Shown here: positions 1 through 38,287 of the stretch, in pieces
Layout of the letters: the number at the start of each line of letters is the position of its first letter
Position numbering within the stretch: position 1 is the stretch's first letter
Virus genome (UHGV): UHGV-1369766
Origin: a virus
Length of the DNA stretch: 38,287 nt
Reading direction: 5' to 3' (one strand)
Translations under genes and position numbers: made by a program
The notes under the pieces: generated by a model
Databases searched by the model: none
Told to the model about the DNA's origin: nothing
The model's input: the letters and a program-made list of their open reading frames with translations, nothing else

Positions 1-53
1 CACGCAGTTAAAGTGGCGGGCGTGATGCACTAACTTACTGATTTTTATCATTC

Positions 54-1313
54 TCATATTCCTATCGCCATGCCGTGGGGCATGGATGGGGCAAAGTCCG
101 ATAATTTCTGGTTCAACATAGCAATCTGATCGCTGCTGCTGTCGGCCATCCAGGCGCCGTAAACATTGAAAACCATCTGGGCGCTGGAGTGTCCCATTTG
201 GCTGGCAATGAAACTCGGATTGGCCCCGGCAGACAGCGACCAGCAGGCGTAAGTGTGTCTCGACTGATACGCCTTGCGGTGCCTTAAACCTGACCGTTTA
301 AGCGCCGCATCCCATGAGTCACCGACTGAATCGGCTTTGTATAGGTAACCTACGCTGCCACTTTTTTTAACCAACTGAGGATTGAACACAAATGTACAGT
401 CGTGAATGACCGTTCGGCCATACTCCCGCAGTTGTACCTCAACCTGATACTGCTTGCCTAACCTGGTCATTTCCGCCTGGTTCCTCAAAGCGTCAATGGC
501 TGGCTTGATCAGGTGAACGACCCTGTCGGTACCGGCTTCGGTTTTTGGTAGAGTGAAATCACCGAGTTTCGTATAATTCCGGCGTATGGTCATCGTTCCA
601 GTTTTCAGATCTATGTCTTCCCATGCGAGGGATACCAACTCACCGTGACGTAATCCTGTGTATACCGCAATTGACCACAGGTTTTTCGTTTGCTGATGCT
701 TGCAGGCATCTATAAAGCGAACGAATTCATCACGTGTGAGCGGATCTGGTTCTATCCTGGCCCTCTTTAGCGGCTTGATGCCGTTGAACGGGTTTTCACT
801 CACATAGCCATTATCAACAGCAAACTGAAACATACCCGCGATCGTGGTCATGTAGTAGTTTACCGTCACCACACTCAACCCTTTATCCCCCGCCAGCATA
901 TCCTTCCTGATATAGAGAAGCTCTTCTCTTGTCACAGACGAAACCAGCTTATTCGCGCCAACCCTCGGCAGCATGCTTCTCACCACCGATTCATACCTGT
1001 TTATGGCATTAGCGCAGATCTCCATCCGTTTAAGCTCAAGCCATTTTTCAGACAGATCTTTTACGGTGATATCTTTCTTCCCGATGCCGAAAGTTTTCAG
1101 ATTTGGCGAGTTGGGGAATTGGGCCGCATAGTCAAAGGTCCCCATGCGGATAGCGAAACAAACTGACGTTCTCAGCTCCCCGGCCACCTTCCTGTTTTTA
1201 GCGGTGTCAGGGACACCGAGGTTTTCCCTGACACGCTTACCTTTAAAAATGAACCATATGCGGAGTGACTTTCCGTGGTTCTCAACGCCCGTTGGGTATG
1301 ATTCTTTACTCAT
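54..1313 (-). CDS. int: Phage tyrosine integrase (site-specific recombinase)
   Basis: 419 aa ORF; C-terminal catalytic region with conserved R..H..R..Y pattern (LRHGE, HxxRHT, final Y); ATG preceded by GGGAGGG RBS; sits at the prophage left end next to an excisionase-like gene. Confidence 0.9.
   Translation of the reverse strand: MSKESYPTGVENHGKSLRIWFIFKGKRVRENLGVPDTAKNRKVAGELRTSVCFAIRMGTFDYAAQFPNSPNLKTFGIGKKDITVKDLSEKWLELKRMEICANAINRYESVVRSMLPRVGANKLVSSVTREELLYIRKDMLAGDKGLSVVTVNYYMTTIAGMFQFAVDNGYVSENPFNGIKPLKRARIEPDPLTRDEFVRFIDACKHQQTKNLWSIAVYTGLRHGELVSLAWEDIDLKTGTMTIRRNYTKLGDFTLPKTEAGTDRVVHLIKPAIDALRNQAEMTRLGKQYQVEVQLREYGRTVIHDCTFVFNPQLVKKSGSVGYLYKADSVGDSWDAALKRSGLRHRKAYQSRHTYACWSLSAGANPSFIASQMGHSSAQMVFNVYGAWMADSSSDQIAMLNQKLSDFAPSMPHGMAIGI
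76..93. other. Candidate attachment-site core copy (left), inside the integrase 3' end
   Basis: TGGGGCATGGATGGGGCA matches 17 of 18 positions of a copy at 38155-38172 near the right end; weak evidence only. Confidence 0.25.
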
Positions 1314-1355
1314 TTATCCCTCCCGACGTCCAGGAGCGTTGCAAGTTTACCTGTT

Positions 1356-1601
1356 TCATACCGCCCGATCACCCAATGGTTGCTTTTGCGCCTGAATCCA
1401 TGCGTCTACCGCTTTGCGGTTGTACATGCATTCGCTGGTTGGCTTTGGGTCACCTTCAGGGGAAACGTGCTTATACTCACGCCCAAGCAGCCAGGATGAT
1501 TTGCGGGCCCGTGTAATGGTTCCACGTTTCATCCCTGTGACTGCCATCAGCAAGTCCTCTGAAACCCATTCGTTTGGCTCGATCTGGATTATTGTCTGCA
1601 T
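1356..1601 (-). CDS. xis: Excisionase-like small DNA-binding protein
   Basis: 81 aa basic ORF immediately upstream of int on the same strand; GAGGTG RBS; position typical of lambdoid xis. Confidence 0.65.
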   Translation of the reverse strand: MQTIIQIEPNEWVSEDLLMAVTGMKRGTITRARKSSWLLGREYKHVSPEGDPKPTSECMYNRKAVDAWIQAQKQPLGDRAV

Positions 1602-1760
1602 GCATCACCTCTGCCGCACTCTTTAACTGATATAGAATTCCCAGCTACTGGCGACGGAATTCATAACCTTAATCGCCATTTCAGCCGTTTCCCTGCTGTC
1701 GTAACACTGGAAATACATCTCCTGCCCAGTACGTTTAAGCTTCATCATTACCCACATACA

Positions 1761-2096
1761 TCACCTCAGGTGCTTACCACGTTCTTCAAACTCTTCTTGG
1801 CAATCAGCACGGCGCTGTGCATCCCACAACAGGAACTGCATATCAGCACACTCGCTGAGATCGTCAGGTTCGGCTGCGGCTTCCAGTGCCTCTTTTGAGA
1901 GGTGTTTCAGTGGACCAATGGGGCCAACGCAGCCAAATGTGGAGTCAGACCATTTGGCATGCTCGTGGCGAATCAGTTCGCGTTCCAGTGATGCCAGTGC
2001 AATTCGTGCCAGTTCCATTTGTTCGCCACGAGTAAGCCCGTTTTCAAGCGGATTTTTAATGAATAATTCGATACGTTCTTTGGTAATAGTGGTCAT
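1761..2096 (-). CDS. Hypothetical early-left protein
   Basis: 111 aa ORF, ATG with AAGGTGA RBS at 7 nt spacing; tightly packed with neighbours. Confidence 0.5.
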   Translation of the reverse strand: MTTITKERIELFIKNPLENGLTRGEQMELARIALASLERELIRHEHAKWSDSTFGCVGPIGPLKHLSKEALEAAAEPDDLSECADMQFLLWDAQRRADCQEEFEERGKHLR

Positions 2097-2098
2097 AG

Positions 2099-2290
2099 CT
2101 ATTTCACCTTAATCTCAACATTTCGCAGCTTTAGCTCTACTGGCTGGTCTGACTTTCCGGTTAATGCTAATGCGAGATTTTCTGGGGTAATGAGAGCAGT
2201 TATTGTTTTCCCCATTGCCAGACGAATAATTATTCGTATTTCGCGATCGTCACATGCTCCTGGTCGAACGATTGATATTTGTCCGTACAT
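2099..2290 (-). CDS. Hypothetical small protein
   Basis: 63 aa ORF, ATG with AAGGAG RBS; 1-nt gap to the upstream gene's stop codon. Confidence 0.45.
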   Translation of the reverse strand: MYGQISIVRPGACDDREIRIIIRLAMGKTITALITPENLALALTGKSDQPVELKLRNVEIKVK

Positions 2291-2291
2291 C

Positions 2292-2969
2292 TCACTCTCC
2301 TTTGATGCGAATGCCAGCGGCGCGGATTGCAGCGATGATCTCAGAAACTTTGTATGCCATTACCGTTTGGTAATCCTCGTGAAAATCTGTTCGATGAAGC
2401 ATGCTGCTACGTTCCGGGAGCAGTATTTCCCGCTCCTCCAGTTCTGCTATGCGCTTCTCTGCGGCTTCCAGCTTCTCGCGCATATCGTCAACGTACTCGA
2501 CCAGAGAACCGCCAGCAGGAATTTCGCACTCCTCGACCAGTTGGAAGTAGATATCAGCTGCGGCCCGTGTGTTGCTATGCCTAGCGTCGCCCATCTCACC
2601 TTCACGAAGAGCATCGCGTTCGGCGGTAAGATTGGCTATTTTGCTGTCTTTGCCTTCCAGCTCAACGCGCAGCCTCCCTACCGTTAGCGCAATATCCTCG
2701 TTCTCCTGGTCGCGGCGTTTGATGTATTGCAGGTTTCTTTCCCGTTCATCCAGTAGTGCCAAAGCAATCTTGGGATTAAAGGCAGCAATAAATTCAGCGT
2801 TGTTTTTCAGAACGTGTTGCGCAATGGCCTGACTACTTAGCCGGACTTCATAACCACGTGCGCCACGGTGTGGTTTATATGAGTCCCAGTCACCCCACGT
2901 TGCTTTCTCTGCCTTTTCACGCAGTGCCTGATAGTCAATCTTGCTCACTGGTTGCCTCCTTTGCGCCAC
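2292..2969 (-). CDS. Ead/Ea22-like protein
   Basis: 225 aa ORF with coiled-coil central part and C-terminal ...[14 protein letters not shown] motif recalled from Ead/Ea22 family; apparent GTG start. Confidence 0.65.
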
Positions 2970-3130
2970 ATCGCATTCAGATATTTGTTTTGATTCACTG
3001 ATGGAAAAGAATTTCTTTTAAGCAATTCCTCTCTCGATGGCATTGGCTTTACGCGTTGGCGAATAATCATTTCTGCCGGAAGAATGCCGGGATTGTATGC
3101 AAGTCCTCTCATGGTAAATTCCTCAGTCAT
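2945..3130 (-). CDS. Hypothetical small protein (61 aa, ATG-start version of the 2945..3262 ORF)
   Basis: ATG at 3128-3130 lies 3 nt upstream of the stop of the preceding gene (coupled arrangement); the longer track ORF would need a TTG start. Confidence 0.3.
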
Positions 3131-3416
3131 TACTGATAGCGCCATAGCGTGAGCGGTAATTACGCTGGCGCGGGTCAATTTCAGGGAAGTGGGTATATGT
3201 GGCTTTGCGGAATGGTCGGATTGATGTCTGGTAAATTCGCTCGCGTTCTTCTTTCTCTGCAAGCCATATACAATGGCGAAATTCCTTTTCCTCTTTCGTT
3301 TCCTGCGGTAGCGACATTATCCGGTTGTAGTTTTTCCTGAATTTATCCAGCACCTCCGATACGGAATTGCCGGAACAGCGGCGCGCGTCATCCGCACCAT
3401 ACAGAGGCGCTGGCAT
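3123..3416 (-). CDS. Hypothetical protein
   Basis: 97 aa ORF; strong RBS (AGGAGAAAATC-ATG). Confidence 0.5.
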
Positions 3417-3429
3417 GATTTTCTCCTGA

Positions 3430-3897
3430 TTAAATTGCGTGAATAGCGTGACGAGGGAAGGGGAGAGTTACTGGTTCCTCGTCTGGATATATTGGCTTGT
3501 TGTGCTTGTGCCATTCAACATGACATGCTTTGCATAGCCACATCACTTCAAGAGGTTTACTGTAATCGCAGTGGTGAGCGTCTGGGTGGCATTTGCTGTT
3601 GCATTTCTGACACGTTGTTGGTCTACATAACTTACCAGATTTAATTGCTCGTTTGACTGACCATCTTGCTTGCTGTCTTTGGCGATGAGATTCCAGATAG
3701 TTCTCTCTTGCTTTGATTAATGCAACCTTGCCCTTTTCGCTTTTGTTATATTTTTTACAAGCATTATTATGTATTAGCTTTCCTATTCCTTTTTGATATT
3801 CAGTTACTCGTTTTTTAGTGCATTCCTTGCACACCTTATTTCTAGGATAAAAACCATTAGGTGGTTTATTCTCTCCACATTTTTTGCAAGTGATCAT
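3430..3897 (-). CDS. Zinc-ribbon / HNH-like endonuclease-type protein
   Basis: N-terminal CxxC...CxxC zinc ribbon, C-terminal ...DAHHCDYSKP...WLCKACHVEWH resembling an HNH motif; ATG with GGGAGAA RBS; the 5' half of the gene is visibly AT-rich relative to flanks. Confidence 0.6.
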   Translation of the reverse strand: MITCKKCGENKPPNGFYPRNKVCKECTKKRVTEYQKGIGKLIHNNACKKYNKSEKGKVALIKARENYLESHRQRQQARWSVKRAIKSGKLCRPTTCQKCNSKCHPDAHHCDYSKPLEVMWLCKACHVEWHKHNKPIYPDEEPVTLPFPRHAIHAI

Positions 3898-3912
3898 ATT
3901 TTCTCCCAATGA

Positions 3913-4374
3913 TTAAAATGGGATCTCATCGTCGAAGTTCATAGGAGGTTCGTTGTGTTGTGCTGGTGATGATTGCTGCTGTGGCTTCTGTGATTGCCTG
4001 CTGGCTGCTTGTTGTTTGCTGTCGCCAATGCCGCCAAGCATTTGCATCACGCCATTAATTCCGACATGAACCTCGGTTGTGTAACGGTCTTGTCCTGACT
4101 GGTCTTTCCACTTTCTGGTTCTCAGCATTCCCTCGAAATAAATCTGATCACCTTTTTTCACATACTGCCCCACGACCTCAGCCAGTTTCCCGGATACAGC
4201 AACACGATGCCATTCAGTCAATTCCTTTTGCTCGCCAGTATTTTTATCTCGCCATTGTTCTGACGTGGCTATTGTCAGGTTAGCGAACGCTGTTCCTGAT
4301 GGTGAGTATCGAACTTCCGGGTCTTGTCCTACCCGACCAAGGATAATCACCTTATTTACGCCTCTGCTTGCCAT
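3913..4374 (-). CDS. ssb: Single-stranded DNA-binding protein
   Basis: 153 aa; OB-fold-like N-terminal region, Gln/Pro-rich linker and acidic C-terminal tail ...NFDDEIPF typical of SSB. Confidence 0.9.
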
Positions 4375-5082
4375 TTATGCCGCCTGTTTTAGTTCGTTAA
4401 CTCTGATGTTCATTACCTGAACGCATTTAGCCTGCGCCTCCTCGTTGCCAGCCATTAATTGCCAGTCATGCTGATAACGCTCGATGAGTTTTTTCTTGTC
4501 AGTTTCTGTCGCTGCATAATCGCTGAAGTCTTTCAGGATTTGTTCGCAGTCAATCGATGGAGATTTCTGGTTGGTATTTTCTGGTGATGGTTTGTTATCT
4601 GATGCTGGTATTGCCCATCCCGGCAGCGATGGAGGGAGCCAGTAAAATCCTGTTCCATCCTTGAGTTTTGCCCTGTGCCACCCCTGCTTTTTATCGAGAG
4701 ATGTTTGTGCAAAACCTTCCTCAAGGTTATACAGATACCGACCGATTCCCCACTGAACGGCAGCACGCTTCATTGCACCGGAACGACCACCTTTGACGGC
4801 TTCTACCTGTGTGTTTTCAGCAGCATCCCATTTGGTTACCCATTCGGAATCAATCTTTATTGATATGCCGCATTCAACGCCGCCGTTGTTGGGAATATCG
4901 CGGTATTCATTGCGCCATCCTGCTTTGCCGCAAACATCGTCCAGGCGTTTCATGATTGCCCGGTTCGTGACATAAGCCAGCACCATAGCCCACACCTTGC
5001 CATCGCGTGTTTTACCGCTTTGCTGTATTCGCCATTCGATATCTTCAGGGCTGAATGGCTCATCGAATTTATTCAAATCCAT
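4375..5082 (-). CDS. Single-strand annealing recombinase (Rad52/Sak-like N-terminus, Erf-like C-terminus)
   Basis: 235 aa; N-terminal part with GIGRYLY-type motif; C-terminal ~60 aa (...YAATETDKKKLIERYQHDWQL...CVQVMNIRVNELKQAA) matches my recollection of the P22 Erf C-terminus; GAGGTGA RBS. Confidence 0.75.
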   Translation of the reverse strand: MDLNKFDEPFSPEDIEWRIQQSGKTRDGKVWAMVLAYVTNRAIMKRLDDVCGKAGWRNEYRDIPNNGGVECGISIKIDSEWVTKWDAAENTQVEAVKGGRSGAMKRAAVQWGIGRYLYNLEEGFAQTSLDKKQGWHRAKLKDGTGFYWLPPSLPGWAIPASDNKPSPENTNQKSPSIDCEQILKDFSDYAATETDKKKLIERYQHDWQLMAGNEEAQAKCVQVMNIRVNELKQAA

Positions 5083-5090
5083 AATTCACC

Positions 5091-5279
5091 TCAGAATGGT
5101 AATTCGGATGGGGAGGAAAGAAATTCGCGCTCATTCATGCGCTCTCTTTGTGCTTGCCATAAACAAAGTTGTTTCTTTGATTTATCTCCCGCTTTACGCC
5201 AGTAACGAGCCTCAGCAATGTGATATTCTCTTTTTAATCGACTTAACTCTGGAGTTTTCGCCAGCTCTACCGGAATCAT
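5091..5279 (-). CDS. Hypothetical small basic protein (possible recombination accessory factor)
   Basis: 62 aa; GGAGG RBS 5 nt before ATG; start overlaps the stop of the upstream Kil-like gene. Confidence 0.5.
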   Translation of the reverse strand: MIPVELAKTPELSRLKREYHIAEARYWRKAGDKSKKQLCLWQAQRERMNEREFLSSPSELPF

Positions 5280-5389
5280 TTAGACCTCCATTTTCTGTAG
5301 GCTTCGACGGCCTCACGAAACATCTTTTCATCGCCAATAAAAGTGGCGATAGTGAATTTAGTCTGAATAGCCATAAGTGTTTTATCCAT
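5276..5389 (-). CDS. kil: Kil-like host-killing protein (37 aa)
   Basis: MDKTLMAIQTKFTIATFIGDEKMFREAV... closely resembles my recollection of the lambda Kil N-terminus; its ATG overlaps the cIII stop (ATGGATAA). Below the ORF-track size cutoff. Confidence 0.55.
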   Translation of the reverse strand: MDKTLMAIQTKFTIATFIGDEKMFREAVEAYRKWRSK

Positions 5390-5528
5390 TTTTTGGAACT
5401 CCTGGCTGATTAAGTACGTCGATGAGTCGTTTCCATCCGTCACGTAATTTACGGGTGATTCGTTCAAGTAAAGATTCATTTAATTGGAAGGCACCCATGC
5501 GAGCGCCTCCCGCGATTGCGTAAATCAT
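5382..5528 (-). CDS. cIII: CIII-like protease inhibitor (48 aa)
   Basis: MIYAIAGG...ESLLERITRKLRDGWKRLIDVLNQPGVPKNG matches the conserved lambda CIII core as I recall it; AAGGAA RBS; not in the ORF track (<60 aa) and out of frame with the overlapping 5276..5479 track ORF. Confidence 0.7.
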   Translation of the reverse strand: MIYAIAGGARMGAFQLNESLLERITRKLRDGWKRLIDVLNQPGVPKNG

Positions 5529-5552
5529 GGGTGGTTCCTTATGTTGGTTTTA

Positions 5553-6521
5553 TTAGTAGGTTATTTTTGTTGCGAATACTTCGCCTTTTACGATGGCTGT
5601 TATGATATTTTTAGCAACATCTTCTGATGCGCCAACCTTGATAAGGTCAGCAAGTATTTTGTTATTTACTTCTTTCCGGTGAGCTTTATCCTTTGCTCTA
5701 CGCTCTTCTTCGTCCTTGATTCTTTTTTCTTCTGCTATTCTGGCTTGCTCTTTTACTTCAGCCTCGCGCCGGATTCGTTCAGCCTCCTCCTGTGCTTTTC
5801 GGCGTTCTGCTTCAATTGCCGCCTGCTTTTCTCTTTCAGCTCGTTCTGCTGCCTCTTTTGCTTCGCGCTGTGCTCGTTGCTCGGCTTCAATGCGTTCACG
5901 CTCTGCACGTTCCGCTGCGGCCTTAGCTTCTGCTTCTCGCCTTGCTGCTGCTTCAATTTCGGCTTTTGCCTTTGCTTCGGCTTCAGCTCTGGCTTTCTCT
6001 TCAGCTTCTCTTTTTAAGCGTTCTTCATGCTCTCGCTTTTCCTGCTCAGCTTTGAGTCTTGCCTCTTCTCTTTGGCGGTCAAATTCGCGATCCATCAAAA
6101 TCGCTATTTCATGGTCAGACTCAATTTGCTTTGCGAGAGCTTCAGCTGCTGCCTTAGCTTCTTCTTCGGCTTTAATCCGCGCCTGTTCTTCCTCATAATC
6201 AGTAAGAGGCTGGCGCGCCTTGGCTTTCAGTTCATCAAGGCGATCACGCACTGTCTTGCGGTTGGCATCAATTAGCTTTGGAATTTCCTTAAGTTCAGCA
6301 ACAAGGTCTTTGCCAAGACCATCGAGATATGTTTTCGTCTGCGCAACTTTATACGCCAGAGAAGCGATCTCCTTTCTGCCCTTTGCCGTTGTGATATCAG
6401 GCACAAAGGACATAACTTCACGTTCAACCTTTTGGAGAATTTCTTCAATCTGGTCGGCAGACTGAAATACAGTCATTGCATTTGCTTTTTCAATAACAAC
6501 TAAATCTGTTACTTCACTCAT
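5553..6521 (-). CDS. Hypothetical protein with long E/R/K/A-rich predicted single alpha-helix or coiled-coil segment
   Basis: 322 aa from the ATG at 6519-6521 (GGAGGAT RBS); ~110 aa of charged repeats (AEEKARAEAEAKAKAEIEAAARRE...); position analogous to the ea10/ral/sieB accessory segment of lambda. Confidence 0.65.
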   Translation of the reverse strand: MSEVTDLVVIEKANAMTVFQSADQIEEILQKVEREVMSFVPDITTAKGRKEIASLAYKVAQTKTYLDGLGKDLVAELKEIPKLIDANRKTVRDRLDELKAKARQPLTDYEEEQARIKAEEEAKAAAEALAKQIESDHEIAILMDREFDRQREEARLKAEQEKREHEERLKREAEEKARAEAEAKAKAEIEAAARREAEAKAAAERAERERIEAEQRAQREAKEAAERAEREKQAAIEAERRKAQEEAERIRREAEVKEQARIAEEKRIKDEEERRAKDKAHRKEVNNKILADLIKVGASEDVAKNIITAIVKGEVFATKITY

Positions 6522-6533
6522 ATATCCTCCATC

Positions 6534-6561
6534 AAAAAAAACTGCCCTCACACTGGAGGGC
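6534..6561 (-). terminator. Intrinsic terminator in the PL operon (tL1-like)
   Basis: Minus-strand GCCCTC-CAGTGT-GAGGGC hairpin followed by AG and eight T; sits between the 207-aa and 322-aa genes. Confidence 0.75.
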
Positions 6562-6695
6562 AAAGAAGATTTCCAATAATCAGAACAAGTCGGCTCCTGT
6601 TTAGTTACGAGCGACATTGCTCCGTGTATTCACTCGTTGGAATGAATACACAGTGCAGTGTTTATTCCGTTGTTTATGCCAAAAATAAAGGCCGA

Positions 6696-7319
6696 CTATG
6701 CGGACTCGGAAGGAAGTCCAATCATCTTATTCAAATCTTCTACCCGTAAAGCAGGAAGTGCTGTACTTGCTTTGTCTGCTTCTTTTGGTAGCAATTCTTT
6801 GCTTTCAGGCCAAACTTCAATAAGTCGCTTAACTGTTGTGACTGAGTTCAAAGCAGCCCATACATTTGATTCGATATCCTTTTTCTTGGTTTCAAGTTTT
6901 TGTTGCAATGCGCAGATTTCATCAAACCTTTTTGTTATTTCGTGTTCTGCATCAAACATGCATTTATCTTTGGTTGGAGTAGGGAGCAATATATCTTCGC
7001 CGTTGCCGTCTTTCCCATATGAATGCCATCCAACCCTTCTGCCAGATACAGTCAGATAAATTGAAGTAGAACGAACATCGTATGAGTAAAATGAACATCC
7101 CATCTTTTCAAGTTCTTCACTTATAGCTACTAACCTGGATGATAACTGATCCACTTCCTCAGTTTTCTTTTTACCGCCAAACGCAATAACTCTGGCGTCA
7201 AGTGCAAGCTGGTTCTTTAACTTTGTTACTTCTTCAAGTTCAGTGAAAACCCCAGACTTAATTAAAGCGTTACGAGCGATTTTCTCTTTCATTCTCGTAG
7301 TTAAGCGGATTGATGACAT
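6696..7319 (-). CDS. Hypothetical protein immediately downstream of N
   Basis: 207 aa from the ATG at 7317-7319 (GAGGA RBS); 11 nt after the N stop and upstream of the tL1-like terminator; no family recognised. Confidence 0.6.
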   Translation of the reverse strand: MSSIRLTTRMKEKIARNALIKSGVFTELEEVTKLKNQLALDARVIAFGGKKKTEEVDQLSSRLVAISEELEKMGCSFYSYDVRSTSIYLTVSGRRVGWHSYGKDGNGEDILLPTPTKDKCMFDAEHEITKRFDEICALQQKLETKKKDIESNVWAALNSVTTVKRLIEVWPESKELLPKEADKASTALPALRVEDLNKMIGLPSESA

Positions 7320-7330
7320 ATTAATTCCTC

Positions 7331-7630
7331 TCAAATAAGTGGTTTGCTGCCTAATTTTATTTTCTGGCGACCAACACAAGTCACACCCATTTCACTGCGT
7401 GGCTTGCGGTAGTAAATACGGTTCTGTTTACGCTCGACTTCTTCTGCCTTCTTGCAGCGAAGGCTTCCGAGTGATGCTGCTTTGTCTGCTCTGACGCAAC
7501 CAGAGAGCTTTAGCGCAATTTTTCGCGCCAGTCGCTGCTCTTGCATTGCCTGTTCACGTTGAGCCTGTCTGCGTGCTCTGCGGCGATTTCTGGCGTTATC
7601 GTCAGCCAGATATGTAATGACTACTGTCAT
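7331..7630 (-). CDS. N: Antitermination protein N
   Basis: 99 aa; arginine-rich motif NARNRRRARRQAQ near the N-terminus; C-terminus ...YYRKPRSEMGVTCVGRQKIKLGSKPLI resembles my recollection of lambda N (...YSKPGERGITCSGRQKIKGKSIPLI); GGAGG RBS. Confidence 0.85.
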   Translation of the reverse strand: MTVVITYLADDNARNRRRARRQAQREQAMQEQRLARKIALKLSGCVRADKAASLGSLRCKKAEEVERKQNRIYYRKPRSEMGVTCVGRQKIKLGSKPLI

Positions 7631-7942
7631 GTTGACCTCCGATGAAACAACTTTGGAATTTTTTTATTACAAAGTTGTTTCCTTCCCCGCCAATTAGACG
7701 GGGATGGAAGAGCATTTATGAGCCTTCATGGACTCTGCTCGATCAGTTCTATTTAATTAATCTCTCAATTGAATGTAAGTATTCACATAAATCCTCCTAC
7801 CTCTTGTGCAGCTTTCTTGAATATGGTGGCGGCTGCATAACGCCTATGGAATTGACTTTGGCGGTGACGCGCCGGGTGCTTATCTTCCGGTTGCCGTCGT
7901 GCAGCTGCACTTCACGTCACCCCAAAGCCAACTACTCTTTGG

Positions 7943-7985
7943 TTCCCGCATTTCGGCGGGACAATCCCATCAATGTTAAAGAGCA
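7943..7985 (-). promoter_or_regulatory. nutL (boxA TGCTCTTTAA plus boxB hairpin CCCGC-CGAAAT-GCGGG)
   Basis: Minus-strand reading; the boxB is a 16-nt exact copy of the nutR boxB; ~40-80 nt downstream of the PL candidate. Confidence 0.65.
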
Positions 7986-8030
7986 TGCCAATCTGTTCCG
8001 TTTGGCTTCCAGCGTCCTGCTGATGGCTAA

Positions 8031-8059
8031 AGAATACTGTAGGTATTTTATTGTGTAAA
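8031..8059 (-). promoter_or_regulatory. PL-like early leftward promoter (-35 TTTACA, 17-bp spacer, -10 TATTCT)
   Basis: Read on the minus strand; both hexamers overlap operator repeats; same -10 hexamer and geometry as the PR candidate. Confidence 0.5.
8033..8047. promoter_or_regulatory. OL operator site (AATAC-TGTAG-GTATT)
   Basis: Perfect inverted half-sites with 5-bp spacer; one of six related sites. Confidence 0.6.
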
Positions 8060-8072
8060 TACCCAAGGTATT
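8058..8072. promoter_or_regulatory. OL operator site (AATAC-CCAAG-GTATT)
   Basis: Perfect inverted half-sites, 25 bp centre-to-centre from the neighbouring site. Confidence 0.6.
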
Positions 8073-8102
8073 TATTTTTGATGAAATAATGATAAGCAAA
8101 TG

Positions 8103-8117
8103 AATACAAAGGATATT
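8103..8117. promoter_or_regulatory. OL operator-like site (AATAC-AAAGG-ATATT, one mismatch)
   Basis: Imperfect copy of the same motif. Confidence 0.4.
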
Positions 8118-8203
8118 TATTTTTTCGGTGTCTGCTTGTTCAGTGCTTTTTATGCGGGATATGTGAAGTGGATCCCGATAGCTATTGCTGCCGGGATTAT
8201 AGG

Positions 8204-8572
8204 TTAGTCAGCGAAGGTTAAGACGAGAATTACCTTAATGATGTCTGCTACAACAGACACGGCCATAGATAAACCAAAGACGATCCAAGCCACAGTGATG
8301 TCTTCACTACCATCGTATAGAGTTCCGTAATCACTGGTGTAAGGCGTAAATGTCGCGCCTTGATACAATAGGTATAAGCTTGATCCATAGAGGATAAATG
8401 CAGATATCCCTTGTATTGCTATGATCACCAGAATCATGAAACGAGCTGATCTATGCGCCCAAGCCTGGCTTATTTTTTCTGATAGAGATTTCGCAATAAA
8501 AGCATGCGCTAAGCCGTAAATTGTCGAGATTGCCAACATCCCAAAAAAGCTTGCTATAGCGGTTCCAACCAT
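8204..8572 (-). CDS. Small three-helix membrane protein downstream of cI (rex-position gene)
   Basis: 122 aa from the ATG at 8570-8572 (AAGGGG RBS, 17 nt after the cI stop); three hydrophobic segments; same strand and operon position as rexAB in lambda. Confidence 0.6.
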   Translation of the reverse strand: MVGTAIASFFGMLAISTIYGLAHAFIAKSLSEKISQAWAHRSARFMILVIIAIQGISAFILYGSSLYLLYQGATFTPYTSDYGTLYDGSEDITVAWIVFGLSMAVSVVADIIKVILVLTFAD

Positions 8573-8589
8573 AATCGCCCCTTGCGTGA

Positions 8590-9306
8590 TCAAACCAGCC
8601 TTAGTTTTGTCTCAATTGCAACGCCTATAATCTTGCAGTTTCCATTGATTGGCACGAGAGGCCATGCAGGATTAAGTCCCTTGAGGTATTTATTTCCGCC
8701 GTCGATTATCAGCTTCTTGAATGTTGCTTCGTTAGAGTCAGAAAGTTTTGCTATGACCAAGCTGCCGTTGATCGCCTCCCTTCCGGTATCGAAAAGAACG
8801 AATGTTCCCTCTGGAATGCTTAACCCAACCGGTGCCGTCATTGAATCACCTTCCACTTTAAGCCAGAACGCATTACCTTGAATATGCGCGTCAGACTCAA
8901 GCCAAACATCTATGTCTTTAATGGTGTATGGTTCGCATGCTTCACACCACGAGCCAGCCTGGATACTGCTTAACACCGGATACCTCTTTCCTGCTCTGTA
9001 TTCCCCTGCATACCTTACGTTGGCATCGCTCTTAAGGCTTTCTGCCTGTTCTGCAACCTTGGCAGCAATTGACTGGCTAAAATCAGCAATTGAGACTTGC
9101 AACAGTCGTGCAAAACCAGATGCAACCTCAACGTTTAGCGCGTTTCTGCCATTAAGATAATGCCCTACCGCTCCTTGGGTGATACCCAGTTCATCAGCGA
9201 TTGAGTATTGGGTTATTCCCAATTCTTTCTTTTTTGACTCATACAAAGCCTTAAGCCGCTTAGCGTCTTCGAGCTGTTCTGTCGTCAGTGATTTTTTATT
9301 TTCCAT
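8590..9306 (-). CDS. cI: CI-type prophage repressor (HTH plus LexA-like S24 peptidase domain)
   Basis: 238 aa; N-terminal HTH (QYSIADELGITQGAVGHYLNG), C-terminal autocleavage-type domain (...VEGDSM...KL...); divergent to cro across an operator-rich intergenic region. Confidence 0.9.
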   Translation of the reverse strand: MENKKSLTTEQLEDAKRLKALYESKKKELGITQYSIADELGITQGAVGHYLNGRNALNVEVASGFARLLQVSIADFSQSIAAKVAEQAESLKSDANVRYAGEYRAGKRYPVLSSIQAGSWCEACEPYTIKDIDVWLESDAHIQGNAFWLKVEGDSMTAPVGLSIPEGTFVLFDTGREAINGSLVIAKLSDSNEATFKKLIIDGGNKYLKGLNPAWPLVPINGNCKIIGVAIETKLRLV

Positions 9307-9317
9307 AGCTTAATTCT

Positions 9318-9332
9318 AATAGCTAAGGTACT
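9318..9332. promoter_or_regulatory. OR3-like operator (AATAG-CTAAG-GTACT, degenerate)
   Basis: Weaker copy, 24 bp from the next site, nearest cI. Confidence 0.35.
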
Positions 9333-9341
9333 TAAACTAAA

Positions 9342-9356
9342 AATACCCTGAGTATT
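9342..9356. promoter_or_regulatory. OR2-like operator (AATAC-CCTGA-GTATT)
   Basis: Perfect half-sites; overlaps the -35 of the PR candidate. Confidence 0.6.
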
Positions 9357-9383
9357 GATTGCTTTGAATACCTGTAGTATTCT
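9355..9383 (+). promoter_or_regulatory. PR-like early rightward promoter (-35 TTGATT, 17-bp spacer, -10 TATTCT)
   Basis: Hexamers overlap the OR2 and OR1 sites; ~30 nt upstream of cro. Confidence 0.5.
9367..9381. promoter_or_regulatory. OR1-like operator (GAATAC-CTGTA-GTATTC)
   Basis: Perfect 17-bp palindrome including flanks; overlaps the -10 of the PR candidate. Confidence 0.65.
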
Positions 9384-9412
9384 TTGTTCATGGTTAATAA
9401 CGGAGAGTGCAT

Positions 9413-9607
9413 ATGATTCGAATGACACTTGCCGATTACGCCAAAATCCATGGACAGGCTAAAGCAGCCAGTGACTTTGGTGTAATCCAGTGCGCTATCA
9501 GCAAGGCCATTCTGGCAGGTCGTAACATTATGGTTACGGTAAAGCCTGATGGCAGTGTGATTGGAGAGGAAGTTCGTCCTTTCCCAAGCAACAAGAAAAA
9601 CAAATAG
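9413..9607 (+). CDS. cro: Cro repressor
   Basis: [33 protein letters not shown]...FPSNKK closely parallels my recollection of lambda Cro; GGAGAG RBS before the ATG at 9413 (track ORF starts 6 nt earlier at GTG). Confidence 0.85.
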
Positions 9608-9613
9608 TAACAC

Positions 9614-9658
9614 CGCTCTTTAACAGTCATGGTCATCATTCCCGCCGAAATGCGGGAA
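9614..9658 (+). promoter_or_regulatory. nutR (boxA CGCTCTTTAA plus boxB hairpin)
   Basis: boxA matches the lambdoid consensus CGCTCTT(T)A; followed 15 nt later by the TTCCCGCCGAAATGCGGGAA hairpin; lies between cro and cII. Confidence 0.7.
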
Positions 9659-9715
9659 TACAACGCGCATAAGTTGATGCGCATAACTTCTTATTAGTTA
9701 AGGAAATACTTACAT

Positions 9716-9994
9716 ATGCAACTTACAAGTACTCGCAAGAAAGCGAATGCAATTACAAGCAACATCCTGAATCGAATTGCTGTACGTGGTCAGCGAAAGG
9801 TTGCCGACGCGTTAGGGATTAATGAATCGCAAATTTCGCGATGGAAAGACAGCTTCATCCCAAAAATGGGAATGCTTCTGGCTGTTCTTGAATGGGGTGT
9901 TGAAGACGAGGAGTTGGCGGAACTGGCTAAGAAAGTAGCCAGAATGCTGACAAAAGAAAAAGCCCCGAAGAACGGCGAATTCTTCGAGGCCTGA
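9716..9994 (+). CDS. cII: CII transcriptional activator
   Basis: ...SQISRWK...IPKMGMLLAVLEWGV... matches the conserved lambda CII core as recalled; AAGGAA RBS. Confidence 0.85.
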   Translation: MQLTSTRKKANAITSNILNRIAVRGQRKVADALGINESQISRWKDSFIPKMGMLLAVLEWGVEDEELAELAKKVARMLTKEKAPKNGEFFEA

Positions 9995-10028
9995 TGTAGA
10001 AAGACTGGATCAATCCACAGGAGTAATT

Positions 10029-10190
10029 ATGACAAAACGTCGTAAGAAATACCAGGAAAAAGAAGAGATTCGACACCCTGATTCACCTGAGGGATTAGTG
10101 GTAGCCGCAGCAAATAACAGGGCGTTCGCAGAGCGCCTTGTTGGTGTTTACAGACTAGCCAAAGCAGGAGTGAAACATGGGCGTCGTTAA
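10029..10190 (+). CDS. Hypothetical small basic protein (53 aa)
   Basis: ATG with AGGAG RBS; not in the ORF track (<60 aa); overlaps the annotated start of the following gene. Confidence 0.3.
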   Translation: MTKRRKKYQEKEEIRHPDSPEGLVVAAANNRAFAERLVGVYRLAKAGVKHGRR

Positions 10191-11067
10191 GTTAGCTGAT
10201 TACAGGCATAACCCTGTACAACATCAGGAGGCATCCAGTATGGGGTATGTCTCTATACACCGCCAGTTTATGGACAGCAGGCTCTATAAGGACTCTCAGG
10301 CAGTACATCTTTGGCTTCACTTAATCCTCAAGGCTAATCACGAATCTACTGTCGTCAATACGGATATCGGGCCGATAACTGTTGATCGCGGTCAGATGAT
10401 AACTGGACGCCCGTCGCTGGTCAGAGAAACATTCATCCCCGACAACAAAGTTCGGAGCTTATTACGGACTTTTGAGTCGAAAGGGATGCTTAATATTTGC
10501 TCGATGGGGAAGAAATTTAGCCTGTTTACAATCGTTAAATATGACGATTTTCAGGCAAAAAATTGTCCAACGGTTGTCCAACGGTTGTCCAACGCAAACA
10601 CCAGTAATGGCGCGGCTCTCAGCGGAGATTGTCCAACGGTTGTCCAACGGTTGTCCATAAACAATAATATAAATAATATCTCTAATACTGACGTATTAGA
10701 GAGTGCCACAGCAGACAAAAAGTCTGACAAGAAAAAACCTTCCGTCAGCTGTCAGGATGTTGTCGATGCTTACCACGAAATCCTTCCTGAAGCGCCAAGA
10801 ATCCGCGCACTGAATGACAAGCGTAAAAACCAGATCCGAACGTTCTGGCGCAAAGCCGGAGTGATAACCCGCCAGCTTGACGGGCATGGGTTCACGATGC
10901 AGGACTGGAGAAATTATTTGAGCTACGTAGGCGAAAATTGCCGATGGATGTTCGAAGAACGCCCAAACCATCAACGCGGAACCGTCTGGCACAAAAAGGG
11001 ATTTGATTTCCTGCTTAACGACAATACCTACCTGAAAGTTCGTGAGGGTGAACACGATGACCGATAA
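10177..11067 (+). CDS. Replication initiator (lambda O functional analogue) with embedded origin iterons
   Basis: 296 aa ORF; the 11-bp iterons at 10563-10659 lie inside the coding sequence (encoding the repeated CPTVVQRLS peptide), as in lambdoid ori-in-O arrangements; stop overlaps the helicase start. An alternative start at ATG 10239 (AGGAGG RBS) is possible. Confidence 0.75.
   Translation: MGVVKLADYRHNPVQHQEASSMGYVSIHRQFMDSRLYKDSQAVHLWLHLILKANHESTVVNTDIGPITVDRGQMITGRPSLVRETFIPDNKVRSLLRTFESKGMLNICSMGKKFSLFTIVKYDDFQAKNCPTVVQRLSNANTSNGAALSGDCPTVVQRLSINNNINNISNTDVLESATADKKSDKKKPSVSCQDVVDAYHEILPEAPRIRALNDKRKNQIRTFWRKAGVITRQLDGHGFTMQDWRNYLSYVGENCRWMFEERPNHQRGTVWHKKGFDFLLNDNTYLKVREGEHDDR
10563..10700. 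repeat. Origin of replication: six 11-bp iterons (TTGTCCAACGG) in two triplets plus an AT-rich tract
   Basis: Direct repeats at 10563-10594 and 10629-10659, then aaacaataatataaataatatct; embedded in the initiator gene. Confidence 0.8.
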
Positions 11068-12493
11068 TTTTTATGCGCCTCCCCATAGCATCGAGGCAGA
11101 GCAGGCGGTTATTGGTGGATTGCTTCTGGATGATGACAGCAGTGAGCGCGTCCAGAAAGTTCTGGCGATGCTGAAGCCTGATTCATTTTACAGCCGACCA
11201 CACAAAATCATTTTCGAAGAAATAACCAGAATGCACCGGGAGCAAAAGCCAGTAGATGGCCTGACGCTTTTCGATGAACTGGAGCGTAAATCGTTAACGG
11301 CGTCTGTTGGCGGTTTTGCTTATATCGCTGAGATCGCAAAGAACACGCCAAGCGCCGCAAACATCGTTGCCTATGCAATGCAGGTTCGCGAAACCGCAAT
11401 GGAACGCTACGCCATCAACCGCATGACTGAAGCGACGGAATTGCTCTATTCCCGCAACGGAATGACTGCGACGCAGAAGTACGAAGCTATTCAGGCGATT
11501 TTCACGCAACTGACAGACCATGCAAAAACCGGATCGCGTCGCGGCCTTCGCTCATTTGGTGAGGTCATGGAAGACTGGGTTAGCGACCTTGAGAAGCGAT
11601 TTGACCCGTCAGGCGAACAACGAGGAATGAGCACAGGGATCCCATCGCTGGACAGGATGCTGTCACCGAAAGGTCTGGTGAAAGGCTCTCTGTTTGTCAT
11701 TGGCGCTCGCCCTAAGATGGGGAAAACGACGCTATACAGCCAGATGGCAATCAACTGCGCAGTGCATGAGAAAAAGCCCGCTCTGATGTTCAGCCTTGAA
11801 ATGCCCGGTGACCAGATACTGGAAAAACTGGTAGGACAGAAGTCAGGTGTTAACCCGAATATTTTTTACCTTCCGGCGACAAATGACGCTGATGACGGCT
11901 ATCAGGGTGATTACGATGGTGACTTCAACAGGGCGATCGAAACAGCCAATCGCTTGAGTGAAATCGACCTGCTTTACATCGACGACACGCCGGGATTATC
12001 TCTGGCTCAAATCGTCAGCGAAAGTCGTCGAATCAAGCGAGAAAAAGGATGTGTTGGCATGATTCTGGTCGATTACCTGACACTAATGACTGCTGAGAAG
12101 GCCGATCGCAACGACCTTGCTTACGGCATGATCACCAAAGGACTGAAGAACCTTGCCAAAGAGCTTGATTGCGTTGTTGTGCTTCTGACACAGCTTAACC
12201 GCGCACTGGAAAGTCGAACCAATAAACGCCCATTACCAAGTGACTCACGAGATACAGGGCAGATTGAACAGGATTGCGATTATTGGGTGGGGATCCATCG
12301 TGAAGGTGCTTTTGATGACAGTGTTCCACCTGGTGAAACCGAACTAATCCTTCGTCTCAATCGTCATGGCAATACCGGCACGGTGTATTGCATTCAGGCA
12401 AATGGCGCTATTTATGACACAGACCAACAGTCCGCTGAAATGCGCCGCCGTGAACGCGAGGAACCGCAGTCCAAGAAGAAAGGAGGATTCTGA
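11057..12493 (+). CDS. Replicative DNA helicase (DnaB family)
   Basis: N-terminal SIEAEQAVIGGLLLD motif, Walker A GARPKMGKTT, DnaB-like C-terminal motifs; start ATG at 11057 preceded by GAGGGTGAA. Confidence 0.85.
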   Translation: MTDNFYAPPHSIEAEQAVIGGLLLDDDSSERVQKVLAMLKPDSFYSRPHKIIFEEITRMHREQKPVDGLTLFDELERKSLTASVGGFAYIAEIAKNTPSAANIVAYAMQVRETAMERYAINRMTEATELLYSRNGMTATQKYEAIQAIFTQLTDHAKTGSRRGLRSFGEVMEDWVSDLEKRFDPSGEQRGMSTGIPSLDRMLSPKGLVKGSLFVIGARPKMGKTTLYSQMAINCAVHEKKPALMFSLEMPGDQILEKLVGQKSGVNPNIFYLPATNDADDGYQGDYDGDFNRAIETANRLSEIDLLYIDDTPGLSLAQIVSESRRIKREKGCVGMILVDYLTLMTAEKADRNDLAYGMITKGLKNLAKELDCVVVLLTQLNRALESRTNKRPLPSDSRDTGQIEQDCDYWVGIHREGAFDDSVPPGETELILRLNRHGNTGTVYCIQANGAIYDTDQQSAEMRRREREEPQSKKKGGF

Positions 12494-12521
12494 TGACCAT
12501 CTACATCACTGAGCTAATAAC

Positions 12522-12553
12522 AGGCCTGCTGGTAATCGCAGGCCTTTTTATTT
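12522..12553 (+). terminator. Intrinsic terminator after the helicase gene (tR2-like position)
   Basis: AGGCCTGC-tggtaatc-GCAGGCCT hairpin followed by TTTTTATTT. Confidence 0.6.
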
Positions 12554-12568
12554 GGGGGAGAGTAAATC

Positions 12569-12775
12569 GTGGCTGAGTTTATGCTCGTCGCATTCAAATG
12601 CGTTGGCGTTGGATGGATTCTTCTGACGTTTTTTATTGTTCTGCATAGCTACATTCGTCTTGTGAATGACGGCAAAGACCCATGGTATACGTTGTTTGGC
12701 GCTGCATTTGTCTGGGTGATTATCGGTGTTATGCCTGTTGTCGTAGCAAAAATGGCGTGGCGTTTTGTGAGTTGA
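12569..12775 (+). CDS. Small two-helix membrane protein
   Basis: 68 aa, GTG start with GGGGGAG RBS; hydrophobic; preferred over the overlapping minus-strand ORF because all neighbours are on the plus strand. Confidence 0.4.
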   Translation: MAEFMLVAFKCVGVGWILLTFFIVLHSYIRLVNDGKDPWYTLFGAAFVWVIIGVMPVVVAKMAWRFVS

Positions 12776-12792
12776 ACTGAGGGTAAGTATCG

Positions 12793-13056
12793 ATGGACGA
12801 ATCAAGAAAGCAGTTTGAAGAATGGTTTGAAAATTACACCGGATGTGATCCTAAAAATAAAATATACGCCAATATGGTTGAGATGTATTGGCAAGCGTGG
12901 CAGGCATCGCGAGCAGCTATCGAGATTGAGCTGCAAAAGCCAAAGAAAGGCCCACTTCCCGGTGATTATCACATTGGCTATGACTCAGGTGCAGAATCGC
13001 AATACGAAAGCGATGTAGAGGCTATCCGCGCCGCTGGAATCAAAGTGAAGGAGTGA
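12793..13056 (+). CDS. Hypothetical protein with Ea22-like C-terminal motif
   Basis: 87 aa; GAGGG RBS; C-terminus ...EAIRAAGIKVKE echoes the C-terminus of the Ea22-like protein at 2292..2969. Confidence 0.5.
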   Translation: MDESRKQFEEWFENYTGCDPKNKIYANMVEMYWQAWQASRAAIEIELQKPKKGPLPGDYHIGYDSGAESQYESDVEAIRAAGIKVKE

Positions 13057-13244
13057 GCATGAGTCGACGAAGTAGCTTTTTGGGGTTTGTAATATTCCTG
13101 TTCTGCACTGGTTACATCGTAATCTGGTCAATTTCGAACATTGACCGTGGCGTGGCATATCTCATTGTAATGTTCTTTCCTTTGTTTCTTGGGTGGTACG
13201 CCGCAAGGTTGCTGGAAGAATGGGGTTACAGGCATAAAAAATAA
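13053..13244 (+). CDS. Small two-helix membrane protein
   Basis: 63 aa; AAGGAG RBS; start overlaps the upstream stop. Confidence 0.5.
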   Translation: MSMSRRSSFLGFVIFLFCTGYIVIWSISNIDRGVAYLIVMFFPLFLGWYAARLLEEWGYRHKK

Positions 13245-13301
13245 AGGAGTGTTCAGTGAAGCAAACCCTTTTTTATTGGATTAAGAACGAGGGGGATCCT
13301 G

Positions 13302-13514
13302 ATGGACACCGTTAACGGAATGTGTTCAGACGCACCGCGTGCCAAAAAATGTAAATGCGGAAAATCACCGACAATATTCGACATGGAGAACGGGTGCCAA
13401 ATCTACTGCGCTAACCACGCTGCTGTGGCGGCCGCGAATTATCGCAGTGCGGTAACGGAGTGGAATAACATGAAATCTGTTAGAGAGGGAAGTCATGAAA
13501 AAACTAACCTTTGA
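13302..13514 (+). CDS. Hypothetical Cys-rich small protein
   Basis: 70 aa; GAGGGGG RBS; CKCG...C...C pattern. Confidence 0.5.
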   Translation: MDTVNGMCSDAPRAKKCKCGKSPTIFDMENGCQIYCANHAAVAAANYRSAVTEWNNMKSVREGSHEKTNL

Positions 13515-13935
13515 AATTCGATCTCCAGCACATCAGCAAAACGCTATTCACGCAGTACAGCAAATCCTTCCAGACCCAACCAAACCAATCGTAGTAACCA
13601 TTCAGGAACGCAACCGCAGCTTAGACCAAAACAGGAAGCTATGGGCCTGCTTAGGTGACGTTTCTCGTCAGGTTGAATGGCATGGTCGCTGGCTGGATGC
13701 AGAAAGCTGGAAGTGTGTGTTTACCGCAGCATTAAAGCAGCAGGATGTTGTTCCTAACCTTGCCGGGAATGGCTTTGTGGTAATAGGCCAGTCAACCAGC
13801 AGGATGCGTGTAAACGAATTTGCGGAGCTATTAGAGCTTATACAGGCATTCGGTACAGAGCGTGGCGTTAAGTGGTCAGACGAAGCGAGACTGGCTCTGG
13901 AGTGGAAAGCGAGATGGGGAGATCGGGCTGCATGA
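13495..13935 (+). CDS. ninB: NinB (Orf) recombination protein
   Basis: MKKLTFEIRSPAHQQNAIHAVQQILPDPTKPIVVTIQERNRSLDQNRKLWACLGDV... is near-identical to my recollection of lambda NinB. Confidence 0.9.
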   Translation: MKKLTFEIRSPAHQQNAIHAVQQILPDPTKPIVVTIQERNRSLDQNRKLWACLGDVSRQVEWHGRWLDAESWKCVFTAALKQQDVVPNLAGNGFVVIGQSTSRMRVNEFAELLELIQAFGTERGVKWSDEARLALEWKARWGDRAA

Positions 13936-14459
13936 CTATCAAATCAAATACGCCAGCACACGACAAGGACTGCTGGCAAACGCCGCTTTGGCTTTTTGAT
14001 GCACTGGATATTGAGTTTGGATTCTGGCTGGATTCGGCAGCGAGCGACAAAAATGCTCTGTGTGCTCACTGGCTAACTGAGGCCGACGACGCGCTCAATT
14101 CTGAGTGGGTAAGCCACGGTGCAATCTGGAATAACCCACCGTACAGCAATATCAGGCCGTGGGTGGAAAAAGCTGCTGAGCAGTGCATACAACAGCGACA
14201 GACGGTAGTGATGCTTGTGCCAGAGGATATGTCTGTCGGATGGTTCAGCAAGGCTCTGGAGAGTATTGACGAAGTTCGCATCATCACTGATGGACGGATT
14301 AATTTTATCGAACCATCGACGGGGCTGGAGAAGAAGGGAAACAGCAAAGGCTCCATGCTGCTGATTTGGCGACCGTTCATCAGTCCTCGACGGATGTTTA
14401 CTACTGTATCCAAAGCGGCATTGATGGCGATCGGGCAGGGCGTCAGGAGGGCGGCATGA
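13932..14459 (+). CDS. Phage Dam-type DNA N6-adenine methyltransferase (orphan)
   Basis: ATG overlaps the ninB stop (ATGA); contains WNNPPYS (the (D/N)PPY catalytic motif); no adjacent restriction endonuclease gene. Confidence 0.8.
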
Positions 14460-14638
14460 GGCGACAGCGACGAAGCATCACCGACATAATCTGCGAAAAC
14501 TGCAAATACCTTCCAACGAAACGCTCCAGAAATAAACGCAAGCCAATCCCAAAAGAATCTGACGTAAAAACCTTCAATTACACGGCTCACCTGTGGGATA
14601 TCCGGTGGCTTAGAGAACGTGCGAGGAAAACAAGGTGA
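14456..14638 (+). CDS. ninE: NinE
   Basis: [52 protein letters not shown]... matches lambda NinE as recalled; AGGAGGG RBS. Confidence 0.8.
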
Positions 14639-14805
14639 TTGACCCAAATCGAAGTTACGAACAAGAAAGCGTCGAGCGGGCTTTAACGTGCGCTAACTGC
14701 GGTCAGAAGCTGCATGTGCTGGAAGTTCACGTGTGCTCCGATTGCTGCGCAGAACTGATGAGCGATCCGAATAGCTCAATGTACGAGGAAGAAGACGATG
14801 AATGA
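14635..14805 (+). CDS. ninF: NinF (56 aa)
   Basis: GTG start overlapping the ninE stop; ...[29 protein letters not shown]...[12 protein letters not shown]... matches lambda NinF as recalled; below the ORF-track cutoff. Confidence 0.7.
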
Positions 14806-15523
14806 GTTAATAAATGGCAATGCCATCAAAATGACAAGCATTGAAATCGCTGAGTTGGTAGAAAGCCGCCATAGCAATGTAAAAGTATCCATAGATAGAT
14901 TGGTGAAACGTGGCGTTATCAAGCCTCCTGCATTGCAGCACACTAACATAATCAATGATTTAGGTGTTATTACCGGGAAGCGTGATTTCTACGTCTTCGA
15001 GGGCGAACAAGGAAAGCGAGACAGCATTATTGTCGTCGCCCAATTGTCGCCGGAATTCACCGCTCGTCTTGTTGACCGTTGGCGAGAGCTTGAAGAAACT
15101 GCGGTTAATATCCCCAAAACGCTACCAGAAGCGTTGCGCCTTGCTGCTGATCTTGCTGAGCAGAAAATGCAACTGGAAAACCAGCTCGCAATTGCCGCAC
15201 CTAAAGTTGAGTTTGCCGATCGCGTTGGCGAGGCCAGCGGAATTTTGATTGGAAACTTTGCAAAGGTTGTCGGTATTGGCCCAAACAAACTGTTTGCATG
15301 GATGCGCGATCACAAAATCCTTATTGCTTCAGGTTCCCGGCGCAATGTGCCAATGCAGGAATATATGGATCGCGGCTATTTCACAGTGAAAGAAACAGCG
15401 GTCAACACAAATCACGGAATACAGATATCGTTCACCACAAAAATCACCGGGCGTGGTCAACAGTGGCTGACCAGAAAGCTGCTCGATAACGGAATGCTGA
15501 AAGTAACAGGGGAGGCTGCTTAA
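14798..15523 (+). CDS. Phage antirepressor-like protein (N-terminal Ant/Rha-type domain, KilA-C-like C-terminus)
   Basis: 241 aa; the N-terminal SIEIAELV...NV... and C-terminal ...FAKVVGIGPNKLFAWMRDHKIL... patterns are typical of this antirepressor family. Confidence 0.7.
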   Translation: MNELINGNAIKMTSIEIAELVESRHSNVKVSIDRLVKRGVIKPPALQHTNIINDLGVITGKRDFYVFEGEQGKRDSIIVVAQLSPEFTARLVDRWRELEETAVNIPKTLPEALRLAADLAEQKMQLENQLAIAAPKVEFADRVGEASGILIGNFAKVVGIGPNKLFAWMRDHKILIASGSRRNVPMQEYMDRGYFTVKETAVNTNHGIQISFTTKITGRGQQWLTRKLLDNGMLKVTGEAA

Positions 15524-15813
15524 TGGCTAACCTACGCAAAGAAGCGCGCGGCAGAGAATGCCAGGTACGTATTTACGGCGTATGCAATGGCAATCCTGAA
15601 ACTACAGTTCTGGCACATTACCGGATGGCTGGAATTTGCGGAACGGGAATGAAGCCTGACGACCTGATCGGCGCATGGGCTTGTAGTGACTGCCACGCGG
15701 AGATCGACCGACGCACAATGATTCTCGACAACAAAGACGCCAGACTTTACCACCTCGAAGGCGTGATCAGGACGCAGGCGATACTGCTGAAGGAGGGGAA
15801 GATTAAGTCATGA
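15523..15813 (+). CDS. YbcO-like (DUF1364) nin-region protein, putative nuclease
   Basis: ...RGRECQVRIYGVCNGNPETTVLAH...C..C..DCHAEIDRR... resembles DLP12 YbcO as recalled; start overlaps the upstream stop. Confidence 0.7.
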   Translation: MANLRKEARGRECQVRIYGVCNGNPETTVLAHYRMAGICGTGMKPDDLIGAWACSDCHAEIDRRTMILDNKDARLYHLEGVIRTQAILLKEGKIKS

Positions 15814-16172
15814 ACGAATATCAGTTTGTGCTTCCATACCCACCGTCGCTGAATACTTACTGGCGAAGACGAGGAAGCCAATACTACATCAGCGATAAAG
15901 GCCAGAAATACCGAAAAGACGTTCAGCAAATCATTCGCCAACTCAAGTTAGACATTTTCACCAAATCACGACTCCGTATCAAAGTCATCGCAGACGTTCC
16001 AGACTCCCGCCGCCGCGACCTCGACAACATCCTGAAAGGTTTACTCGACTCCCTTATCCACGCCGGATTTGCGGAAGACGACGAGCAATTCGATGACATT
16101 CGCGTAATTCGTGGTGTGAAAGTACCAGGCGGAAGGCTTGGAATAAAAATCACCGAACTGGAGAACGCATGA
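15810..16172 (+). CDS. rusA: Holliday junction resolvase RusA
   Basis: 120 aa; PPSLNTYWRRRG...D.DN..K...D motif typical of RusA. Confidence 0.85.
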   Translation: MNEYQFVLPYPPSLNTYWRRRGSQYYISDKGQKYRKDVQQIIRQLKLDIFTKSRLRIKVIADVPDSRRRDLDNILKGLLDSLIHAGFAEDDEQFDDIRVIRGVKVPGGRLGIKITELENA

Positions 16173-16357
16173 ACGCCACAATTCAAACGATACCAGAGCT
16201 TCTTATCCAGACACGAGGCAATCAGACCGAAGTGGCAAGGATGCTTTCCTGCGCAAGAGGAACAGTGCTCAAGTACAACCGAGACAGTAAAGGCGAGCGT
16301 CACGTAATAGTTAACGGCGTCCTGATGGTCAAACAGGGAAAAAGGGGAAGGCCATGA
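16169..16357 (+). CDS. ninH: NinH-like protein
   Basis: ...GNQTEVARMLSCARGTVLKY... resembles lambda NinH (...GNQTEVARRLKCSRGTVRKY...) as recalled. Confidence 0.7.
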   Translation: MNATIQTIPELLIQTRGNQTEVARMLSCARGTVLKYNRDSKGERHVIVNGVLMVKQGKRGRP

Positions 16358-16977
16358 GACTCGAAAGCGTAGCTAAATTTCATTCGCCAAAAAGCCCGAT
16401 GATGAGCGACTCACCACGGGCCACGGCTTCTGACTCTCTTTCCGGTACTGATGTGATGGCTGCTATGGGGATGGCGCAATCACAAGCCGGATTCGGAATG
16501 GCTGCATTCTGCGGTAAGCACGAACTCAGCCAGAACGACAAACAAAAGGCTATCAACTATCTGATGCAATTTGCACACAAGGTATCGGGGAAATACCGTG
16601 GTGTGGCAAAGCTTGAAGGAAATACTAAGGCAAAGGTACTGCAAGTGCTCGCAACATTCGCTTATGCGGATTATTGCCGTAGTGCCGCGACGCCGGGCGC
16701 AAGATGCAGAGATTGCCACGGTACAGGCCGTGCGGTTGATATATCAAAAACAGAGCTGTGGGGGAGAGTTGTTGAGAAAGAATGCGGAAGATGCAAAGGT
16801 GTCGGCTATTCAAGAATGCCAGCAAGCGCCGCATATCGCGCTGTAACGATGCTAATCCCAAACCTTACCCAACCCACCTGGTCACGCACTGTTAAGCCGC
16901 TGTATGACGCTCTGGTGGTGCAATGCCACAAAGAAGAGTCAATCGCAGACAACATATTGAATGCGGTCACACGTTAG
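16354..16977 (+). CDS. Q: Late-gene antiterminator Q
   Basis: 207 aa; appears near-identical to lambda Q as I recall it (MRLESVAKFHSPKSPMMSDSPRATASDSL...); followed by a PR'-like promoter. Confidence 0.9.
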   Translation: MRLESVAKFHSPKSPMMSDSPRATASDSLSGTDVMAAMGMAQSQAGFGMAAFCGKHELSQNDKQKAINYLMQFAHKVSGKYRGVAKLEGNTKAKVLQVLATFAYADYCRSAATPGARCRDCHGTGRAVDISKTELWGRVVEKECGRCKGVGYSRMPASAAYRAVTMLIPNLTQPTWSRTVKPLYDALVVQCHKEESIADNILNAVTR

Positions 16978-17019
16978 CTGCATGATTGCCACGGATGGCA
17001 ACATATTAACGGCATGATA

Positions 17020-17048
17020 TTGACTTATTGAATAAAATTGGGTAAATT
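17020..17048 (+). promoter_or_regulatory. PR'-like late promoter with Q-utilisation region (-35 TTGACT, 17-bp spacer, -10 TAAATT)
   Basis: Immediately downstream of Q; the string gatattgacttattgaataaaattgggtaaatttgactcaacgatgg matches lambda PR' as I recall it. Confidence 0.7.
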
Positions 17049-17083
17049 TGACTCAACGATGGATAAATGCACTCGTTAAATAA

Positions 17084-17119
17084 AGCCCTGAGTTAATAGC
17101 TCGGGGCTTTTTGCGTTTT
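17084..17119 (+). terminator. Intrinsic terminator just downstream of PR' (tR'-like)
   Basis: 9-bp stem (AGCCCTGAG / CTCGGGGCT, one G-U pair), 7-nt loop, then TTTTTGCGTTTT. Confidence 0.7.
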
Positions 17120-17409
17120 AAGCACGACCTTTCTGAAAGCACATCAAACCAAATACCAGACAGACCAAAATAATCACCTTATCCGCTGTGGCTACGGTGC
17201 GGTGTGCTTTGCATAAAAGAAAACCAGCGCAATGGCTGGCTTCGTGAAAGCGGGTGGCATGAGGTTGCGCTAACAACCTCCTGCCGTTTTGCCCGTGCAT
17301 ATCGGTCACGAACAAATCTGATTACTAAACACAGTAGCCTGGATTTGTTCTATCAGTAATCGACCTTATTCCTAATTAAATAGAGCAAATCCCCTTATTG
17401 GGGTAAGAC

Positions 17410-17733
17410 ATGAAGATGCCTGAAAAACATGACCTGTTAGCCGCCATTCTCGCGGCAAAGGAACAAGGCATCGGGGCAATCCTTGCGTTTGCAATGGCGT
17501 ACCTTCGCGGCAGATATAATGGCGGTGCGTTTACAAAAACACTAATCGACGCAACGATGTGCGCCATTATCGCCTGGTTCATTCGTGACCTTCTCGACTT
17601 CGCCGGACTAAGTAGCAATCTCGCTTATATAACGAGCGTGTTCATCGGCTACATCGGTACTGACTCGATTGGTTCGCTTATCAAACGCTTCGCTGCTAAA
17701 AAAGCCGGAGTAGAAGATGGTGGAAATCAATAA
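17410..17733 (+). CDS. S: Holin (lambda S type, dual-start motif MKMPEKH)
   Basis: 107 aa, near-identical to lambda S as recalled; Met-Lys-Met dual start typical of the S107/S105 holin/antiholin pair. Confidence 0.9.
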
Positions 17734-18193
17734 TCAACGTAAGGCGTTCCTCGATATGCTGGCGTGGTCAGAGGGGACTGATAACGGACGACAGAAAACC
17801 AGAAATCATGGTTATGACGTCATTGTAGGCGGAGAGCTATTCACTGATTACTCCGATCACCCTCGCAAACTTGTCACGCTAAACCCAAAACTCAAATCAA
17901 CAGCAGCCGGACGTTACCAGCTTCTTTCCCGTTGGTGGGATGCCTATCGTAAGCAACTTGGCCTGAAAGACTTCTCTCCGAAAAGTCAGGACGCTGTGGC
18001 ATTGCAGCAGATTAAAGAGCGTGGCGCTTTACCGATGATTGATCGCGGTGATATTCGTCAGGCAATTGACCGTTGCAGCAATATCTGGGCTTCACTTCCG
18101 GGCGCTGGTTATGGTCAGTTCGAGCATAAGGCTGACAGCCTGATTGCAAAATTCAAAGAAGCAGGCGGAACGGTCAGAGAGATTGAGGTATGA
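17717..18193 (+). CDS. R: Endolysin (lambda R-type lytic transglycosylase)
   Basis: 158 aa, near-identical to lambda R as recalled. Confidence 0.9.
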
Positions 18194-18627
18194 GCAGAGT
18201 AACCGCGATTATCTCCGCTCTGATTATCTGCATCATCGTCTGCCTGTCATGGGCTGTTAATCATTACCGTGATAACGCCATCGCCTACAAAGAGCAGCGC
18301 GATAAGGCCGCATCCATCATCGCTGATATGCAGAAGCGTCAACGTGATGTAGCAGAACTCGACGCCAGATACACAAAGGAGCTTGCTGATGCTAACGCGA
18401 CTATCGAAAGTCTTCGTGCTGATGTTTCTGCTGGGCGTAAGCGCCTGCAAGTCGCCGCCACCTGTGCAAAGTCAACGACCGGAGCCAGCAGCATGGGCGA
18501 TGGAGAAAGCCCAAGACTTACAGCAGATGCTGAACTCAATTATTACCGTCTCAGAAGTGGAATCGATAGGATAACCGCGCAGGTTAACTACCTGCAGGAA
18601 TACATCAGGACTCAGTGCCTGAAATAA
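18190..18627 (+). CDS. Rz: Inner-membrane spanin Rz
   Basis: 145 aa; N-terminal TM helix ([28 protein letters not shown]...) and coiled-coil periplasmic domain; N-terminus matches lambda Rz as recalled. Confidence 0.85.
18383..18574 (+). CDS. Rz1: Outer-membrane lipoprotein spanin Rz1, embedded in the +1 frame of Rz
   Basis: ORF nested within Rz; lipobox-like VSAC followed by a Pro-rich stretch (KSPPPVQ); the true start may be an internal Met. Confidence 0.7.
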
Positions 18628-18658
18628 TTTTTTTGCAAATCACAAAGTCAATTTAATG

Positions 18659-18688
18659 AGCCTCGCGATGCGGGGCTTTTTTATGTCC
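18659..18688 (+). terminator. Hairpin plus T-tract after Rz/Rz1
   Basis: GCCTCGC-gat-GCGGGGC followed by TTTTTTAT; the 3-nt loop makes this less certain. Confidence 0.4.
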
Positions 18689-18829
18689 GCAGTAAACGCG
18701 CTTCACACGCGCGACTTATGAACACAGAACCTTTCAGGATGACCCTTGAGGATGCCGGTTTGGTGATCGGTGCCTTTCTGTGGGCCGGAATCCTGTGTGA
18801 CAAGGTTCATCACTAAAAGGTGAGCACTG

Positions 18830-19372
18830 ATGAATTATCCAACTATCGTTAACGGCATCGATTTCCGAGATCTGATTTTTGTGGCAAACAACGATCCGGT
18901 TACAGATTCTTTTATGGTGGCAAAAGCATTTGGAAAGCTGCCGAAGAACGTGGTTCGTGACATTGAACGAACCATGGAAGCTTGCCCTCCTGAGTTTGAT
19001 ACAAAGCTCAACTTTGAGCTTTGCTATAAAAACAATGAGTTACAGAATGGTAAGCCGCAAAAATTCTACCGTCTCCGCAAGGATGGGTTGATGCTTTTGG
19101 TTATGTCCTACACCAAAAAAGAAGCAATGCGTATCAAAATTGCTTACATCAACGCATTTAACTGGATGTACGCCATGCTTCAGGTTGGTCATCGTCAATT
19201 TGAAGAAGAGAGGAATGCCGTAATGCTGGAGTACATGAAAGAGAAGGATGTTGCCAGCATGTCAGGTCGCCTGCTAAATCGCTGGGGCAAAATTAAGAAG
19301 CCACAGCTGCTGGCTAGAATTGAACGCCTTGAACAGCACGGGCAAACCGTAATCCCCGGACTCATCAATTAA
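18830..19372 (+). CDS. rha: Rha-family phage regulatory protein
   Basis: 180 aa; N-terminal ...FMVAKAFGKLPKNVVRDIERTME... pattern typical of Rha; sits between lysis genes and terminase, as rha does in P22. Confidence 0.65.
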   Translation: MNYPTIVNGIDFRDLIFVANNDPVTDSFMVAKAFGKLPKNVVRDIERTMEACPPEFDTKLNFELCYKNNELQNGKPQKFYRLRKDGLMLLVMSYTKKEAMRIKIAYINAFNWMYAMLQVGHRQFEEERNAVMLEYMKEKDVASMSGRLLNRWGKIKKPQLLARIERLEQHGQTVIPGLIN

Positions 19373-19530
19373 CGGCAGTACAGCGAAACAACCCAAGCCA
19401 GAAAGTGGGGAAATAACACTGGCAGCCACTGAAAGATGAACCTCCTGCCTTATGGCAAAAAAGATTCTTTGTGGTGGCGGAATGATGGAAAGACATCCTA
19501 ATCAAGCAACCACTCTACAGGGTCATAATT

Positions 19531-19887
19531 ATGAACGACCAGCAAATCGAAAAAGAAATCGTTGAGAAAGGCAAAACGGCATCGCGCGTTACGCCTCAAT
19601 ATATCGAAAGCATCATTCTTGAAGAGCATTTCTTTACTGCTTATGACGGCATTCGTGCTGCCAATATGGGCGTTGGCGATTCATGGACAGCGCATAAATC
19701 TACAGACCTCCTGACTTTCTGCGTACTGGTGCTGAAGAATGGCTTCACCGTCACCGGAGAGAGTGCCTGTGCAAGCCCGGAAAACTTTGATGCAGAAATT
19801 GGTCGGAAGATTGCCCGGCAAAATGCTGTAAACAAAATCTGGATGCTCGAAGGTTACTTGCTGAAGCAGAAGCTAAGCGAACAGTAG
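19531..19887 (+). CDS. Hypothetical protein
   Basis: 118 aa ORF, plus strand, between rha and the terminase genes; weak RBS. Confidence 0.45.
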   Translation: MNDQQIEKEIVEKGKTASRVTPQYIESIILEEHFFTAYDGIRAANMGVGDSWTAHKSTDLLTFCVLVLKNGFTVTGESACASPENFDAEIGRKIARQNAVNKIWMLEGYLLKQKLSEQ

Positions 19888-19990
19888 TTATTACAAAAGC
19901 CACTCCCTACAGAGTGGCTTTGATAATGGCTTATACCCTACACGGGATAACTTAACTGATATCCCTTTTAACGGATAAATGGAGCCAACA

Positions 19991-20233
19991 ATGGCAGAGA
20001 TTATTCCCATGACTGAAGAACAGAAATTCCAGTTAGAGATTTACAAACTGGTCATGAACCAGAACGCAGCCGCAGAAGAAGCATTTCAATTCATTGGCAC
20101 TGACGAGCTGAAGCTTGAGCTATTCAAAATTCACTTCCAGTCAGGCGGCGCTAATTCAGATATCACGACCCGCACTATCGAAGCGGTGCGTAAATCGAAG
20201 GAAGCGTTAGACCTGTTCACTACCGGAGCATGA
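19991..20233 (+). CDS. Hypothetical protein
   Basis: 80 aa from the ATG at 19991 (GGAG RBS, 7 nt spacing); the track ORF starts 12 nt earlier. Confidence 0.45.
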   Translation: MAEIIPMTEEQKFQLEIYKLVMNQNAAAEEAFQFIGTDELKLELFKIHFQSGGANSDITTRTIEAVRKSKEALDLFTTGA

Positions 20234-20262
20234 TGCTCAACCTGAAATAACAACTAAGTGAG

Positions 20263-20757
20263 ATGAATATGGCAGCACCAAAGGGCAACCGATTTTGGGA
20301 GGCCCGCAGTAGTCATGGGCGAAATCCTAAATTCGAATCGCCTGAGGCGCTGTGGGCTGCTTGTTGTGAATACTTCGAGTGGGCTGATGATAACCCGCTA
20401 TGGGAGGGTAAGGTATTTTCATATCAGGGAGAAATAATTAAGGCTAATGTCCCTAAGATGCGAGCCATGACTATTTCAGGATTGTGTACCTTCCTTGATA
20501 TCACCAGGCAAACATGGGGAACCTTCCGGTCAATGGAAGGTTTTTCTGACGTCACATCACGAGCGGAAGACATCATCTACGACCAGAAATTCTCTGGCGC
20601 AGCCGCTGACCTTCTCAACGCTAACATCATCGCCCGTGATTTGGGCCTCAAAGAGCAGTCGCAAGTTGAAGACGTGACACCTGATAAGGGAGATCGCGAT
20701 AAGCGGCGCTCTCGTATCAAGGAGCTATTCAACCGTGGAACTGGACGCGATTCTTGA
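20263..20757 (+). CDS. Terminase small subunit
   Basis: 164 aa; N-terminal [22 protein letters not shown]...[14 protein letters not shown] motif typical of this small-terminase family; immediately precedes the large subunit. Confidence 0.7.
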
Positions 20758-22231
20758 TAACCTGAGCGACGAAGAGCAAATCGAGTTGCTCGAGCTACTC
20801 GAAGAAGAAGAGAACTACCGGAACACACACCTGCTATATGAATTTACGCCATACAGCAAACAGCGTGAGTTCATCGACGCCGGGCATGACTATCCAGAGC
20901 GCTGTTTTATGGCTGGTAACCAGCTTGGTAAGTCATTTACTGGTGCTGCTGAAGTCGCGTTTCACCTTACCGGGCGTTATCCGGGCACAAAAGGCTATCC
21001 TGCTGATGGTAAATATGGCGGTGAGTGGAAAGGTAAGCGTTTCTATGAGCCTGTTGTCTTCTGGATTGGTGGCGAGACAAACGAGACGGTAACCAAAACG
21101 ACTCAACGCATCCTGTGCGGTCGTATCGAAGAGAATGATGAACCTGGCTACGGTTCCATACCGAAAGAAGACATCATTAGCTGGAAGAAGTCTCCTTTCT
21201 TTCCGAACCTTGTTGATCACCTTCTGGTTAAGCATCACACGGCTGATGGCGTTGAAGATGGAATTTCAATCTGCTACTTCAAACCATACTCGCAAGGCCG
21301 TGCTCGCTGGCAGGGTGACACAATCCACGGCGTGTGGTTTGACGAAGAGCCACCATACAGCATTTATGGCGAAGGTCTTACCCGTACCAACAAATACGGT
21401 CAATTCTCAATTCTGACGTTTACCCCACTGATGGGGATGTCTGACGTTGTTACCAAGTTCCTGAAGAATCCCAGCAAGTCGCAGAAAGTGGTCAACATGA
21501 CCATCTATGACGCTGAGCACTATACCGAAGAGCAGAAAGAGCAAATCATCGCATCCTATCCCGAGCATGAGAGAGAGGCGCGTGCTCGCGGTATTCCTAC
21601 GATGGGTAGCGGGCGAATCTTCCAGATACCGGAAGAGACGATTAAGTGTCAGCCGTTCGAGTGTCCTGATCACTTCTACGTCATCAATGCAATGGACTTC
21701 GGATGGGATCACCCACAGGCACATATCCAGCTTTGGTGGGATAAAGACGAGGACGTGATTTATCTTTCTCGCGTCTGGAAGGCCAAACAGAAGAAGGCGA
21801 CAGAGGCATGGAGTGCTGTTAAAGCATGGAGCAAAAACACCCCTACGGCTTGGCCTCATGACGGGCATCAGCACGAAAAGGGAGGAGGCGCTCAGCTCAA
21901 GGAACAATACGCCGACGCTGGGTTCGACATGTTGCCAGATCATGCAACATGGCCTGATGGAGGTAATGCGGTCGAACCCGGGATAGCAGAGATACGCGAC
22001 ATGATGCTCGACGGTCGTTTCAAGGTATTTAACACCTGCGAGCCATTCTTTGAAGAGTTTCGCCTCTATCACCGCGATGAGAACGGGAAGATCGTCAAGC
22101 TAAATGACGACATCCTTTCTGCTGTTCGCTATGGCTACATGATGAGGCGTTTTGCAATACAGATGCGAGACATCAAAGATCCTAAAGAGATTGATTACTC
22201 AAGCTACAACATACCTTGCGGAGTTGGATGA
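20735..22231 (+). CDS. Terminase large subunit
   Basis: 498 aa; ATPase N-terminal region and nuclease C-terminal region (...[12 protein letters not shown]...); apparent GTG start overlapping the small-subunit 3' end. Confidence 0.85.
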
Positions 22232-24432
22232 TGGCTGATGATAGAAAGATGACTGACTGGCATCGCAAGGTGCTGTGCAACTTTGATAATGCCTGGTCAG
22301 CAACGCAGGATATGCGTGAGCAGATTATTGAGGCTCAACGTTTCGTCAGGGTGTCCGGCGCACAGTGGGAAGGTAGCACAAACGCTGGTTACTCGTTTGA
22401 TGAGGGCAGGTTTGAGCATTACCCGCGTTTTGAACTGAATAAGATTTCCCGTGAATGTGATCGCATCATTGGTGAGTATCGACAGAATCGCATCAGCGTT
22501 AAATTCAGGCCGAAGGACGATAAGGCATCGGAAGCGTTAGCCGAAAAGATGAACGGCAAATTCCGCGCTGACTATCAGGAAACATCCGGTGGCGAAGCGT
22601 GTGATAACGCATTTGATGATGCTGTAACGGGCGGATTCGGTTGTTTCCGCATGTGTGCCGATTACGAAGATGAAATGGATCCGAGTAACGAGCAGCGCCG
22701 CATCAGCCTTCTTCCTGTTTACGACCCAGCGACATGCGTCTTCTTCGATCAGGACAGCAAGCAATATGACCGCTCTGATGCTATGTGGGCTATGGAAATG
22801 TTCTCCATGACGCCTAAAGCGTTCGAGGCTGAATACCCTGATTCCATCGCGGCAAGCCTTTCTCGTGATGACACTGGCACTCAATATGACTGGTCAACGC
22901 CCGATGCCATCTATGTTGGACGCTACTACGAAGTTCGCATAGAGAAGGTGAAGCTCACGGCGTGGCGCAACCCTGTTAGCGGAGAAACGGCAATCTATGA
23001 TGAAGAGCAAATCAAAGATATTGTCGACGAGCTGACCGATGGTGCATTCGAACTGATTGGCGAGCGAACGGTGAAGAAGCGCCGCGTTTATTGCGGTCTT
23101 CTGTCTGGCGCTGAATGGCTGGAAGAACCTAAGCGTATTCCGGGCGAACATATTCCTCTCATCCCGGTATATGGGCGTCGCTCATTTGTTGATAATCAGG
23201 AGCGAATCGAAGGCCACGCAGCAAAAGCGATGGATGCACAGCGTCTTGAGAACCTGATGGTTTCCATGATTGCAGATAACGCCACTCAGGCTGGCGGCGA
23301 TGGCATTCCTGTAGTTGATGTTGACATGATTCCTGGTCCTCTTGCCACTCATTGGGCGGAGCGCAACAAAAAGCGCCCGGCGTTCCTGCCGATGGTCAGT
23401 CTGAAAAACAAAAACGGAGATATTACTGCGCAGGCTCAGGTCAGCAGTTATACACCTCCGACACAAATGCCTCCTGCTCTTGCCGGGCTATTGCAGTACA
23501 CCGGAACGGCTATTCAGCAAATTACAGGTGCGTCGCAGCTTGAGAATATGCCGAGCAACGTCGCTACCGATACCGTTGATAGCATCTTTAACCGGATGGA
23601 CACGCAGTCCTATATCTACATGGACAACATGGCTAAATCCATGCGCCGCGCTGGCGTTGTGTGGCTTTCTATGGCGCGTGAGGTCTATGGCAGTGATACG
23701 CCGATGCGTATCGTTAATGAGGACGGCAGCGATGACGTGGCGCTGATGACTGGTGAAGTGGTTGACCGTCAGACAGGGCAGGTTATCGCGCTTAACGACC
23801 TTTCGCAGGGTAACTATGAAGTGACTGTCGATGTCGGTCAGTCGTTCGCTACTCGCCGTGATGCAACGGTTAAGTCGTTACTTTCCATGCTGGCACTTAT
23901 CCCACCAGGAACGCCGAAGCACGACCTTGTATCGTCGATGATTCTCGACAATATGGGCGGCGAAGGGATGGACGACCTGAAAGAATACAACCGCAATCAG
24001 TTGCTTCTGTCTGGAGTTATCAAGCCGAGAACACCAGAAGAACAGCAGATGGTTGAGCAGGCGAAACAACAACAGGCCAGTCAGCCAGATCCGGCTATGG
24101 TTGCAGCGCAAGGTCAGCTTCTTGCTGGTCAGGCTGAATTGCAGAAAGCGCAGAACGAACAGGCAGCCATTCAGGTTAAAGCATTCCAGGCACAGACTGA
24201 TGCTCAGGTTGCAGCGGCAAATGTTGTGAAAATACTCGCATCTGCCGATAGTCAGCAGAAATCTGATATCCGCGAGGCTCTGAAACTGCTCGGACAGTTC
24301 CAGCAACAGCAAGGAGATAATGCCCGTGCTGATGCAGAGCTTGTCCTGAAAAGTCAGGCACAGGGCCATGCGCAGCGCATGGACATCAGCAGCATCCTGC
24401 AAAAATCAACTCAGCAACAACCACAGCAGTAA
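22228..24432 (+). CDS. Portal protein (P22 gp1-like, with C-terminal Gln-rich barrel region)
   Basis: ATG overlaps the terminase stop (ATGA); long stretches parallel P22 portal as recalled (...GEHIPLIPVYG..., ...PEEQQ...QAKQ...DPAMV.AQGQLLAGQAELQKAQN...). Confidence 0.9.
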   Translation: MMADDRKMTDWHRKVLCNFDNAWSATQDMREQIIEAQRFVRVSGAQWEGSTNAGYSFDEGRFEHYPRFELNKISRECDRIIGEYRQNRISVKFRPKDDKASEALAEKMNGKFRADYQETSGGEACDNAFDDAVTGGFGCFRMCADYEDEMDPSNEQRRISLLPVYDPATCVFFDQDSKQYDRSDAMWAMEMFSMTPKAFEAEYPDSIAASLSRDDTGTQYDWSTPDAIYVGRYYEVRIEKVKLTAWRNPVSGETAIYDEEQIKDIVDELTDGAFELIGERTVKKRRVYCGLLSGAEWLEEPKRIPGEHIPLIPVYGRRSFVDNQERIEGHAAKAMDAQRLENLMVSMIADNATQAGGDGIPVVDVDMIPGPLATHWAERNKKRPAFLPMVSLKNKNGDITAQAQVSSYTPPTQMPPALAGLLQYTGTAIQQITGASQLENMPSNVATDTVDSIFNRMDTQSYIYMDNMAKSMRRAGVVWLSMAREVYGSDTPMRIVNEDGSDDVALMTGEVVDRQTGQVIALNDLSQGNYEVTVDVGQSFATRRDATVKSLLSMLALIPPGTPKHDLVSSMILDNMGGEGMDDLKEYNRNQLLLSGVIKPRTPEEQQMVEQAKQQQASQPDPAMVAAQGQLLAGQAELQKAQNEQAAIQVKAFQAQTDAQVAAANVVKILASADSQQKSDIREALKLLGQFQQQQGDNARADAELVLKSQAQGHAQRMDISSILQKSTQQQPQQ

Positions 24433-24522
24433 TTAACCCATAACGTGCAATGGCTGTCTTTATGAGGCCTGGCACCCTATTGCCTTCCGATGGGCTGAAC
24501 ATCGAGTAAACAGGGGTAACAA

Positions 24523-25416
24523 ATGGACCAGATGGCAGAAAACACACCAGAAGTTGAAATCGAAACCGACGCGTCAGAGCAGATTCCTGATGATGTCGAA
24601 CTGGTTGAAGAAGTCGAAACAGAAGATGGCAGTGAGTCCTCCGGCAATGCTGCAGAGGAAGCTACTGAAACTGATGACGACGAATCAGAACAGGAATTCT
24701 ACTTTGGTGACGAAAAGCTGGATTCGCCAACCAGCGAAGATGGCGCAGAGCATGGACTGGTAAAACACCTGCGCAAGACGATTAAAGAGAAAGACCGCGA
24801 GCTGAAAGAGCTGATGCGTCAGTCTCAGAAACCCGTCGAGCAGCAGCCGGTAATCACTCAACCACCGCGAATGCCAAAACTGGATGATGAGGACATCGGT
24901 TTCGATGAAGAAATCTATCAGCAACGCATGGCTAAGTGGGCAGACGATAACGGAAAGTACCAGCAACAGGAGATGGCTCGCAAGCAGAAGGAGCAGGAGC
25001 TTCAGGCTGCTTATCAAGAGCGATTATCCAAATATCAGCAACGTGTTAAGGCTCTCAAGGTTCCTGGCTATCAGGAAGCAGAACAGGCCGTACTCGAGGA
25101 AATCCCCATCGAGACACAAAACGCGATCCTGTTTGAGTCAGAGAAGCCGGAAATCGTTGTTCTGGCACTCGGTCGCAACGCTGAACTGCGCAAGCAACTG
25201 GCAGAAGCTACCAACCCCGTAGCAATTGGTCGTCTGCTGGAACGTATCGAATCGAAGGCCAGAATCATGCCAAAAGCAAAAACCACGGCAGCCACAACCC
25301 CGACAGTTAAGGGGAGCAACGGCGCAGTAATCAACAACCTCGACAAATTGAAAGCCAAGGCGCTGGAAACTGGTGACTGGACGCCGTATTTCGCCGCTAA
25401 AAAGGCAAAAAAATAA
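24523..25416 (+). CDS. Scaffolding protein
   Basis: 297 aa acidic, helical protein between portal and coat; size and position as P22 gp8. Confidence 0.8.
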   Translation: MDQMAENTPEVEIETDASEQIPDDVELVEEVETEDGSESSGNAAEEATETDDDESEQEFYFGDEKLDSPTSEDGAEHGLVKHLRKTIKEKDRELKELMRQSQKPVEQQPVITQPPRMPKLDDEDIGFDEEIYQQRMAKWADDNGKYQQQEMARKQKEQELQAAYQERLSKYQQRVKALKVPGYQEAEQAVLEEIPIETQNAILFESEKPEIVVLALGRNAELRKQLAEATNPVAIGRLLERIESKARIMPKAKTTAATTPTVKGSNGAVINNLDKLKAKALETGDWTPYFAAKKAKK

Positions 25417-25434
25417 CCTATCGGAGCATTAAGC

Positions 25435-26688
25435 ATGGCTAACCAATTAGCAAAAGACCTTGAAATCATGTTCGAAAACTACGTTGAAGGCTTTGAGGCC
25501 GCCTGCGTAGTTTCCCGTAACGCTAAAAAATTCCGTCCCGGTGATACAGCAATGCAGCGAGCAGGTGATGTTCTGTATCGTCCGCAGCATTACCACATGA
25601 ACATTGAGGAAGGCCTCGATCTCAGCAGCAAAACGCCAACAGCACTGGTTCAGCGCCTTGTTCCTTCAGTGTTCAAGGAGCCGAAAAACATTCTGTACAC
25701 TCTGGATGCGCGTGAAATGCGTGACCCGGAACATAAAACTGAAGCTGGTCGCGCCGCAGGTATGCGCCTTGCTGCACAGATTGACTCTGACCTGATTTCC
25801 ATGGTCACGCAGCGTGCTACTAACGTGATCACAATGGCTGACTCAACCACTGGTTCACAGGGCCGTGATTTGTGGAACTGTGCGGCAGGTATTGATGCCA
25901 CCATGACGGCGATTGGTGTACCACAGGGTATCAACCGCCGCTCTTTCTGGAACCCCTTCAACTACAAAGACCTTGCTGGCGAGCTTGGTCACCGTGCCTA
26001 TGCTCAGGGCGCAACCCTGACAGCATACGAAAAAGCGCAGATCCCTCCGGTTGCGTCCTTCGATAGCTACAAGACCGATATTTCTGGTCGTGTTCCGAAG
26101 GGTGCAGCAACTTCCCTGACGCTGGCGGCTGAACCTGCGCACAAGGTTGAAGCGAAAGATGCCAACGATATGCCAGTGGATAACCGACAGGGAACCATTA
26201 CGGTATCTGCATCTGGTTTGCAGGTTGGCGATGCGTTCACCATTGCTGGCGTGAATTCCGTACACCAGATCACCAAAGATACCACCGGGCAGCCGCAGGT
26301 ATTCCGCGTTCTGGCAGTAAGCGGAACGACAGTAACTATCTCCCCGAAAATTCTGCCGCCTGACAACGCGGATGTCGCCAGCCGACCATATGCAAACGTT
26401 GATGCTAACGCGGCAAATGGTGCAGCAATTACCATTCTCAACAAAAATGCCGCACCGGCTAACCTGTTCTGGGCTGATGGTTCTGTTGAGCTGATGTACG
26501 GCAAACTGGCGTTCCCGACTGGTCAGGGTCCACAGGTAATGACAGCAACCACCGAGCAGGGCGCTACGCTGATCATGTCTTACGCCTTCGACCACATCAA
26601 AGGCGTAACCACTGCTCGTTTCACCACTCTGTACGGTTGCTCTGTACTTGTTCCTGAATATACGGGCATCGTTATTGCCGGGCAGTAA
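25435..26688 (+). CDS. Major capsid (coat) protein, P22 gp5-like
   Basis: 417 aa; conserved segments (...PYANVDAN..., ...NLFWADGSVELM...) parallel P22 coat (...AYANVNTS..., ...NVFWADDAIRIV...); followed by a strong terminator hairpin. Confidence 0.9.
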   Translation: MANQLAKDLEIMFENYVEGFEAACVVSRNAKKFRPGDTAMQRAGDVLYRPQHYHMNIEEGLDLSSKTPTALVQRLVPSVFKEPKNILYTLDAREMRDPEHKTEAGRAAGMRLAAQIDSDLISMVTQRATNVITMADSTTGSQGRDLWNCAAGIDATMTAIGVPQGINRRSFWNPFNYKDLAGELGHRAYAQGATLTAYEKAQIPPVASFDSYKTDISGRVPKGAATSLTLAAEPAHKVEAKDANDMPVDNRQGTITVSASGLQVGDAFTIAGVNSVHQITKDTTGQPQVFRVLAVSGTTVTISPKILPPDNADVASRPYANVDANAANGAAITILNKNAAPANLFWADGSVELMYGKLAFPTGQGPQVMTATTEQGATLIMSYAFDHIKGVTTARFTTLYGCSVLVPEYTGIVIAGQ

Positions 26689-26692
26689 TTTT

Positions 26693-26718
26693 GGTGGGGC
26701 TTCGGCCCCATTTTTATT
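26693..26718 (+). terminator. Intrinsic terminator after the coat gene
   Basis: TGGGGC-ttcg-GCCCCA hairpin followed by TTTTTATT, 5 nt after the coat stop. Confidence 0.7.
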
Positions 26719-26729
26719 GGGAGAAGACA

Positions 26730-26918
26730 ATGGCACGAACAATGCTCTATAAGCCTGGCAACATGATCACCTGTGGTCAGTTTGCTGTCGATTACATCAT
26801 TGTTGATGACGAAGAAGTTAAATCTCACCTGAAAAAAGGTTGGGTAAAAACTCCTGAAGAAACCGCAACGAAGCAAAAAGTGGCTAAGGCGGAAGAAGAT
26901 GGCGAAAACGAAGGGTGA
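26730..26918 (+). CDS. Hypothetical small protein
   Basis: 62 aa from the ATG at 26730 (GGGAGAAG RBS); lies between the coat terminator and the gp4-like gene. Confidence 0.4.
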   Translation: MARTMLYKPGNMITCGQFAVDYIIVDDEEVKSHLKKGWVKTPEETATKQKVAKAEEDGENEG

Positions 26919-27360
26919 TCTCGTTCTTAAGGCTTTACGAAAAGCCGGGCTGTATTCCAATGCCACGTTGACAGATGCCGACCCTCAGGCAATTGAAGAT
27001 GCCATTAATGACCTCGAAGACATGATGGCAGCATGGCAGGCTAAAGGTATCGAGCTTGGGTATCAGTTTGCTGATACAGAAAACGGCATCATGCCGTTAC
27101 CTGACGATGATTCAGGTATCCCTGCATGGGCAAATGATGGCGTCGCTTTGAAACTCGCTGTGCAAGTGTGCATGGATAACGTCATTCAGCCGTCAGACGC
27201 TCTCCTTACCGCTGCTGACAGTGCATATCAGACAATCTGTATCGCTTTAACCAAAATACCACCACTTGAGCGGCGAAATGACATGCCTCGCGGTAGTGGT
27301 AACAAAAGCGCGTTTACGTGGAATCGGTTTTACATCGAGAAAGATGATCCGAGTACGTGA
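26899..27360 (+). CDS. Head completion / tail accessory protein (P22 gp4-like)
   Basis: N-terminus ...KTKGDLV..ALRK.G...ATLTD..PQ...DA..DLE.MMA.W resembles P22 gp4 as recalled; C-terminal ...MPRGSGN... also conserved. Confidence 0.8.
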   Translation: MAKTKGDLVLKALRKAGLYSNATLTDADPQAIEDAINDLEDMMAAWQAKGIELGYQFADTENGIMPLPDDDSGIPAWANDGVALKLAVQVCMDNVIQPSDALLTAADSAYQTICIALTKIPPLERRNDMPRGSGNKSAFTWNRFYIEKDDPST

Positions 27361-27369
27361 GGTGAATAA

Positions 27370-28788
27370 ATGCCGATTCAGCAACTTCCGCTTATGAAAG
27401 GTGTCGGCAAAGACTTTCGAAACGCCGACTATATCGACTATCTGCCAGTGAATATGCTGGCTACACCAAAAGAAATCCTTAACAGCAGCGGATATCTTCG
27501 CTCATTCCCTGGCATTGCCAAACGTTCTGATGTGAACGGTATATCGCGCGGCGTCGAGTACAACATGGCGCAGAGTGCTGTATATCGCGTGTGTGGGGGC
27601 AAGCTGTATAAGGGCGAAAGCGAAGTCGGTGATGTTGCCGGAAGTGGTCGTGTATCAATGGCGCATGGTCGGACATCTCAGGCTGTAGGCGTTAATGGTC
27701 AACTGGTCGAGTATCGCTATGATGGCACGGTTAAAACCGTCTCAAACTGGCCTACTGATAGCGGATTCACTCAGTATGAGTTAGGTTCAGTCCGCGACAT
27801 TACACGCTTACGTGGGCGTTATGCGTGGTCAAAAGACGGCACGGATTCATGGTTTATCACTGACCTTGAAGACGAATCGCATCCTGACCGTTACAGCGCA
27901 CAATATCGCGCAGAATCGCAGCCGGACGGTATCCTCGGCATCGGAACATGGCGAGACTTCATCGTCTGCTTTGGTTCATCGACGATTGAATATTTTTCCC
28001 TGACTGGGGCAACCACCGTTGGTGCCGCTTTGTATGTCGCACAGCCATCACTGATGGTGCAGAAAGGCATTGCCGGGACTTACTGCAAAACGCCATTCGC
28101 TGATTCTTATGCGTTCATCAGCAATCCGGCAACAGGTGCGCCGTCTGTGTACATCATCGGTTCCGGTCAGGTATCACCAATCGCCAGCGCGAGCATTGAG
28201 AAAATACTACGCTCCTACACTGCTGATGAACTGGCTGATGGCGTGATGGAGTCTCTGCGATTTGATGCGCATGAGTTGCTGATTATCCACCTTCCGCGCC
28301 ATGTTCTCGTGTACGACGCATCTTCAAGCGCCAATGGTCCGCAATGGTGTGTACTGAAAACAGGCCTGTATGACGATGTGTACCGCGCTATCGACTTCAT
28401 TTACGAAGGCAACCAAATAACGTGCGGCGATAAGCTTGAATCGATGACAGGGAAATTGCAGTTCGATATCAGCAGCCAGTACGACAAGCAACAGGAACAC
28501 CTGCTGTTTACTCCGTTGTTCAAAGCGGATAACGCCAGAGTGTTCGACCTTGAGGTTGAATCGTCAACTGGCGTTGCGCAGTACGCCGACCGCCTGTTCC
28601 TCTCTGCAACCACTGACGGAATCAATTACGGACGTGAGCAGATGATTGAGCAGAATGAACCGTTCGTTTACGACAAGCGCGTTTTGTGGAAGCGAGTCGG
28701 GCGCATCAGGAAAAATGTCGGCTTCAAATTGCGCGTTATCACGAAGTCACCTGTAACTCTGTCTGGCTGCCAGATAAGGATTGAGTAA
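27370..28788 (+). CDS. Tail accessory protein (P22 gp10-like)
   Basis: 472 aa, same length and order as P22 gp10; strong RBS. Confidence 0.8.
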
Positions 28789-29741
28789 TGGCTGATTCTA
28801 ATCTCAATGAGCCGGTAATCATCCAGGCTACGCGGCTCGATACATCAGTCCTTCCACGCAATATCTTCTCGCAGTCATATCTGCTGTACGTTATCGCACA
28901 GGGCACTGATGTTGGTAACGTGGCTAACAAAGCCAACGAGGCCGGACAGGGCGCTTATGATGCACAGGTCAGGAACGATGAGCAGGATGTCACCCTTGCA
29001 GACCATGAATCCAGAATTGAAGCTGCTGAAGCAACTCTCATCAATCATGAACATAGAATTGCAGCAGCGGAAAGCACTCTTGCAGATCATGAAACAAGGA
29101 TTACGGCTGCTGAAACAGAACTGGCTGATCACGAGACGCGAATTGCTGCCAATGAATCTGAGTTAGCAAACCATGATGCGCGCATAACTCAGAATACAAC
29201 CGATATCGACGCACTTGATACCAGGCTCACAGCGGCAGAGGGAAGTATTTCGACGCTACAAAGCACAGTTGGTGATCACTCAACAAGAATATCTGCGCTT
29301 GAGTATGCCACCACGCGCAAGAAATCAGAGGTTGTTTACTCAGGGGTATCGGTAACAATTCCGACAGCGCCTACCAACCTTGTTAGCCTGCTGAAAACGC
29401 TCACGCCGTCATCCGGCACGTTGGCACCATTCTTCGACACCGTTAACAACAAGATGGTTGTGTTCAACGAGAACAAAACCTTGTTCTTCAAGCTGTCGAT
29501 CGTCGGGACGTGGCCCAGCGGAACCGCCAACAGGTCAATGCAGCTAACATTTTCCGGTTCTGTTCCTGACACGTTGGTAAGCAGTCGCAACTCGGCGACA
29601 ACAACCGATAACATCTTGTTAGCTACGTTCTTCAGCGTGGATAAAGACGGATTTCTTGCCACAAATGGCAGTACGTTAACCATCCAGTCAAATGGTGCGG
29701 CGTTTACTGCCACAACCATCAAGATAATCGCGGAGCAGTAA
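28788..29741 (+). CDS. Tail needle protein (P22 gp26-like) with extended C-terminal domain
   Basis: N-terminal ~60 aa ([43 protein letters not shown]...[16 protein letters not shown]) parallels P22 gp26; followed by heptad-like ADHE(S/T)RI.AAE repeats; 317 aa versus ~233 aa for P22 gp26. Confidence 0.85.
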
Positions 29742-30196
29742 TGATTCAGTTCAAACCAACGCGAAACATCGACCTGATCGAAGCAGTCGGAAATCACCCT
29801 GACATTATTGCCGGAAGCAACAACGGTGATGGATACGACTACAAACCTGATTGCCGTTACTTTGAGGTGAACGTGCACGGGCAGTTCGGCGGCATTGTTT
29901 ACTATCAGGAGATTCAGCCGCTGACATTCGATTGCCACGCCATGTACCTGCCAGAGATTCGCGGCTTCAGCAAGGAAATCGGGCTGGCGTTCTGGCGATA
30001 CATTCTGACTAACACCACCGTTCAGTGCGTCACATCGTTCGCCGCACGCAAATTCCGCCACGGGCAGATTTACTGCGCAATGATTGGCCTTAAGCGTGTC
30101 GGAACTATCAAGAAATACTTTAAAGGCGTGGATGACGTGACGTTTTACAGCGCCACACGCGAAGAACTAATCGACTTCCTGAATCACGGGAGATAG
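29741..30196 (+). CDS. P22 gp14-like head/ejection-associated protein
   Basis: 151 aa; gene order after the needle matches the P22 gene 14 position; start overlaps the upstream stop. Confidence 0.65.
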   Translation: MIQFKPTRNIDLIEAVGNHPDIIAGSNNGDGYDYKPDCRYFEVNVHGQFGGIVYYQEIQPLTFDCHAMYLPEIRGFSKEIGLAFWRYILTNTTVQCVTSFAARKFRHGQIYCAMIGLKRVGTIKKYFKGVDDVTFYSATREELIDFLNHGR

Positions 30197-30198
30197 CC

Positions 30199-30891
30199 AT
30201 GTTATATGCATTTAAGCTGGGCAGAAAACTGCGCGGCGAGGAACCTTATTGCCCTGAAAAAGGCGGGAAAGGTGGCAGTTCTGATAAAAGCGCAAAGTAT
30301 GCAGCAGAAGCTCAGAAGTATGCCGCAGACCTGCAAAATCAGCAGTGGCAGACGATCATGAAAAACCTTGCTCCGTTCACGCCTCTTGCGGAGCAGTATG
30401 TTAACCAGCTTCAGAACCTTTCCAGTTTAGAAGGTCAGGGGCAGGCACTTAATCAGTATTACAACTCTCAGCAGTATAAAGACCTTGCAGGTCAGGCTCG
30501 TTACCAGAGTCTTGCTGCTGCGGAGGCTACGGGAGGACTTGGCTCGACAGCCACAAGCAATCAACTGGCTACGATCGCGCCGACTCTCGGTCAGTCTTGG
30601 TTATCAAACCAGATGAGCAATTACAACAATCTGGCAAACGTTGGGCTTGGTGCTCTGCAAGGTCAGGCAAACGCCGGGCAGACGTACGCCAACAACATGA
30701 GCAGCATTGCACAGCAAAGCGCAGCTCTTGCCGCTGCTAATGCCAACAAACCATCAAGTCTTCAGACAGCAATTAGTGGCGGAACGTCTGGTGCGATTGC
30801 CGGTGCAGGTCTTGCCAGCCTTTTGGGAACATCAACACCTTGGGGCGCTGGCATTGGTGCTGGTATCGGATTGCTTGGCTCGTTGTTTTAA
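30199..30891 (+). CDS. Ejection protein (P22 gp7-like)
   Basis: 230 aa; order and size as P22 gp7; Gly/Ala-rich C-terminal hydrophobic segment. Confidence 0.75.
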   Translation: MLYAFKLGRKLRGEEPYCPEKGGKGGSSDKSAKYAAEAQKYAADLQNQQWQTIMKNLAPFTPLAEQYVNQLQNLSSLEGQGQALNQYYNSQQYKDLAGQARYQSLAAAEATGGLGSTATSNQLATIAPTLGQSWLSNQMSNYNNLANVGLGALQGQANAGQTYANNMSSIAQQSAALAAANANKPSSLQTAISGGTSGAIAGAGLASLLGTSTPWGAGIGAGIGLLGSLF

Positions 30892-30900
30892 GGGGTAATC

Positions 30901-32289
30901 ATGGCTACTTGGCAAGGATCAAATGGCGGATTGTTGGCTGGTATCGGCGGCGTCAACTCAAACGCTCCGAGCGTAAATGACATCGGCAATACGCTTCAGC
31001 TTATCAGGCAGAACAATGATATTGAGCGTTCAGGCGCTAACAATGTTGGGCTGACTGCTTTGCAAGGCCTTTCAGGTATTGCGGGGGTGTTTCAGCAGGA
31101 AAAGCAGGCTCAGCGGCAGAAAGAATTTCAGCAGGCATACGCTAATGCTTATGCTTCTGGTGATCGCGGTGCTTTGCGTCAGTTGGCTACTCAATATCCA
31201 GACCAGATTGAATCCGTTCGTAAAGGCATGGGATTCATTGATGAAGACCAGCGTAATTCTATCGGTACATTAGCGGCTGGCGCACGTCTTGCGTCATCTT
31301 CTCCAGAAGCAATGCAATCATGGCTGCAAAACAACGCCAATGAGCTGGCGCGCGTCGGTGTTGACCCTAACAACGTTGCTCAGATGTATCAGCAGAATCC
31401 TTCAGGGTTTGGTGAGTTTGTTGATCACCTTGGGATGGCTGCTCTCGGTCCGATTGACTACTTCAATGTTCAGGACAAGATGGCAGGTCGTGAGATTGAC
31501 CGAGGCAGGCTGGCAGAGACAATCCGCAGCAATCAGGCTGGCGAGGCGCTAACAGCACGAGGCCAGAACATCACGATGCGCGGTCAGGACTTATCTGCTT
31601 CTACTGCGAGACGCGGGCAGGATTTGGCAATGCAGCGAGCGTCAACAAGAGGAACCGCTGGGAATGATGAGCGTACAGTTCAGTTATCAGATGGCAGAAC
31701 TGTAACGGTAGGCGGGAAACTTCACGGCGCTGGGGCTAATGCGTTCTACGAAGGCATCGACAACGAGGGGAATATGGTTCGCGTTCCTGCCAGTTCAATC
31801 GCAGCGCCTGCAACATCGTCTGCATCAGCACAAAACTATGCCATGAAGAAGGATATCGACGCGATCGCAAATGCAGATGCTTCTGCTCTCGATTTCATGA
31901 CAGGAATGACCGGCGGCGCAGGTAACCCGGCAATTGGTGCTGATGTTCGCAGCCGATTAACAGGAAAAGAGCAGCGCCAGTTATATAACTCAGCACAACG
32001 TATTCAGGGAAGAATGCAGAATCAGGGCGTGGCGGCAGCAAGGGACATGGGTGCCAGTGGTATTAACACCGTTGCAGAAGCGAAGATGTATTTTCAGGGG
32101 ATGCCGCAGGTTGACTATTCAAGCCCGGAGGCTATGCAGCAGTCGATTCGTGAGATTCAGGAATACACCAACAATTACAACCAACAATATAACGTTAATG
32201 TTGGTAAATCTCAGCGGCAGCAATCTCAACCTGCACAGGTATCACAGCCAGCAGCCAGCAGTAACTTTTCTTCACTATGGGGTGATTAA
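30901..32289 (+). CDS. Ejection protein (P22 gp20-like)
   Basis: 462 aa; order and size as P22 gp20. Confidence 0.75.
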
Positions 32290-34286
32290 TGGCTAAAGCA
32301 TGGAAAGATGTTATCGCCTCTCCACAGTATCAGGCGTTAGCACCAGAACAAAAAGCGCAGGCTCAGGAGCAATACTTCAATGAAGTCGTGGCCCCGCAAG
32401 CTGGAGAAAATGCAGAGCAGGCTAAGCAAGCTTTCTATGCTGCCTATCCATTGCCATCTGCGCAGCCAGTTGATACACAGCAACCAGTAGCACAGCAACA
32501 ACCACAGCAAAGTGGATTTATGTCTGATCTTGGTGAAGCAGTGAAAGAGACTGGTCGCGGACTGGTGCAGGCTGGCGTGAACGTGGCAAACATACCTGCA
32601 TCAGTTGCCGATGCTGTAACGAGCGCGGCGGCTTGGGCTGGCGGTAAACTCGGCATTGGCGATGGGACATATCAACCAGCGCCACGAGTAACAACGCAGG
32701 GATTAGAGCAGGACTTTGGCCTTCAGCAAGGCGCGCTGACTCCACAAACGACAGAGGGAAGGGTATTTGCTGAAGCATTGCCTTACCTCACTCCTGCTGG
32801 CGTTGAGAGAGCAGCAACACAGGCACCAACACTTGCTGGTCGAATTGCTCAGGGGGCAACACGACTTCTCGCAGAAAACGCAGTTGGATCACTTGCTGCA
32901 AATAGTGCGAAAGATGATGCGGAAGCACTCGCCACCGATTTAGGCGTTGGTGTGCTGGCTGGCGGTGCTATTAACGCTGCCGGACGTGGATTAGGTGCTG
33001 CTTATCGTGGCGTTCGTGGTGCTATTGCGCCAGAAGCGCAGCAGGCTATCAGATTTGCAGAGCGTGAAGGAGTTCCTCTGCACACCACAGACCTGTTACA
33101 GCCTACTTCCCGCGTCGGGAAAATGGCGCAGACTACAGCAGAAAATATCCCCCTGGCTGGCACAAGCGGAATGAGAGCAACGCAACAGGAAGCGAGAAGC
33201 CAGTTGGTGCAGAGATTTGCTGATAAATTCGGTGAGTATGATCCAGCTGTTGTTATTGACAGCCTTAAAGCGAAAACATCAGGAATTCGTCGTGCTGCAG
33301 GGAACCGTCTTGAGCAGGTTCAGAATGCAATGGCAGGAGTCAACATTCAACCTGCACGAGCAATTCAGCAGATTGATACTGAGATATCTAACCTGCAGAA
33401 GCTTGGTAAGGTGGCTGATAACGAGACAATTTCAAAACTTCAATCCTATCGTGATGAGCTTGTTCGCAATGCTGGTCCTGATGGTCCGGTAAATCTGGAT
33501 TTGAAGCAATTAAGCGATCTGCGCAGCCAGTTCAGAATGGACGTGAAGGGTGAGCGACCAGTGTTACCAAACCGTTCCGATGCTGCCATTCAGCGCGTTT
33601 ACAAGGCGATGACCGACGATATCAATGGTGCCATTGGTCAGAATCTTGGCAACGATACTCTCCGTAAATATCAGCAGGCCAATGCCGTCTACGCTGACGA
33701 AGCGGCGAAACTAAAGAATACCCGGCTGAAGAATGTTCTCATGAAAGGCGATCTTACTCCGGAAGTTGTCAACAGCATGCTATTCAGCAAGAACAAATCG
33801 GAAATTAAGACGCTGTACAACTCAGTTGGCCGTGTTGGCAGGGCGCAAATGCGCAATGGCATCATTGGAAAGGCGATGGAGAAATCAGGTGGATCCCCTG
33901 ACCAGTTCCTTCGGCAGCTTAATATCCTGCAAAACCAGACTGGCATCACATTTAAGGGGCAGGACGCTGCTTATCTGAAAGGATTAAAAAACTATCTGCA
34001 ATCCACGCAGCAGGCTACAAAAGCGGCAGTAACAACACCAACAGGGCAGCAAACCATCCCGTTCATTATCGGATATGGGACGGCAATGAACCCGGCGACA
34101 ACTGGCGCAGCAGTAAGCTACGGCCTTCTTGCTCGCGCCTATGAGAGTGAGCCATTCAGAAATGCAATGCTACGAATGGCAAACACACCACACGGATCAA
34201 CAGCGTTTGAGAAAGCCATGCAGCAGGCGCAAAAGGCAATTAACGCTATGACGCAGGGGGCTAAGTCTGAAGCGTTGTCAGAATAG
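32289..34286 (+). CDS. Ejection protein (P22 gp16-like)
   Basis: 665 aa; order and approximate size as P22 gp16; last gene of the plus-strand late block before a strand switch. Confidence 0.75.
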   Translation: MAKAWKDVIASPQYQALAPEQKAQAQEQYFNEVVAPQAGENAEQAKQAFYAAYPLPSAQPVDTQQPVAQQQPQQSGFMSDLGEAVKETGRGLVQAGVNVANIPASVADAVTSAAAWAGGKLGIGDGTYQPAPRVTTQGLEQDFGLQQGALTPQTTEGRVFAEALPYLTPAGVERAATQAPTLAGRIAQGATRLLAENAVGSLAANSAKDDAEALATDLGVGVLAGGAINAAGRGLGAAYRGVRGAIAPEAQQAIRFAEREGVPLHTTDLLQPTSRVGKMAQTTAENIPLAGTSGMRATQQEARSQLVQRFADKFGEYDPAVVIDSLKAKTSGIRRAAGNRLEQVQNAMAGVNIQPARAIQQIDTEISNLQKLGKVADNETISKLQSYRDELVRNAGPDGPVNLDLKQLSDLRSQFRMDVKGERPVLPNRSDAAIQRVYKAMTDDINGAIGQNLGNDTLRKYQQANAVYADEAAKLKNTRLKNVLMKGDLTPEVVNSMLFSKNKSEIKTLYNSVGRVGRAQMRNGIIGKAMEKSGGSPDQFLRQLNILQNQTGITFKGQDAAYLKGLKNYLQSTQQATKAAVTTPTGQQTIPFIIGYGTAMNPATTGAAVSYGLLARAYESEPFRNAMLRMANTPHGSTAFEKAMQQAQKAINAMTQGAKSEALSE

Positions 34287-34376
34287 CTTTTCAAACACCA
34301 GGAACGTGCAAAAACCAAATATGTAGAACGCGAGGTTTATCGTATCCCTCTGCATAGGCGATACCTTTGCTGATTG

Positions 34377-34862
34377 TTATCTGATGTTACTGCTACTGTT
34401 GCATGTGACTGTATTTCCAAACCCTGAATTGCAGTTTGTGTAAGTGTCAACTCGTGTTGGATAGGGTTGAGTTATAACAGGCTGTCTCGCTTTTTGCTCG
34501 ATCGCTTGCATTGTGTTTACAGCCTGATAATTCAATAAAGCCTGCTGGAATGCTTGGCTTTGTGCTATTTGTTGGGCTTGTTCTTGGCTTTGTAATTGAA
34601 CATAAAGATTCTGAAGCTCAAGTCTTGCCTGTGCGTCACTTATCTTGCCTTCATCGACACCTTGCCCGAGCATCTTTGCAGCAAGGACATACAACTTAGG
34701 TGTTGGTGCTGATGCCATGCGTGAGTCGTTCTTCACACTGGCATCAAGGCAATTAGCCATATCGCTAAGCTTTTGATAGCGTTGTTCGCAACTTGCTTGA
34801 TAGTCACTTACTTTTGCGCATCCAACCAGCAGAAGCGGGATAATTAACAGTGATTTTTTCAT
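34377..34862 (-). CDS. Predicted lipoprotein (moron; candidate superinfection-exclusion or lysogenic-conversion factor)
   Basis: 161 aa from the ATG at 34860-34862 (AAGGAGAG RBS); signal peptide with lipobox MKKSLLIIPLLLVGC; Gln-rich mature region; minus strand, AT-rich, in the sieA/immI-equivalent slot between ejection genes and tailspike. Confidence 0.65.
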   Translation of the reverse strand: MKKSLLIIPLLLVGCAKVSDYQASCEQRYQKLSDMANCLDASVKNDSRMASAPTPKLYVLAAKMLGQGVDEGKISDAQARLELQNLYVQLQSQEQAQQIAQSQAFQQALLNYQAVNTMQAIEQKARQPVITQPYPTRVDTYTNCNSGFGNTVTCNSSSNIR

Positions 34863-34932
34863 ATGGTTAACTCTCCTTAGTTTTTCACAGGATATCATGA
34901 AGGCAATGCCATTTTAGCCGGAAACTAGATTT

Positions 34933-35199
34933 CTATGTTTCCTTCTTATTATTGCTATACATGGTCTTAAGCGTATCAAAGACAATTTTCTTAACCATCT
35001 CAGATTGTTGTTCTGCCATACGCTCTGCGTCGTCAATGTAAACAGATGCAGAGCTTTGTTTAGCCAATGATTCTTCAATCGCTGCAATTATCTCTGAGTT
35101 CAGCGACCTGTTATTCATCTTCGCACGCTGTTTAATTTTCGCGTGTAGTTCGTGCGTAAGCCTCAAGTGGAACTGCGCCTCATCGTATTTGCTGTACAT
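34933..35199 (-). CDS. mnt: Mnt-like ribbon-helix-helix repressor
   Basis: 88 aa from the ATG at 35197-35199; RHH core (QFHLRLTHELHAKIKQRAKMNNRSLNSEIIAAIEESL) and C-terminus ...DDAERMAEQQSEMVKKIVFDTLKTMY parallel P22 Mnt (...NDAERLADEQSELVKKMVFDTLKDLY) as recalled. Confidence 0.8.
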   Translation of the reverse strand: MYSKYDEAQFHLRLTHELHAKIKQRAKMNNRSLNSEIIAAIEESLAKQSSASVYIDDAERMAEQQSEMVKKIVFDTLKTMYSNNKKET

Positions 35200-35260
35200 C
35201 CTTGATGCCCTCACCAGTGGGTGGAATGGCATCGTAAAACCTACTGGATAAATCAACAAT

Positions 35261-35277
35261 CATACCATTTCGGTATG
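35261..35277. promoter_or_regulatory. 17-bp perfect palindrome (CATACC-ATTTC-GGTATG), candidate Mnt operator
   Basis: Located in the 135-bp divergent region between the mnt start and the tailspike start. Confidence 0.45.
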
Positions 35278-35334
35278 TAACTATAGCTTACCGCAGCTCT
35301 GCTGTGGGGACTAATTGCGCCCGGAGCACATCAA

Positions 35335-37383
35335 ATGACTAATACCAATTACTTGGTCTCTATGCCGTCCACTCCTTTTTCGGCGCCACGAGCATTTAAA
35401 TCAGTGGCGAATGGGAAAATCTATATCGGAAACCCTGACACTGACCCGGTAAATCCTGCCAACCAAATCCCGGTATATATCGTTAATGAGGATGGCTCCG
35501 AGGTTCAGGTTTCACAGCCAATCATCATTAACGCCGGCGGCTTCCCGGTCTATAACGGCCAGATTATGAAGTTCATCACCAAACAGAACTTCAGTATGGC
35601 GGTTTATGATGCGTATGGAGCACAGCAGTTTTATTGGCCTGATTTATCAGAAATTGACCCATCTGCAATCATAGCCATGCTTTCGACTAGCGAAGGATCT
35701 GGAATGATTGGATGGGCGCGAAATTATTCTTGCGAGCTTGCAGCTACTGTTTCCGTATTTCTATCTGCACAAAAGATTAATTTATGGGAATATCGACATC
35801 TGGCGCTCGATACTATTGTTGATGGGGCTGAAGTCGTTGACTGGACACCCGCCATGATTCAGGCGCTGGTTGATGGTGCAAAATATAAGCGGCAGGTTTA
35901 TGCACCAGGCGGGAGATATTACTTTCAGAAAATGCCTGAGTTTGTAAATTTGGATTCCTCCGGTTCAACAACAAACATGTCCATGTATTCGCTGGTTGGT
36001 GACGGACACGATAAAACTATTTTCTGGACAGACAGTCTGGTTGGCAAGGAAATGCATTTCAGTACATGCCGCTTTTATTTTGATAAATTTAGTGTGCAGC
36101 GCGTGCTACAGGGGGATGATGCCGCATACCGGGATAGCAAGATACCCCTCATGCAGCTTGGACGCAGTACTGACATCTCTGCGGCCAGGCTCGGTTATAT
36201 GGGGGATGTACGCTTCAACGGCAGTCCGTGGGGTCTGAACATAGAGCACTGCTGGGACTCAATTTTCCAGGATGTCATTGTCCATAATTTCCAGACATCA
36301 GGCATTCGCATAGGCATGCATGATGTAGACAACAGTAATAACCTGTTGTTTATCAGAACACATATTGAAAGCTGTCAGTATAAAGGTGAAAACCTGTGTC
36401 GCGCCTTTGCTGATATGTCATATAAGACTGGTTCGCGGGTAAACCATAACATCACCCTCATTCAGCCGCATATTGAGCCTGTTAATCTGCGTTGCCATAT
36501 TTTTTATTCATCCTATGGAAAAAATATCAAAGTCATCAATCCGGCATTCAACCGAAACAATGGCTCCGTGGATAAAGGGTTATACCTCGACCCTTCTCTC
36601 GCTGCGCCAGCGGTGTACTCGTCGGATGGTGTCAACATCCACATTGATGGTGGTCAGATTCAGCATATCGGGCCACGCAGTGACACCGTTGCTCCCCTGT
36701 TTAAGTTTGTTGGTACGCATAAAGGTTGGCGGTGTGACAGCTACATTGATACCGGGAAGGAGACTTCACGCACTGATTTACTGTCTTCAGTTGACGTTTC
36801 AAGAAGCAATAATGGGTTACGTGAAATTTCATTTAAGGGAGCGACAGTCAACTCATTTACCTCGATGAGCTCTGTAGGCGACAGACTGAGAGTGGCTCCT
36901 TTAAATGACCTGCAAAAAGTATTCGATCTGGTTGCAGAAACCTTCATCCCACCGGGGGAAACGAACACTATCGCACGGATTATTGCGATGTATTCCAACA
37001 CGCAGGATTTATCCACTCCCCAGCAAAAGGCGTGGGATATCACCAGTGCCGGACATGCATCATTTAAGGCGTTGCGCGGTCAGCAGTACATCATTCAGGC
37101 CGGGGCAGTGGCGACGGTTAACGTAGGTGTCGGGGCACTGGAGCGGCGCGGAACTTATCTGATTAGCGGGGCGGAAAACAATAACCAACTTTTTGCGATG
37201 TTCTTTAATGTTCCAGGACAGGCTCCCAGTGAAATTAAAACTGGCTCCAGCGTTAATTTATCAAGAGTGCAACCTGATGCATCTGTCACCGGCAAGCTGT
37301 GTGTGTATCAGAATAATCAATATATCAATCTTGAAAACAGAACCGCATCCGCGGTGACTGTTAACGTCAATTTTTTTGCGTGA
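35335..37383 (+). CDS. Tailspike protein: P22-like N-terminal head-binding domain fused to a divergent receptor-binding domain
   Basis: First ~110 aa (…[47 protein letters not shown]…MAVYDA…) parallel the P22 gp9 N-terminus as recalled; the remaining ~570 aa do not. Confidence 0.9.
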
Positions 37384-37390
37384 GGTGATT

Positions 37391-37630
37391 ATGTCCTTAT
37401 CTTTATACCGCTCAACAAGGACCGTACAGGCTTTAAAGATAGCATCTGTCGCTATAGCTGAAGATTACTCGGCTGTTCTGAAAGATGCTTCAGGTAATGA
37501 GCTTATCGTAAGCGCCGATTATGTTGTGCGGGAAAAACCAAAGGCGGGTGGGTATTATATGAAAAATAATGATGGCTTTGAGGCATTTCTCGATAAAGAA
37601 GTTTTTGAAAGGGATTTCGCTCTCGTCTGA
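37391..37630 (+). CDS. Hypothetical protein
   Basis: 79 aa from the ATG at 37391 (GAGGTGA RBS) directly after the tailspike stop. Confidence 0.45.
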   Translation: MSLSLYRSTRTVQALKIASVAIAEDYSAVLKDASGNELIVSADYVVREKPKAGGYYMKNNDGFEAFLDKEVFERDFALV

Positions 37631-37722
37631 ATACTTGTTTTTCAGATGGCTATTCCTGTCGATTCAAGCTGGTATAGCCATCACTTCAATTCACCTGATT
37701 GTCATCAGGCTAGGTGGATATT

Positions 37723-38115
37723 ATGGATTATATTGGTTTCGATGTAATTTTAATCTGGTATGCTGGGGTAGGTTTCTTTTTATGGACTGTCGCCCAGATT
37801 ATCAGGGCGGGTGAAACAAATGGAGTATTCAATAATATTGCATGCCTGTTGCTGTTTGTTATCGCATGGCCGAAGATAATGTGGACACTTTGCTGCCTTA
37901 TTGTAAAGAGACTTTTTGATGTTGATCATCAATTATTATCAGAAAGCAGAGGTGTCAAGCGAGGCGGCGGGACGGAGCTTGCCACGCTGAGAGGAAGGTC
38001 GCTGATTACCGAAGATGGTGAAGCGATCGAGGGTGAAGCCTTGGACGATGTTAGCGTCATCGGGGTCGTGACATTTACTATCTGCGATGTCCGCGGGGAC
38101 AATACCGTTGTTTAG
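37723..38115 (+). CDS. Hypothetical protein with hydrophobic N-terminal half (extent uncertain)
   Basis: ATG at 37723 with AGGTGG RBS; AT-rich hydrophobic first half, then a compositionally different GC-richer tail that may not be coding in this frame. Confidence 0.3.
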   Translation: MDYIGFDVILIWYAGVGFFLWTVAQIIRAGETNGVFNNIACLLLFVIAWPKIMWTLCCLIVKRLFDVDHQLLSESRGVKRGGGTELATLRGRSLITEDGEAIEGEALDDVSVIGVVTFTICDVRGDNTVV

Positions 38116-38154
38116 TTGCAGTAAATTGGTGGAAGATTTCGCGTGGCAGGGTTC

Positions 38155-38172
38155 TTGGGGCATGGTTGGGGC
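38155..38172. other. Candidate attachment-site core copy (right)
   Basis: TGGGGCATGGTTGGGGCA, ~780 bp beyond the tailspike gene; pairs with the copy at 76-93. Confidence 0.25.
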
Positions 38173-38287
38173 ATGAGAAGTCATTAAATTTCGCCAAACA
38201 TTGCAAACAACACATGTTGATTGCTATCTCCAGCCATTGAAAATGGCGCTCCTGGACGATATTTGTCGATTTTTAAATTTACCGCGT

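Follow-up and report, generated by a model that had tools for sequence, protein, structure and literature searches.

The P22-like phages are known for their mosaic genomes (PMC2629481, PMC10883804). Their early operons are highly mosaic, a hypervariable region termed the "ant moron" lies between genes 16 and 9, and some members carry a Q protein that is 98–99% identical to lambda Q (PMC2629481). The type member of the group is the Salmonella phage P22 (AF217253). CUS-3 (CP000711) is a K1-specific P22-like phage of Escherichia coli RS218, and HK620 (NC_002730; Lederbergvirus HK620) has a genome of 38,297 bp. The records of HK620 and CUS-3 carry annotations of lambda-like Q, S and R genes and of "boundary sequences".

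The sequence analysed here (UHGV-1369766, hereafter the window) is a stretch of 38,287 nucleotides, nearly the length of HK620. It very probably represents exactly one complete, apparently intact P22-like temperate lambdoid podophage, residing as a prophage in the yecE gene of E. coli (Table 1). The 21-bp att core at its left end is found again directly after the last base of the window in contig L010, where it is followed by the original 5' end of yecE and then yecD, aspS, nudB, yebC and ruvC. On the left, the flank in strain CFS3246 and contig L020 consists of yecE, yecN, cmoA and cmoB. The integrase (Pfam Arm-DNA-bind_2 and Phage_integrase) and excisionase (DUF1233) are both 100% identical to those of the yecE prophage of CFS3246. 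A candidate arm-type site, TGGGGCATGGTTGGGGCA, is present at 38156–38173 with a second copy at 76–93, two occurrences in the window where none is expected by chance. Among 5426 E. coli genomes, 110 contain the stretch 38100–38287 at 90–96% identity, and in strain 126 the P-arm stretch adjoins yecD.

Table 1. Features of the window, from left to right.
Feature	Position	Strand	Basis or identity
att core CACGCAGTTAAAGTGGCGGGC (attL copy), 21 bp, inside the 5' part of yecE	1–21
Integration module: tyrosine integrase 54–1313 (419 aa), excisionase 1356–1601	54–1601	−	Pfam
Early-left accessory and recombination genes: Abc2 3123–3416, Zn-finger "endonuclease" 3430–3897, SSB 3913–4374, Rad52/22 annealase 4375–5082, Kil 5276–5389, CIII 5382–5528	1761–5528	−	Pfam, PHROGs
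322-aa Glu/Ala/Lys-rich protein	5553–6521	−	PHROG 1376
Nmad5-domain protein, 207 aa	6696–7319	−	Pfam PF18757, E 1e-71
N antiterminator, CUS-3 type	7331–7630	−	PHROG 271; 98% to CUS-3 N, full length
pL/oL/nutL leader region, equivalent to CUS-3 "bsq5" boundary sequence	7631–8203
HK620-type immunity region: hkaS-like membrane protein 8204–8572 (−), cI 8590–9306 (−), cro 9413–9607 (+), cII 9716–9994 (+)	8204–9994		Protein identity
Replication module: 53-aa ORF, O-like initiator 10177–11067, DnaB-type helicase P 11057–12493, ninA	10029–12576	+
nin region: NinB 13495–13935, Dam 13932–14459, Roi/KilAC 14798–15523	12569–16357	+	Pfam
Late regulator and lysis: Q 16354–16977, tR'-like terminator 17082–17110, S 17410–17733, R 17717–18193, Rz 18190–18627, embedded Rz1 18389–18574	16354–18627	+	tblastn, terminator scan
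Intrinsic terminator-like hairpin and T-run just after Rz	18658–18678	+	9-bp GC-rich stem, then UUUUUUAU
Accessory genes between lysis and packaging: Rha/ORF11CD3 18830–19372, gp49/Sf6-gp66 family 19531–19887, DUF2560/hkbM 19979–20233	18830–20233	+	Pfam, PHROGs
P22-type terminase: gp3 20263–20757, gp2 20735–22231	20263–22231	+	82% (gp3), 92% (gp2) to P22
CUS-3-type procapsid module: portal, scaffold 24523–25416, coat 25435–26688, 62-aa ORF, gp4 26899–27360	22234–27360	+
Head completion and ejection genes: gp10, gp26, gp14, gp7, gp20 30901–32289, gp16 32289–34286	27370–34286	+
Needle gp26 with Sf6-type knob	28788–29741	+	Pfam Phage_tail_NK; 98% to 720R6
Reduced ant moron/immI region: 161-aa lipoprotein 34377–34862, Mnt-like repressor 34933–35199	34377–35199	−
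Tailspike head-binding domain and linker (aa 1 to ~146)	35335–35772	+	Pfam Head_binding, E 5e-47
Receptor-binding cassette: tailspike beta-helix domain (aa ~147–682, to 37383), orfA 37391–37630 (79 aa), orfB 37723–38115 (130 aa)	35773–38115	+
P arm of yecE attachment site (attR side)	38116–38287		Candidate arm-type site inside

The window derives from a 38,308-bp metagenome scaffold, and the many repeats common to lambdoid prophages can mislead assemblers, but a chimera joining reads of several related prophages is highly improbable. Isolate assemblies are 100% identical to the window over 1–13955 and continue into the expected host flank, and independent contigs are 99.95% identical over 25335–38287 with the expected right flank; one contig of 23,233 bp should reach back to about 19.9 kb. 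The region outside independent coverage of at least 99% (about 14–20 kb) is colinear with a prophage of E. coli strain F11 at 94–100% identity, except for the Dam methyltransferase gene (13936–14440) and the stretch from Rha to gp49/66 (about 18.75–20.0 kb), which are partly lacking in F11. The same att core is found at both ends, and in other genomes the integrase and P arm are separated by about 43 kb, among the listed records in which an integrase match is also known.

The genes follow one another as intact ORFs in the P22-like order: int, xis, the recombination genes, cIII, N, cI, cro, cII, O, P and nin, then Q, S, R, Rz, gp3, gp2, gp1, gp8, gp5, gp4 and gp10, and finally gp26, gp14, gp7, gp20, gp16, mnt and gp9. 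The genes on which P22 is known to depend all have full-length, intact ORFs here, and the phage is apparently functional, although point defects in promoters, the pac site or single proteins may be present. A defective, decaying remnant is unlikely, even though many lambdoid prophages of E. coli are cryptic, mnt is all that is left of the immI region and orfB resembles a fused fragment: neither IS elements nor pseudogenes were observed in the window, 38.3 kb is a typical genome size, as in HK620, and the viable phages HK620 and Sf6 also have reduced ant morons (PMC2629481).

Each of the described phages resembles this prophage only in part. CUS-3, which covers 42% of the window at 94% identity, shares the portal (99%), scaffold (99%), coat (95%), gp4 (100%), gp10 (99%), gp14 (99%) and S, R and Rz (97–99%), but differs in the terminase, immunity, Q type, replication genes, gp20, gp16, needle C-terminus, tailspike (an endosialidase), integrase and att site, and has ant and neuO, both of which are absent here. 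HK620 (39% coverage) shares the lambda-type Q (99%), S (98%), R (100%), gp10 (99%), the Roi-like protein (88%) and YbcO, RusA and NinH (97–100%). However, its portal is only 56% identical, its coat gives no tblastn match, and its terminase, needle, gp20, gp16, tailspike receptor domain, integrase and att site differ; an O-antigen polymerase-like gene also follows its tailspike gene. P22 (27.8% coverage at 85% identity) has an identical gene order throughout, with Abc2 at 91% and c1/CII at 86%, but differs in immunity, replication and integration; the endolysin of the window is of the lambda R type rather than P22 gp19, and sieA, arc, ant and gtrABC are missing. Lambda (NC_001416) covers 8.6% and has the same regulatory gene order, but its virion, terminase, replication (O, P) and integration genes all lack similarity to those of the window.

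Megablast searches of 50,697 phage records and 5,426 complete E. coli genomes found no record that covers at least 80% of either half of the window in one place. A map of 250-bp tiles against nine references revealed sharply bounded patches of 92–100% DNA identity. Together, the nine references cover 91.4% of the window, and the best of them, the F11 prophage, covers 63%. The remaining 8.6% consists of seven stretches of 0.39–0.62 kb and two shorter ones. The closest relatives are other P22-like phages and prophages of E. coli. Immunity and replication are nearest to HK620, whereas N, portal, scaffold, coat and gp4 are nearest to CUS-3; the needle knob, gp16 and lipoprotein gene find their best relative in 720R6, and much of the rest in the F11 prophage.

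The breakpoints are estimates from this small reference panel, read at the resolution of the 250-bp tiles or, in some cases, from single alignments. Beyond 18.7 and 34.3 kb, the main ones fall inside Rz (about 18.2–18.4 kb), between terminase and portal (22190–22250), between gp4 and gp10 (about 27364), within the needle gene (about 29.0 kb), within gp20, between gp20 and gp16 (about 32250) and inside the tailspike gene (35773). Contig L012 combines the same tail module with another type of coat and gp4 upstream of it, and the change falls between gp4 and gp10. Pairwise identities do not give the direction or order of these exchanges.

The initial annotation had described lambda-like immunity, nin and lysis modules joined to a P22-like packaging and virion module near 18.7 and 34.3 kb. 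The halves' megablast results and the tile map bear out the mosaic itself, and the element is indeed a mosaic lambdoid phage with a P22-type podovirus virion. The two-parent picture is misleading, however, because P22 itself is organised along the same lambdoid lines in its early, nin and lysis regions, because the window is most closely related to other P22-like phages and prophages of E. coli, because the main breakpoints are not only at those two places and because the same pattern has already been described for HK620, Sf6, CUS-3 and epsilon34. The mosaic is the textbook pattern of the lambdoid P22-like group, not a special lambda–P22 hybrid.

Identities of individual genes, obtained by tblastn, contradict a recent direct cross between lambda and P22, which is the least probable of the explanations considered and extremely so. 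In its favour, NinB (99%), NinE (90%), NinF (91%), Q (100%), S (98%) and R (99%) are as lambda-like as had been proposed, and gp3, gp2, gp7 (83%), gp14 (91%) and gp10 (93%) are 82–93% identical to P22. However, NinB, NinE, NinF, Q and S, but not R, are also 81–96% identical to P22, and 2449 of the 3296 lambda-like bases (74%) are also P22-like. Four other proteins assigned to lambda belong elsewhere: N matches lambda only over its C-terminal 35 aa (60%), CII is 53% identical to lambda CII but 86% to P22 c1, Cro is 63% identical to lambda Cro but 100% to that of HK620, and NinH is 56% identical to its lambda counterpart but 100% to those of HK620 and CUS-3. Rz is lambda-like at its N-terminus but only 58% identical overall, with a C-terminus that is 95% identical to P22. 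On the virion side, portal, coat and gp4 are only 34%, 29% and 41% identical to P22, and the scaffold has no P22 match. The P22 assignment held for gp10 and for the tailspike N-terminus (62% to gp9). It held in part for the ejection proteins, including gp20 (69%) but failing for gp16 (34%), and for the needle, where the N-terminus (54%) is the only part with a P22 match. Mnt can be counted among the P22-like proteins, but at only 47%.

A mosaic of modules in a prophage is the reading favoured here with high confidence. The genome is a patchwork of interchangeable functional units, each near-identical to that of a different enterobacterial phage or prophage: a yecE-specific int/xis/att unit, HK620-type immunity and helicase, and a CUS-3-type N; a nin region with lambda-identical NinB, lambda-identical Q, S and R, an internally recombined Rz and a P22-type terminase; then CUS-3-type portal, scaffold, coat and gp4, shared gp10, gp14 and gp7, a 720R6/Sf6-type needle knob and gp16, and a tailspike that joins a P22-type head-binding domain to a beta-helix receptor-binding domain. 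Phages and prophages that share a host cell, by co-residence or co-infection, may recombine homologously in conserved genes or boundary sequences, and occasionally illegitimately, with selection keeping only function-preserving junctions at gene or domain boundaries. Such a route is the established mechanism in lambdoid phages.

The early-left genes encode a dATP/dGTP pyrophosphohydrolase-domain protein, an hkaF-like protein, Ead/Ea22, DUF2737, Abc2, the 155-aa Zn-finger protein, SSB, the annealase, an hkaM-like protein, Kil and CIII, in patches that are 79–100% identical to HK620, the F11 prophage and P22; the kil/cIII DNA is 94% identical to lambda and 98% to HK620. The 322-aa protein is 99.7–100% identical to F11 prophage and CUS-3 proteins and has no Pfam match; near-identical genes elsewhere are labelled "coiled-coil domain-containing" or "TolA". 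The Nmad5 gene is an accessory insertion, as 6707–7329 has no match in any of the nine references. Beyond N, the leader is 98–99% identical to CUS-3 33288–33789, which is annotated there as boundary sequence. A plus-strand ORF within it (7642–8058) is probably not a gene, and family searches returned only a 20-aa PHROG fragment.

The immunity region was found to match HK620 (cI 100%, Cro 100%, CII 99%, hkaS 99%), while cI is only 43% identical to that of lambda and 42% to that of CUS-3. P is 99% identical to HK620 P. For O, identity is 99% with the F11 prophage but 66% with HK620; tblastn gave no lambda match for either protein. The nin region contains small ORFs, NinB, Dam, NinE, NinF, the Roi/KilAC antirepressor-like protein, YbcO, RusA and NinH, the last four being 87–100% identical to HK620, CUS-3 and the F11 prophage and having no close lambda counterpart. 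The Dam gene and 12824–13265 have no match in any of the nine references.

HK620 and the F11 prophage already have the identical lambda-like Q, S and R, and CUS-3 and 720R6 have lambda-like S and R, which also argues against a direct cross. Lambda DNA similarity stops at 18438 and P22 similarity begins at 18205, and the crossover is therefore inside Rz, not at 18.7 kb; the embedded Rz1 is 95% identical to that of CUS-3. The proposed junction at 18.7 kb does have a canonical hairpin and T-run, but no strand switch. Conversely, at 34.3 kb the strand switches between 34286 and 34377, but the terminator scan found no such site there and folding was no better than in shuffled sequences. Accessory genes are present at both places, as had been predicted. 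At the first, Rha matches CUS-3 and 720R6 at 98% identity and P22 ORF201 at 55%, 19498–19886 has no match in any of the nine references, and the DUF2560/hkbM gene is a homologue of P22 ORF80 (99%).

The gp2 subunit is 100% identical to that of the F11 prophage, and neither gp3 nor gp2 has a match in CUS-3, HK620 or 720R6. Across 22190–27369, P22 DNA similarity is absent, and portal, scaffold, coat and gp4 are 95–100% identical to CUS-3, 720R6 and the F11 prophage, a further point against P22 parentage. Similarity then becomes shared again, with gp10 at 98–99% to HK620, CUS-3, the F11 prophage and 720R6; gp20 is patchy within the gene, and gp16 is 98% identical to 720R6. The immI region lacks arc and ant. 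Its repressor has Pfam Repressor_Mnt and Arc matches, and its lipoprotein (PHROG 6067, lipobox MKKSLLIIPLLLVGC) is 97% identical to 720R6. The lipoprotein shows no similarity to P22 SieA.

The tailspike receptor domain, together with the two small ORFs behind it, is the most notable patch of the mosaic. PDB sequence matches of the tailspike are limited to aa 4–111 (Sf6 and P22 tailspikes), and searches of Pfam, PHROG and PDB sequences gave nothing for the receptor domain. An AlphaFold2 model of the domain (pLDDT 74) resembles beta-helix capsule depolymerases. OrfB has two transmembrane helices and an S24/UmuD-like C-terminal fragment.

The 2.5 kb from 35773 to 38287 is 98.9% identical at the DNA level to a myovirus-type prophage of E. 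coli AB66 and 97.5% to the siphovirus-type Klebsiella phage vB_VIPKPNMC05, and 35773–38075 is 97.9% identical to a siphovirus-type Klebsiella prophage adjoining lepA. One receptor domain thus occurs on the tailspike of a podovirus and on tail fibres of a myovirus-type prophage and of siphovirus-type Klebsiella phages and prophages, and identities of 97.5–98.9% point to a very recent exchange spanning two host genera. Elsewhere, the domain is found mainly on Klebsiella prophage tail fibres. Receptor domains are presumably shared across morphotypes in the same way by P22 (podovirus), 9NA (siphovirus) and Det7 (myovirus).

Klebsiella phages have modular receptor-binding proteins (PMC8262889), and the tailspike resembles such systems in having a conserved N-terminal anchor fused to an exchangeable C-terminal beta-helix domain. 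The present case differs from them in its high DNA identity across two host genera and in the make-up of the exchanged unit. Of six related contexts, the five other than P0010 were compared closely, and in all of these the exchanged unit includes the downstream 79-aa ORF; in each prophage with readable neighbours the unit is last or nearly last at the tail-fibre end.

The stretch is exactly one prophage, integrated within yecE (5′ part); it begins at attL and stops immediately before the attR core. The att core opens the window and is repeated, as CACGCAGTTAAAGTGGCGGGC, directly after the window's last base in an independent contig with the same tailspike, where the original yecE 5′ end comes next, ahead of yecD, aspS, nudB, yebC and ruvC. 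The source scaffold measures 38,308 bp, which is the window plus a second 21-bp core; the core marks the exact limits of the window. There is a single copy of the core within the window, and no direct repeats of at least 11 bp that could serve as attL and attR were found there. An 18-nt motif is present once near each end, with none expected by chance; since the integrase carries an arm-binding domain, these copies, one per att arm, are read as candidate arm-type integrase sites. The last 188 bp of the window are found at 90–96% identity in 110 E. coli genomes and, in genomes with both matches listed, are separated by about 43 kb from an integrase match of 99% identity. The two prophage ends thus form one integration module.

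The window could also be an assembly chimera, but this is unlikely, since independent assemblies contain near-identical DNA joined to host sequence. Isolate assemblies are 100% identical over 1–13955, with yecE, yecN, cmoA and cmoB in the flank, and other contigs are 99.95% identical over 25335–38287, flanked by yecD and aspS; the region from 14 to 20 kb lies outside that confirmation. The isolate behind GCA_053752735.1 is one of those that carry the prophage.

Positions of the features discussed in the text
Feature	Position	Strand	Remarks
att core	1-21		CACGCAGTTAAAGTGGCGGGC
Start of yecE (DUF72) reading frame	1-51	-	
Integrase	54-1313	-	stop codon at 54
18-nt motif, left copy	76-93		TGGGGCATGGWTGGGGCA
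Nmad5-domain gene	6696-7319	-	Pfam E 1e-71; between the gene for a 322-aa Glu/Ala/Lys-rich protein and N
Boundary sequence	7631-8203		98-99% identical to CUS-3 'bsq5', annotated as such
hkaS-like protein	8204-8572	-	122 aa; directly downstream of cI; three or four predicted transmembrane segments
Two small ORFs 5′ of ninB	12793-13244	+	87 and 63 aa; no match among the nine references
Dam-family N6-adenine methyltransferase	13932-14459	+	in place of ninC/ninD, between ninB and ninE
Intrinsic terminator	18658-18678		canonical; 9-bp GC-rich stem and T-run
Terminase genes	20263-22250	+	P22-type; 82-92% identical to P22
Lipoprotein gene	34377-34862	-	161 aa; lipobox LVGC; sequence begins MKKSLLIIPLLLVGC
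Tailspike head-binding domain	residues 1 to about 115	+	P22-type; Pfam PF09008, E 5e-47
orfB	37723-38115	+	130 aa; two N-terminal transmembrane helices, C-terminal S24/UmuD-like peptidase-end fragment
18-nt motif, right copy	38156-38173		TGGGGCATGGWTGGGGCA

All long ORFs follow the classic lambdoid layout. In the ORF map, the genes below about 9.3 kb, as far as the integrase, point leftward and those from cro (9413) to gp16 (34286) rightward, followed by a short leftward pair at 34.4–35.2 kb and then the rightward tailspike. Transcription diverges from the cI/cro region, and the lambda-type order is complete (int, xis, recombination genes, cIII, N, cI, cro, cII, O, P, nin, Q, lysis). The virion cluster is likewise complete and in P22 order, with homologues of all twelve genes (gp3, gp2, gp1, gp8, gp5, gp4, gp10, gp26, gp14, gp7, gp20 and gp16) plus the tailspike gp9, all on the plus strand between 20263 and 37383. 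Pfam families assigned in near-identical contigs include P22_CoatProtein, P22_Tail-4, Phage_stabilise, Phage_tail_NK, P22_gp7, Inj_translocase and Phage_P22_gp16. The element has those defining features of a P22-like lambdoid phage that were tested: virion genes in synteny, a tailspike with a head-binding domain and a regulatory order of lambda type. No RNA genes were detected in the window with Rfam at gathering thresholds, no tRNAs with ARAGORN, and no known defence-system protein with PADLOC among ten accessory ORFs.

Judged from its sequence, the element lacks no gene expected of a P22-like temperate phage and none is visibly broken; the best reading is that of a viable temperate podophage. 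Such a phage would integrate at yecE, would be homoimmune with HK620, and would use a P22-type headful terminase to package DNA into a capsid of the CUS-3 type, the coat type to which the element belongs. The product of blastn coverage and identity amounts to about 40% with CUS-3, 36% with HK620 and 24% with P22. By ICTV convention, a genus corresponds to about 70% nucleotide similarity over the whole genome. Accepted members of the genus are as mosaic among themselves as the window is.

The relatives found by megablast fall among P22-like phages of E. coli, Shigella and Salmonella (including HK620, IME10, CUS-3, Sf6, 720R6, E212 and Kapi1) and among lambdoid siphophages (for example mEpX2 and relatives of HK022 and HK97). 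The initial annotation had described a mosaic, and uniform similarity to a single reference was indeed not seen: no record among 50,697 phage records and 5,426 complete E. coli genomes covers at least 80% of either half of the window. The fraction of the window aligned by blastn, with the identity of the aligned part in brackets, is 8.6% for lambda (95.5%), 27.8% for P22 (85.2%), 39.3% for HK620 (92.4%), 42.4% for CUS-3 (94.3%), 42.6% for phage 720R6 (94.8%) and 63.1% for the P22-like prophage of E. coli strain F11 (96.1%). Nine references combined cover 91.4%, and segments of the window are 92–100% identical to lambda, HK620, CUS-3 and P22, which supports only indirectly that it could yield viable recombinants with other lambdoid phages.

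The mosaic had been presented as lambda-like immunity, nin and lysis modules joined to a P22-like virion module. This division is largely a false contrast, since 2449 of the 3296 lambda-like bases are P22-like too; P22 itself already has those lambda-like genes. Protein identities were determined by tblastn against lambda and P22 and against a wider panel, with some gene starts refined. They show that the earlier description was right in its gist and wrong in several gene assignments. The close resemblance to lambda holds for NinB, NinE, NinF, Q, S and R (90–100%) and fails for N, CII, Cro and NinH, while Rz is mixed. In Rz, DNA similarity to lambda ends at 18438 and similarity to P22 begins at 18205, an overlap that places a crossover inside the gene.

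Amino acid identity of early and lysis proteins to lambda, P22 and other relatives
Protein	lambda	P22	Other relatives
NinB	99%	96%	CUS-3 100%
NinE	90%	92%	
NinF	91%	81%	
NinH	56%	60%	HK620 and CUS-3 100%
Q	100%	95%	F11 prophage 100%, HK620 99%
S	98%	91%	
R	99%	none	HK620 100%
Rz	58% overall	95% over C-terminus	CUS-3 97%
N	60%, last 35 aa only	none	CUS-3 98%
CII	53%	86% (c1)	F11 prophage 100%, HK620 99%
Cro	63%	none	HK620 100%
cI	43%	40%	HK620 100%

The virion genes are divided in a similar way. Of the proteins that had been likened to P22, gp10 (93%) is indeed close, as are gp3 (82%), gp2 (92%), gp14 (91%) and gp7 (83%), but the portal (34%), coat (29%) and gp4 (41%) are distant. The scaffold has no tblastn match in P22, and no P22 DNA similarity was found by blastn between 22190 and 27369. 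Instead, portal, coat, gp4 and scaffold are 95–100% identical to those of CUS-3, 720R6 and the F11 prophage. For CUS-3 the values are 99% for the portal, 99% for the scaffold, 95% for the coat and 100% for gp4, whereas HK620 has only 56%, 32%, no match and 42%, respectively. Among the ejection proteins the P22 likeness extends to gp7 and, at 69%, to gp20, but not to gp16 (34%). The needle resembles P22 at its N-terminus alone (54%); its C-terminus is a knob of the Sf6 type, and the protein as a whole shares 98% identity with its 720R6 counterpart. The likeness of Mnt (47%) and of the tailspike head-binding domain (62% to P22 gp9) is more modest. A sharp break at 22190–22250 marks the junction of the terminase genes, whose type is lacking in CUS-3, HK620 and 720R6, with the CUS-3-type portal, and the F11 prophage has the same combination.

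A breakpoint map made from 250-bp tiles against the references shows that the best donor switches abruptly at gene boundaries, between terminase and portal, between gp4 and gp10 (about 27364) and between gp20 and gp16 (about 32250). Other switches fall within genes, in Rz, in the needle at about 29.0 kb, in gp20 and in the tailspike at 35773, and these plausibly lie at domain boundaries. The gp4/gp10 breakpoint is confirmed by a natural recombinant, an E. coli prophage contig (GCA_013176605.1) that is 99.1% identical to 27364–38287, from gp10 through the right end, and has another coat/gp4 type upstream. The GC content is 41–45% in the immunity region (about 6–10 kb), about 48–53% over the structural genes (about 20.5–34 kb) and 44–47% from about 34 kb to the right end, which fits accessory or regulatory DNA of other origin and is not diagnostic of it.

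The established model of lambdoid evolution leads one to expect such a patchwork. Phages and prophages resident in the same cell would recombine, often within conserved genes or ‘boundary sequences’, and selection would retain those junctions that preserve function. One segment of the window, next to the hkaS-like gene, matches an annotated boundary sequence of CUS-3. A plus-strand ORF at 7642–8058 (138 aa) had been considered as a sieB-like gene, but it lies in the pL/nutL leader, is without homologues, and its DNA corresponds to the non-coding CUS-3 ‘bsq5’; by sequence, it is probably not a gene.

Lambda-identical Q genes, very mosaic early operons, mosaically related ejection proteins and a hypervariable 16–9 region have all been described in P22-like phages (PMC2629481, PMC10883804). 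The modular mosaicism of P22-like and lambdoid phages has been known since the genome analyses of HK620, Sf6, CUS-3 and epsilon34, and the phenomenon is not new. The practical worth of this element lies rather in being a clean worked example, a complete prophage with exact ends and a closest relative for nearly every module, whose breakpoints fall between genes (terminase/portal, gp4/gp10, gp20/gp16) or, plausibly, between protein domains (Rz, needle, gp20, tailspike).

The module junctions near 18.7 and 34.3 kb had been said to coincide with terminators and strand switches, where accessory cargo accumulates. Each has part of this. At 18.7 kb there is a terminator, and three accessory genes, encoding a Rha/ORF11CD3 regulator, a gp49/Sf6-gp66 family protein and a DUF2560 protein, separate it from the terminase, but there is no strand switch. 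At 34.3 kb the strand switch is real, with gp16 converging on a leftward gene, but no terminator, bidirectional or otherwise, was found between gp16 and the lipoprotein gene by a terminator scan, and folding was no better than for shuffled sequence.

The leftward pair beyond gp16 consists of the lipoprotein gene and the Mnt-like repressor, with no arc and no ant. The pair makes up the ‘ant moron’ region, which has been described as the most fluid part of the late operon, with ten types in sixteen genomes (PMC2629481). The lipoprotein gene was considered as a SieA homologue and rejected: it agrees with P22 sieA only in position and orientation, and BLASTP gave no alignment with P22 SieA. SieA types A–C are marked by a multi-pass inner-membrane topology and an FxRYPxEAxxFNK motif (PMC10883804), whereas this product shows no hydrophobic segment beyond its lipoprotein signal peptide and lacks the motif. 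The protein is also present in phage 720R6 (97%) and is a candidate exclusion or conversion factor expressed by the prophage.

None of the nine reference genomes has the Nmad5-domain gene; in Dhillonvirus, phages can escape the Tmn defence system through a point mutation in nmad5 (PMC11846954). The hkaS-like protein is 99% identical to HK620 hkaS and has no PADLOC match; given its position, its gene is probably co-transcribed with cI in the lysogen, by analogy with lambda rex. A Dam-family methyltransferase gene lies in the nin region, and of the two small ORFs upstream of ninB, the 63-aa one has no PHROG or Pfam match.

As a whole, the phage is a new combination of known modules, and its sole uncommon component is the receptor domain of the tailspike. 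The N-terminus of the tailspike has PDB sequence matches to the Sf6 and P22 tailspikes (E 2e-41 to 1e-34). From 35773 (residue about 147) to the window end, the DNA is 98.9% identical to positions 20001–22516 of a locus in E. coli AB66 (L003), where a myovirus-type prophage with contractile-tail sheath-initiator and baseplate J/gp47 genes has, as the counterpart, the 3′ portion of a tail-fibre gene together with the two ORFs that follow it. The stretch 35773–38287 is also 97.5% identical to 17259–19773 of the siphovirus-type Klebsiella phage vB_VIPKPNMC05 (L004), which has a tape measure protein, and 35773–38075 is 97.9% identical to 8532–10834 of a Klebsiella siphovirus-type prophage adjoining lepA (L017). 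The domain is rare, with 28 protein clusters among 5.8 billion; most of the named clusters are from Klebsiella, about six are E. coli P22-type tailspikes, and it occurs in only 1 of the 5,426 complete E. coli genomes. From these sequences, its transfer between Klebsiella and E. coli phages, across three tail types, appears to be very recent.

No sequence match to the receptor domain was found in Pfam, PHROGs or the PDB, and no characterised enzyme was matched. An AlphaFold2 model of residues about 147–682 (mean pLDDT 74) was compared to the PDB with Foldseek, which returned AlgE4, Depo32, Kp9 gp42, the K2-2 tailspike and DpK2, among them capsule depolymerases of Klebsiella and Acinetobacter phages. 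The probability was 1.0 and E about 1e-6, with a TM-score of only 0.3–0.44 and about 11% identity. The predicted structure is thus a right-handed parallel β-helix, matched at the level of the fold only, and such a tailspike would bind polysaccharide and probably depolymerise it. If the glycan target were found, it would make clear how specificity for a capsule or O antigen passes from one genus to another, which bears on host-range prediction and on the engineering of phage receptor-binding proteins.

Downstream of the tailspike are orfA (79 aa), which accompanies the receptor domain in all five related contexts compared in detail, and orfB, which looks chimeric. OrfA might be a dedicated partner of the receptor domain, perhaps a chaperone or a receptor-masking or exclusion factor. 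The S24-like fragment of orfB overlaps the P arm of the yecE att site, and some genomes have an S24/S26 family peptidase gene annotated there. The idea that the receptor cassette (receptor domain, orfA and orfB) is always tied to this att arm was rejected. In two prophages, the Klebsiella one adjoining lepA and an E. coli P22-like one with a different integrase, similarity stops at 38075–38093, inside orfB; conversely, a myovirus-type prophage at yecE in strain 126 has the P arm (37955 onward) without the receptor domain. The S24-like fragment is thus shared by cassette and arm, which are neighbouring but separable units.

In the podovirus-type prophage, in both myovirus-type ones and in one of the siphovirus-type ones examined, the structural genes end, or nearly end, with the tail-fibre gene on the attR side, and yecE is used by both this podophage and the strain 126 prophage. 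A tentative and rather improbable reading is that the last 2.5 kb, comprising the receptor domain, orfA, orfB and the att P arm, make up a portable host-range cassette. A single crossover within the shared att arm or the host flank, combined with a second in the conserved tail-fibre linker, would then transfer a receptor specificity from one tail morphotype to another and between Klebsiella and E. coli.

In AB66, similarity to the window ends at about 22511–22516, 5 nt into the att core; beyond that point lie a truncated tail-fibre pseudogene and, after it, a gene for tail-fibre assembly. An event at the att core may have brought the cassette into that prophage. In vB_VIPKPNMC05 (PQ351753.1), positions 19774–19901 consist of the same att core, a yecE 5′ end resembling that of Klebsiella and the first part of yecD, in that order. 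The presence of host DNA at a junction of attR type in this ‘complete phage genome’ suggests that the sequence is prophage-derived or was aberrantly excised.

Follow-up and report, generated by a model that had tools for sequence, protein, structure and literature searches.

We analysed a 38,287-nucleotide stretch of the UHGV virus genome UHGV-1369766 (hereafter, the window). The window is a P22-like/lambdoid prophage: the integrase gene lies at 54-1313, the minus strand carries the early-left (PL) operon and the late region is of the podovirus type. Within the PL operon, a short gene that encodes a predicted HNH-type nuclease is lodged between ssb and abc2, in the following arrangement (from upstream to downstream):

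5276-5479, minus strand: kil, upstream in the PL operon
4375-5082, minus strand: gene for a Rad52/Erf-like single-strand annealing protein, upstream of ssb (PF04098, 4.9e-26; PHROG 1097, 1.7e-129)
3913-4374, minus strand: ssb, SSB-1 type, 153 aa, with the canonical free end ...DDEIPF (PF00436, 1.2e-36)
3898-3912, minus strand: 15-nt spacer between ssb and the HNH-type gene (TCATTGGGAGAAAAT), carrying the ribosome-binding site
3430-3897, minus strand: coding sequence of the HNH-type gene, from ORF and translation; predicted two-zinc (beta-beta-alpha-metal) endonuclease of 155 aa, stop codon at 3430-3432
3123-3416, minus strand: abc2 (anti-RecBCD), the downstream neighbour of the HNH-type gene (PF11043, 2.2e-61)
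2945-3112, minus strand: DUF2737 gene, after abc2
2292-2969, minus strand: Ea22-like gene, beyond abc2 and the DUF2737 gene

The ORF of the HNH-type gene is intact. Its ATG, at 3897, has GGGAG 6 nt before it, and the homologues begin with the same methionine. Escherichia phage Huey, which is 99% identical to the window over the region compared (3011-4500), carries a 99% identical gene annotated as 'endonuclease', and conservation across Huey and 10 E. coli genomes is 99-100%. Compared with relatives that are 74-82% identical, the gene shows a dN/dS of 0.07-0.09 and is under strong purifying selection. A search of the minus strand between 2900 and 4500 gave no promoter or terminator match, leaving the gene without a promoter of its own, and no Rfam family or tRNA is associated with it. 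The gene is a promoter-less cassette that rides the PL transcript, directly behind the last codons of ssb. The preliminary description had it flanked by ssb and an Ea22-like gene; the former is correct, whereas the immediate downstream neighbour is abc2, followed by the DUF2737 gene. A neighbouring protein of 354 aa was considered as a Gad1-like candidate, which was ruled out.

Predicted fold and family of the nuclease

The encoded protein contains two sets of putative zinc and metal ligands. The first is the N-terminal pair of CxxC motifs (C4/C7 and C23/C26) that had been read from the sequence at the outset, and it forms a predicted zinc ribbon:

3820-3888, minus strand: N-terminal Cys4 zinc ribbon, codons 4-26 (C4, C7, C23, C26), with nearly invariant Cys columns and weak matches to the ribbons of PacI and Hpy99I

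The second is the C-terminal motif CxxC...HH.DY...CxxCH...H, comprising C96-x2-C99, H108-H109, D111, C122-x2-C125-H126 and H130, which includes the HH...CxxC...H arrangement likewise noted earlier. In alignments of 25 and of 122 homologues, the Cys and His columns of the motif are invariant or nearly so; among the relatives, C125 alternates with His, and the position of the middle Asn of the H-N-H signature is occupied by Asp or Glu. The two C-terminal CxxC pairs flank the predicted beta-beta-alpha core and the second is followed directly by the metal ligand H126, which is the layout of the zinc-ribbon HNH ([CxxC]2) proteins.

An AlphaFold2 model built from the family alignment (pLDDT 90.6) consists of the Cys4 ribbon, four helices and a strand-strand-helix unit. 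In the model, the core comprises strands 106-109, with H108-H109 at the end, and 118-121, and a helix, 123-132, that bears H126 and H130, all bracketed by C96xxC99 and C122xxC125; residues 148-155 have pLDDT below 50, so that the tail of the protein is predicted to be disordered. As modelled, the protein displays the hallmark of the His-Me finger/HNH (beta-beta-alpha-metal) superfamily, that is, a hairpin and a helix with a His base and a His/Asn ligand. Among solved structures, the nearest folds found with Foldseek are Gme HNH, Hpy99I and PacI, with weak scores that are not significant (E 0.7 for PacI and Hpy99I). Against viral models, the same search gave 11 matches at E <= 1e-3, some of them annotated 'endonuclease VII' or 'HNHc', and the structural neighbours include P1 Ref and endonuclease VII-like proteins.

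Sequence searches place the protein in a family that is poorly covered by the standard domain collections. The match to PHROG 2340 ('endonuclease') is full-length and strong (5.4e-39), aligning residues 1-139 with positions 8-169 of the 171 in the profile. In Pfam and NCBIfam, we detected no HNH model for the protein or 24 relatives, even at E <= 1, and no other nuclease model; a single distant family member reaches E 0.82 against an HNH model. Phmmer and profile searches of the PDB sequences reached, below significance, the zinc ribbons at the N-termini of two proteins, PacI (E 0.11-0.16, with the family profiles) and Hpy99I (E 0.33), and nothing further. When the family alignment was compared with that of HK97 gp74/PF01844 using hhalign, 9-10 columns around LCxxCH matched in the right register (P ~0.02, probability 2-3%); because the match is confined to this motif, we do not claim membership in the Pfam HNH family. 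We file the protein as a probable His-Me-finger nuclease of the PacI/Hpy99I-like, two-zinc type, outside Pfam HNH. The early assignment to HNH-like nucleases holds up on the combination of the PHROG 2340 match, the fold of the model and the residues found to be invariant. Of the two results that had been named in advance as jointly speaking against it, one was obtained, namely, no HNH match in Pfam or NCBIfam, and the other, uniform base composition, was not (see below). The family is large, with 43,342 clusters at 50% identity at E <= 1e-3 and 30,126 at E <= 1e-10, and is almost wholly without Pfam annotation.

Composition, boundaries and alleles of the slot behind ssb

Four overlapping features beyond the gene itself, or within it, are considered in this section; three have defined coordinates and the fourth is the SSB tip, the last codons of ssb:

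3594-3897, minus strand: AT-rich 5' part of the HNH-type gene (GC 0.355, GC3 0.28-0.29)
3476-3943, minus strand: allele-specific cassette, made up of the SSB-tip codons (MNFDDEIPF), the ssb stop codon, the 15-nt spacer with the ribosome-binding site and the body of the HNH-type gene to ...PDEE
3430-3475, minus strand: 46-bp tail, the last 14 codons (PVTLPFPRHAIHAI) and the stop codon; shared backbone that is fused to SSB in phages without the HNH-type gene and to the HNH ORF here

The AT-richness of the 5' half that was pointed out in the preliminary description is real. The 5' part of the gene is the lowest-GC 304-nt stretch of the 38-kb window, which has a mean GC of 0.482 (sd 0.039); 304-nt windows at or below 0.355 account for 0.17% of the total, and all fall on the HNH-type gene, the GC of which is 0.395 as a whole. 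By codon-position analysis, the bias is most pronounced at third positions: outside the 5' part, GC3 reaches 0.44 in the remainder of the gene, and the values for ssb, abc2 and erf are 0.46-0.53. Given that the bias is present at synonymous sites, the AT-richness cannot be due to a Lys/Asn-rich protein alone. Furthermore, the closest diverged alleles (74-82% amino acid identity) have GC3 of 0.47 over the corresponding 5' part, compared with 0.28 here, so the AT-richness reflects the history of this particular allele.

The boundaries of the exchanged DNA emerge from comparison with related phages, as had been proposed. Phage HK75 matches the window at 3011-3475 (97.8%) and at 3916-4500 (98.1%) and lacks the intervening 440 bp (3476-3915). 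The HK75 ssb continues in frame into what are, in the window, the final 15 codons of the HNH ORF (...DDDIPF-APVTLPFPRHAIHAI, then stop); apart from the tip codons, it is 98% identical to ssb of the window. The same tailed SSB is found in mEp235, where it is followed by a gene for a DnaQ-like exonuclease. In Sf6, N7, IME10 and Bas106, the slot is occupied by a different family member of 159 aa (the Sf6 gp26 type, 48% identical) that ends in the same tail. In a binned comparison of the window with Sf6 and N7, nucleotide identity is about 40% over the 5' part of the gene and climbs to 75-83% over the catalytic part, whereas from ~3475-3488 onward, through the tail and abc2, it is 97-100% in most bins, and 100% from 3474 downward. 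On the ssb side, 8 of the 11 mismatches between the window and HK75 in ssb/erf are clustered at 3919-3943, within 28 nt of the junction, and the next 557 nt contain 3. Taken together, the HK75 gap, the binned identity to Sf6 and N7 and the tip mismatches delimit an exchanged unit of approximately 3476-3943 and assign the tail to the backbone. The slot is a presence/absence polymorphism with sharp edges, produced either by insertion into a tailed ssb or by deletion of the HNH body.

A mosaic structure within the HNH-type gene, in which the 3' third would be '91% identical to Sf6', was considered as well and rejected: the binned comparison traced that figure to abc2 and the tail. The catalytic part is 75-83% identical to all relatives alike, and the junction actually lies at ~3475-3488. 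Of the earlier proposal of separate acquisition, what stands is that the cassette, running from the SSB-tip codons to the tail, is exchanged as a whole; insertion of the AT-rich part by itself does not stand.

Three alleles of the slot can be counted in complete E. coli genomes (n = 5,426):

this type: 10 genomes
Sf6 gp26 type: about 100 genomes
empty, with the tail only, inside 'ssb' (15-codon): about 300 genomes

All three alleles stop at the same 46-bp tail, after which comes abc2 or the gene for the DnaQ-like exonuclease, and the SSB-tip codons come in a different version with each. Occupied slots are outnumbered about three to one by the empty allele. The 10 E. coli genomes with the present allele all have the same ssb backbone and therefore document no recent jump on its part. 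The databases also contain decayed or fused products of the slot, including SSB-HNH and HNH-exonuclease fusions and frameshifted copies (P0013-P0018, P0024).

The tip codons were followed further in IMG/VR, where a scan for the junction of IPF with APVTL gave at least 120 instances; the 80 examined are distributed over at least three ssb backbones. Among the tailed SSBs, 71 of 78 read MDFDDDIPF, on at least three backbones, compared with MNFDD(E/SD)IPF followed by the stop codon in 15 of the 16 HNH-linked enterobacterial SSBs on the same backbones; one hybrid tip, MNFDDDIPF-APV, was found. Judging by these sequences, the tip variant tracks the presence of the HNH-type gene rather than the ssb backbone and appears to be a co-inherited flanking polymorphism, although plain recombination could also give rise to such linkage.

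The tail pattern, (A/S)PV.L....RH.I.A(I/L), recurs on unrelated phage SSBs. An example is the contig L064, from an unrelated phage with 44% GC, in which SSB carries a homologous 15-residue tail (SPVGLQYGRHRIYAL, then stop), and the HNH gene starts inside the tail in another frame, that is, on the opposite side of the tail compared with the window. This arrangement implies independent insertions within about 45 bp. In another contig (L015), the tail DNA is conserved and a 2-nt indel shifts the frame. The occurrence of the junction on at least three ssb backbones and of a homologous tail on an unrelated SSB weakens the idea that the tailed SSB descends from one lucky deletion.

Homing and alternative readings

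The link to ssb extends far beyond the window. In enterobacterial prophages, relatives with 62-82% identity are always located 9-15 nt behind ssb, whether the annealing protein is Rad52-like, ERF or Sak4-like and whichever gene comes next, and Vibrio phage K17 has the order Erf-SSB-endonuclease. A scan of genome contigs with the single protein as the query gave 2 loci only. In 55 of 80 IMG/VR loci with family members of 30-99% identity, the ORF immediately upstream bears hallmarks of SSB, defined as an HMM match or an acidic ...IPF tip in an ORF that ends no more than 154 nt before the match (median ~20); the background frequency of the tip motif is 48 in the 2,756 ORFs of sampled IMG/VR loci. 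In many cases, ssb is bracketed, in addition, by a second, unrelated HNH_3 gene.

Other members of the family reside in introns. The polA intron ORF of Staphylococcus phage Staph1N, KsaII, is 44% identical over residues 50-130 (E 6e-25); the Enterococcus iF6 and Bacillus W.Ph. members sit between DNA polymerase exons, and 3-4 further such homologues were detected among the IMG/VR loci, with splicing as annotated in the records. By their sequences, then, homologues of the nuclease appear to occupy self-splicing introns or other conserved genes, as is characteristic of homing endonucleases. Presence or absence at a fixed site between near-identical genomes, a second such characteristic, is directly observed in the comparison of HK75 with the window and in the three E. 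coli alleles.

With moderate confidence, we interpret the gene as a free-standing, promoter-less homing endonuclease that has its home at the 3' end of ssb. The fixed-site presence/absence, the linked polymorphisms, the intron-borne cousins, the independent insertions and the decayed copies all fit free-standing homing, and decayed and fused copies are themselves an expected product of the homing cycle. Of the roles suggested at the start, homing is the best supported, by the intron-borne relatives, the three-allele slot and the linked polymorphisms near the junction. Under this scenario, a phage carrying the HNH-type gene would encounter a relative, either phage or prophage, that has the empty allele and an ssb running from ...MDFDDDIPF straight into APVTLPFPRHAIHAI, and the enzyme would nick or cut that allele at or near the junction of tip and tail. 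Its own genome would be protected because the cassette splits the site and carries different tip codons (MNFDDEIPF). The Erf/SSB machinery encoded alongside, together with Abc2-modified RecBCD, would then mend the break with the HNH-carrying genome as template, and the repair would copy the cassette along with the neighbouring tip codons (co-conversion). The catalytic activity, the target site and homing itself are what we infer here; the literature searched contains no published cleavage or homing data for any member of the nuclease family and no paper reporting I-KsaII activity. Several considerations go against homing. Ordinary mosaic recombination at conserved boundaries could yield both the alleles and the linked polymorphisms; a nuclease that works with SSB would be expected to show just as tight and deep a linkage to ssb; and empty slots are about three times commoner than occupied ones, with the present allele confined to a single ssb backbone in E. 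coli.

The possibility that deserves most attention next to homing, even if we regard it as unlikely, is that of an SSB-coupled nuclease that is a working part of the recombination module of the phage. It would be translated together with SSB, and the acidic tip of SSB or the tail might recruit it. Such an enzyme would nick or process DNA (ends, D-loops, branches), feeding Erf annealing or debranching replication and recombination intermediates, in a manner comparable to P1 Ref with RecA or T4 endonuclease VII. This reading accounts well for the order SAP-ssb-HNH-(abc2), which is kept from P22-like phages of E. coli to Vibrio phage K17 and many metagenomic phages, for the short spacing to ssb (the match starts at a median distance of ~20 nt, and the gap is 8-15 nt in enterobacteria) and for the strong purifying selection. 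Moreover, HNH nucleases figure in a 2025 survey as the fourth kind of nuclease found in lambdoid Rec modules, and the survey argues that the tightly packed ones are probably legitimate members (PMC12315714); the same survey notes, however, that the mobility of HNH genes makes position a poor guide to role (PMC12315714). The gene is dispensable among near-identical phages, as seen in HK75 compared with the window, and the empty allele is the commonest; family members occur alone in polymerase introns, with no SSB nearby; and RecBCD is already recruited through Abc2. A module function would also leave unexplained the tip-codon variants that track the HNH-type gene across backbones and the presence of two very different HNH alleles, plus decayed copies, in one slot.

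A more far-reaching variant, which we consider rather doubtful, is that the nuclease and the 15-residue tail constitute a switchable SSB accessory. The nucleases of the family would be guided by SSB, as a counterpart to P1 Ref with RecA, and their substrate would be SSB-coated DNA in the Erf/SSB/Abc2 pathway; on SSB, the tail would cap the C-terminal Phe and block the host SSB interactome, and with the HNH-type gene in the slot, the tail would pass to the nuclease. In a milder version, the codons for the acidic tip of SSB, which are universally conserved, would be the specific homing site of the family as a whole.

A role in defence or counter-defence was also suggested in the preliminary description and appears improbable. 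Under this reading, the prophage would express the protein as an effector of superinfection exclusion or defence, or the protein would be an anti-defence nuclease. HNH domains are common effectors of defence systems, and PL operons contain other conflict genes, abc2 in this case and Gad1 in two relatives (L008, L010). In addition, a homing nuclease that cuts the ssb of a competitor would in effect exclude the markers of the latter (PMC2988022). PADLOC, however, gave no match for the protein or its neighbours; there is no sensor or partner gene next to what is a stand-alone nuclease of 155 aa; the partner conserved across the family is ssb, not a defence gene; and the location inside a repressed early operon implies that expression from a quiescent prophage is not to be expected.

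Finally, it is most improbable that the gene is a decaying, inactive remnant kept for supplying the ssb stop codon and translational coupling to abc2: truncated and fused slot copies are common in the databases, homing endonuclease genes frequently degenerate after fixation and the NCBI PGAP pipeline does not call the Sf6-type ORF, but the ORF studied here is intact and almost unchanged in Huey and the 10 E. coli genomes, retains all zinc and catalytic residues, has a confidently folded model and evolves at the low dN/dS given above.

Significance and comparison with known systems

At the level of the window, a gene that is 'hypothetical' or unannotated can now be named, an exchanged cassette has been defined and the AT-rich patch proves to be real. 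More broadly, a family of ~43,000 clusters has no Pfam or NCBIfam model, and PGAP regularly leaves the gene uncalled in E. coli genomes. To our knowledge, homing has hardly been studied in temperate lambdoid phages. The 3' end of phage ssb as a preferred home provides a simple setting in which intronless homing in these phages can be tested, with a natural pair at hand, Huey (HNH+) and HK75 (empty), and it bears on the question whether the HNH genes of lambdoid recombination modules are members or passengers. About 300 of the 5,426 E. coli genomes carry a prophage SSB in which the essential C-terminal Phe lies under a 15-residue extension; with this residue buried, the dealings of SSB with host proteins should change. 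The Sf6 ORF, the PHROGs family name and the catalogued HNH genes of these modules are already known, whereas the literature searched contains no description of the three-allele structure with the shared tail, of family-wide parking behind the SSB-tip codons or of abundant tail-capped prophage SSBs. These three make for a neat experimental system and involve no new principle. The gene product is most likely a selfish homing endonuclease, which is a common sort of phage passenger.

The closest known counterpart is Sf6 gp26, a member of PHROG 2340 that is present also in N7, IME10, Bas106 and ~100 E. coli genomes. It has been an annotated ORF since 2004, and the record notes 14 residues in common with an E. 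coli SSB. The slot (ssb, gene, tail, abc2 or exo), the family and the architecture are the same, and the C-terminal 43 residues, including the PVTLPFPRHAIHAI tail, are nearly identical, with an overall identity of 48%. In contrast, the N-terminal two-thirds of gp26, itself uncharacterised, belong to a different subfamily with a longer zinc ribbon, ~40% nucleotide identity and normal GC, and the accompanying SSB tip is of the NFDDSDIPF variant. KsaII (I-KsaII; equivalents iF6 and W.Ph.), a putative endonuclease of Staphylococcus phage K-like viruses, is a clear homologue in a classic homing context, the match spanning the helical region and the whole catalytic motif; it differs in its N-terminus and in being borne by an intron in polA, not free-standing behind ssb.

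Resemblance to proteins of solved structure is more remote. The matches to the two-zinc beta-beta-alpha-metal restriction enzymes PacI and Hpy99I are not significant alone, and the overall superposition is poor. In PacI, a Tyr reportedly replaces the His base (PMC3384342), whereas the present family keeps HH; the HNH-type gene has no methyltransferase partner. The zinc-ribbon core matches the Cys38/41/73/76 + N77 layout of Gme HNH (4h9d; PMC3765158). Compared with canonical HNH proteins (PF01844, HK97 gp74; Gme HNH), there is no significant profile match, the middle Asn is replaced by Asp or Glu, an extra N-terminal ribbon and a four-helix region are present, and there is no adjoining terminase or packaging context.

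In its proposed mode of action, the gene is best compared with T4 SegG, which lies between genes 32 and 59 and cuts gene 32 of phages lacking SegG, resulting in marker exclusion and co-conversion; seven free-standing endonucleases of T4 are likewise without promoters of their own (PMC2988022). SegG has a GIY-YIG fold, lies on the other side of an SSB gene from an unrelated family and has demonstrated activity, whereas that of the present protein is predicted. The two nevertheless have in common a promoter-less, free-standing cassette beside the SSB gene that is, or would be, its target, and the mechanism that we propose here is the same as that of SegG.

Extended SSB tails

In many prophages, SSB does not stop at the usually terminal ...DDDIPF but continues into a 15-residue extension, APVTLPFPRHAIHAI. 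SSBs with this extension are found in approximately 300 of the 5,426 complete E. coli genomes. An unrelated phage SSB ends in a homologous 15-aa tail, and high-GC phages encode SSBs with shorter extensions past the IPF tip; in all of these cases from outside E. coli, an HNH gene of the same family as that in the window comes immediately after ssb. With the terminal Phe buried under the extension, the binding of SSB partners should be altered.

Loci of the tail or SSB extension (L, compared phage or prophage loci)
Window, 3430-3475: tail, the last codons of the HNH ORF
L002, 2420-2465
L103-L182
L064 (unrelated 44%-GC phage), 2535-2996
L055, L060, L063, L068, L099 and L052

Just ahead of the tail, the 3' end of the HNH gene (KHNKPIYPDEE) and that of ssb (QHNEPPMDFDDD) show a weak nucleotide likeness, roughly 67% across a gapped 24-nt alignment (window 3476-3505 versus L002 2466-2510). 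The likeness may be coincidental, or the end of ssb may have been duplicated long ago.

HNH genes around ssb

The interval from the annealing-protein gene to ssb often holds an inserted, unrelated HNH gene, which belongs to Pfam HNH_3 in L009 and L013. Salmonella phage 103203_sal5 has an unrelated HNH gene of this same type in the slot after ssb. HNH genes thus flank ssb on both sides, making it a hotspot; in strain ET650, three HNH genes lie within 3.7 kb.

Unrelated HNH genes beside ssb
L009, 3077-3544
L013, 3010-3534
L227, 2267-2734
L005, 1867-2259

The slot also yields fused and decayed products (P0013, P0014, P0015, P0017, P0018 and P0024): the HNH C-terminus fused onto the SSB N-terminus, a DnaQ-like exonuclease fused to an HNH C-terminus whose tail is frameshifted, and gp26 with an internal frameshift. 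Intact ORFs of the Sf6 gp26 type lack a call in the RefSeq (PGAP) annotation, as apparently does the window-type ORF in strain ET650, and the 490-bp "empty" gaps from ssb to abc2 or the exonuclease gene result from such uncalled ORFs.

Loci of slot ORFs uncalled, or apparently so, in RefSeq (PGAP)
L017, 1501-1980
L018, 1501-1980
L227, 1318-1808

Other genes of the early-left operon

Window genes
1761-2096, minus: small protein of 111 aa carrying the dATP/dGTP pyrophosphohydrolase domain PF04447 (2.1e-21), toward the int end of the operon
5553-6617, minus: Glu/Ala/Lys/Arg-rich protein, 354 aa, just upstream of kil
6696-7379, minus: Nmad5-domain protein, 227 aa, early-left operon (full-length PF18757 match, 1.3e-71)

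PF18757 is nucleotide modification associated domain 5. The 354-aa protein, probably a coiled coil, has no Pfam or PADLOC matches. In relatives, the equivalent position is occupied by Gad1; the 354-aa protein does not resemble Gad1 (BLASTP E-value of 2.1).

The nuclease family

At 50% identity, the nuclease family (PHROG 2340) falls into about 43,000 clusters, yet neither Pfam nor NCBIfam has a model for it. In some members the domain is present as two to four copies in tandem, as in P0131 (306 aa, three stretches) and P0143 (380 aa, four stretches).

Follow-up and report, generated by a model that had tools for sequence, protein, structure and literature searches.

The proteins annotated as 'Erf' in the phages ES18 (gp49), Sf6 (gp28), HK75, mEpX2, N7, ST64T, epsilon34 (gp36) and L are, at 89-99% identity, the same protein as the single-strand annealing protein analysed here, which is encoded in a 38,287-nucleotide stretch of viral DNA (UHGV-1369766), referred to below as the window. 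Proteins of the ES18/Sf6/HK75 type combine a Sak-type core with an Erf-type C-terminus and are encoded in the early-left operon, and in none of these respects does anything essential differ in the window. Their composite nature has been described before. The epsilon34 genome paper of 2008 noted an Erf 'domain swap' in gene 36 (PMC2629481), and the phage L genome paper of 2020 reported unrelated N-termini but 89% identity to P22 Erf in the 55 C-terminal residues (PMC8022706). The domain swap is correct but already in print; what is added here is the repeated exchange of at least three subtypes of the C-terminal module, the location of a crossover in the linker, a second junction at the 3' end of the gene and the lack of any universal phage neighbour.

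Each half of the protein has a separate close relative. P22 Erf shares the C-terminal domain of ~58 residues, the two-domain layout with its low-complexity linker, the genomic position and an Abc2 gene downstream, but its core belongs to Pfam family PF04404 and has no detectable similarity to the core in the window. The surroundings differ too, as P22 has Arf upstream and Abc1 downstream and lacks the SSB and HNH genes. The Sak protein of Lactococcus phage ul36 shares the core, a beta element and an 'LPxWAxP' motif that lies past the Pfam Rad52 region, and an SSB gene follows both genes, whereas its C-terminal ~90 residues are unrelated to the Erf-type module. A more distant parallel is found in lambda Red-beta, whose C-terminal domain (PDB 6M9K) is likewise a three-helix bundle of ~60 residues, placed on a disordered linker beside the annealing core; annealing proceeds without it, yet it is required in vivo, it binds both lambda Exo and the SSB tail, and its job is plausibly of a similar kind. 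Unlike lambda, the window has no Exo partner, and homology of the module to the Red-beta domain is not supported: the two have no sequence similarity, and the Red-beta domain is not among the top 50 Foldseek PDB matches of the module.

The gene in the window encodes a protein with two domains joined by a linker, laid out as follows.

4375-5082, minus strand: single-strand annealing protein gene, taken from the ORF list, an intact frame of 235 aa with two domains and a linker
4606-5082, minus strand: Rad52/Sak-type annealing core, aa 1-159, with the Pfam part at aa 4-136 and the beta element at aa 126-149
4552-4605, minus strand: disordered linker rich in Pro, Ser and Asn, aa 160-177, the site of the mosaic junction
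4378-4551, minus strand: Erf-type C-terminal module, a three-helix bundle, aa 178-235

The ATG at 5082 stands just behind the ribosome-binding site, GAGGTGA, which overlaps the stop codon of a 62-codon ORF upstream; at the other end the junction with the SSB gene reads 'GCA TAA ATG GCA', so that the SSB ATG follows directly upon the TAA stop. The original prediction placed the domain border at ~170 N-terminal and ~60 C-terminal residues, which comes close, although the structured module proper begins at about residue 178 and the linker takes up aa ~160-177.

The likeness of the N-terminal part to Rad52/Sak-type proteins rather than to Erf, proposed in that prediction together with a domain-wise HMM search as a check, is borne out by that search. 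Pfam Rad52_Rad22 (PF04098) matches aa 4-136 (E 4.9e-26; 91.9 bits against a cut-off of 20.3) and the match covers positions 7-153 of the 153 in the profile, whereas the ERF profile (PF04404), which scores 157 bits with P22 Erf, gives no match to the annealing protein at E <= 1. By BLASTP, aa 6-159 align to aa 11-164 of ul36 Sak with 59% identity over 155 residues (E 7e-67), and no alignment is obtained between the annealing protein and aa 1-133 of P22 Erf. Comparison of Sak and ERF core profiles by hhalign returned a probability of 0.06%, but both profiles are shallow (Neff 1.7 and 2.3), so this null result says little on the proposed Rad52-like superfamily that unites the Sak and ERF cores. 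The full-length protein was modelled with AlphaFold2 from an alignment of 50 sequences (mean pLDDT 81.9); the alpha/beta core is predicted confidently as far as residue ~120, with pLDDT mostly 80-95, and three short strands lie in residues 126-149. Yeast Mgm101 and human RAD52 account for all 17 of the model's best PDB fold matches (E 4e-4 to 3e-2, probability 0.8-1.0); the TM-scores stay modest (0.23-0.45), as the linker and the C-terminal domain form part of the query. By homology to ul36 Sak and Rad52, the core would be expected to form oligomeric rings, to bind ssDNA and to anneal complementary strands without ATP. Its substrates would be the 3' tails made by RecBCD that has been modified by Abc2, modification of RecBCD being the role of Abc2 (PMC5928155).

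A separate observation concerns aa 129-163 ('GWHRAKLKDGTGFYWLPPSLPGWAIP'; 4594-4698, minus strand), which bear a weak likeness to WW domains (Prp40, E 0.11-0.14). This stretch lies just past the Pfam Rad52 region and is kept in ul36 Sak, AlphaFold2 gives it three short strands, and its invariant residues include W148, P151, L153, P154 and W156.

The C-terminal end aligns to P22 Erf and to nothing in the ul36 protein. BLASTP against P22 Erf (from AF217253) aligns only aa 157-235, to P22 aa 134-205, with 66% identity (E 5e-32), as the original prediction had foreseen for the last ~60 residues; by tblastn the identity rises to about 75% over a 62-residue module query. Since the Pfam ERF domain of P22 Erf occupies aa 5-146, the Erf-type C-terminal domain is mostly outside the Pfam ERF model, and possession of the module does not confer membership of the ERF family. 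The last 81 residues of the annealing protein, searched alone, match no Pfam family. In the AlphaFold2 model the module consists of helices at aa 179-192, 196-209 and 214-234 (pLDDT about 85-93), and the C-terminal 65 residues modelled alone again give a confident three-helix bundle (pLDDT 88.7). Its conserved residues include F186, W207, R227 and E230. The linker before it has a pLDDT of 35-54 and shows no column conservation in the 50-sequence alignment. Structure prediction, the other check put forward at the outset, thus yields a Rad52-like core, a disordered linker and a three-helix bundle.

Relatives of the bundle beyond these proteins are elusive. Foldseek comparison of the module model with the PDB returned nothing significant (best E 0.77), the matches being MIT domains and other generic bundles, and a profile search of PDB sequences gave chance coiled-coil matches only. 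In the viral structure library BFVD no single match is significant (E 0.35-2); five of the six best (E 0.35-0.8) are annealing proteins of other families, namely a Sak3, two "essential recombination function" proteins, a Salmonella phage recombinase and a RecT. These predicted models hint that such a bundle may be a frequent appendage on phage annealing proteins.

On the profile and alignment evidence, the annealing protein belongs to the Rad52/Sak family and not to Pfam ERF, despite its usual name. It is 98.7% identical to the 'essential recombination function' or 'Erf-like' proteins of phages N7 and mEpX2, and PHROG 1097 ('Erf-like') spans its full length (E 1.7e-129), whilst curated Pfam recognises the N-terminal core only. 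PHROG 1097 also takes in ul36 Sak and the isolated P22 Erf C-terminus, and is thus itself a chimeric cluster, an effect of the clustering method; a full-length alignment to one family, which the original prediction had named as evidence against domain shuffling, is indeed found here, but only in this trivial form. The similarities of both halves, to ul36 Sak and to P22 Erf, are far above chance. We put at about 0.85 the probability that the protein is a chimera of a Rad52/Sak-type core and a P22-Erf-type C-terminal domain, its identity, domain composition and mosaic origin being taken jointly; no result speaks against the identity or the mosaic origin. That it should instead be an ordinary single-family recombinase, its chimerism a product of mistaken or chance similarity, is so improbable that it can be set aside, for although PHROG 1097 aligns over the full length that cluster is itself chimeric, BLASTP reaches only the last 79 residues with P22 Erf and only the first 159 with ul36 Sak, these two proteins fall into different Pfam families, and the Sak and ERF cores show no relationship by hhalign.

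The protein is widespread. Some 97 deposited phages encode the full-length form at 89-99% identity, mostly under the names "Erf" or "Erf-like"; among them are N7, mEpX2, HK75, IME10, Sf6, ES18, epsilon34 and ST64T. Of 5,426 complete E. coli genomes, 402 carry the annealing protein, under the PGAP name "Rad52/Rad22 family DNA repair protein", and the same architecture extends across Enterobacterales at 56-97% identity. The module was found in 122 records of a phage collection, all of them from Enterobacterales phages except one labelled Staphylococcus. Larger collections are less telling: the 62-aa module alone retrieved from 5.8 billion proteins only 15 short fragments, which are uninformative on architectures, and from 1.84 billion cluster representatives only 13 matches, as clustering at 50% identity hides most carriers and representatives are chosen for their cores.

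Exchange of the module between cores was followed by clustering the modules of 234 proteins with Sak-type and ERF-type cores, and in a set of 327 classified loci, of which 209 have a Sak core and 118 an ERF core; the IMG/VR loci used were the best 80 each from 475, 349, 287 and 111 matches. The cluster of Sf101-type modules (at least 80% identity) holds 56 ERF-core proteins and one with a Sak core, and one Sak/ERF pair is 100% identical in the module. Seven ERF and two Sak cores carry P22-type modules, one ERF and two Sak cores carry EhrS_49-type modules (at least 70% identity), and amongst the 327 classified loci 28 ERF cores and 51 Sak cores have the KCKDVTGIR-type module. Sak-type and ERF-type cores therefore have at least three module subtypes in common, and because the subtypes are interleaved between cores in this way, exchange among phages of Enterobacterales has been repeated and was not one event. 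The domain shuffling among phage recombination modules that had been suggested for this protein is supported by these shared subtypes, which are up to 100% identical on the two cores. Two subtypes with an identity of only ~37% are found side by side in phages that share hosts (Salmonella and E. coli).

The site of crossover can be read from one protein, P0036, which is nearly identical to the window protein through residue 166 and then continues with an Sf101-type module, 94% identical to that of an Sf101 ERF-core protein, the switch being at '...NKPSP|TPEQ...'. The crossover site is thus the linker, with recombination in the DNA that encodes it. No module carrier with a third type of core was found, only Sak-type and ERF-type cores. 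Possible third cores in S9-5 (annotated 'endonuclease'), Sf101, Morganella IME1369_01 and Klebsiella RCIP0034 all proved to be Pfam ERF, and the module carrier of Erwinia EhrS_49 also has a Pfam ERF core. An intact module is present in 114 of the 120 closest relatives of the window protein and in every intact one of the 120 closest relatives of P22 Erf. Five cases in which the Sak core seemed to carry another C-terminus (P0039, P0104, P0110, P0131 and P0134) were rejected as frameshift or contig-end artefacts. The module also occurs in one protein of 106 aa (P0003, on a 42-kb contig) in which the N-terminal arginine-rich motif of lambda N (PF11438) is fused directly to it, presumably through a prophage deletion that joined N to the 3' end of the recombinase gene.

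The window as a whole is a complete P22-like temperate coliphage with an integrase, a cI-type repressor, a DnaB-type helicase, a terminase, P22 portal and coat proteins and a tailspike head-binding domain, and its genome is a mosaic of HZ41, IME10, mEpX2 and HK620. The early-left operon runs on the minus strand in the order Nmad5, 354-aa coiled-coil protein, Kil, orf62, annealing protein, SSB, HNH, Abc2 and Ead/Ea22, with the following genes around the annealing protein.

6696-7379, minus strand: Nmad5 protein (nucleotide modification associated domain 5), 227 aa, full-length match to PF18757 (E 1e-71)
5553-6617, minus strand: 354-aa protein, PHROG 1376/21365 (unknown function), no Pfam family
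5276-5479, minus strand: lambda Kil homologue (PF06301, E 4e-21), ORF listed as 67 aa
5091-5279, minus strand: orf62, in the position of P22 arf, 62 aa, PHROG 1723 (E 1.6e-33)
3913-4374, minus strand: phage SSB, 153 aa, Pfam SSB (E 1.2e-36), TIGR00621 (E 7.5e-49), acidic tail ...FDDEIPF
3430-3909, minus strand: HNH-type endonuclease, 159 aa, PHROG 2340 'endonuclease' (E 5e-40)
3123-3416, minus strand: Abc2 anti-RecBCD protein, 97 aa, 91% identical to P22 Abc2 (E 2e-67)

The true start of Kil is probably internal, as the match covers only residues 32-62 of 67. The 354-aa protein has a long centre rich in Glu, Lys, Ala and Arg and is coiled-coil-like by composition; in one E. coli prophage (L089) the recombinase likewise has an Nmad5 gene upstream. 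Orf62 was considered as an Arf homologue and dismissed, having no similarity to P22 Arf.

An ES18-type Rec module consists of an annealing protein, an SSB, a nuclease and an anti-RecBCD protein (ES18/HK75 classes of PMC12315714, Table 1). As judged from gene content and order, the recombination module in the window, with annealing protein, SSB, HNH and Abc2 on the minus strand of the early-left operon, is of this type. Phage L and P0018-type versions of the annealing gene are followed by Abc1 instead of the SSB and HNH genes. Amongst the best 80 viral loci with a near-identical module, the Sak core and module occur together in 80 and SSB and Abc2 in 78, as against 17 with HNH, which suggests that the HNH gene is a mobile insertion of the homing type, optional and not fixed in the recombination module.

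In the wider set no phage-encoded neighbour is universal among module-bearing loci. For two module types, 232 of 236 loci have Abc2 within 2.5 kb, but an Abc2 homologue was found within 2.5 kb of the KCKDVTGIR-type module in none of 76 IMG/VR loci (within L251-L330), whose phages may deal with RecBCD in another way. The 48 loci of the Abc1 type lack a phage SSB, and EhrS_49 has neither SSB nor Abc2. The pairing with an SSB made in the original prediction therefore stands as a description, the SSB gene being directly downstream, but fails as an explanation of the chimera, since the same subtype is followed by Abc1 instead of SSB in 49 loci; the adjacent SSB is incidental to the chimerism. Orf62 precedes the annealing gene in 87 of 154 loci of the P22/window type, and across more than 300 loci either Arf or orf62 usually precedes module-bearing annealing genes of both core types, neither being constant. 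The gene directly downstream of the Sf101-type module encodes, in 82 of 83 loci, a 127-aa SSB-like protein. This 'hypothetical protein' (L085:2686-3069, phage Sf101 and 81 further loci) has the features of a divergent short SSB, with a match to PHROG 44 (E 2e-27), none to Pfam and a tail that reads ...DDSIPF, and phages counted as lacking an SSB may encode one of this kind. The host SSB and both types of phage SSB end in ...D(D/E/S)IPF.

What the module does can be approached from its mobility. For a three-helix bundle on a flexible tether the likeliest role would be docking, whereby the annealing core is brought to its substrate via a partner that is host-supplied or generally available. Such a partner is favoured because identical modules sit on two dissimilar cores, the neighbours differ and no phage partner is universal. 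The best candidate would be the conserved acidic C-terminal tail of SSB, of host or phage, for which there are precedents in the C-terminal bundle of Red-beta and in the Sak4 protein of HK620, a syntenic module, which requires the tail of its cognate neighbouring SSB (PMC5928155). We hold this docking role tentatively, at rather less than even odds. By residue count the module is net acidic and not obviously suited to an acidic SSB tail; the coexistence of subtypes as divergent as ~37% in the same hosts would be unexpected if one invariant host peptide were bound; the enrichment of annealing proteins in BFVD is built on individually non-significant matches; and homology to the Red-beta domain is undetectable.

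An alternative is that the module binds a phage protein encoded in the same recombination module, with which it would form a co-evolving pair, be it SSB, the 127-aa SSB-like protein, Abc1, Abc2, Arf or orf62. The downstream gene is better predicted by module subtype than by core, with an adjusted mutual information of 0.56 against 0.34, although both values are inflated, the loci having been sampled by module type and being phylogenetically non-independent. The near-constant succession of Sf101-type module and 127-aa gene points the same way, as does P0036, in which module and 127-aa gene have moved jointly onto a Sak core, and on either core the P22-type ending '...INELKQVA' is accompanied by Abc1. 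A per-column analysis of the P22/window-type cluster (85 unique sequences with a Sak core; SSB follows in 105 loci, Abc1 in 45) limits the last of these associations. Only the final two variable residues covary with the neighbour ("RINELKQVA" against "RVNELKQAA", MI/H about 0.8), whereas the remaining module reaches MI/H values of at most 0.3 and the core about 0. A gradient confined to the end of the gene indicates physical linkage and not a co-adapted surface, and co-adaptation of the module to the downstream gene product was accordingly dropped for linkage after this analysis; a second mosaic junction lies at the 3' end of the annealing gene. Nor is any candidate universal, given that Abc2 is missing from all 76 KCKDVTGIR-type loci and SSB from those with Abc1, that EhrS_49 has neither SSB nor Abc2, and that Arf and orf62 are only partial in their occurrence. 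A phage-encoded partner is, on balance, unlikely.

We regard as similarly improbable the proposal that the module acts inside the annealing protein, either controlling the assembly of rings or filaments or gating ssDNA binding through autoinhibition or release. Poteete, Sauer and Hendrix are said to have found in 1983 that an N-terminal fragment of P22 Erf forms rings and binds DNA and that the C-terminal domain is needed in vivo. The phage L paper cites work that divides P22 Erf into two domains (PMC8022706), C-terminal regions of Mgm101 modulate DNA binding and oligomer stability (PMC3655812) and C-terminally truncated Red-beta anneals but cannot recombine (PMC5052646), all of which would suit an intramolecular role. 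A regulator of this kind should, however, co-evolve with its core, and near-identical modules sit on two dissimilar ones; the long disordered linker, too, better suits a tethered docking domain than a packed regulatory domain.

The window thus encodes a common prophage recombinase that is recognisable as such, and as its chimeric make-up is in the literature this in itself matters little. The labels "Erf" and "Erf-like" on a Rad52/Sak-type core do mean that family inferences drawn from names, as in recombineering screens and recombinase censuses, are wrong. Of some value beyond this is the Erf-type module, which its repeated, clean exchange at a disordered linker marks as the natural candidate for a unit of host or partner specificity. 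We know of no partner published for the P22 Erf C-terminal domain since the domain study of 1983. It is possible, though we would not count on it, that the Erf-type bundle is a family-independent adaptor onto the SSB tail or another host replisome or repair factor. In that event the C-terminal domain of P22 Erf would gain a function, cassette exchange would be the means by which lambdoid phages re-match their recombinase to the host, and recombinases of the Rad52/Sak or ERF type would be portable between hosts by the swapping of roughly 60 residues.

Follow-up and report, generated by a model that had tools for sequence, protein, structure and literature searches.

In the early-left operon of phage lambda, N and ral are separated by about 750 bp, the gap in which tL1, the terminator after N, is presumably located. 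Ral is a small non-essential early accessory protein of 66 aa. It alleviates restriction by enhancing type I modification. Between ral and ea10 lies PreS (LPR1), an Hfq-dependent sRNA with its 3' end at tL2a; its expression, Hfq binding and up-regulation of dnaN are established for lambda only, and the criterion for LPR1 is at least 92% sequence identity to lambda LPR1 (bioRxiv 10.1101/2024.10.31.621285).

The protein family relevant here is nucleotide modification associated domain 5 (Nmad5; Pfam PF18757, InterPro IPR040835). Nmad domains were reportedly defined by Iyer et al. in 2013. No papers were found in a literature search for PF18757 and IPR040835. Nmad5 homologues of Dhillonvirus are loci of escape from Tmn (PhiSMS22 CDS6, PhiSMA8 CDS7): a single Lys-to-Glu substitution gives escape, deletion of the gene does not, and the gene is apparently too toxic to clone (PMC11846954).

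The window is a stretch of viral DNA of 38,287 nucleotides (UHGV-1369766). Its early-left region comprises the following features.

8031-8073, minus strand: PL/OL region with two OL operator palindromes, ATACC-N4-GTAT, at 8034-8046 and 8059-8071.
8059-8031, minus strand: PL promoter-like site from the promoter scan (-35 TTTACA, 17 nt, -10 TATTCT).
7944-7984, minus strand: nutL, read from the sequence (boxA GCTCTTTAACA at 7984-7974; boxB hairpin TCCCGCCGAAATGCGGGA at 7961-7944).
7331-7630, minus strand: gene of an N-like antiterminator, 99 aa, with Arg-rich N-terminus (phrog_271, E 1.7e-36).
6696-7319, minus strand: gene of an Nmad5-family protein, 207 aa (Pfam PF18757, phrog_1965).
6534-6693, minus strand: lambda-type ral-ea10 spacer (14-bp hairpin at ~6618-6657, PreS/LPR1-like sRNA at ~6534-6621, terminator).
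6534-6563, minus strand: intrinsic terminator, homologue of lambda tL2a (stem 6542-6563, loop CAGUGU, U8 6534-6541).
5553-6521, minus strand: gene of a Glu/Ala/Lys-rich coiled-coil protein, 322 aa ('TolA' in RefSeq; phrog_1376, E 6e-110).

The 207-aa open reading frame is a real, already catalogued phage gene. It extends from ATG (7319-7317) to TAG (6698-6696) on the minus strand. N ends with a TGA codon (7333-7331), leaving 11 nt between the two genes; the position between N and a terminator given by the sequence-only reading is correct. A Shine-Dalgarno sequence, GAGG (7330-7327), adjoins the N stop codon 7 nt upstream of the ATG. Homologues all begin with MSSIRLT. Comparison with four close phage alleles gives a dN/dS of 0.28-0.41. 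A longer TTG-initiated frame from the mechanical ORF list (6696-7379, 227 aa) overlaps N, lacks homologue support and was rejected. Plus-strand frames within the gene (e.g., 6658-7059) were judged to be antisense frames in a conserved gene.

By profile matching, the gene encodes a full-length single-domain phage member of Nmad5. The Pfam match (E 9.4e-72, 241.8 bits, cutoff 27) covers residues 4-203 and profile positions 1-206 of 206; N- and C-terminal halves each match separately. The phrog_1965 match has E 2.7e-83. The sequence-only reading had recognised no family. The NCBI name of the protein is 'Nmad5 family putative nucleotide modification protein'. Identity is 99% to mEp235_037 and 96.6% to HK542_033 of phage HK542; Kapi1_018 is of the same family, and the copy in E. 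coli MP1, the Kapi1 host, is ~96% identical to the window gene at the nucleotide level. These relatives share its single-domain architecture of ~207 aa and the C-terminal WPE/LNxxIGLP module. Of 5,426 complete E. coli genomes, 211 have the gene annotated as Nmad5 in RefSeq. Relatives number 2,276 representatives of 50%-identity clusters (E ≤ 0.001). The gene is not new, and since near-identical copies are deposited and named, the question of an unassigned gene is largely resolved.

Invariant or near-invariant positions in the family are R43, G48, G49, G93, T162, L166, W170, P171, E172, L176, P178, L196, N197, G201 and P203; those from G48 onward are all present in the window protein and are invariant or at least 90% conserved among 62 diverse members. 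All family motifs are present: GG loop, beta-hairpin Gly, T-x-K-[KR]-L-x-x-W-P-E, L-P and L-N-x-x-I-G-x-P. All 62 scanned members have single-domain architecture, and the conserved residues include no His/Asp/Cys/Ser cluster of catalytic appearance. The AF2 model has a pLDDT of 85.6. Remote-homology searches and structure prediction retrieved only Nmad5 models and no relative of solved structure: BFVD Nmad5 models match with TM up to 0.75 (E 1e-12) and nothing else is significant, the best Foldseek hit in the PDB has E 0.26, and PDB sequences searched with phmmer and the 62-sequence profile gave nothing below E 0.2. NCBIfam gave no match, nor did PADLOC defence profiles at E ≤ 0.1. A Pfam YfjL_C match (E 0.005) is attributed to chance because only 1 of 62 members gives it. 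A SAP/HeH/Rho_N-like reading of the C-terminal tail LPALRVEDLNKMIGLP was rejected, Pfam support being absent even at E ≤ 5.

The gene is the second of the PL operon, directly after N. The operator pattern occurs six times against 0.09 expected by chance, clustered at OL and at OR (9343-9355, 9368-9380); OL and OR flank the repressor gene. A nutR with the same boxA and boxB as nutL follows cro (9615-9657). The N-like gene matches Pfam N_peptide at E 8e-4, under the family cutoff, and is named antitermination protein N in related prophages.

The 134 nt that lead from the Nmad5 stop codon to the terminator stem represent the lambda PreS/tL2a element and are no mere spacer. The spacer is identical to lambda 33,925-34,082 at 154 of 158 nt (97.5%), beginning after the Nmad5 stop codon, and of 331 phage records that match the element, 324 do so at 95-99% identity. 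Its fold has a z-score of -4.85, and it has a GC-rich hairpin and a poly-U 3' end in the early-left operon. The PreS-sized 3' part is identical to lambda PreS at 84 of 86 aligned nt, above the 92% used for LPR1. The flanks differ: Nmad5 upstream and the 'TolA'-like gene downstream, versus ral and ea10 in lambda. Rfam 15 gave two chance-level matches over 5000-10500 and none at the PreS element.

The strong intrinsic terminator predicted at 6534-6561 is present, with the stem at 6542-6563 (8 pairs, dG -12.7 kcal/mol; 0 of 200 shuffles fold equally well) and the U-tract at 6534-6541. It had been assigned the role of tL1; it is homologous to lambda tL2a, at which PreS ends, and is no displaced tL1. 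Both hairpins have identical stems and a U-tract and lie in the early-left operon, but two bases between the stem and the U-tract differ, and the U-run is longer in the window (U8) than in lambda (U6AU). A second terminator at the Nmad5 stop codon, convincing in mEp235 and EC13 (dG -11), is destroyed in the window by a G-to-T change (dG -5.4, z -0.07). The first gene after tL2a is the 'TolA'-like gene (so named by RefSeq in L005), which needs tL2a readthrough; cIII (5382-5528) and kil follow.

Expression of Nmad5 independent of N is plausible in the window, because the minus-strand scan from PL to 6563-6534 found no other terminator-like site. Unlike lambda, where tL1 follows N, the window has no terminator-like site in the 11-nt gap, and the role of tL1 as first stop for unmodified PL transcripts would fall to the terminator at 6534-6563. 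Given this gap and the absence of a tL1-like site, the first unmodified PL transcripts would run through nutL, N, Nmad5 and PreS and halt at tL2a. Production of Nmad5 and PreS would begin at the outset of infection or induction; N would be required for cIII, kil and the recombination genes. The immediate-early, N-independent timing suggested earlier is reasonable as far as PL/OL and nutL are as expected and no terminator intervenes, but it is not fixed: it is not universal because nun, with a strong terminator at its end (dG -10.3), precedes the gene in mEp235, and Kapi1 has the same order (N, a 112-aa nun-sized gene, Nmad5). No promoter-like site was found between the nun terminator and Nmad5 of mEp235.

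It is rather improbable that Rho-dependent termination, RNase III processing of the leader or weak translation makes Nmad5 effectively delayed-early. Such events are consistent with an N leader of ~395 nt that is highly structured (z -5.98) and with mEp235, where Nmad5 clearly needs terminator readthrough. Lambda tL1 itself is partly Rho-dependent. Rho-dependent sites escape hairpin scans; neither Rho-dependent termination nor RNA processing is readable from sequence. However, given the 11-nt gap and the Shine-Dalgarno sequence adjoining the N stop codon, unbroken translation is expected to protect the RNA from Rho; the scan from PL to the gene gave no intrinsic terminator-like site; and in prophages without N, Nmad5 is the first PL gene.

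Promoter-proximal position is retained in other genera. Six prophage or contig loci of other Enterobacterales, representing five distinct contexts, have Nmad5 as the first or second gene called in the early-left operon, a position that favours early expression. In Klebsiella and Serratia prophages it is the first, without an N frame, in the order repressor, terminator, promoter-like site, leader of ~200-250 nt, Nmad5. The arrangement is similar, and Nmad5 promoter-proximal, in Providencia, Pantoea and a metagenome contig. Family members are also numerous in strictly lytic phages. In the virulent Dhillonvirus, Nmad5 is an opposite-strand insert in the head-gene module.

Nmad5 occupies an exchangeable cassette slot, bounded on the right by the stop codon of the gene upstream, which is ral in lambda and many prophages. 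The order in EC17GD31 is N, Nmad5, PreS, 'TolA'. EC13 shares PreS, 'TolA' and an identical N protein (WP_000219338.1) with EC17GD31, but has ral and a 140-aa gene in the slot. In lambda and CFT073, ral directly precedes PreS. In SWYH.B349aT the interval from N to cIII holds a 156-aa gene and a 'superinfection exclusion protein', and in other prophages the slot contains genes annotated 'superinfection exclusion protein' or sieB. The expectation of the sequence-only reading that this segment often holds anti-restriction or exclusion genes agrees with these sibling slots. Searching the window by tblastn with lambda and EC13 Ral gave no match at E ≤ 1. Ral and Nmad5 are both small non-essential early accessory genes in the same position, last before PreS/tL2a, with the homology breakpoint exactly at the stop codon. 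They differ in size (66 and 207 aa) and have no sequence similarity, and in the window Nmad5 abuts N, in contrast to the ~750 bp between N and ral in lambda. In 48 matching Stx2a-phage records Nmad5 appears split; LC616041, the one examined, has an IS3-family insertion. Nmad5 is accessory and dispensable, being annotated in only the 211 E. coli genomes above and split in the Stx2a-phage records.

The best guess, with a probability of about 0.4, is that Nmad5 acts early, as a binding protein without enzymatic activity, in counter-defence or host takeover. It would be mostly helical and, instead of catalysing a reaction, would bind to a DNA-associated protein complex of host or phage, with the C-terminal T-x-K-[KR]-L-I-x-x-W-P-E ... 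L-N-x-x-I-G-L-P module as its most conserved surface. It may be a functional analogue of the genes that share the slot with ral. Residues K164/R165 of the window protein, within the conserved motif, are the counterparts in the alignment of K215/K216 of Dhillonvirus BF9; the Lys of Tmn escape appears to map to T-x-K-[KR]-L-I, in BF9 numbering and not that of the published phages. The Dhillonvirus protein is of the same family and ~32-36% identical to the window protein over the C-terminal 100 aa, but it is larger, at 254 aa in BF9 and more in PhiSMS22, and carries a large insertion in its beta region. The Tmn result also fits other readings, for example Nmad5 as one of several triggers. No similarity to known anti-defence proteins and no structural match to DNA-mimic anti-restriction proteins were found; a mimic of the Ocr/ArdA type was rejected because the protein is not acidic (pI 7.6, net charge +1). 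Against counter-defence, the family name rests on a link to DNA base-modification genes, not to defence. Sharing the slot of ral is guilt by position; genes of unknown function also occur there.

The main rival to the counter-defence guess is a helper of DNA modification or replication. Nmad5 would be an accessory subunit for DNA-modifying or replisome enzymes acting on new phage DNA. In the phage of the window its partners could be the phage-encoded Dam or methylases of the host, a mode of action mechanistically reminiscent of Ral. This is possible but doubtful. In M6/SN1-type phages Nmad5 is part of a thymidine-hypermodification cassette (hydroxymethylase, aGPT-Pplase, kinase, rSAM and PLP enzymes); in the N4-like Shigella phage B2 it is flanked by thymidylate synthase and replication genes, near the DNA polymerase gene; in SPN3UB it is one gene (Eaa) from a queuine tRNA-ribosyltransferase (DpdA-like) gene. 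A Providencia prophage has Nmad5 followed by DUF2800, ssDNA-binding protein and DNA polymerase A, and a metagenome prophage has a C5 methylase farther along the Nmad5 operon. The base-hypermodification association of M6, SN1, Shigella B2 and SPN3UB is, however, absent in the window, which has no thymidylate-synthase-like hydroxymethylase, aGPT-Pplase, kinase or DpdA gene. The neighbours are N, PreS, the 'TolA'-like gene, cIII, kil and Rad52/SSB/Abc2, a neighbourhood without base modification. The window encodes a Dam methylase (13872-14459), but it is the sole modification enzyme, ~7 kb away in another operon. Nmad5 is promoter-proximal in PL, swaps with ral and small accessory genes and travels with no enzyme. 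Apparent IS disruption in many Stx2a phages and the opposite-strand insertion of Dhillonvirus copies in the head module also speak against a helper.

A toxic early host-takeover protein outside defence, binding and inhibiting an essential host process as Kil does, to the benefit of lytic growth, with defence systems such as Tmn sensing the effects, is unlikely. The Dhillonvirus homologue resisted cloning, apparently through toxicity, and its point mutants alter the outcome with Tmn; the window gene is under PL alongside kil and cIII, and the modelled protein looks helical and non-enzymatic. Yet deletion of Nmad5 left Tmn sensitivity unrelieved, no target is known, and the toxicity is that of a distant (~25-30% identical), larger homologue only.

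Least credible by far is a superinfection-exclusion or defence gene expressed in the lysogen, like sieB or rex: annotations of this kind do occur in the slot of other prophages, but Nmad5 should be repressed in the lysogen, as it is on the PL strand 11 nt after N and the interval from PL to the gene has no promoter-like site; there is moreover no PADLOC match, and the family is abundant in strictly lytic phages.

The counter-defence reading can be extended, tentatively and with less confidence than the reading itself, to the whole family. Nmad5 would be a large, so far unrecognised immediate-early counter-defence family of more than 2,000 clusters that neutralises a host immune sensor or effector; in temperate phages of enterobacteria it would stand foremost in the PL operon and swap with ral. 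Possible targets would be KAP/Tmn-type NTPases, or restriction via enhanced modification, with binding by the C-terminal WPE/LNxxIGLP module. The 'nucleotide-modification' neighbourhoods of lytic phages would then reflect a common anti-restriction purpose, not enzymology. In the window, Nmad5 and the replication-hijacking sRNA PreS may form one N-independent transcription unit.

A very widespread phage family carries a name given by guilt by association only. Promoter-proximal across genera, allelic with ral and dispensable, and with the Tmn-escape residue in its most conserved motif, it offers phage-defence laboratories a concrete, cheap hypothesis. In a phage without tL1, PreS would belong to the N-independent transcript, a small, testable departure from the regulatory layout of lambda.

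The minus strand at 6696–7319 carries a 207-codon ORF (ATG 7319–7317, TAG 6698–6696). Its product matches Pfam PF18757 'Nmad5' (nucleotide modification associated domain 5) over the entire 206-position profile (E 9.4e-72) and PHROG 1965 (E 2.7e-83), which supersedes the statement of the sequence-only reading that no family was recognised. Close homologues are named 'Nmad5 family putative nucleotide modification protein' by NCBI. Identity is 99% to mEp235_037, 96.6% to the HK542 copy and 95.7% to Stx1a-phage copies; the Nmad5 motif is already cited in the Kapi1 annotation. Carried by 211 of 5,426 complete E. coli genomes. The family comprises 2,276 representatives of 50%-identity clusters (E<=0.001), nearly all ~200-aa single-domain proteins. 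dN/dS of the gene is 0.28–0.41 against four close alleles, rough evidence of constraint given the few differences. A TTG start at 7379, from a mechanical ORF list, is rejected: it overlaps N, and the homologues all start MSSIRLT. It is almost certain that the ORF is a genuine member of the Nmad5 family, that it occupies the ral slot of the PL operon (the exchangeable site after N), and that the small RNA PreS and the terminator tL2a follow it.

Upstream of the gene lies a 99-aa N-type antiterminator (7331–7630; phrog_271, E 1.7e-36) with an Arg-rich N-terminus and a weak Pfam N_peptide match. The N stop (TGA, 7333–7331) is followed by GAGG (7330–7327) and, 7 nt beyond it, by the Nmad5 ATG; the 11-nt gap reported earlier is correct. 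The palindrome ATACC-N4-GTAT was found six times against 0.09 expected. The features that frame the operon are:

8590–9306, minus strand: repressor (PHROG match)
9407–9607, plus strand: cro (PHROG match)
9716–9994, plus strand: cII (PHROG match)
8034–8046 and 8059–8071: OL palindromes (ATACC-N4-GTAT cluster)
9343–9355 and 9368–9380: OR palindromes (ATACC-N4-GTAT cluster)
8059..8031: PL-like promoter, TTTACA-17-TATTCT, overlapping OL
7984–7944: nutL, boxA GCTCTTTAACA and boxB hairpin TCCCGCCGAAATGCGGGA, one copy, downstream of PL
9615–9657: nutR, boxA GCTCTTTAACA and boxB hairpin TCCCGCCGAAATGCGGGA, one copy, downstream of cro
6534–6621, minus strand: near-identical PreS/LPR1 copy with tL2a, inside the conserved element 6534–6693 (lambda identity)

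The strong intrinsic terminator proposed at 6534–6561 is real: an 8-pair stem at 6542–6563 (dG -12.7 kcal/mol; no shuffle out of 200 matches its stability) precedes a run of eight U's at 6534–6541. Because a minus-strand terminator scan from PL to 6563 gave no earlier terminator-like site, the unmodified PL transcript is expected to span N and the 207-aa gene and to stop at 6534–6541. Judged from the sequence, Nmad5 is probably transcribed without N in this phage.

Several neighbouring features were recorded. The N leader (7631–8024, minus strand) is unusually long at ~395 nt and has strong structure (MFE -148 kcal/mol, z -5.98); a 12-bp hairpin directly before the N SD recalls the lambda RNase III site. 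A 138-aa plus-strand ORF across the leader (7642–8058) is probably spurious. At 8204–8593 (minus strand), where lambda has rexA/rexB, a 129-aa (probably 122-aa) gene with a multi-pass membrane-looking product overlaps the repressor stop codon and contains an extra operator-like palindrome, ATACCTATTGTAT (8363–8375). The product matches phrog_6534 (function unknown) and no family in Pfam, NCBIfam or PADLOC; the gene is a candidate for an exclusion or defence function expressed in the lysogen.

From just past the Nmad5 stop to the U-tract, 154 of 158 nt (97.5%) are those of the lambda ral-ea10 intergenic region, and the element is 95–99% identical in 324 of 331 matching phage records. The lambda region encodes the Hfq-dependent sRNA LPR1/PreS, ~88 nt, processed to ~68 nt, with its 3' end at the early-left terminator tL2a; host dnaN is up-regulated by it (2024 preprint, 10.1101/2024.10.31.621285). 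The PreS-sized 3' part is identical to lambda at 84 of 86 positions, both differences lying between stem and U-tract. The terminator is the predicted first stop for the PL transcript, as the sequence-only reading held, but not a downstream-shifted tL1, because the element is the lambda PreS/tL2a. In lambda, tL1 lies upstream of PreS; a tL1 annotation is absent from lambda record J02459. The scan from PL to 6563 gave no tL1-like element in the window phage, so here, unlike in lambda, PreS would lie within the N-independent PL transcript if the transcription argument is right.

A perfect 14-bp hairpin, CUGUGUAUUCAUUC/GAGUGAAUACACGG (~6618–6657, minus strand), stands immediately ahead of the PreS-sized region, and its conservation with lambda is 100%. 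Its 3' arm reaches the 5' end of that region; the hairpin, for which no published role turned up, could be a processing site setting the PreS 5' end. In phage mEp235 (locus L001, 4594–4613) and prophage EC13 (locus L003), a terminator-like hairpin, GAGGCCG-CATAGT-CGGCCTT plus TATTTTT (dG -11), overlaps the stop codon of the gene that precedes PreS. It is abolished in the window (6680–6706) and in EC17GD31 by a single G-to-T change (Ala to Ser, protein tail; dG -5.4).

Across genomes, homology stops precisely where the gene preceding PreS has its stop codon. Gene order in the E. coli EC17GD31 prophage is that of the window (N, Nmad5, PreS, 'TolA'-like, cIII, kil). In prophage EC13 the N protein is identical (WP_000219338.1) and PreS and 'TolA' are the same, with ral and a 140-aa membrane-looking gene between N and PreS. 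In lambda and CFT073 ral directly precedes PreS; in the window ral was not found. In SWYH.B349aT the interval from N to cIII contains a gene of 156 aa and one for a 'superinfection exclusion protein'. With ral and this protein among sibling occupants, the earlier remark that the segment often carries anti-restriction or exclusion genes stands, as guilt by position. The first gene past tL2a (5553–6521, minus strand) specifies a coiled-coil protein of 322 aa, rich in Glu, Ala, Lys and Arg, which RefSeq calls 'cell envelope biogenesis protein TolA' (phrog_1376, function unknown). Its place is held by ea10 in lambda and cIII in mEp235, and is therefore another swappable slot.

Early placement is partly a property of the Nmad5 gene. 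The N–Nmad5 junction of HK542 is also 11 nt, and in Stx2a phages Nmad5 is immediately behind N. Klebsiella and Serratia prophages have a repressor, a terminator, a promoter-like site, a ~200–250-nt leader and Nmad5 as first gene; an N ORF is absent from these loci. In Providencia, Pantoea and a metagenome contig Nmad5 is first or second behind the repressor. In mEp235 nun lies between N and Nmad5 and ends in a good terminator (dG -10.3), with no promoter-like site before Nmad5, which must therefore depend on antitermination. The Kapi1 order is of this type (N, a 112-aa nun-sized gene, Nmad5). Beyond the nun terminator, mEp235 retains, as a remnant, the 3' end of a window-type N gene, which shows that this end and Nmad5 move together as a unit. 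The remnant (3844–3980) has ~90 nt identical to the window type (...YYRKPRSEMGVTCVGRQK.KLGSKPLI), Nmad5 SD included, and looks like a recombination scar. In Stx2a phages (LC616041, locus L009) the same N C-terminal block is joined to a 933W-type N N-terminus. Nmad5 appears in two pieces (aa 1–37 and 34–207; tblastn) in 48 matching Stx2a-converting phage records. In LC616041 (919–2251), the one such record examined, an IS3-family element (orfA 108 aa, orfB 296 aa) splits the gene after ~codon 56. The gene is thus dispensable for those prophages.

The AlphaFold2 model (24-sequence alignment, mean pLDDT 85.6, pTM 0.69) comprises three long helices at the N-terminus, a small region of beta-hairpin, a helix of 30 residues and clustered short helices at the C-terminus; confidence is low for the last ~25 residues. 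Sequence and profile searches gave no PDB chain, and BFVD matches to the model are Nmad5 proteins only. Invariant or near-invariant positions in 62 diverse members are glycines, prolines, hydrophobics, R43, T162, E172 and N197, concentrated in T-x-K-[KR]-L-I-x-x-W-P-E-x-x-E-L-x-P and L-x-x-L-N-x-x-I-G-L-P. They include no catalytic-like residue set, and the protein probably acts by binding and not by catalysis. A DNA mimic is rejected: the protein is near-neutral (pI 7.6).

The family has a single experimental datum. In Dhillonvirus, Lys-to-Glu changes in Nmad5 (K216E / K296E) give escape from the Tmn defence system, deletion gives none, and the gene is apparently too toxic for cloning (PMC11846954). 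Window K164/R165 align to K215/K216 of Dhillonvirus BF9 (BF9 numbering, not that of the published phages), in the most conserved motif. In BF9, Nmad5 is an opposite-strand insert within the head module. The protein may act early and non-enzymatically in counter-defence or host takeover, through the conserved C-terminal module; this tentative reading is given a probability of about 0.4.

The main rival, somewhat doubtful, is a role as helper for DNA modification or replication enzymes. The family name derives from gene neighbourhoods in lytic phages: Nmad5 is inside a thymidine-hypermodification cassette in M6/SN1-type Pseudomonas phages, and adjoins thymidylate synthase, close to the DNA polymerase gene, in N4-like Shigella phage B2. 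In Salmonella phage SPN3UB (locus L010, 2049–4621) a distant homologue (36% identity) in the nin region is separated by a single gene from a queuine tRNA-ribosyltransferase (DpdA-like transglycosylase) gene, which points to 7-deazaguanine modification of DNA in a lambdoid phage and adds a second type of modification context to the family. A helper would also echo Ral, which works by enhancing type I modification. Hypermodification-cassette enzymes, thymidylate synthase and a DpdA-like gene are all absent from the window, a P22-like (Lederbergvirus-type) prophage whose early region is a lambdoid mosaic; its sole modification gene is a Dam-type N6-adenine methyltransferase in the nin region (13872–14459, plus strand). 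At 1761–2096 (minus strand), near the integrase end, lies a gene for a protein with a dATP/dGTP pyrophosphohydrolase domain (PF04447). A plain host-toxic takeover protein is unlikely, and a lysogen-expressed exclusion gene very improbable.

Most of the finding as first stated is now explained: databases already contain the gene and its family, and the spacer with its terminator is an element already described in lambda. What keeps it of interest is a phage family that is very common, and whose conserved promoter-proximal, ral-allelic position and Tmn link lend themselves to a pointed test at low cost.

Follow-up and report, generated by a model that had tools for sequence, protein, structure and literature searches.

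The early regulatory region of the window, by which we mean the whole 38,287-nt stretch of viral DNA analysed, is ordered pL-nutL-N on its leftward side and pR-cro-nutR-cII on its rightward side according to gene calls and Pfam matches, and this order matches the positions of nut sites in lambdoid phages (Table 1). The putative nutL follows pL at a distance of about 40 nt and comes before N, whose ATG has a GGAGG Shine-Dalgarno sequence 7 nt in front of it. The putative nutR starts 6 nt past the cro stop codon and ahead of cII, and the cI repressor gene belongs to the immunity cassette between the two sites. The tR1 terminator following nutR is presumed to be Rho-dependent since a hairpin with a U-run is absent.

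Table 1. Early regulatory features of the window, from the leftward to the rightward terminator-like hairpin
Feature	Coordinates	Strand	Details
Intrinsic-terminator-like hairpin	6542..6563	-	U8 tail; past N and the Nmad5 gene on the leftward transcript; consensus scan only
N	7331..7630	-	antiterminator gene, 99 aa
nutL	7944..7985	-	boxA TGCTCTTTAA 7985->7976; 14-nt spacer 7975->7962; boxB 7961->7944
nutL boxB	7961->7944	-	UCCCGC-CGAAAU-GCGGGA; loop 7955->7950
pL	8024..8059	-	0 mismatches to HK620 annotated feature; promoter-like match in scan
OL1	8032-8048		0 mismatches to HK620 feature; operator repeat family in repeat search
OL2	8057-8073		as OL1
OL3	8079-8095		as OL1
cI repressor	8590..9306	-	HTH_3 + Peptidase_S24; HK620 cI annotation
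OR3	9317-9333		0 mismatches to HK620 feature
OR2	9341-9357		as OR3
pR	9355..9390	+	0 mismatches to HK620 annotated feature
OR1	9366-9382		as OR3
cro	9413..9607	+	Pfam Cro, E 3.6e-26; directly upstream of nutR
nutR	9614..9659	+	boxA CGCTCTTTAA 9614-9623; 14-nt spacer 9624-9637; boxB 9638-9659
nutR boxB	9638-9659	+	AUUCCCGC-CGAAAU-GCGGGAAU; loop 9646-9651
tR1 start	9659..9665	+	mapped from HK620 annotation, 0 mismatches
cII	9716..9994	+	Pfam Phage_CII, E 1.8e-42; first gene past nutR and tR1
Intrinsic-terminator-like hairpin	12522..12545	+	past P (DnaB-like) gene on the rightward transcript; consensus scan only

The window holds two exact copies of the 18-mer TCCCGCCGAAATGCGGGA, one at 7944-7961 on the minus strand and one at 9640-9657 on the plus strand, and no further match was found over the 38,287 nt when up to three mismatches were allowed. 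The number expected by chance is 0.03, and none of 100 shuffled sequences held two or more matches. A repeat search returned these copies as an inverted repeat of 19 nt with 100% complementarity (7943-7961/9640-9658), and the boxA-boxB spacers show partial conservation between the sites as well (inverted repeat I3, 18 nt, 89% complementary). On folding, a 6-nt loop was obtained at both sites, on a stem of 8 bp in nutR (-12.5 kcal/mol, z -3.65) and of 6 bp in nutL (-10.5 kcal/mol, z -2.95), and an rrn-type boxA precedes each copy of boxB by 14-16 nt. These results bear out the first-pass annotation, which had described a hairpin repeated in 19 of 20 positions with flanks, its 6-nt loop and a boxA-like decamer ahead of each copy on its own strand. 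A third exact copy of the boxA decamer (18012-18021, minus strand) was considered as a nut site and rejected; it runs antisense within an ORF (17717-18193, plus strand), is not accompanied by boxB and is taken as a chance occurrence. Searches of Rfam, which holds no nut or boxB model, gave no relevant family for positions 7000-11000 at E up to 10 or for the whole window at gathering thresholds.

All regulatory annotations of phage HK620 (AF335538), including nutL (7753-7794) and nutR (9423-9468), can be placed on the window with one mismatch or none. Each 42-46-nt site differs from its HK620 counterpart by a single base; in nutL this base immediately precedes boxA, in nutR it belongs to the spacer, and boxB is identical. 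The operators and promoters are identical too, the sites occupy the same places with respect to pL, N, cro and cII, and residues 1-64 of the N protein are 98% identical to HK620 N. The earlier naming of the repeats as nutL and nutR thus agrees with their position, boxA, hairpin and neighbouring N gene, and with HK620 features labelled 'putative N-utilization' that lie within one base. The repeats are very probably the nutL and nutR of an HK620-type lambdoid phage, in which boxB and the arginine-rich motif (ARM) of N probably make up a recognition pair unlike the prototypes of lambda, P22 and phage 21. Nut sites of this kind are already known, being annotated as putative nutL and nutR in the GenBank record of HK620, and the finding, correct but ordinary, is unsurprising to a specialist on lambdoid phages; the gain in annotation is that the early map of the window is fixed as pL-nutL-N and pR-cro-nutR-tR1-cII. 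The accessible literature on HK620 N and boxB specificity yielded no report of experimental N binding or antitermination at an HK620-type boxB.

The window also departs from HK620, in that it carries an insertion of about 206 bp in the leader of N and other genes downstream of N. Its N protein, with 99 aa, has a phage-21-type C-terminal part ending in GRQKIKLGSKPLI, whereas HK620 N has 90 aa and ends in YAAGYRKSKQLTAR, like P22 gp24. An N-terminal ARM is present in this cognate N encoded by the same phage, spanning residues ~11-27 (DDNARNRRRARRQAQREQ) with the core NARNRRRARR, and the match to the Pfam family N_peptide is weak (E 8e-4, 20.3 bits, below the gathering cutoff of 27.9 bits). The lambda-like C-terminus proposed from the first reading stands in so far as its final ~38 residues can be aligned to the lambda N of 6GOV, a structure of the antitermination complex, but the C-terminal part is more precisely of the phage 21 type, with 98% identity to phage 21 N over residues 37-99; the two proteins have the same length up to LARKIALKLSGC.

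Among 199 exact copies of the boxB 16-mer in public viral contigs, boxA lies 14-18 nt upstream in 192. The remaining seven are outside nut contexts, all without boxA and in unrelated sequence, and three of them look like terminators; these exceptions were not counted as refuting the restriction of the hairpin to nut contexts. Downstream of the leftward, nutL-type copies comes an N with the N-terminus MTVVITYLADDNARNRRRARRQAQREQ and a NARNRRR ARM in 87/87 evaluable cases, and downstream of the rightward, nutR-type copies a cII-like gene in 86/86. This N-terminus is found joined to five or more different C-terminal halves. When loci were chosen by the N protein and not by boxB, a CGAAAU-type boxB was present upstream of N in 76 of the 78 evaluable, and both nutL and nutR were of this type in 79 of 87 N-selected loci; the other eight comprise a locus with a phage-21-type N (L180), contigs that end before the partner site, the rearranged loci L150, L188 and L207, and L187. 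About 7-9 unrelated repressor types, including lambda-cI-like and P22-c2-like ones, are found between nut sites that both keep the loop, so that linkage to N does not by itself account for the conservation of nutR. A profile scan of species-representative genomes with the N-terminal part gave only four loci of little diversity, among which those of Pantoea and Phytobacter were informative.

The CGAAAU loop, judged from its sequence, is best read as a putative GNRA tetraloop (GAAA) on a non-canonical C·U closing mismatch. Loop variation is confined to Y-G-N-A-A-U, the natural variants UGAAAU and CGUAAU keeping G-N-A-A, and five of the eight stem pairs are changed on both sides in the alignment of relatives. 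Stem cells were paired in 88% of cases compared to at most 62% with the partner slid, in an alignment made up mostly of close relatives and prefiltered for at least five contiguous pairs beside the loop, so that the pairing of the inner pairs is inflated. A short hairpin with a GNRA-like loop, as is characteristic of nut sites, is thereby maintained in the relatives, the GNRA fold being its probable form. The hexaloop C[UAAC]C of phage 21 folds much like a tetraloop, with a non-canonical C-C pair closing it (PMC12550061), and we propose that the boxB described here may share the architecture of this loop and of the P22 nutR loop C[GACAA]C.

Comparison with the prototypes places the pair near to, but outside, each of their classes. 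Phage 21, for which an NMR structure of N/boxB exists (PDB 1NYB), shares the nut layout, with a GCUCUUUAAC boxA, a similar spacer (ACAUYGAYGG), a stem of 6-8 bp and a 6-nt loop. Its class is defined by a CUAACC hexaloop and the ARM TAKSRYKARRAELIAERR, whereas the window has CGAAAU, and NARNRRRARRQAQREQ where phage 21 has TAKSRYKARRAELIAE. P22 gp24, whose boxB carries a GACAA pentaloop (PDB 1A4T), resembles the window N in its N-terminus (MTV(V)ITY...) and in the ARM pattern NA[RK]xRRx[AE]RR, and the P22 nutR boxB (ACCGC-C-GACAA-C-GCGGU) has almost the same stem and a flanking pyrimidine mismatch. However, the extruded C at the third position of GACAA is absent here, leaving a plain GAAA, and the window ARM differs from that of the P22 class (NAKTRRHERRRKLAIER), having neither the His nor the hydrophobic KLAIER segment. 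Lambda belongs to the same mechanism class with the same gene order; the ARM core RRR[AE]RR is alike, and the leader downstream of boxB (CAAAG...GGCUUUGGGGUG) is homologous. Unlike the window, with its rrn-type boxA and hexaloop, lambda has the boxA CGCUCUUA and a boxB with a 5-bp GCCCU stem and a GAAAA or GAAGA pentaloop with an extruded base, together with the ARM QTRRRERRAEKQAQW, and Trp18 of lambda N has no counterpart in the window N. H-19B N, cited as similar in the HK620 record, was rejected as a model for the site since its ARM differs (RSRRRER).

The CGAAAU-loop boxB is strictly linked to the ARM type NARNRRRARR, whatever the C-terminal half of N or the immunity cassette. The N proteins of phages 21 and PA28 have the same middle and C-terminal parts with the ARM TAKSRYKARR, and their loops are CUAACC and CUAACA. 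In a Phytobacter prophage the same N-terminal frame carries the ARM NSKNRYRARR, and the loops are CUGACA and CUAACA. The distinct N specificity that the first-pass annotation had suggested from a boxB unlike that of lambda is in this way supported comparatively, short of proof, and alignment with ARMs of known specificity shows that the window ARM differs from those of lambda, P22 and phage 21. A distinct specificity of the HK620-type pair thus appears well supported by co-variation.

One may go further and suggest, tentatively and with doubt slightly outweighing conviction, that the ARM NARNRRRARRQAQREQ and the Y-GNAA-U hexaloop form a fourth mode of recognition, functionally orthogonal and structurally uncharacterised, in which a GNRA tetraloop without an extruded base would sit on a pyrimidine-pyrimidine mismatch. 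The Phytobacter prophage, with R17Y, other changes and phage-21-like loops, would then mark a natural path for switching between the phage 21 and HK620 classes. Both the GNRA fold and the orthogonality to other N proteins are what we infer from these comparisons, and cross-recognition of this boxB by other N proteins may occur because the ARM core RRRARR resembles RRRERR of lambda and GAAA is a GNRA loop.

An alternative that we regard as unlikely is that these are genuine nut sites of no separate class, their GAAA-loop boxB being read interchangeably by lambda-like and P22-like N proteins and the association of loop and ARM reflecting descent and linkage. The closeness of the ARM core to the corresponding RRRERR of lambda and RRHERR of P22 agrees with this, as does a boxB nearly that of P22 nutR (CCGCC-GA(C)AA-C/U-GCGG), and nutL is only 150-350 nt from the ARM-coding region, a distance at which linkage alone could explain the association. 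Cocozaki et al. are said to have reported in 2008 that lambda N and P22 N overlap in what they require of boxB, which would favour the same explanation. However, nutR is cut off from N by much-swapped immunity cassettes and yet the CGAAAU-type loop is always kept across the ~7-9 repressor types, loop classes are never mixed within a locus, and ARM changes including R17Y within the same N-terminal frame coincide with phage-21-type loops at both nut sites.

The same pair of ~45-nt elements flanks many different immunity cassettes, and in two contigs (L188 and L110) breakpoints fall inside boxB, so that the repeat might be thought to act mainly as DNA, either as boundary homology for recombination in cassette swaps or as a protein-binding palindrome, and not as an RNA element. 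We find this very improbable. Compensatory changes in the stem, together with a loop that always keeps G-N-A-A, indicate that selection acts on an RNA hairpin, which in the viral contigs is always oriented to follow boxA on the transcribed strand, and the layout of the elements agrees with that of the nut sites in lambda, P22 and phage 21. A role in recombination homology would be compatible with nut function without replacing it. The idea that the early operons begin with intrinsic terminators or attenuators formed by these hairpins is scarcely credible and was rejected, since, although the hairpins are GC-rich (-10.5 to -12.5 kcal/mol) and a T-run follows the three unrelated 16-mer occurrences in other viral contigs, no U-run follows either hairpin of the window (the next bases are AAUACAACG and AACCAAAGAG), a terminator scan flagged neither and boxA precedes 192/199 copies.

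The data offer a clean natural case of modular co-evolution, in which shuffling has affected the immunity cassette, the flanking genes and the remainder of N, but an ARM of ~25 residues has stayed with its 6-nt RNA loop. Should the pair be orthogonal to those of lambda, P22 and phage 21, synthetic biology would gain a fourth small peptide-RNA tethering pair, which would also be a useful case of how an ARM peptide reads GNRA-like loops.

In the mechanism proposed for these sites, transcripts from pL and pR would carry the rrn-consensus boxA (GCUCUUUAAC) and, ~14-16 nt on, the boxB hairpin with its C-GAAA-U hexaloop. NusB/NusE would be loaded on boxA, NusA and NusG would join, and RNA polymerase would thereby be turned termination-resistant; the binding of N, the involvement of Nus factors and antitermination at the sites are steps that we infer. 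On the rightward side the modified polymerase would pass tR1 into cII-O-P and through the terminator after P, and on the leftward side it would pass the terminator beyond N. The two intrinsic-terminator-like hairpins of Table 1, one on each transcript, are candidate targets of N antitermination.

The region around the nut sites is a lambdoid immunity region according to gene calls and domain and homology searches, and megablast gave 96-99% identity across most of 7300-10100 to HK620, HK140, mEpX2, HZ41 and related phages. The HK620 record (AF335538) carries the features 'nutL; putative N-utilization leftward' and 'nutR; putative N-utilization rightward', which map with one mismatch each onto the two sites that the first-pass annotation had identified as nutL and nutR, and this identification is right. 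The HK620 pL, pR, OL1-3, OR1-3, pRE and tR1 marks map with 0 mismatches, and both boxA elements are annotated in the mEpX2 record. Mapping of the HK620 features places nutL about 40 nt downstream of pL and the start of nutR 6 nt after the cro stop codon. The finding is thus already known, since the HK620 annotation of these sites is many years old.

Features of the nut sites and the surrounding immunity region
Feature	Position	Strand	Remark
Terminator-like hairpin with U-tail	6542-6563	-	leftward transcript, downstream of nutL
Nmad5 gene	6696-7379	-	PF18757, E 1.3e-71
N	7331-7630	-	
nutL	7944-7985	-	HK620 feature
nutL boxA decamer	7985->7976	-	TGCTCTTTAA
Small membrane-protein ORF	8204-8593	-	
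cI	8590-9306	-	HTH_3 and Peptidase_S24 domains
cro	9413-9607	+	
nutR	9614-9659	+	HK620 feature
nutR boxA decamer	9614-9623	+	CGCTCTTTAA
cII	9716-9994	+	
O- and P-like replication genes	after cII		
Terminator-like hairpin with U-tail	12522-12545	+	rightward transcript, downstream of nutR

An exact search of the 38,287-nt window located TCCCGCCGAAATGCGGGA at 9640-9657 (+) and 7944-7961 (-), and no third match was found there with up to 3 mismatches allowed (chance expectation 0.03). The boxB pair forms a 19-nt perfect inverted repeat, and a second inverted repeat of 18 nt, 89% complementary (7967-7984 / 9615-9632), spans boxA and the early spacer. The hairpin shared on opposite strands and the boxA-like decamer preceding each copy on its own strand were thereby recovered as first described. 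RNA folding likewise returned a hairpin with a 6-nt loop at both sites, with an 8-bp stem at nutR (-12.5 kcal/mol, z -3.65) and a 6-bp stem with the same loop at nutL (-10.5 kcal/mol, z -2.95), and no U-run after either hairpin was found in the window sequence or by terminator scan. A third exact CGCTCTTTAA at 18012-18021 (-) was rejected as a nut site, being antisense within ORF 17717-18193 (+) and followed by no boxB-type hairpin; it is most likely due to chance.

Searching IMG/VR viral contigs for the exact 16-mer CCCGCCGAAATGCGGG returned at least 199 occurrences at no fewer than 120 loci. Among the matches listed, GCTCTT[TA]A ends 14-18 nt upstream of 192 of 199 copies, whereas 7 lie in unrelated sequence without boxA (a T-run follows 3 of these). 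Two copies on one listed contig invariably diverge, at a distance of 1.1-3.0 kb. An ORF with the arginine-rich motif (ARM) N-A-[RK]-N-R-R-R follows all 87 listed leftward-type copies that have 700 nt or more of sequence downstream, and a cII-like gene follows all 86 evaluable rightward-type copies listed.

In a second set of loci, chosen via the N protein and not via boxB, a CGAAAU boxB lies upstream of N in 76 of the 78 evaluable loci, the exceptions being rearranged upstream of N. Both nutL and nutR are of the CGAAAU type in 79 of 87 loci; the remaining 8 comprise one locus with a phage-21-type N (L180), loci cut by the contig end, rearranged loci and one left out of inspection (L187). Roughly 7-9 unrelated repressor types are found between the nut sites, including lambda-cI-like (L151) and P22-c2-like (29 loci). 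That the nutR loop equals the nutL loop despite repeated exchange of this cassette argues for a functional coupling of nutR to N and against mere linkage. In single-match loci of sufficient length the partner site is present as well, its CGAAAU loop borne by a variant stem, and no locus mixing loop classes was found among those compared.

The nutL-nutR spacings (loci L130-L209 and others) cluster at about 1.09, 1.2-1.3, 1.63, 1.68, 1.9, 2.2 and 2.8-2.9 kb, and the nut sites may double as homology for immunity-cassette exchange. Rearrangement breakpoints fall inside boxB in L188 (~160) and L110 (nutR), leaving half of the hairpin, and L150 and L207 have unrelated sequence at the expected nutL place beside the N gene; these four are probably decayed prophages.

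Other ARM and boxB classes are represented by phage 21 (DE3 record; ARM TAKSRYKARRAELIAERR, boxB UCUCAAC-CUAACC-GUUGAGA at nutL and UCACCU-CUAACC-GGGUGA at nutR), PA28 (same ARM, phage-21-type loops CUAACC and CUAACA), lambda (QTRRRERRAEKQAQW, nutL GCCCU-GAAGA-AGGGC) and P22 (NAKTRRHERRRKLAIER, nutL GCGCU-GACAA-AGCGC, nutR ACCGC-CGACAAC-GCGGU); the H-19B ARM is RSRRRER (PMC3526286). In a Phytobacter ursingii prophage (L128, ~3318-3800 and ~2038), N has the HK620-family N-terminal frame MTVVITILASDN... with ARM NSKNRYRARRAAKREQ (NSKNRYRARR), and nutL retains the HK620-type spacer, yet the boxB loops are phage-21-like (CUGACA at nutL, CUAACA at nutR). Loop class thus follows the ARM even in an otherwise conserved context, and this N/boxB pair has the look of a natural intermediate linking the HK620 class with that of phage 21.

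Divergent boxB members from Cronobacter, Pantoea, metagenomes and E. coli keep the loop and alter the stem in compensating pairs (AUCUCCGC/GCGGAGAU, AUCUCCAC/GUGGAGAU, UUCCGC/GCGGAA). In 18 distinct hairpins, picked for at least 5 pairs beside the loop and including many close relatives, so that inner pairs are biased to pairing, changes occurred on both sides in 5 of 8 stem pairs, paired cells reached 88% against at most 62% in slid registers, and 0 of 500 shuffles attained the observed co-variation score. The only loop variants found, UGAAAU and CGUAAU, give the pattern Y-G-N-A-A-U. In the phage 21 hexaloop CUAACC, UAAC adopts a GNRA-like fold with a non-canonical C-C pair at its flanks, and the P22 GACAA loop takes a GNRA fold with C looped out (PMC12550061). 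The boxB of the window is almost P22 nutR minus the extruded C, and the loop pattern and homology, with the analogy to phage 21 and P22, suggest that the loop is a genuine GNRA tetraloop, GAAA or GUAA, on a closing C·U or U·U mismatch. In a nutR subtype, CUCCC[AG]C-CGAAAU-G[UC][CA]GGAG, common to seven loci (L017, L051, L059, L098, L105, L116, L129), the third pair counted from the loop is a conserved mismatch, and the second shows a compensatory change from G-C to A-U.

Among viral-contig loci, the N genes that follow nutL encode an almost constant N-terminus (M[TA]VVITYLADDNARNRRRARRQAQREQ), whereas the remainder of the protein is of at least 5 unrelated or mosaic C-terminal types. The N of the window is HK620-like over residues 1-64, phage 21 N is 98% identical to it over residues 37-99, and lambda N in the antitermination complex structure 6GOV aligns with its last 38 residues. 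HK620 N has the same ARM, but on a P22-like C-terminus. Homologues with a phage-21/lambda-type C-terminus fall, by protein search, into two discrete N-terminal classes, that of the window and that of phage 21. A distinct N specificity of the HK620-type ARM/boxB pair is predicted, with good support from co-variation. Cross-recognition of boxB between N classes is nevertheless possible, since the ARM core RRRARR is close to RRRERR of lambda N and the loop is a GNRA sequence. A search of the accessible literature found no biochemical study of this pair.

Relative to HK620 and mEpX2, the N leader holds an insertion of ~206 bp (7632-7838, N-sense on the - strand) that separates the conserved leader from the ribosome-binding site of N. 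The CUS-3 counterpart, 99% identical, bears the annotation 'bsq5 boundary sequence', and the HK140 one is 72% identical. Within the insertion are a CCCCGUCUAAUUGGCGGGG hairpin and, at 7644-7681, a 16-bp stem abutting the N Shine-Dalgarno, and the entire leader folds with z = -5.9. The insertion may serve as a control element, acting through RNase III or on translation. At nutL only (7935-7985, -), boxA GCUCUUU can pair with AAAGAGU directly 3' of boxB in a longer helix enclosing boxB, which may be an alternative structure or belong to the leader helix that follows. Loci from Cronobacter, metagenomes and Phytobacter retain the CAAAGAG motif, including those with a different boxB. Directly downstream of N, the gene for nucleotide modification associated domain 5 (Nmad5) occupies the position of hkaQ and hkaP in HK620. 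ORF 5553-6617 (-) encodes 354 aa that include an extended, strongly charged repeat region rich in E/K/A/R, and because the leftward terminator-like hairpin falls within its 5' end, the true start probably lies downstream of this hairpin.

Follow-up and report, generated by a model that had tools for sequence, protein, structure and literature searches.

Predicted operators of a lambda-type switch of the HK620 immunity group, with a candidate third leftward operator 45 bp from OL2

The window, i.e. the whole stretch of 38,287 nt that was analysed, belongs to a P22-like/lambdoid phage, and its immunity module has the order N, OL/PL, hkaS-like gene, cI, OR, cro, cII (Table 1). The cI protein matched the lambda repressor 3bdn over its full length (residues 3-232, E 2.9e-52). 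Its QAG, G(D/N)SM and TFKKLI motifs aligned with the lambda cleavage site, serine and lysine, respectively, and the match to lambda cI included residues Q33, Q44, N52, N55 and K4. The cro gene is divergent from cI, and the recognition helix of its product is QCAISKA. The hkaS-like gene lies downstream of cI in the position occupied by rexAB in lambda; no Pfam family was matched by its product. A search of the whole window against Rfam at gathering thresholds also gave no matches.

Table 1. Genes, promoters and predicted operators of the immunity module (positions in the window)
Feature	Position	Strand	Description and basis
N antiterminator gene	7331..7630	-	First gene of the PL operon; HK620 annotation; weak Pfam N_peptide match
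PL	8031..8059	-	-35 TTTACA 8059-8054, 17-bp spacer, -10 TATTCT 8036-8031; promoter scan
OL1	8032..8048	.	GAATACTGTAGGTATTT; perfect core; over PL -10 (5 bp) and spacer; OL1 of HK620 annotation
OL2	8057..8073	.	AAATACCCAAGGTATTT; perfect core; 3-bp overlap with PL -35; OL2 of HK620 annotation
OL3 (proposed)	8102..8118	.	GAATACAAAGGATATTT; 45 bp from OL2, 28-bp spacer; matrix rank 5
hkaS-like gene	8204..8593	-	Predicted membrane protein, 129 aa; ORF list, HK620 hkaS annotation
cI repressor	8590..9306	-	238 aa; Pfam HTH_3 and Peptidase_S24; lambda-cI-like HTH N-terminal domain, S24 self-cleavage C-terminal domain
PRM (putative)	9313..9341	-	-35 TTTAGT 9341-9336, 17-bp spacer, -10 TAGAAT 9318-9313; read from sequence
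OR3	9317..9333	.	TAATAGCTAAGGTACTT; two core mismatches; matrix rank 7; OR3 of HK620 annotation
OR2	9341..9357	.	AAATACCCTGAGTATTG; perfect core; 3-bp overlap with PR -35; abuts putative PRM -35; OR2 of HK620 annotation
PR	9355..9383	+	-35 TTGATT 9355-9360, 17-bp spacer, -10 TATTCT 9378-9383; read from sequence
OR1	9366..9382	.	GAATACCTGTAGTATTC; perfect core; over PR -10 and spacer; OR1 of HK620 annotation
Cro	9413..9607	+	64 aa, lambda-Cro family; Pfam Cro E 3.6e-26; lambda Cro E 4.7e-19

An earlier note on this DNA had described six copies of an AATAC-N5-GTATT motif, four perfect and two degenerate, as the operators of OL and OR. Scanning of the window recovered exact matches to AATACNNNNNGTATT at 8033-8047, 8058-8072, 9342-9356 and 9367-9381 only, where the note had placed the perfect copies; the motif was confined to these two clusters and did not occur at similar density elsewhere. 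Against these four matches, 0.00 were expected from 100 dinucleotide shuffles, none of which (0/100) contained any. The two degenerate copies, at 8103-8117 and 9318-9332, have one and two core mismatches, respectively. With up to two mismatches allowed, 20 matches were found in the window against 13.3 expected, so that counting by itself does not make the degenerate copies significant. With a position weight matrix trained on the four perfect 17-mers alone, however, the corresponding 17-bp sites 8102-8118 and 9317-9333 ranked 5th and 7th of 38,271 window positions. The chance of such a site occurring within 64 bp of a perfect pair was about 5e-4 for 8102-8118 (0.0024 with local AT-rich shuffles) and about 2e-3 for 9317-9333. 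The sixth-ranking position, 12674-12690 (AAAGACCCATGGTATAC), was the other strong match; it lies inside a 68-aa ORF, distant from promoter regions, and was read as chance because about one match of that level is expected per window. From these sites, the functional unit is predicted to be a 17-bp lambda-type site, RAATACY-N3-RGTATTY, a pseudo-palindrome centred on a base pair. Neighbouring sites are 24 bp (OR3-OR2) or 25 bp (OR2-OR1 and OL1-OL2) apart, as the earlier note had claimed for both clusters, but its figure did not hold for OL2 and the third leftward site, which are 45 bp apart. The low G+C content of both operator regions (26-36%) would be in keeping with palindromes that arose by chance in AT-rich intergenic DNA and are unconnected with the repressor. 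This explanation is refuted by the absence of perfect copies from the shuffles and by comparative data, since the motif co-occurred with the repressor helix type among 80 loci and its positions relative to the promoters were conserved.

In both clusters one site overlaps a TATTCT -10 hexamer and the next site overlaps the -35 hexamer, as previously noted, and the promoters annotated as pL and pR in phage HK620 match exactly. PL directs transcription leftward through nutL into N and lies within the annotated pL (window 8024-8059). PR directs transcription rightward into cro and lies within the annotated pR (window 9355-9390), with overlaps that mirror those of PL. It was missed by a consensus promoter scan because of its score of 8/12; its GTATTGA and TATTnT elements recurred in relatives, in which the arrangement of OR was conserved together with the fused promoter elements. 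PRM has no annotation in the HK620 record. A TAnnnT hexamer ending 6-8 nt ahead of the cI ATG was present in 23 of 26 related loci, and in the window the A of the ATG (9306) lies 7 nt past the putative PRM -10 hexamer, implying a leaderless cI mRNA. OR3, the weakest site, is 10 bp from the cI ATG and overlaps the -10 hexamer and spacer of the putative PRM; a third site was also found at this position in relatives. Three pseudo-palindromes between cI and cro, over PR and the putative PRM, make up the layout of a lambda-type switch.

The HK620 genome (AF335538) was 99.2% identical to the window over the shared 90% of positions 7600-9700, with cI and cro at the same offsets, and DNA identity of about 99% covered cI, hkaS, cro and both operator clusters. 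The HK620 features OL1, OL2, OR1, OR2, OR3, pL, pR and pRE are sequence-identical in the window, their strings being found exactly at 8032, 8057, 9366, 9341 and 9317 (OL1, OL2 and OR1-3), 8024 (pL) and 9355 (pR). The four perfect motif copies are OL1, OL2, OR2 and OR1 of that record, and the degenerate copy at 9318-9332 is its OR3. Between nutL and N the window is longer than HK620 by about 206 bp, extra sequence that HK140 has too. An immunity region of the HK620 type was likewise found in mEpX2, HK630, HK140, HF4s and some Stx phages, and 146 of the 5,426 complete E. coli genomes carried the module. The source paper for HK620 is Clark et al. 2001 (J Mol Biol 311:657), as cited in PMC2629481. 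A search for the operators of HK620, mEpX2 and HK140 returned no experimental work and no cI/Cro binding data in the searchable literature. The position of the sites, flanking genes for a cI and a Cro homologous to those of lambda and overlapping the early promoters, together with the HK620 annotation, supports their reading as OL and OR, and the six sites very probably serve as operators in a bistable, lambda-type switch belonging to the HK620 immunity group. Of the six, five appear as features in the HK620 record, along with both early promoters, so that the switch was already known and the finding is correct but ordinary; with a switch of textbook lambda-type design, its significance extends little beyond annotation.

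The sixth site is the one at which the window analysis and the HK620 record diverge. The record places OL3 at window 8079-8095 (TGATGAAATAATGATAA), at the lambda-like distance of 22 bp from OL2, and assigns window 8092-8122, which encloses 8102-8118, to a feature 'tIMM', read by the depositors as a terminator; on this view it would be the intrinsic terminator of the cI-hkaS transcript. We consider it very unlikely that the record is right for the left cluster, even though both features are annotated in this way in AF335538, the stretch is an A/T palindrome beside a T/A run, and in five relatives a third site does lie some 21 bp from OL2. The sequence TGATGAAATAATGATAA is unlike the other operators, with a matrix score of -13.8 and a rank of 14,533 of 38,271, and relatives with a third site at +45 also scored poorly at the alternative offsets (-10 to -25 at +21 and -6.5 to -25 at +22). 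On the cI-sense strand, terminator scanning and RNA folding from the hkaS stop to OL2 revealed no G+C-rich hairpin with a U-run behind it, and the 'tIMM' reading was rejected since this region has no convincing intrinsic terminator. In addition, changes in the arms of the palindrome were non-compensatory, leaving two of five positions unpaired in three of seven relatives, while L011, L019 and OS31 have separate canonical G+C-rich terminators beyond the equivalent of 8102-8118. Judged from sequence comparison, the 'tIMM terminator' is predicted to be the OL3 palindrome, and the record appears to put OL3 in the wrong place.

An offset scan of relatives showed the +45 offset and the 28-bp spacer in eight loci, and L020 had them as well; the +45 offset was thus seen in HK620, Serratia phage OS31, L010, L011, L012, L029, L062 and L019/L020. 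For alignment, seven distinct +45 sequences were used plus L019, to which L020 is identical; those outside HK620 came from diverged relatives in six further species records and from Serratia phage OS31. Identity among them was 0.81 in the core arms versus 0.35 in the centre, a pattern like that of OL1 and OL2. The spacer was 56% identical, indicating that the seven sequences are partly co-descended and not fully independent, and the distal flank was 40% identical. Whether the left or the right half-site was the perfect one varied with the lineage, and a perfect motif copy was found at +45 in the Kluyvera locus L029. Five relatives had a third site at +21 instead, so that the +45 arrangement is not universal, and in L005 and L066 no third leftward site rose above noise. 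The latter two loci would fit a system with only two working OL operators, in which 8102-8118 is a decaying duplicate of OL2 and its flank TATTTATTTTT and has no regulatory role. The flank TATTTATTTTT is indeed common to OL2 and 8102-8118, and phage 933W reportedly has only two OL sites. Such decay is nevertheless quite unlikely, as the 45-bp offset and the 28-bp spacer length were exact across lineages whose spacer and distal flank had diverged, the core was conserved far beyond the centre, and the Kluyvera copy was perfect. The site at 8102-8118 is predicted to be the real OL3, and its correction would apply to a module carried by several Stx-converting phages and by about 3% of the complete E. 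coli genomes.

The spacing of 45 bp is, to our knowledge, outside those for which adjacent-site cooperativity of lambda cI has been documented, and it equals the OR2-OR3 distance (24 bp) plus two helical turns. The +45 placement may be tuned so that OL3 pairs with OR3 when the repressor forms a loop, or the spacer may accommodate a second factor or promoter. Inspection of the 28-bp spacer by eye for an IHF site or a second promoter motif showed weak similarity, from which nothing is claimed. That the third leftward operator, with its conserved unusual placement and length-invariant spacer, represents a distinct OL architecture that was mis-annotated in HK620 is a possibility we put forward tentatively and with some doubt.

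For the switch as a whole, we infer cI and Cro binding, an affinity order, cooperativity, PRM activation and looping. In the prophage a cI dimer would occupy each site, and during lytic growth a Cro dimer would do so. Binding of cI to OL1/OL2 and OR1/OR2, each pair 25 bp apart from centre to centre, would block the -10 and -35 hexamers of PL and PR and turn off the early operons. At OR2, next to the weak PRM -35 hexamer, cI would probably activate leaderless transcription of its own gene, and the weak OR3, over the PRM -10 hexamer and spacer, could let cI regulate itself negatively or let Cro repress cI. OL3 would most likely act as a weak distal partner, either cooperatively with OL2 or through OL-OR looping to OR3.

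An evolutionary code has been described for Cro, in which helix residues H1, H3 and H6 pair with half-site bases +2, +5 and +6 (PMC6649833). In the window, Gln at H1, Ala at H3 and Lys at H6 stand against A +2, A +5 and C +6 of the half-site RAATACC, so that all three pairings agree with the code. Proteus Cro has Gln at H6 yet retains C at +6, indicating that the code is a partial guide only. Among the 80 related loci, all 25 with the cI helix QGAVGHY(L/I/M)NGR had at least two motif sites, as compared with 5 of the 55 that share the C-terminal domain alone (Fisher 4e-16). A lambda-type Cro with the helix Q-x-A-I-S-(K/Q) was encoded in 20 of these 25 loci. Position 1 of the half-site was a purine where Cro had the helix IQC and cI had Tyr34, and a pyrimidine where they had HQT and Gln34. 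Purine-flanked sites include those of the window, HK620 and the Tatumella and Serratia prophages, and pyrimidine-flanked sites those of the Lelliottia, Lonsdalea and Pantoea prophages. This split suggests that the common AATAC core may hide at least two immunity specificities. The Stx1a phage locus L002 had different operators, of the ATAACC type, and was uninformative. The 17-bp operator definition is usable for predicting homo- and hetero-immunity among such prophages, and the 25 diverged pairs of cI and operator, of which 20 come with a lambda-type Cro, could extend studies of the protein-DNA recognition code.

Lambda cI and lambda Cro are the nearest solved homologues of the window proteins, and the module resembles that of lambda in its 17-bp operators centred on a base pair, with O1 over the -10 and O2 over the -35 hexamer, in an OR2 that abuts the PRM -35 hexamer, in a cI mRNA that is probably leaderless and in the conserved RecA-type cleavage motifs. 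The lambda half-site consensus is TATCACC. The window half-site shares A2, A5, C6 and C7 with it, whereas positions 1, 3 and 4 differ (RAAT versus TATC), as does the OL2-OL3 distance (45 bp versus about 20 bp in lambda). From lambda to the window, the cI helix has the substitutions Ser45Gly, Ala49His and Ile54Arg, and the Cro helix has Ser changed to Cys and Asn to Ser; going by the lambda contacts, these changes match the differences at half-site positions 1, 3 and 4. Immunity specificity differs from that of lambda. The c2 protein of phage L/ST64T was 48% identical to the window cI over residues 21-234 and has a related recognition helix (TQGAIGHWLNGR), but it lacks a match to the lambda-like N-terminal arm and its partner Cro is unrelated. 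A related half-site (CAATACAAAATGTACTT) occurs there in two copies 25 bp apart at PL. These phage L/ST64T sites are asymmetric (AATAC/AGTAC), and a third site, read by eye, apparently lies about 30 bp away.

Four exact copies of AATAC-N5-GTATT were found in the 38,287-bp window, starting at 8033, 8058, 9342 and 9367 as the earlier note had placed them, and none in 100 dinucleotide-preserving shuffles. The two degenerate copies named there were likewise recovered, with one mismatch at 8103-8117 and two at 9318-9332. With as many as two mismatches allowed, 20 matches were counted in the window against 13.3 expected, so that counts alone gave the degenerate copies no significance. A symmetrised weight matrix was therefore derived solely from the four perfect 17-mers, and every window position was scored with it. 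The segments 8102-8118 and 9317-9333 ranked fifth and seventh of 38,271 positions. Shuffles yielded about 0.3 and 1.1 matches per window at these two levels, which gives a chance of about 5e-4 and 2e-3, respectively, for such a match within 64 bp of a perfect pair; with shuffles of the local AT-rich DNA, the chance was 0.0024 for 8102-8118. The most fitting description of the sites is a 17-mer, RAATACY-N3-RGTATTY, with a base pair at its centre. The sixth-best match, AAAGACCCATGGTATAC at 12674-12690, was rejected, about one such match being expected by chance; it falls in a 68-aa ORF that follows the replicative helicase gene.

The matched promoter geometry proposed for the two clusters was found at both early promoters, PL and PR: in each, the -10 hexamer shares 5 bp with the promoter-proximal site and the -35 shares 3 bp with the next site. 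The proposed spacing of 24-25 bp was observed between OR3 and OR2 (24 bp), OR2 and OR1 (25 bp) and OL1 and OL2 (25 bp), but the third leftward site lies 45 bp from OL2.

Annotated and predicted features of the immunity region
Feature	Position	Strand	Description
OL1	8032-8048		operator
OL2	8057-8073		operator
OL3	8102-8118		predicted operator
OR3	9317-9333		operator
OR2	9341-9357		operator
OR1	9366-9382		operator
PL	8059-8031	minus	TTTACA, 17 bp, TATTCT
PR	9355-9383	plus	TTGATT, 17 bp, TATTCT
Inferred PRM (cI promoter)	-10 9318-9313; -35 9341-9336	minus	-10 TAGAAT; -35 TTTAGT
Repressor cI	8590-9306	minus	238 aa; Pfam HTH_3 and Peptidase_S24
Cro	9413-9607	plus	64 aa; Pfam Cro
CII homologue	downstream of cro
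N-like antiterminator	downstream of left cluster
hkaS-like ORF	8204-8593	minus	129 aa, hydrophobic

In megablast searches, 7600-9700 was 99.2-99.8% identical to HK620, HK630, mEpX2, HF4s and others, and 96% identical to HK140. The region is the HK620 immunity module, functionally a lambda-type switch, and at least 80% of 8000-9420 is carried by 146 of 5,426 complete E. coli genomes. The HK620 record (AF335538) has explicit features for OL1-3, OR1-3, pL, pR, nutL, nutR, tIMM and pRE. Exact copies of its OL1, OL2, OR1, OR2, OR3, pL, pR and pRE are present in the window, at positions matching the sites and promoters of the earlier note; thus five of the six sites and the promoter geometry were already in public annotation, and that finding is correct but known. 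Beyond this, the analysis adds only a new position for OL3, the definition of the site as 17 bp, a putative PRM and a view of how widely the family extends.

The record places OL3 at window 8079-8095 (TGATGAAATAATGATAA), and the third site of the earlier note falls inside its 'tIMM' terminator (window 8092-8122). The cI protein was scanned against one genome per species, yielding 80 loci (L-numbers), and wherever an OL1/OL2 pair was found the best match 17-80 bp past OL2 was taken as the third site. This site lay at exactly +45 from OL2 in the window, HK620, Serratia phage OS31 and loci of Tatumella saanichensis and T. ptyseos (L010, L011), Serratia bockelmannii (L012), Kluyvera (L029) and Pantoea (L062), as well as in two Yersinia loci (L019, L020); in five others, from Lonsdalea, Pantoea and Pectobacterium, it lay at +21. 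The annotated OL3, with a matrix score of -13.8 and rank 14,533, was rejected. Anchored alignment showed a 28-bp spacer of fixed length in the +45 class. Among seven +45 sequences, which share ancestry and are not fully independent, identity at site 3 was 81% over the ten arm positions and 35% over the five central ones, compared with 95% and 37% at OL1 and 100% and 36% at OL2, while the spacer was 56% and the distal flank 40% identical. Which half-site of site 3 is perfect varies, some lineages having a perfect left half and others a perfect right half, and in Kluyvera both are perfect. This is the pattern expected if a weak dimer site, rather than RNA pairing, is under selection, and no terminator-like hairpin was found on the cI-sense strand around the site; the tIMM reading was rejected on both grounds. 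Separate canonical G+C-rich terminators lie beyond the third site in L011, L019 and OS31, and no canonical intrinsic terminator was seen in 8119-8203, between the hkaS-like stop codon and OL3. Matrix score, relatives, conservation and lack of a terminator together identify 8102-8118, at the level of sequence, as OL3, indicating that OL3 and tIMM are wrongly assigned in the record.

Lonsdalea britannica (L009) may carry four leftward sites (at about 3537, 3561, 3582 and 3607), the two besides OL1 and OL2 being 21 bp (score 9.6) and 45 bp (score 8.6) past OL2; if so, this locus would link the two OL architectures of the family.

Among solved structures, the lambda proteins were closest to both cI and Cro. 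The window's cI aligned with intact lambda repressor over residues 3-232 in the same numbering (E 2.9e-52) and keeps K4, Q33, Q44, N52, N55, the QAG cleavage site, the G(D/N)SM serine and the TFKKLI lysine, but has G for S45, H for A49 and R for I54. Set against the lambda half-site consensus TATCACC and the contacts known for lambda, the half-site shares A2, A5, C6 and C7 and differs at positions 1, 3 and 4. Cro matched lambda Cro with E 4.7e-19, its helix reading Q-C-A-I-S-K instead of Q-S-A-I-N-K. All three pairings of the Cro 'evolutionary code', H1 Gln/A+2, H3 Ala/A+5 and H6 Lys/C+6 (PMC6649833), are seen between the window's Cro and half-site.

At least two motif sites were present in all 25 loci with the cI helix QGAVGHY(L/I/M)NGR, compared with 5 of 55 loci sharing the C-terminal domain only (Fisher 4e-16), some of these five having a related ATACA-type palindrome and a related helix. 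Of the 25 loci, 20 encode a lambda-type partner Cro whose helix reads Q-x-A-I-S-(K/Q). Phage ST64T/L combines a similar helix, TQGAIGHWLNGR, and half-sites of the form AATAC/AGTAC with an unrelated Cro.

The inferred PRM -10 ends 7 nt ahead of the A of the cI ATG, and no Shine-Dalgarno sequence lies between them, implying that the cI mRNA would be leaderless; of 26 related loci, 23 have a TAnnnT hexamer 6-8 nt ahead of this ATG. If the switch works like that of its lambda homologues, PL and PR would be occluded by cI dimers bound to OL1/OL2 and OR1/OR2. OR2 spans -35 to -51 of the inferred PRM, from where activation would be possible, and OR3 overlaps its -10 and spacer, so that Cro or high cI would repress it. 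The +45 distance exceeds the 24-bp OR2-OR3 spacing by 21 bp, or two helical turns, which would give OL3 the same rotational setting relative to OL2 as OR3 has to OR2. That the spacer does not vary in length points to a possible phase constraint, which could reflect cooperativity with OL2 or an OL-OR loop of about 1.3 kb in which OL3 pairs with OR3.

Members of the family occur across many Enterobacterales genera, and also in Microbulbifer with 43-45% cI identity. Three Microbulbifer loci (L063, L065, L066), marine gammaproteobacterial prophages, keep the helix QGAVGHYLN(G/A)R and perfect AATAC-N5-GTATT sites with an apparently different Cro, so the cI/operator pair seems older than the cI/Cro pairing. 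When loci L005-L032 and L062 were compared with the window, a purine at position 1 of the 17-mer (GAATAC/AAATAC) accompanied Cro helix IQCAISK and cI 'TQY' (Tyr34), and a pyrimidine (TAATAC/CAATAC) accompanied HQTAISK and 'TQQ' (Gln34). Position 1 may thus mark sub-specificities within one core motif, and the family could then fall into separate immunity groups.

The hkaS-like ORF, without a Pfam family, lies directly 3' of cI, overlaps its stop codon and occupies the position of lambda rexAB; its product may be expressed from the prophage and serve in exclusion or at the membrane. The stretch immediately following N in the PL operon (6696-7379, minus strand) encodes a 227-aa protein with a full-length match to Nmad5 (nucleotide modification associated domain 5; E 1.3e-71). 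A stretch of about 206 bp at 7644-7850, between the N start codon and nutL-proximal DNA, is shared with HK140 but missing from HK620. This segment has tiny ORFs only and no Rfam match; on the PL-transcript strand it contains two perfect hairpins, CCCCGTCTAATTGGCGGGG and AAACAACTTTG...CAAAGTTGTTT, the latter directly upstream of the N ribosome-binding site, and may be a structured N leader.

What the first reader, a model, noticed from the sequence alone, without database searches (positions are those of the whole stretch)
8204..8572. Three-helix membrane protein co-transcribed with cI in the rex position
A 122-aa protein with three hydrophobic helices starts 17 nt after the cI stop and ends just before the OL operators, the exact slot lambda uses for rexAB. 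Genes here are expressed in the lysogen from the repressor promoter and are classically superinfection-exclusion or abortive-infection factors. I recognise no family, and a single small membrane protein would be a minimal, possibly undescribed, exclusion module.
Basis: partly seen in the sequence, partly recalled or inferred. Interest (0 to 1): 0.62.

Follow-up and report, generated by a model that had tools for sequence, protein, structure and literature searches.

The report
Orphan membrane protein fused to cI operon
A small three-helix inner-membrane protein of unknown function (already catalogued as hkaS of phage HK620) sits 17 bases after the prophage repressor gene; it is probably a phage-exclusion factor, but unlike other genes in this slot it is never swapped out.

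Summary
On the minus strand, 8204-8572 encodes a 122-aa protein. Its ATG lies 17 nt after the cI stop, behind an AAGGGG ribosome-binding site. It has three hydrophobic helices.

It is not undescribed as an ORF. It is hkaS ("unknown") of phage HK620 and PHROG 6534. No Pfam, NCBIfam, PADLOC, PDB or fold relative exists, and a profile search of 1.84 billion proteins finds only this family.

The gene is real: five lineages at 51-83% identity keep the length and start codon, and dN/dS is about 0.14.

It is always 17-20 nt after an HK620-type cI. In complete E. coli genomes, 146 of 5426 carry it and 146 carry that cI.

Sister repressor clades carry at least 22 different genes in the same slot, including BstA and HEC-04. 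One clade with at least 98% identical cI has nine kinds. The slot is therefore a defence hotspot, but hkaS is an unusually stable tenant.

Charges predict N-out/C-in topology. The cytoplasmic face is conserved and the periplasmic face is variable.

Most likely it is a lysogen-expressed inner-membrane exclusion factor acting alone (about 0.4). A role coupled to the cI switch is the main rival. The function is untested.

The parts
8204..8572 (-). hkaS coding sequence, 122 aa. Predicted three-helix inner-membrane protein: TM1 about residues 1-27, cytoplasmic amphipathic loop 28-44, TM2 45-70, periplasmic acidic/aromatic loop 71-92, TM3 93-122.
   Evidence: ORF, hydropathy; PHROG 6534, E 2.4e-79, full length; HK620 hkaS, AAK28867.1 'unknown'; AF2 pLDDT 92; purifying selection, conservation, charge bias
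8578..8583 (-). Shine-Dalgarno AAGGGG, 5 nt upstream of the hkaS ATG, inside the 17-nt cI-hkaS spacer (8573-8589)
   Evidence: All divergent loci also have AAGGA/AAGGAC in a 17-20 nt spacer.
8590..9306 (-). cI repressor (238 aa, HTH_3 + Peptidase_S24), first cistron of the presumed cI-hkaS operon
8172..8197 (-). Hairpin 6 nt after the hkaS stop codon (AUCCCGGCAGCAAUAGCUAUCGGGAU on the transcript), with no U tract. Possible 3'-end or stabilising structure.
   Evidence: fold. The Hafnia-type loci keep the stem with changes in the loop. By my reading of the downstream sequences printed, which were not folded, unrelated hairpin-forming sequences follow hkaS in the Salmonella and L007 lineages.
8031..8115 (-). 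PL promoter (-35 TTTACA at 8059, -10 ending 8031) and the OL operators of consensus AATAC-N7-GTATT: OL1 8032-8048, OL2 8057-8073, and a third operator-like site at 8099-8115
   Evidence: The operator-like sites are conserved in L003, L007 and L008.
9313..9382 (.). OR3-OR2-OR1 (9317-9333, 9341-9357, 9366-9382) with PR. A PRM -10-like TAGAAT (9313-9318, minus strand) lies 6 nt before the cI ATG, so cI mRNA from PRM is probably leaderless while hkaS has its own SD (inference).
   Evidence: HK620 annotation mapped with offset +4644; sequence read directly
9700..9739 (-). PRE (cII-activated establishment promoter), mapped from the HK620 annotation. It would also transcribe cI-hkaS during establishment of lysogeny.
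   Evidence: (annotation of AF335538), offset checked on cI, cro and cII

Best explanation
This is hkaS, a real gene for a 122-residue protein with three transmembrane helices, inserted in the inner membrane with the N-terminus in the periplasm and the C-terminus in the cytoplasm. It is the second cistron of the repressor operon of the HK620-type immunity module. It is made from PRM in lysogens and from PRE during establishment, and translated from its own ribosome-binding site. The most likely role is a stand-alone, prophage-expressed exclusion factor acting at the inner membrane against superinfecting phages. The most probable mechanism is interference with genome entry or with membrane steps of infection, as SieA, Imm and HK97 gp15 do. 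It has no sensor partner of the RexA kind. Shown: the gene, its conservation, its linkage and its predicted fold. Inferred: co-transcription, topology, and the whole of the function.
For: Real gene under purifying selection: five lineages at 51-83% identity keep 121-122 aa and the same start, and dN/dS is 0.135-0.15 where dS is unsaturated. Operon structure: a 17-20 nt spacer with an SD in every locus, and no promoter- or terminator-like site between cI and hkaS. Membrane protein: three hydrophobic segments and an AF2 three-helix model at pLDDT 92. Topology: loop 1 has net charge +3 to +6 and loop 2 has -1 to -4 in all lineages. Position: the same slot holds rexAB in lambda. In 62 loci with cI 62-76% identical it holds BstA (E 1.5e-105), a KilA-N/BstA-like protein, HEC-04 (E 2e-52), PDC-M53A, an NYN protein and several small membrane or secreted proteins. 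The literature calls this interval a hotspot expressed with the repressor (PMC8585504). No conserved partner: only cro, cI and the operators are shared around hkaS, while N, replication and recombination genes differ. hkaS evolves about 4 times faster than cI at non-synonymous sites, and the variation is concentrated on the periplasmic side (37-44% against 66-75% identity), as expected if that face meets changing phage components. This window has no sieA, sieB, gtrA, rexA or rexB homologue.
Against: There is no phenotype anywhere. No paper mentions a function and every database name is 'hypothetical'. There is no similarity in sequence or fold to RexB, SieA, GtrA, a holin or any PADLOC, Pfam or PDB entry. 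The argument is therefore by position and architecture only. hkaS is not swapped like the defence cargo of sister clades, which fits a role tied to cI at least as well. It travels with very different virion types: podovirus HK620, siphoviruses HK140 and HK630, and Stx2c phages. An entry block would therefore not be tuned to its own kind of virion. Overall dN/dS is well below 1, so an arms race is not demonstrated.
Confidence: 0.4

Rival explanations
1. HkaS is an integral accessory of the cI/Cro switch rather than a defence gene. It would be a membrane-anchored protein whose conserved cytoplasmic face binds a switch or proteolysis component (cI, Cro, CII, FtsH or Clp). It would tune establishment, maintenance or induction, in the way RexA and RexB are reported to assist lambda's transition from lysogeny to lytic growth.
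For: Linkage to HK620-type cI is strict 1:1: 146 genomes and 147 places for each gene in 5426 complete E. coli genomes. Every genome listed in both outputs shows a 17-19 nt gap between the two genes. hkaS is retained across cI divergence with saturated synonymous sites in Escherichia, Salmonella, Enterobacter and Hafnia. A sister clade with at least 98% identical cI shows 9 kinds of downstream gene in 10 loci. The hkaS spacer is 17-20 nt, against 49-198 nt for nearly all the larger cargo genes. The most conserved parts are the cytoplasmic amphipathic loop (KIxQxWxHxxARF) and the cytoplasmic end of TM3 (DIxKxI..LTFAD). A precedent for switch effects of genes in this slot is bioRxiv 10.1101/2021.04.19.439022 and PMC11077077.
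Against: There is no known example of a polytopic membrane protein acting on a lambdoid switch. hkaS changes about 4 times faster than cI at the protein level, which is not expected of a tightly co-adapted partner. Stable linkage may simply reflect the absence of any recombination joint in a 17-nt spacer. Most lambdoid immunity modules, such as P22's, work with nothing in this slot.
Confidence: 0.2
2. HkaS is a host-fitness (lysogenic conversion) membrane protein unrelated to phage competition. For example, it could be a small regulator of a host transporter, sensor kinase or envelope-stress pathway that benefits the lysogen.
For: It is a small polytopic inner-membrane protein expressed constitutively with the repressor. 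It is intact in all 146 E. coli genomes at 80% coverage or more, from many hosts and sources. Its conserved cytoplasmic face could dock on a conserved host protein. No defence-family signal was found.
Against: The known occupants of this slot are anti-phage systems. The family is confined to one immunity type and absent from 185,579 species-representative genomes and from plasmids. A generally useful host function would be expected to spread more widely.
Confidence: 0.15
3. HkaS is a RexB-like abortive-infection effector: a latent channel that depolarises the cell when triggered by an infecting phage, without a separate RexA-type sensor.
For: It has the same slot and orientation as rexB relative to cI and OL. 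It is a multi-pass membrane protein with invariant polar or charged residues inside the helices (Q54, S106, D110, K113) that could line a pore in an oligomer.
Against: hhalign probability against RexB is 0.7%. It has three helices rather than the four reported for RexB (number from my own knowledge). No rexA homologue is in the window and no conserved neighbour could act as a sensor. An unregulated pore made with the repressor would be toxic.
Confidence: 0.1
4. The ORF is not a functional gene: a chance or decaying reading frame in the cI 3' region.
For: A few frameshifted N-terminal variants exist (P0006, P0007 and P0009; HF4s; one 368-nt copy).
Against: dN/dS is 0.135-0.2. Length and start are conserved in five lineages with nucleotide identity down to 54-57% between lineages. 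35 columns are invariant. A conserved SD is present. The exact window protein occurs on at least 1000 contigs.
Confidence: 0.02

Closest known systems
Phage lambda rexA-rexB (RexB membrane component)
   Same: The position is the same: downstream of cI, same strand, before OL/PL, and expressed with the repressor in lysogens (PMC8585504). RexB is also a small polytopic inner-membrane protein.
   Different: There is no sequence relationship (hhalign probability 0.7%). HkaS has three helices and 122 aa, against 144 aa for RexB (length) and the four helices reported for it (my knowledge). There is no RexA-like partner in the window or in any related locus. The spacer after cI is 17 nt, against about 110 nt between cI and rexA in lambda.
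BstA (Salmonella prophage BTP1 abortive-infection protein)
   Same: BstA is also encoded directly downstream of the prophage repressor and is highly expressed in lysogeny (PMC8585504). BstA itself occupies this very slot next to repressors 64-74% identical to the window's cI (L046 and L086).
   Different: BstA is a roughly 300-aa protein that localises to sites of phage DNA replication (PMC8585504) and has a KilA-N-type region. HkaS is a 122-aa membrane protein with no PADLOC hit. BstA is swappable cargo about 65 nt after cI, whereas hkaS is fixed at 17-20 nt.
P22 SieA; T4 Imm and HK97 gp15 (inner-membrane superinfection-exclusion proteins that block DNA entry)
   Same: All are small prophage- or phage-encoded inner-membrane proteins that act alone (SieA: PMC10461980; Imm and gp15: my own knowledge). 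This is the mechanism I consider most likely for HkaS.
   Different: There is no similarity to SieA (hhalign probability 0.3%) and no Pfam or PHROG exclusion family is hit. sieA has its own promoter near the tailspike region, not the repressor operon. No phenotype is known for HkaS.
Class I holins (lambda S105, P22 gp13)
   Same: They share about 105-122 aa and three transmembrane helices. The predicted N-out/C-in topology also matches (holin topology from my own knowledge).
   Different: There is no similarity to the window's own P22-type holin at 17413-17730 (hhalign probability 0.1%). HkaS has no charged C-terminal tail, lies in the repressor operon rather than the lysis cassette, and is expressed in lysogens.

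Membership tests
HkaS family (PHROG 6534; HK620 AAK28867.1) | Full-length sequence match to the family profile | tested here: met
   phrog_6534 E 2.4e-79, residues 1-122 on profile positions 1-122 of 122; 99.2% identical to HK620 hkaS
HkaS family (PHROG 6534; HK620 AAK28867.1) | Located 17-20 nt downstream of an HK620-type cI, same strand, upstream of OL/PL and N | tested here: met
   Window; HK620 and HK140; 8 loci from Salmonella, Hafnia-type and metagenomes; 18 IMG/VR loci; 146 against 146 E. coli genomes
Lambda RexB | Sequence or profile similarity to RexB | tested here: not met
   hhalign probability 0.7%; no Pfam hit
Lambda RexB | Adjacent RexA sensor partner (two-gene system) | tested here: not met
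   tblastn with RexA finds nothing in the window. No conserved neighbour other than cI and cro in related loci.
Lambda RexB | Encoded between cI and OL and transcribed with cI | tested here: inconclusive
   The position requirement is met. Co-transcription is inferred from the absence of promoter or terminator signals, not measured.
Lambda RexB | Infection-triggered membrane depolarisation | not testable with these tools
   Needs membrane-potential measurements in infected cells
P22 SieA-type exclusion proteins | Sequence or profile similarity | tested here: not met
   hhalign probability 0.3%; no sieA homologue in the window
P22 SieA-type exclusion proteins | Blocks DNA delivery of superinfecting phage without affecting adsorption | not testable with these tools
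   Requires plating, adsorption and DNA-entry assays
BstA | Match to the BstA model / KilA-N-like domain | tested here: not met
   No PADLOC family at E up to 10, whereas true BstA in the same slot scores E 1.5e-105
GtrA-type small O-antigen conversion flippases (about 120 aa) | Similarity to GtrA; adjacent gtrB/gtrC | tested here: not met
   hhalign probability 1.4%; no gtr homologue in the window
Class I holins | Similarity to a holin family; location in the lysis cassette next to the endolysin | tested here: not met
   hhalign probability 0.1% against the window's holin. The gene lies in the immunity region.
Any described anti-phage defence protein (PADLOC 2.0), Pfam-A, NCBIfam, PDB | Significant profile or fold match | tested here: not met
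   sequence; fold: only generic helix bundles; Foldseek E at least 0.37

The most novel reading that the evidence does not exclude
HkaS is not interchangeable defence cargo. It would be a third, fixed component of the HK620-type immunity module: a membrane-embedded protein that couples the cI/Cro switch to the state of the cell envelope or to membrane-bound proteolysis, so that the decision to stay lysogenic or to induce is read partly at the membrane. The stable 1:1 linkage with cI, against rapid cargo turnover in sister clades, and the conserved cytoplasmic face are compatible with this.
Probability: 0.12. Interest if true: 0.75.

Novelty: new variant of a known kind. Interest (0 to 1): 0.4.

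Why it matters
The interval after the prophage repressor is one of the most strongly expressed places in a lysogen, and it has already yielded rexAB and BstA. HkaS is an uncharacterised orphan family in that interval. It is present in about 2.7% of complete E. coli genomes, including Stx2c-converting phages, and also in Salmonella, Enterobacter and Hafnia. If it excludes phages by itself, it would be one of the smallest known prophage exclusion modules, and relevant to phage therapy and phage typing of these hosts. Its unusual stability next to cI, where neighbouring repressor clades exchange cargo freely, also offers a clean comparison: what makes one tenant of a defence hotspot permanent? 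A cheap experiment (clone, express, challenge) would settle the main question.

Tried and rejected
- **Family searches.** Pfam, NCBIfam and PADLOC gave nothing significant. The best hit was Cation_ATPase_C at E 0.0035, below its cut-off, which I put down to membrane-helix composition.
- **Homologue searches.** The word-indexed search found 12 clusters, all the same family. The exhaustive profile search of 1.84 billion representatives found one cluster plus a 44-aa fragment. There was no copy on plasmids and none in GTDB species-representative genomes.
- **Direct profile comparisons.** RexB, SieA, GtrA and the window's holin all scored below 2% probability. A PDB sequence profile search gave no hit.
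- **TM1 as a cleavable signal peptide (AHA-F).** Rejected. There is no positive n-region, the AxA motif is absent in three of the five lineages (Salmonella-type, L030, P0012), and loop 1 is strongly positive.
- **TTG start (129 aa).** Rejected because it is not conserved.
- **The 35-aa hydrophobic ORF on the opposite strand (8100-8207) as a partner or type I toxin.** Judged probably non-coding.
- **svsR sRNA (PMC12803456).** Read and set aside. It is described for another prophage, at the 3' end of that prophage's cI, and was not searched for here.
- **Literature.** There is no paper on hkaS function. The 2001 HK620 genome paper is not held.

Full report
**What is there**

The finding's coordinates hold a minus-strand ORF from ATG 8572 to the stop at 8204, encoding 122 aa.
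- The gene upstream on the same strand, 8590-9306, is a cI-type repressor with HTH_3 and Peptidase_S24 domains.
- Seventeen nucleotides separate the two genes. They contain an AAGGGG ribosome-binding site 5 nt before the ATG.
- Downstream lie a hairpin (8172-8197), then operator-like sites of consensus AATAC-N7-GTATT at 8099-8115, 8057-8073 and 8032-8048, overlapping PL (8059-8031), then the N leader and an N-type antiterminator at 7331-7630.
- A simple scan finds no promoter-like or terminator-like site on the minus strand between cI and the ORF, or inside it.
- Hydropathy shows three segments above 1.6. AlphaFold2 on a seven-sequence alignment gives helices 2-29, 31-38, 41-73 and 89-121 plus a short hairpin in the second loop, with mean pLDDT 92.

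The strand needs adding, and 'just before OL' means about 90 nt.

**It is a known ORF of unknown function**

The immunity region of the window is 96-99% identical to HK620, HK630, HK140, mEpX2, HZ41, two EHEC phages and two Stx2c-converting phages. The window as a whole is a different mosaic: the best matches cover only about 50%.
- In the HK620 record the ORF is hkaS, product 'unknown'. The depositors placed a terminator of the cI transcript (tIMM) after it.
- It is PHROG 6534, unknown function, matched end to end (E 2.4e-79).
- Every database name retrieved is 'hypothetical' or 'uncharacterized'.
- No held paper discusses it, and the HK620 genome paper is not held.

**It is an orphan**

- No Pfam, NCBIfam or PADLOC family matches.
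- The word-indexed search of 5.8 billion proteins returns 12 clusters, all the same family.
- A profile search that read all 1.84 billion 50%-identity representatives returns one cluster and one fragment.
- Nothing was found on plasmids or in one genome for each of 185,579 species.
- The PDB sequence profile search is empty.
- Fold searches give only generic helix bundles.
- Direct profile comparisons with lambda RexB, P22 SieA, P22 GtrA and the window's own P22-type holin give probabilities of 0.1-1.4%.

**It is a real gene**

Five lineages share 121-122 aa, the same start and 35 invariant positions at 51-83% identity to the window protein. They are the E. coli type, a Hafnia type, a Salmonella/Enterobacter type, L030 and P0012.

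| Comparison | hkaS | cI |
|---|---|---|
| dN against the Hafnia-type copy | 0.093 | 0.022 |
| dS against the Hafnia-type copy | 0.69 | 0.74 |
| dN/dS | 0.135 | 0.030 |

- Selection is therefore purifying, but the protein changes about four times faster than the repressor next to it.
- Across genera, cI stays 86-96% identical while HkaS falls to 52-83%.
- Within E. coli, cI is at least 99% identical in 143 of 146 genomes but hkaS in only 66.
- GC content is only slightly below that of its neighbours.

**Linkage**

In eight loci holding divergent homologues, the gene is always 17-20 nt after a cI (HTH_3 + S24) and before an N gene. The N type, replication genes and recombination genes differ between loci.
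- In 5426 complete E. coli genomes, hkaS is in 146 (147 places) and the HK620-type cI is in 146 (147 places).
- Every genome that appears in both listings shows the two genes 17-19 nt apart.

**The slot, surveyed**

I fetched 80 viral contigs with repressors related to the window's cI and read what follows each repressor.
- All 17 with identical cI, and L030 with cI at 87% identity, carry hkaS.
- Of the 62 loci with cI at 62-76% identity, none carries it. Thirty-three have an ORF of at least 90 aa starting within 200 nt, falling into 22 kinds.
- These include BstA (PADLOC E 1.5e-105), a KilA-N/BstA-like protein, an HEC-04 AAA ATPase (E 2e-52), PDC-M53A, an NYN-domain protein, a ParA-like ATPase and a DUF7946/7947 protein. 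There are also several small membrane or secreted proteins.
- This agrees with the literature. The cI-to-N interval is described as a mosaic hotspot harbouring rexAB and bstA and sharing the strong repressor promoter (PMC8585504).

**hkaS is an atypical tenant**

- One sister clade of ten loci with at least 98% identical cI carries nine different kinds of downstream gene. There, cargo turns over far faster than the repressor diverges.
- In the HK620-type clade the opposite holds: synonymous sites are saturated between lineages, yet hkaS is always present.
- Nearly all the larger cargo genes start 49-198 nt after cI. hkaS starts at 17-20 nt.

Either the short spacer leaves no joint at which recombination could exchange it, or the protein is functionally tied to this immunity module.

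**Anatomy of the protein**

- Loop 1 (residues 24-44) has net charge +3 to +6 in every lineage and loop 2 (71-92) has -1 to -4. By the positive-inside rule this gives N-out/C-in topology.
- Between lineage representatives, the cytoplasmic loop and the cytoplasmic half of TM3 are the most conserved (66% and 75% mean identity).
- The distal periplasmic loop and the periplasmic half of TM3 are the least conserved (37% and 44%).
- Conserved motifs are KIxQxWxHxxARFxIL, YxLYxxxT and DIxKxI..LTFAD.
- Invariant polar residues inside the helices are Q54, S106, D110 and K113. TM1 carries a stripe of small residues (A5, S8, S16) typical of tight helix packing.
- I could not model oligomers or complexes.

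**Interpretation**

I commit to a lysogen-expressed, stand-alone inner-membrane exclusion factor, most probably interfering with genome entry or another membrane step of superinfection (confidence about 0.4).
- The grounds are position, operon structure, membrane location, absence of any partner gene, faster evolution on the periplasmic side, and the absence of other recognisable exclusion genes in this window.
- None of this is a functional test.
- The main rival (about 0.2) is a role tied to the cI switch. It is suggested by the stable linkage and the conserved cytoplasmic face, and has a loose precedent in the reported effects of RexA and RexB on lambda's transition to lytic growth.
- A host-fitness role (about 0.15) and a RexB-like triggered channel without a sensor (about 0.1) remain possible.
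- A non-functional ORF is effectively excluded.

**Verdict**

The gene has been catalogued since the 2001 HK620 genome paper, but it is functionally blank and an orphan in sequence and fold. It is best described as a new variant of a known kind: a repressor-operon accessory gene in the rex/bstA slot. It is distinguished by being a single small membrane protein that is fixed rather than exchangeable. Interest is moderate (0.4). A specialist would not be surprised by its presence, but the family is common enough, and the deciding experiment simple enough, to be worth doing.

Noticed in passing
window 8100-8207 (+ strand): A 35-aa hydrophobic ORF (MNTKDIYFFGVCLFSAFYAGYVKWIPIAIAAGIIG) runs convergent with hkaS and overlaps its stop codon. 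Its ATG lies inside the third operator-like site and has no SD. It is intact in 18 of 19 E. coli-type loci, but every variant seen is non-synonymous (including A16D). The Hafnia-type loci differ in the N-terminal half and in length. By my reading of the Salmonella and L007 downstream sequences the region is not homologous there. The conserved part coincides with the hairpin at 8172-8197. It is probably non-coding.
   Followed up: partly
window 8079-8122: HK620's annotated OL3 maps to 8079-8095 (TGATGAAATAATGATAA), which does not fit the AATAC-N7-GTATT consensus of the other operators. A better third site, GAATACAAAGGATATTT at 8099-8115, lies inside the stretch annotated as terminator tIMM and is conserved in the Salmonella, L007 and Hafnia-type loci. 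tIMM as annotated has no convincing hairpin plus U tract.
   Followed up: partly
window about 7646-7852 (N leader, minus-strand transcript): About 200 nt lie between nutL and the N start that HK620 lacks and HK140 has in a diverged form. The stretch contains a perfect 12-bp inverted repeat (7644-7655 / 7670-7681, GAAACAACTTTG...CAAAGTTGTTTC) ending 4 nt before the N Shine-Dalgarno, and a second hairpin CCCCG-N9-CGGGG at 7685-7703. The position recalls the RNase III-sensitive N-leader hairpin of lambda (my own knowledge, not tested).
   Followed up: no
L046, L086, L042, L085, L069, L059, L043, L040 (IMG/VR loci, gene directly after the cI relative): Repressors 62-76% identical to the window's cI are followed by BstA, a KilA-N/BstA-like protein, an HEC-04 AAA ATPase, PDC-M53A, an NYN protein, a ParA-like ATPase and a DUF7946/7947 protein. 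There are 22 kinds in 33 loci, and 9 kinds among 10 loci whose cI is at least 98% identical. Several kinds have no hit at all and could be unexplored defence candidates, for example the 342-aa, 263-aa and 141-aa proteins of L036, L045 and L060.
   Followed up: partly
window 9304-9318 (minus strand): A -10-like TAGAAT (9313-9318) ends 6 nt before the cI ATG, and no SD is visible. The PRM transcript is therefore probably leaderless for cI, as in lambda, whereas hkaS has a strong SD. HkaS could then be translated at least as well as cI in lysogens. This is read from the sequence only.
   Followed up: no
whole window: tblastn finds a P22-type holin at 17413-17730 (91% identical to P22 gp13) but no homologue of P22 sieA, sieB, gtrA or gene 17, nor of lambda rexA or rexB. 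The region left of N (for example the 227-aa ORF at 6696-7379 and the 354-aa Glu/Ala/Lys-rich ORF at 5553-6617) differs from HK620's hkaP/hkaQ. The window is a mosaic whose best matches (HZ41, IME10, mEpX2) cover only about half of its first 25 kb.
   Followed up: no
hkaS residues 92-94 (window 8291-8299) and scattered TM positions: Two common alleles occur within E. coli at the periplasmic boundary of TM3, DITVAW (this window) and DISMAW (HK620 and many others). F10L, G11A, I26L, V49A/I51M and S64L variants also occur. Rare N-terminal frameshift variants exist (P0006, P0007, P0009; HF4s).
   Followed up: no
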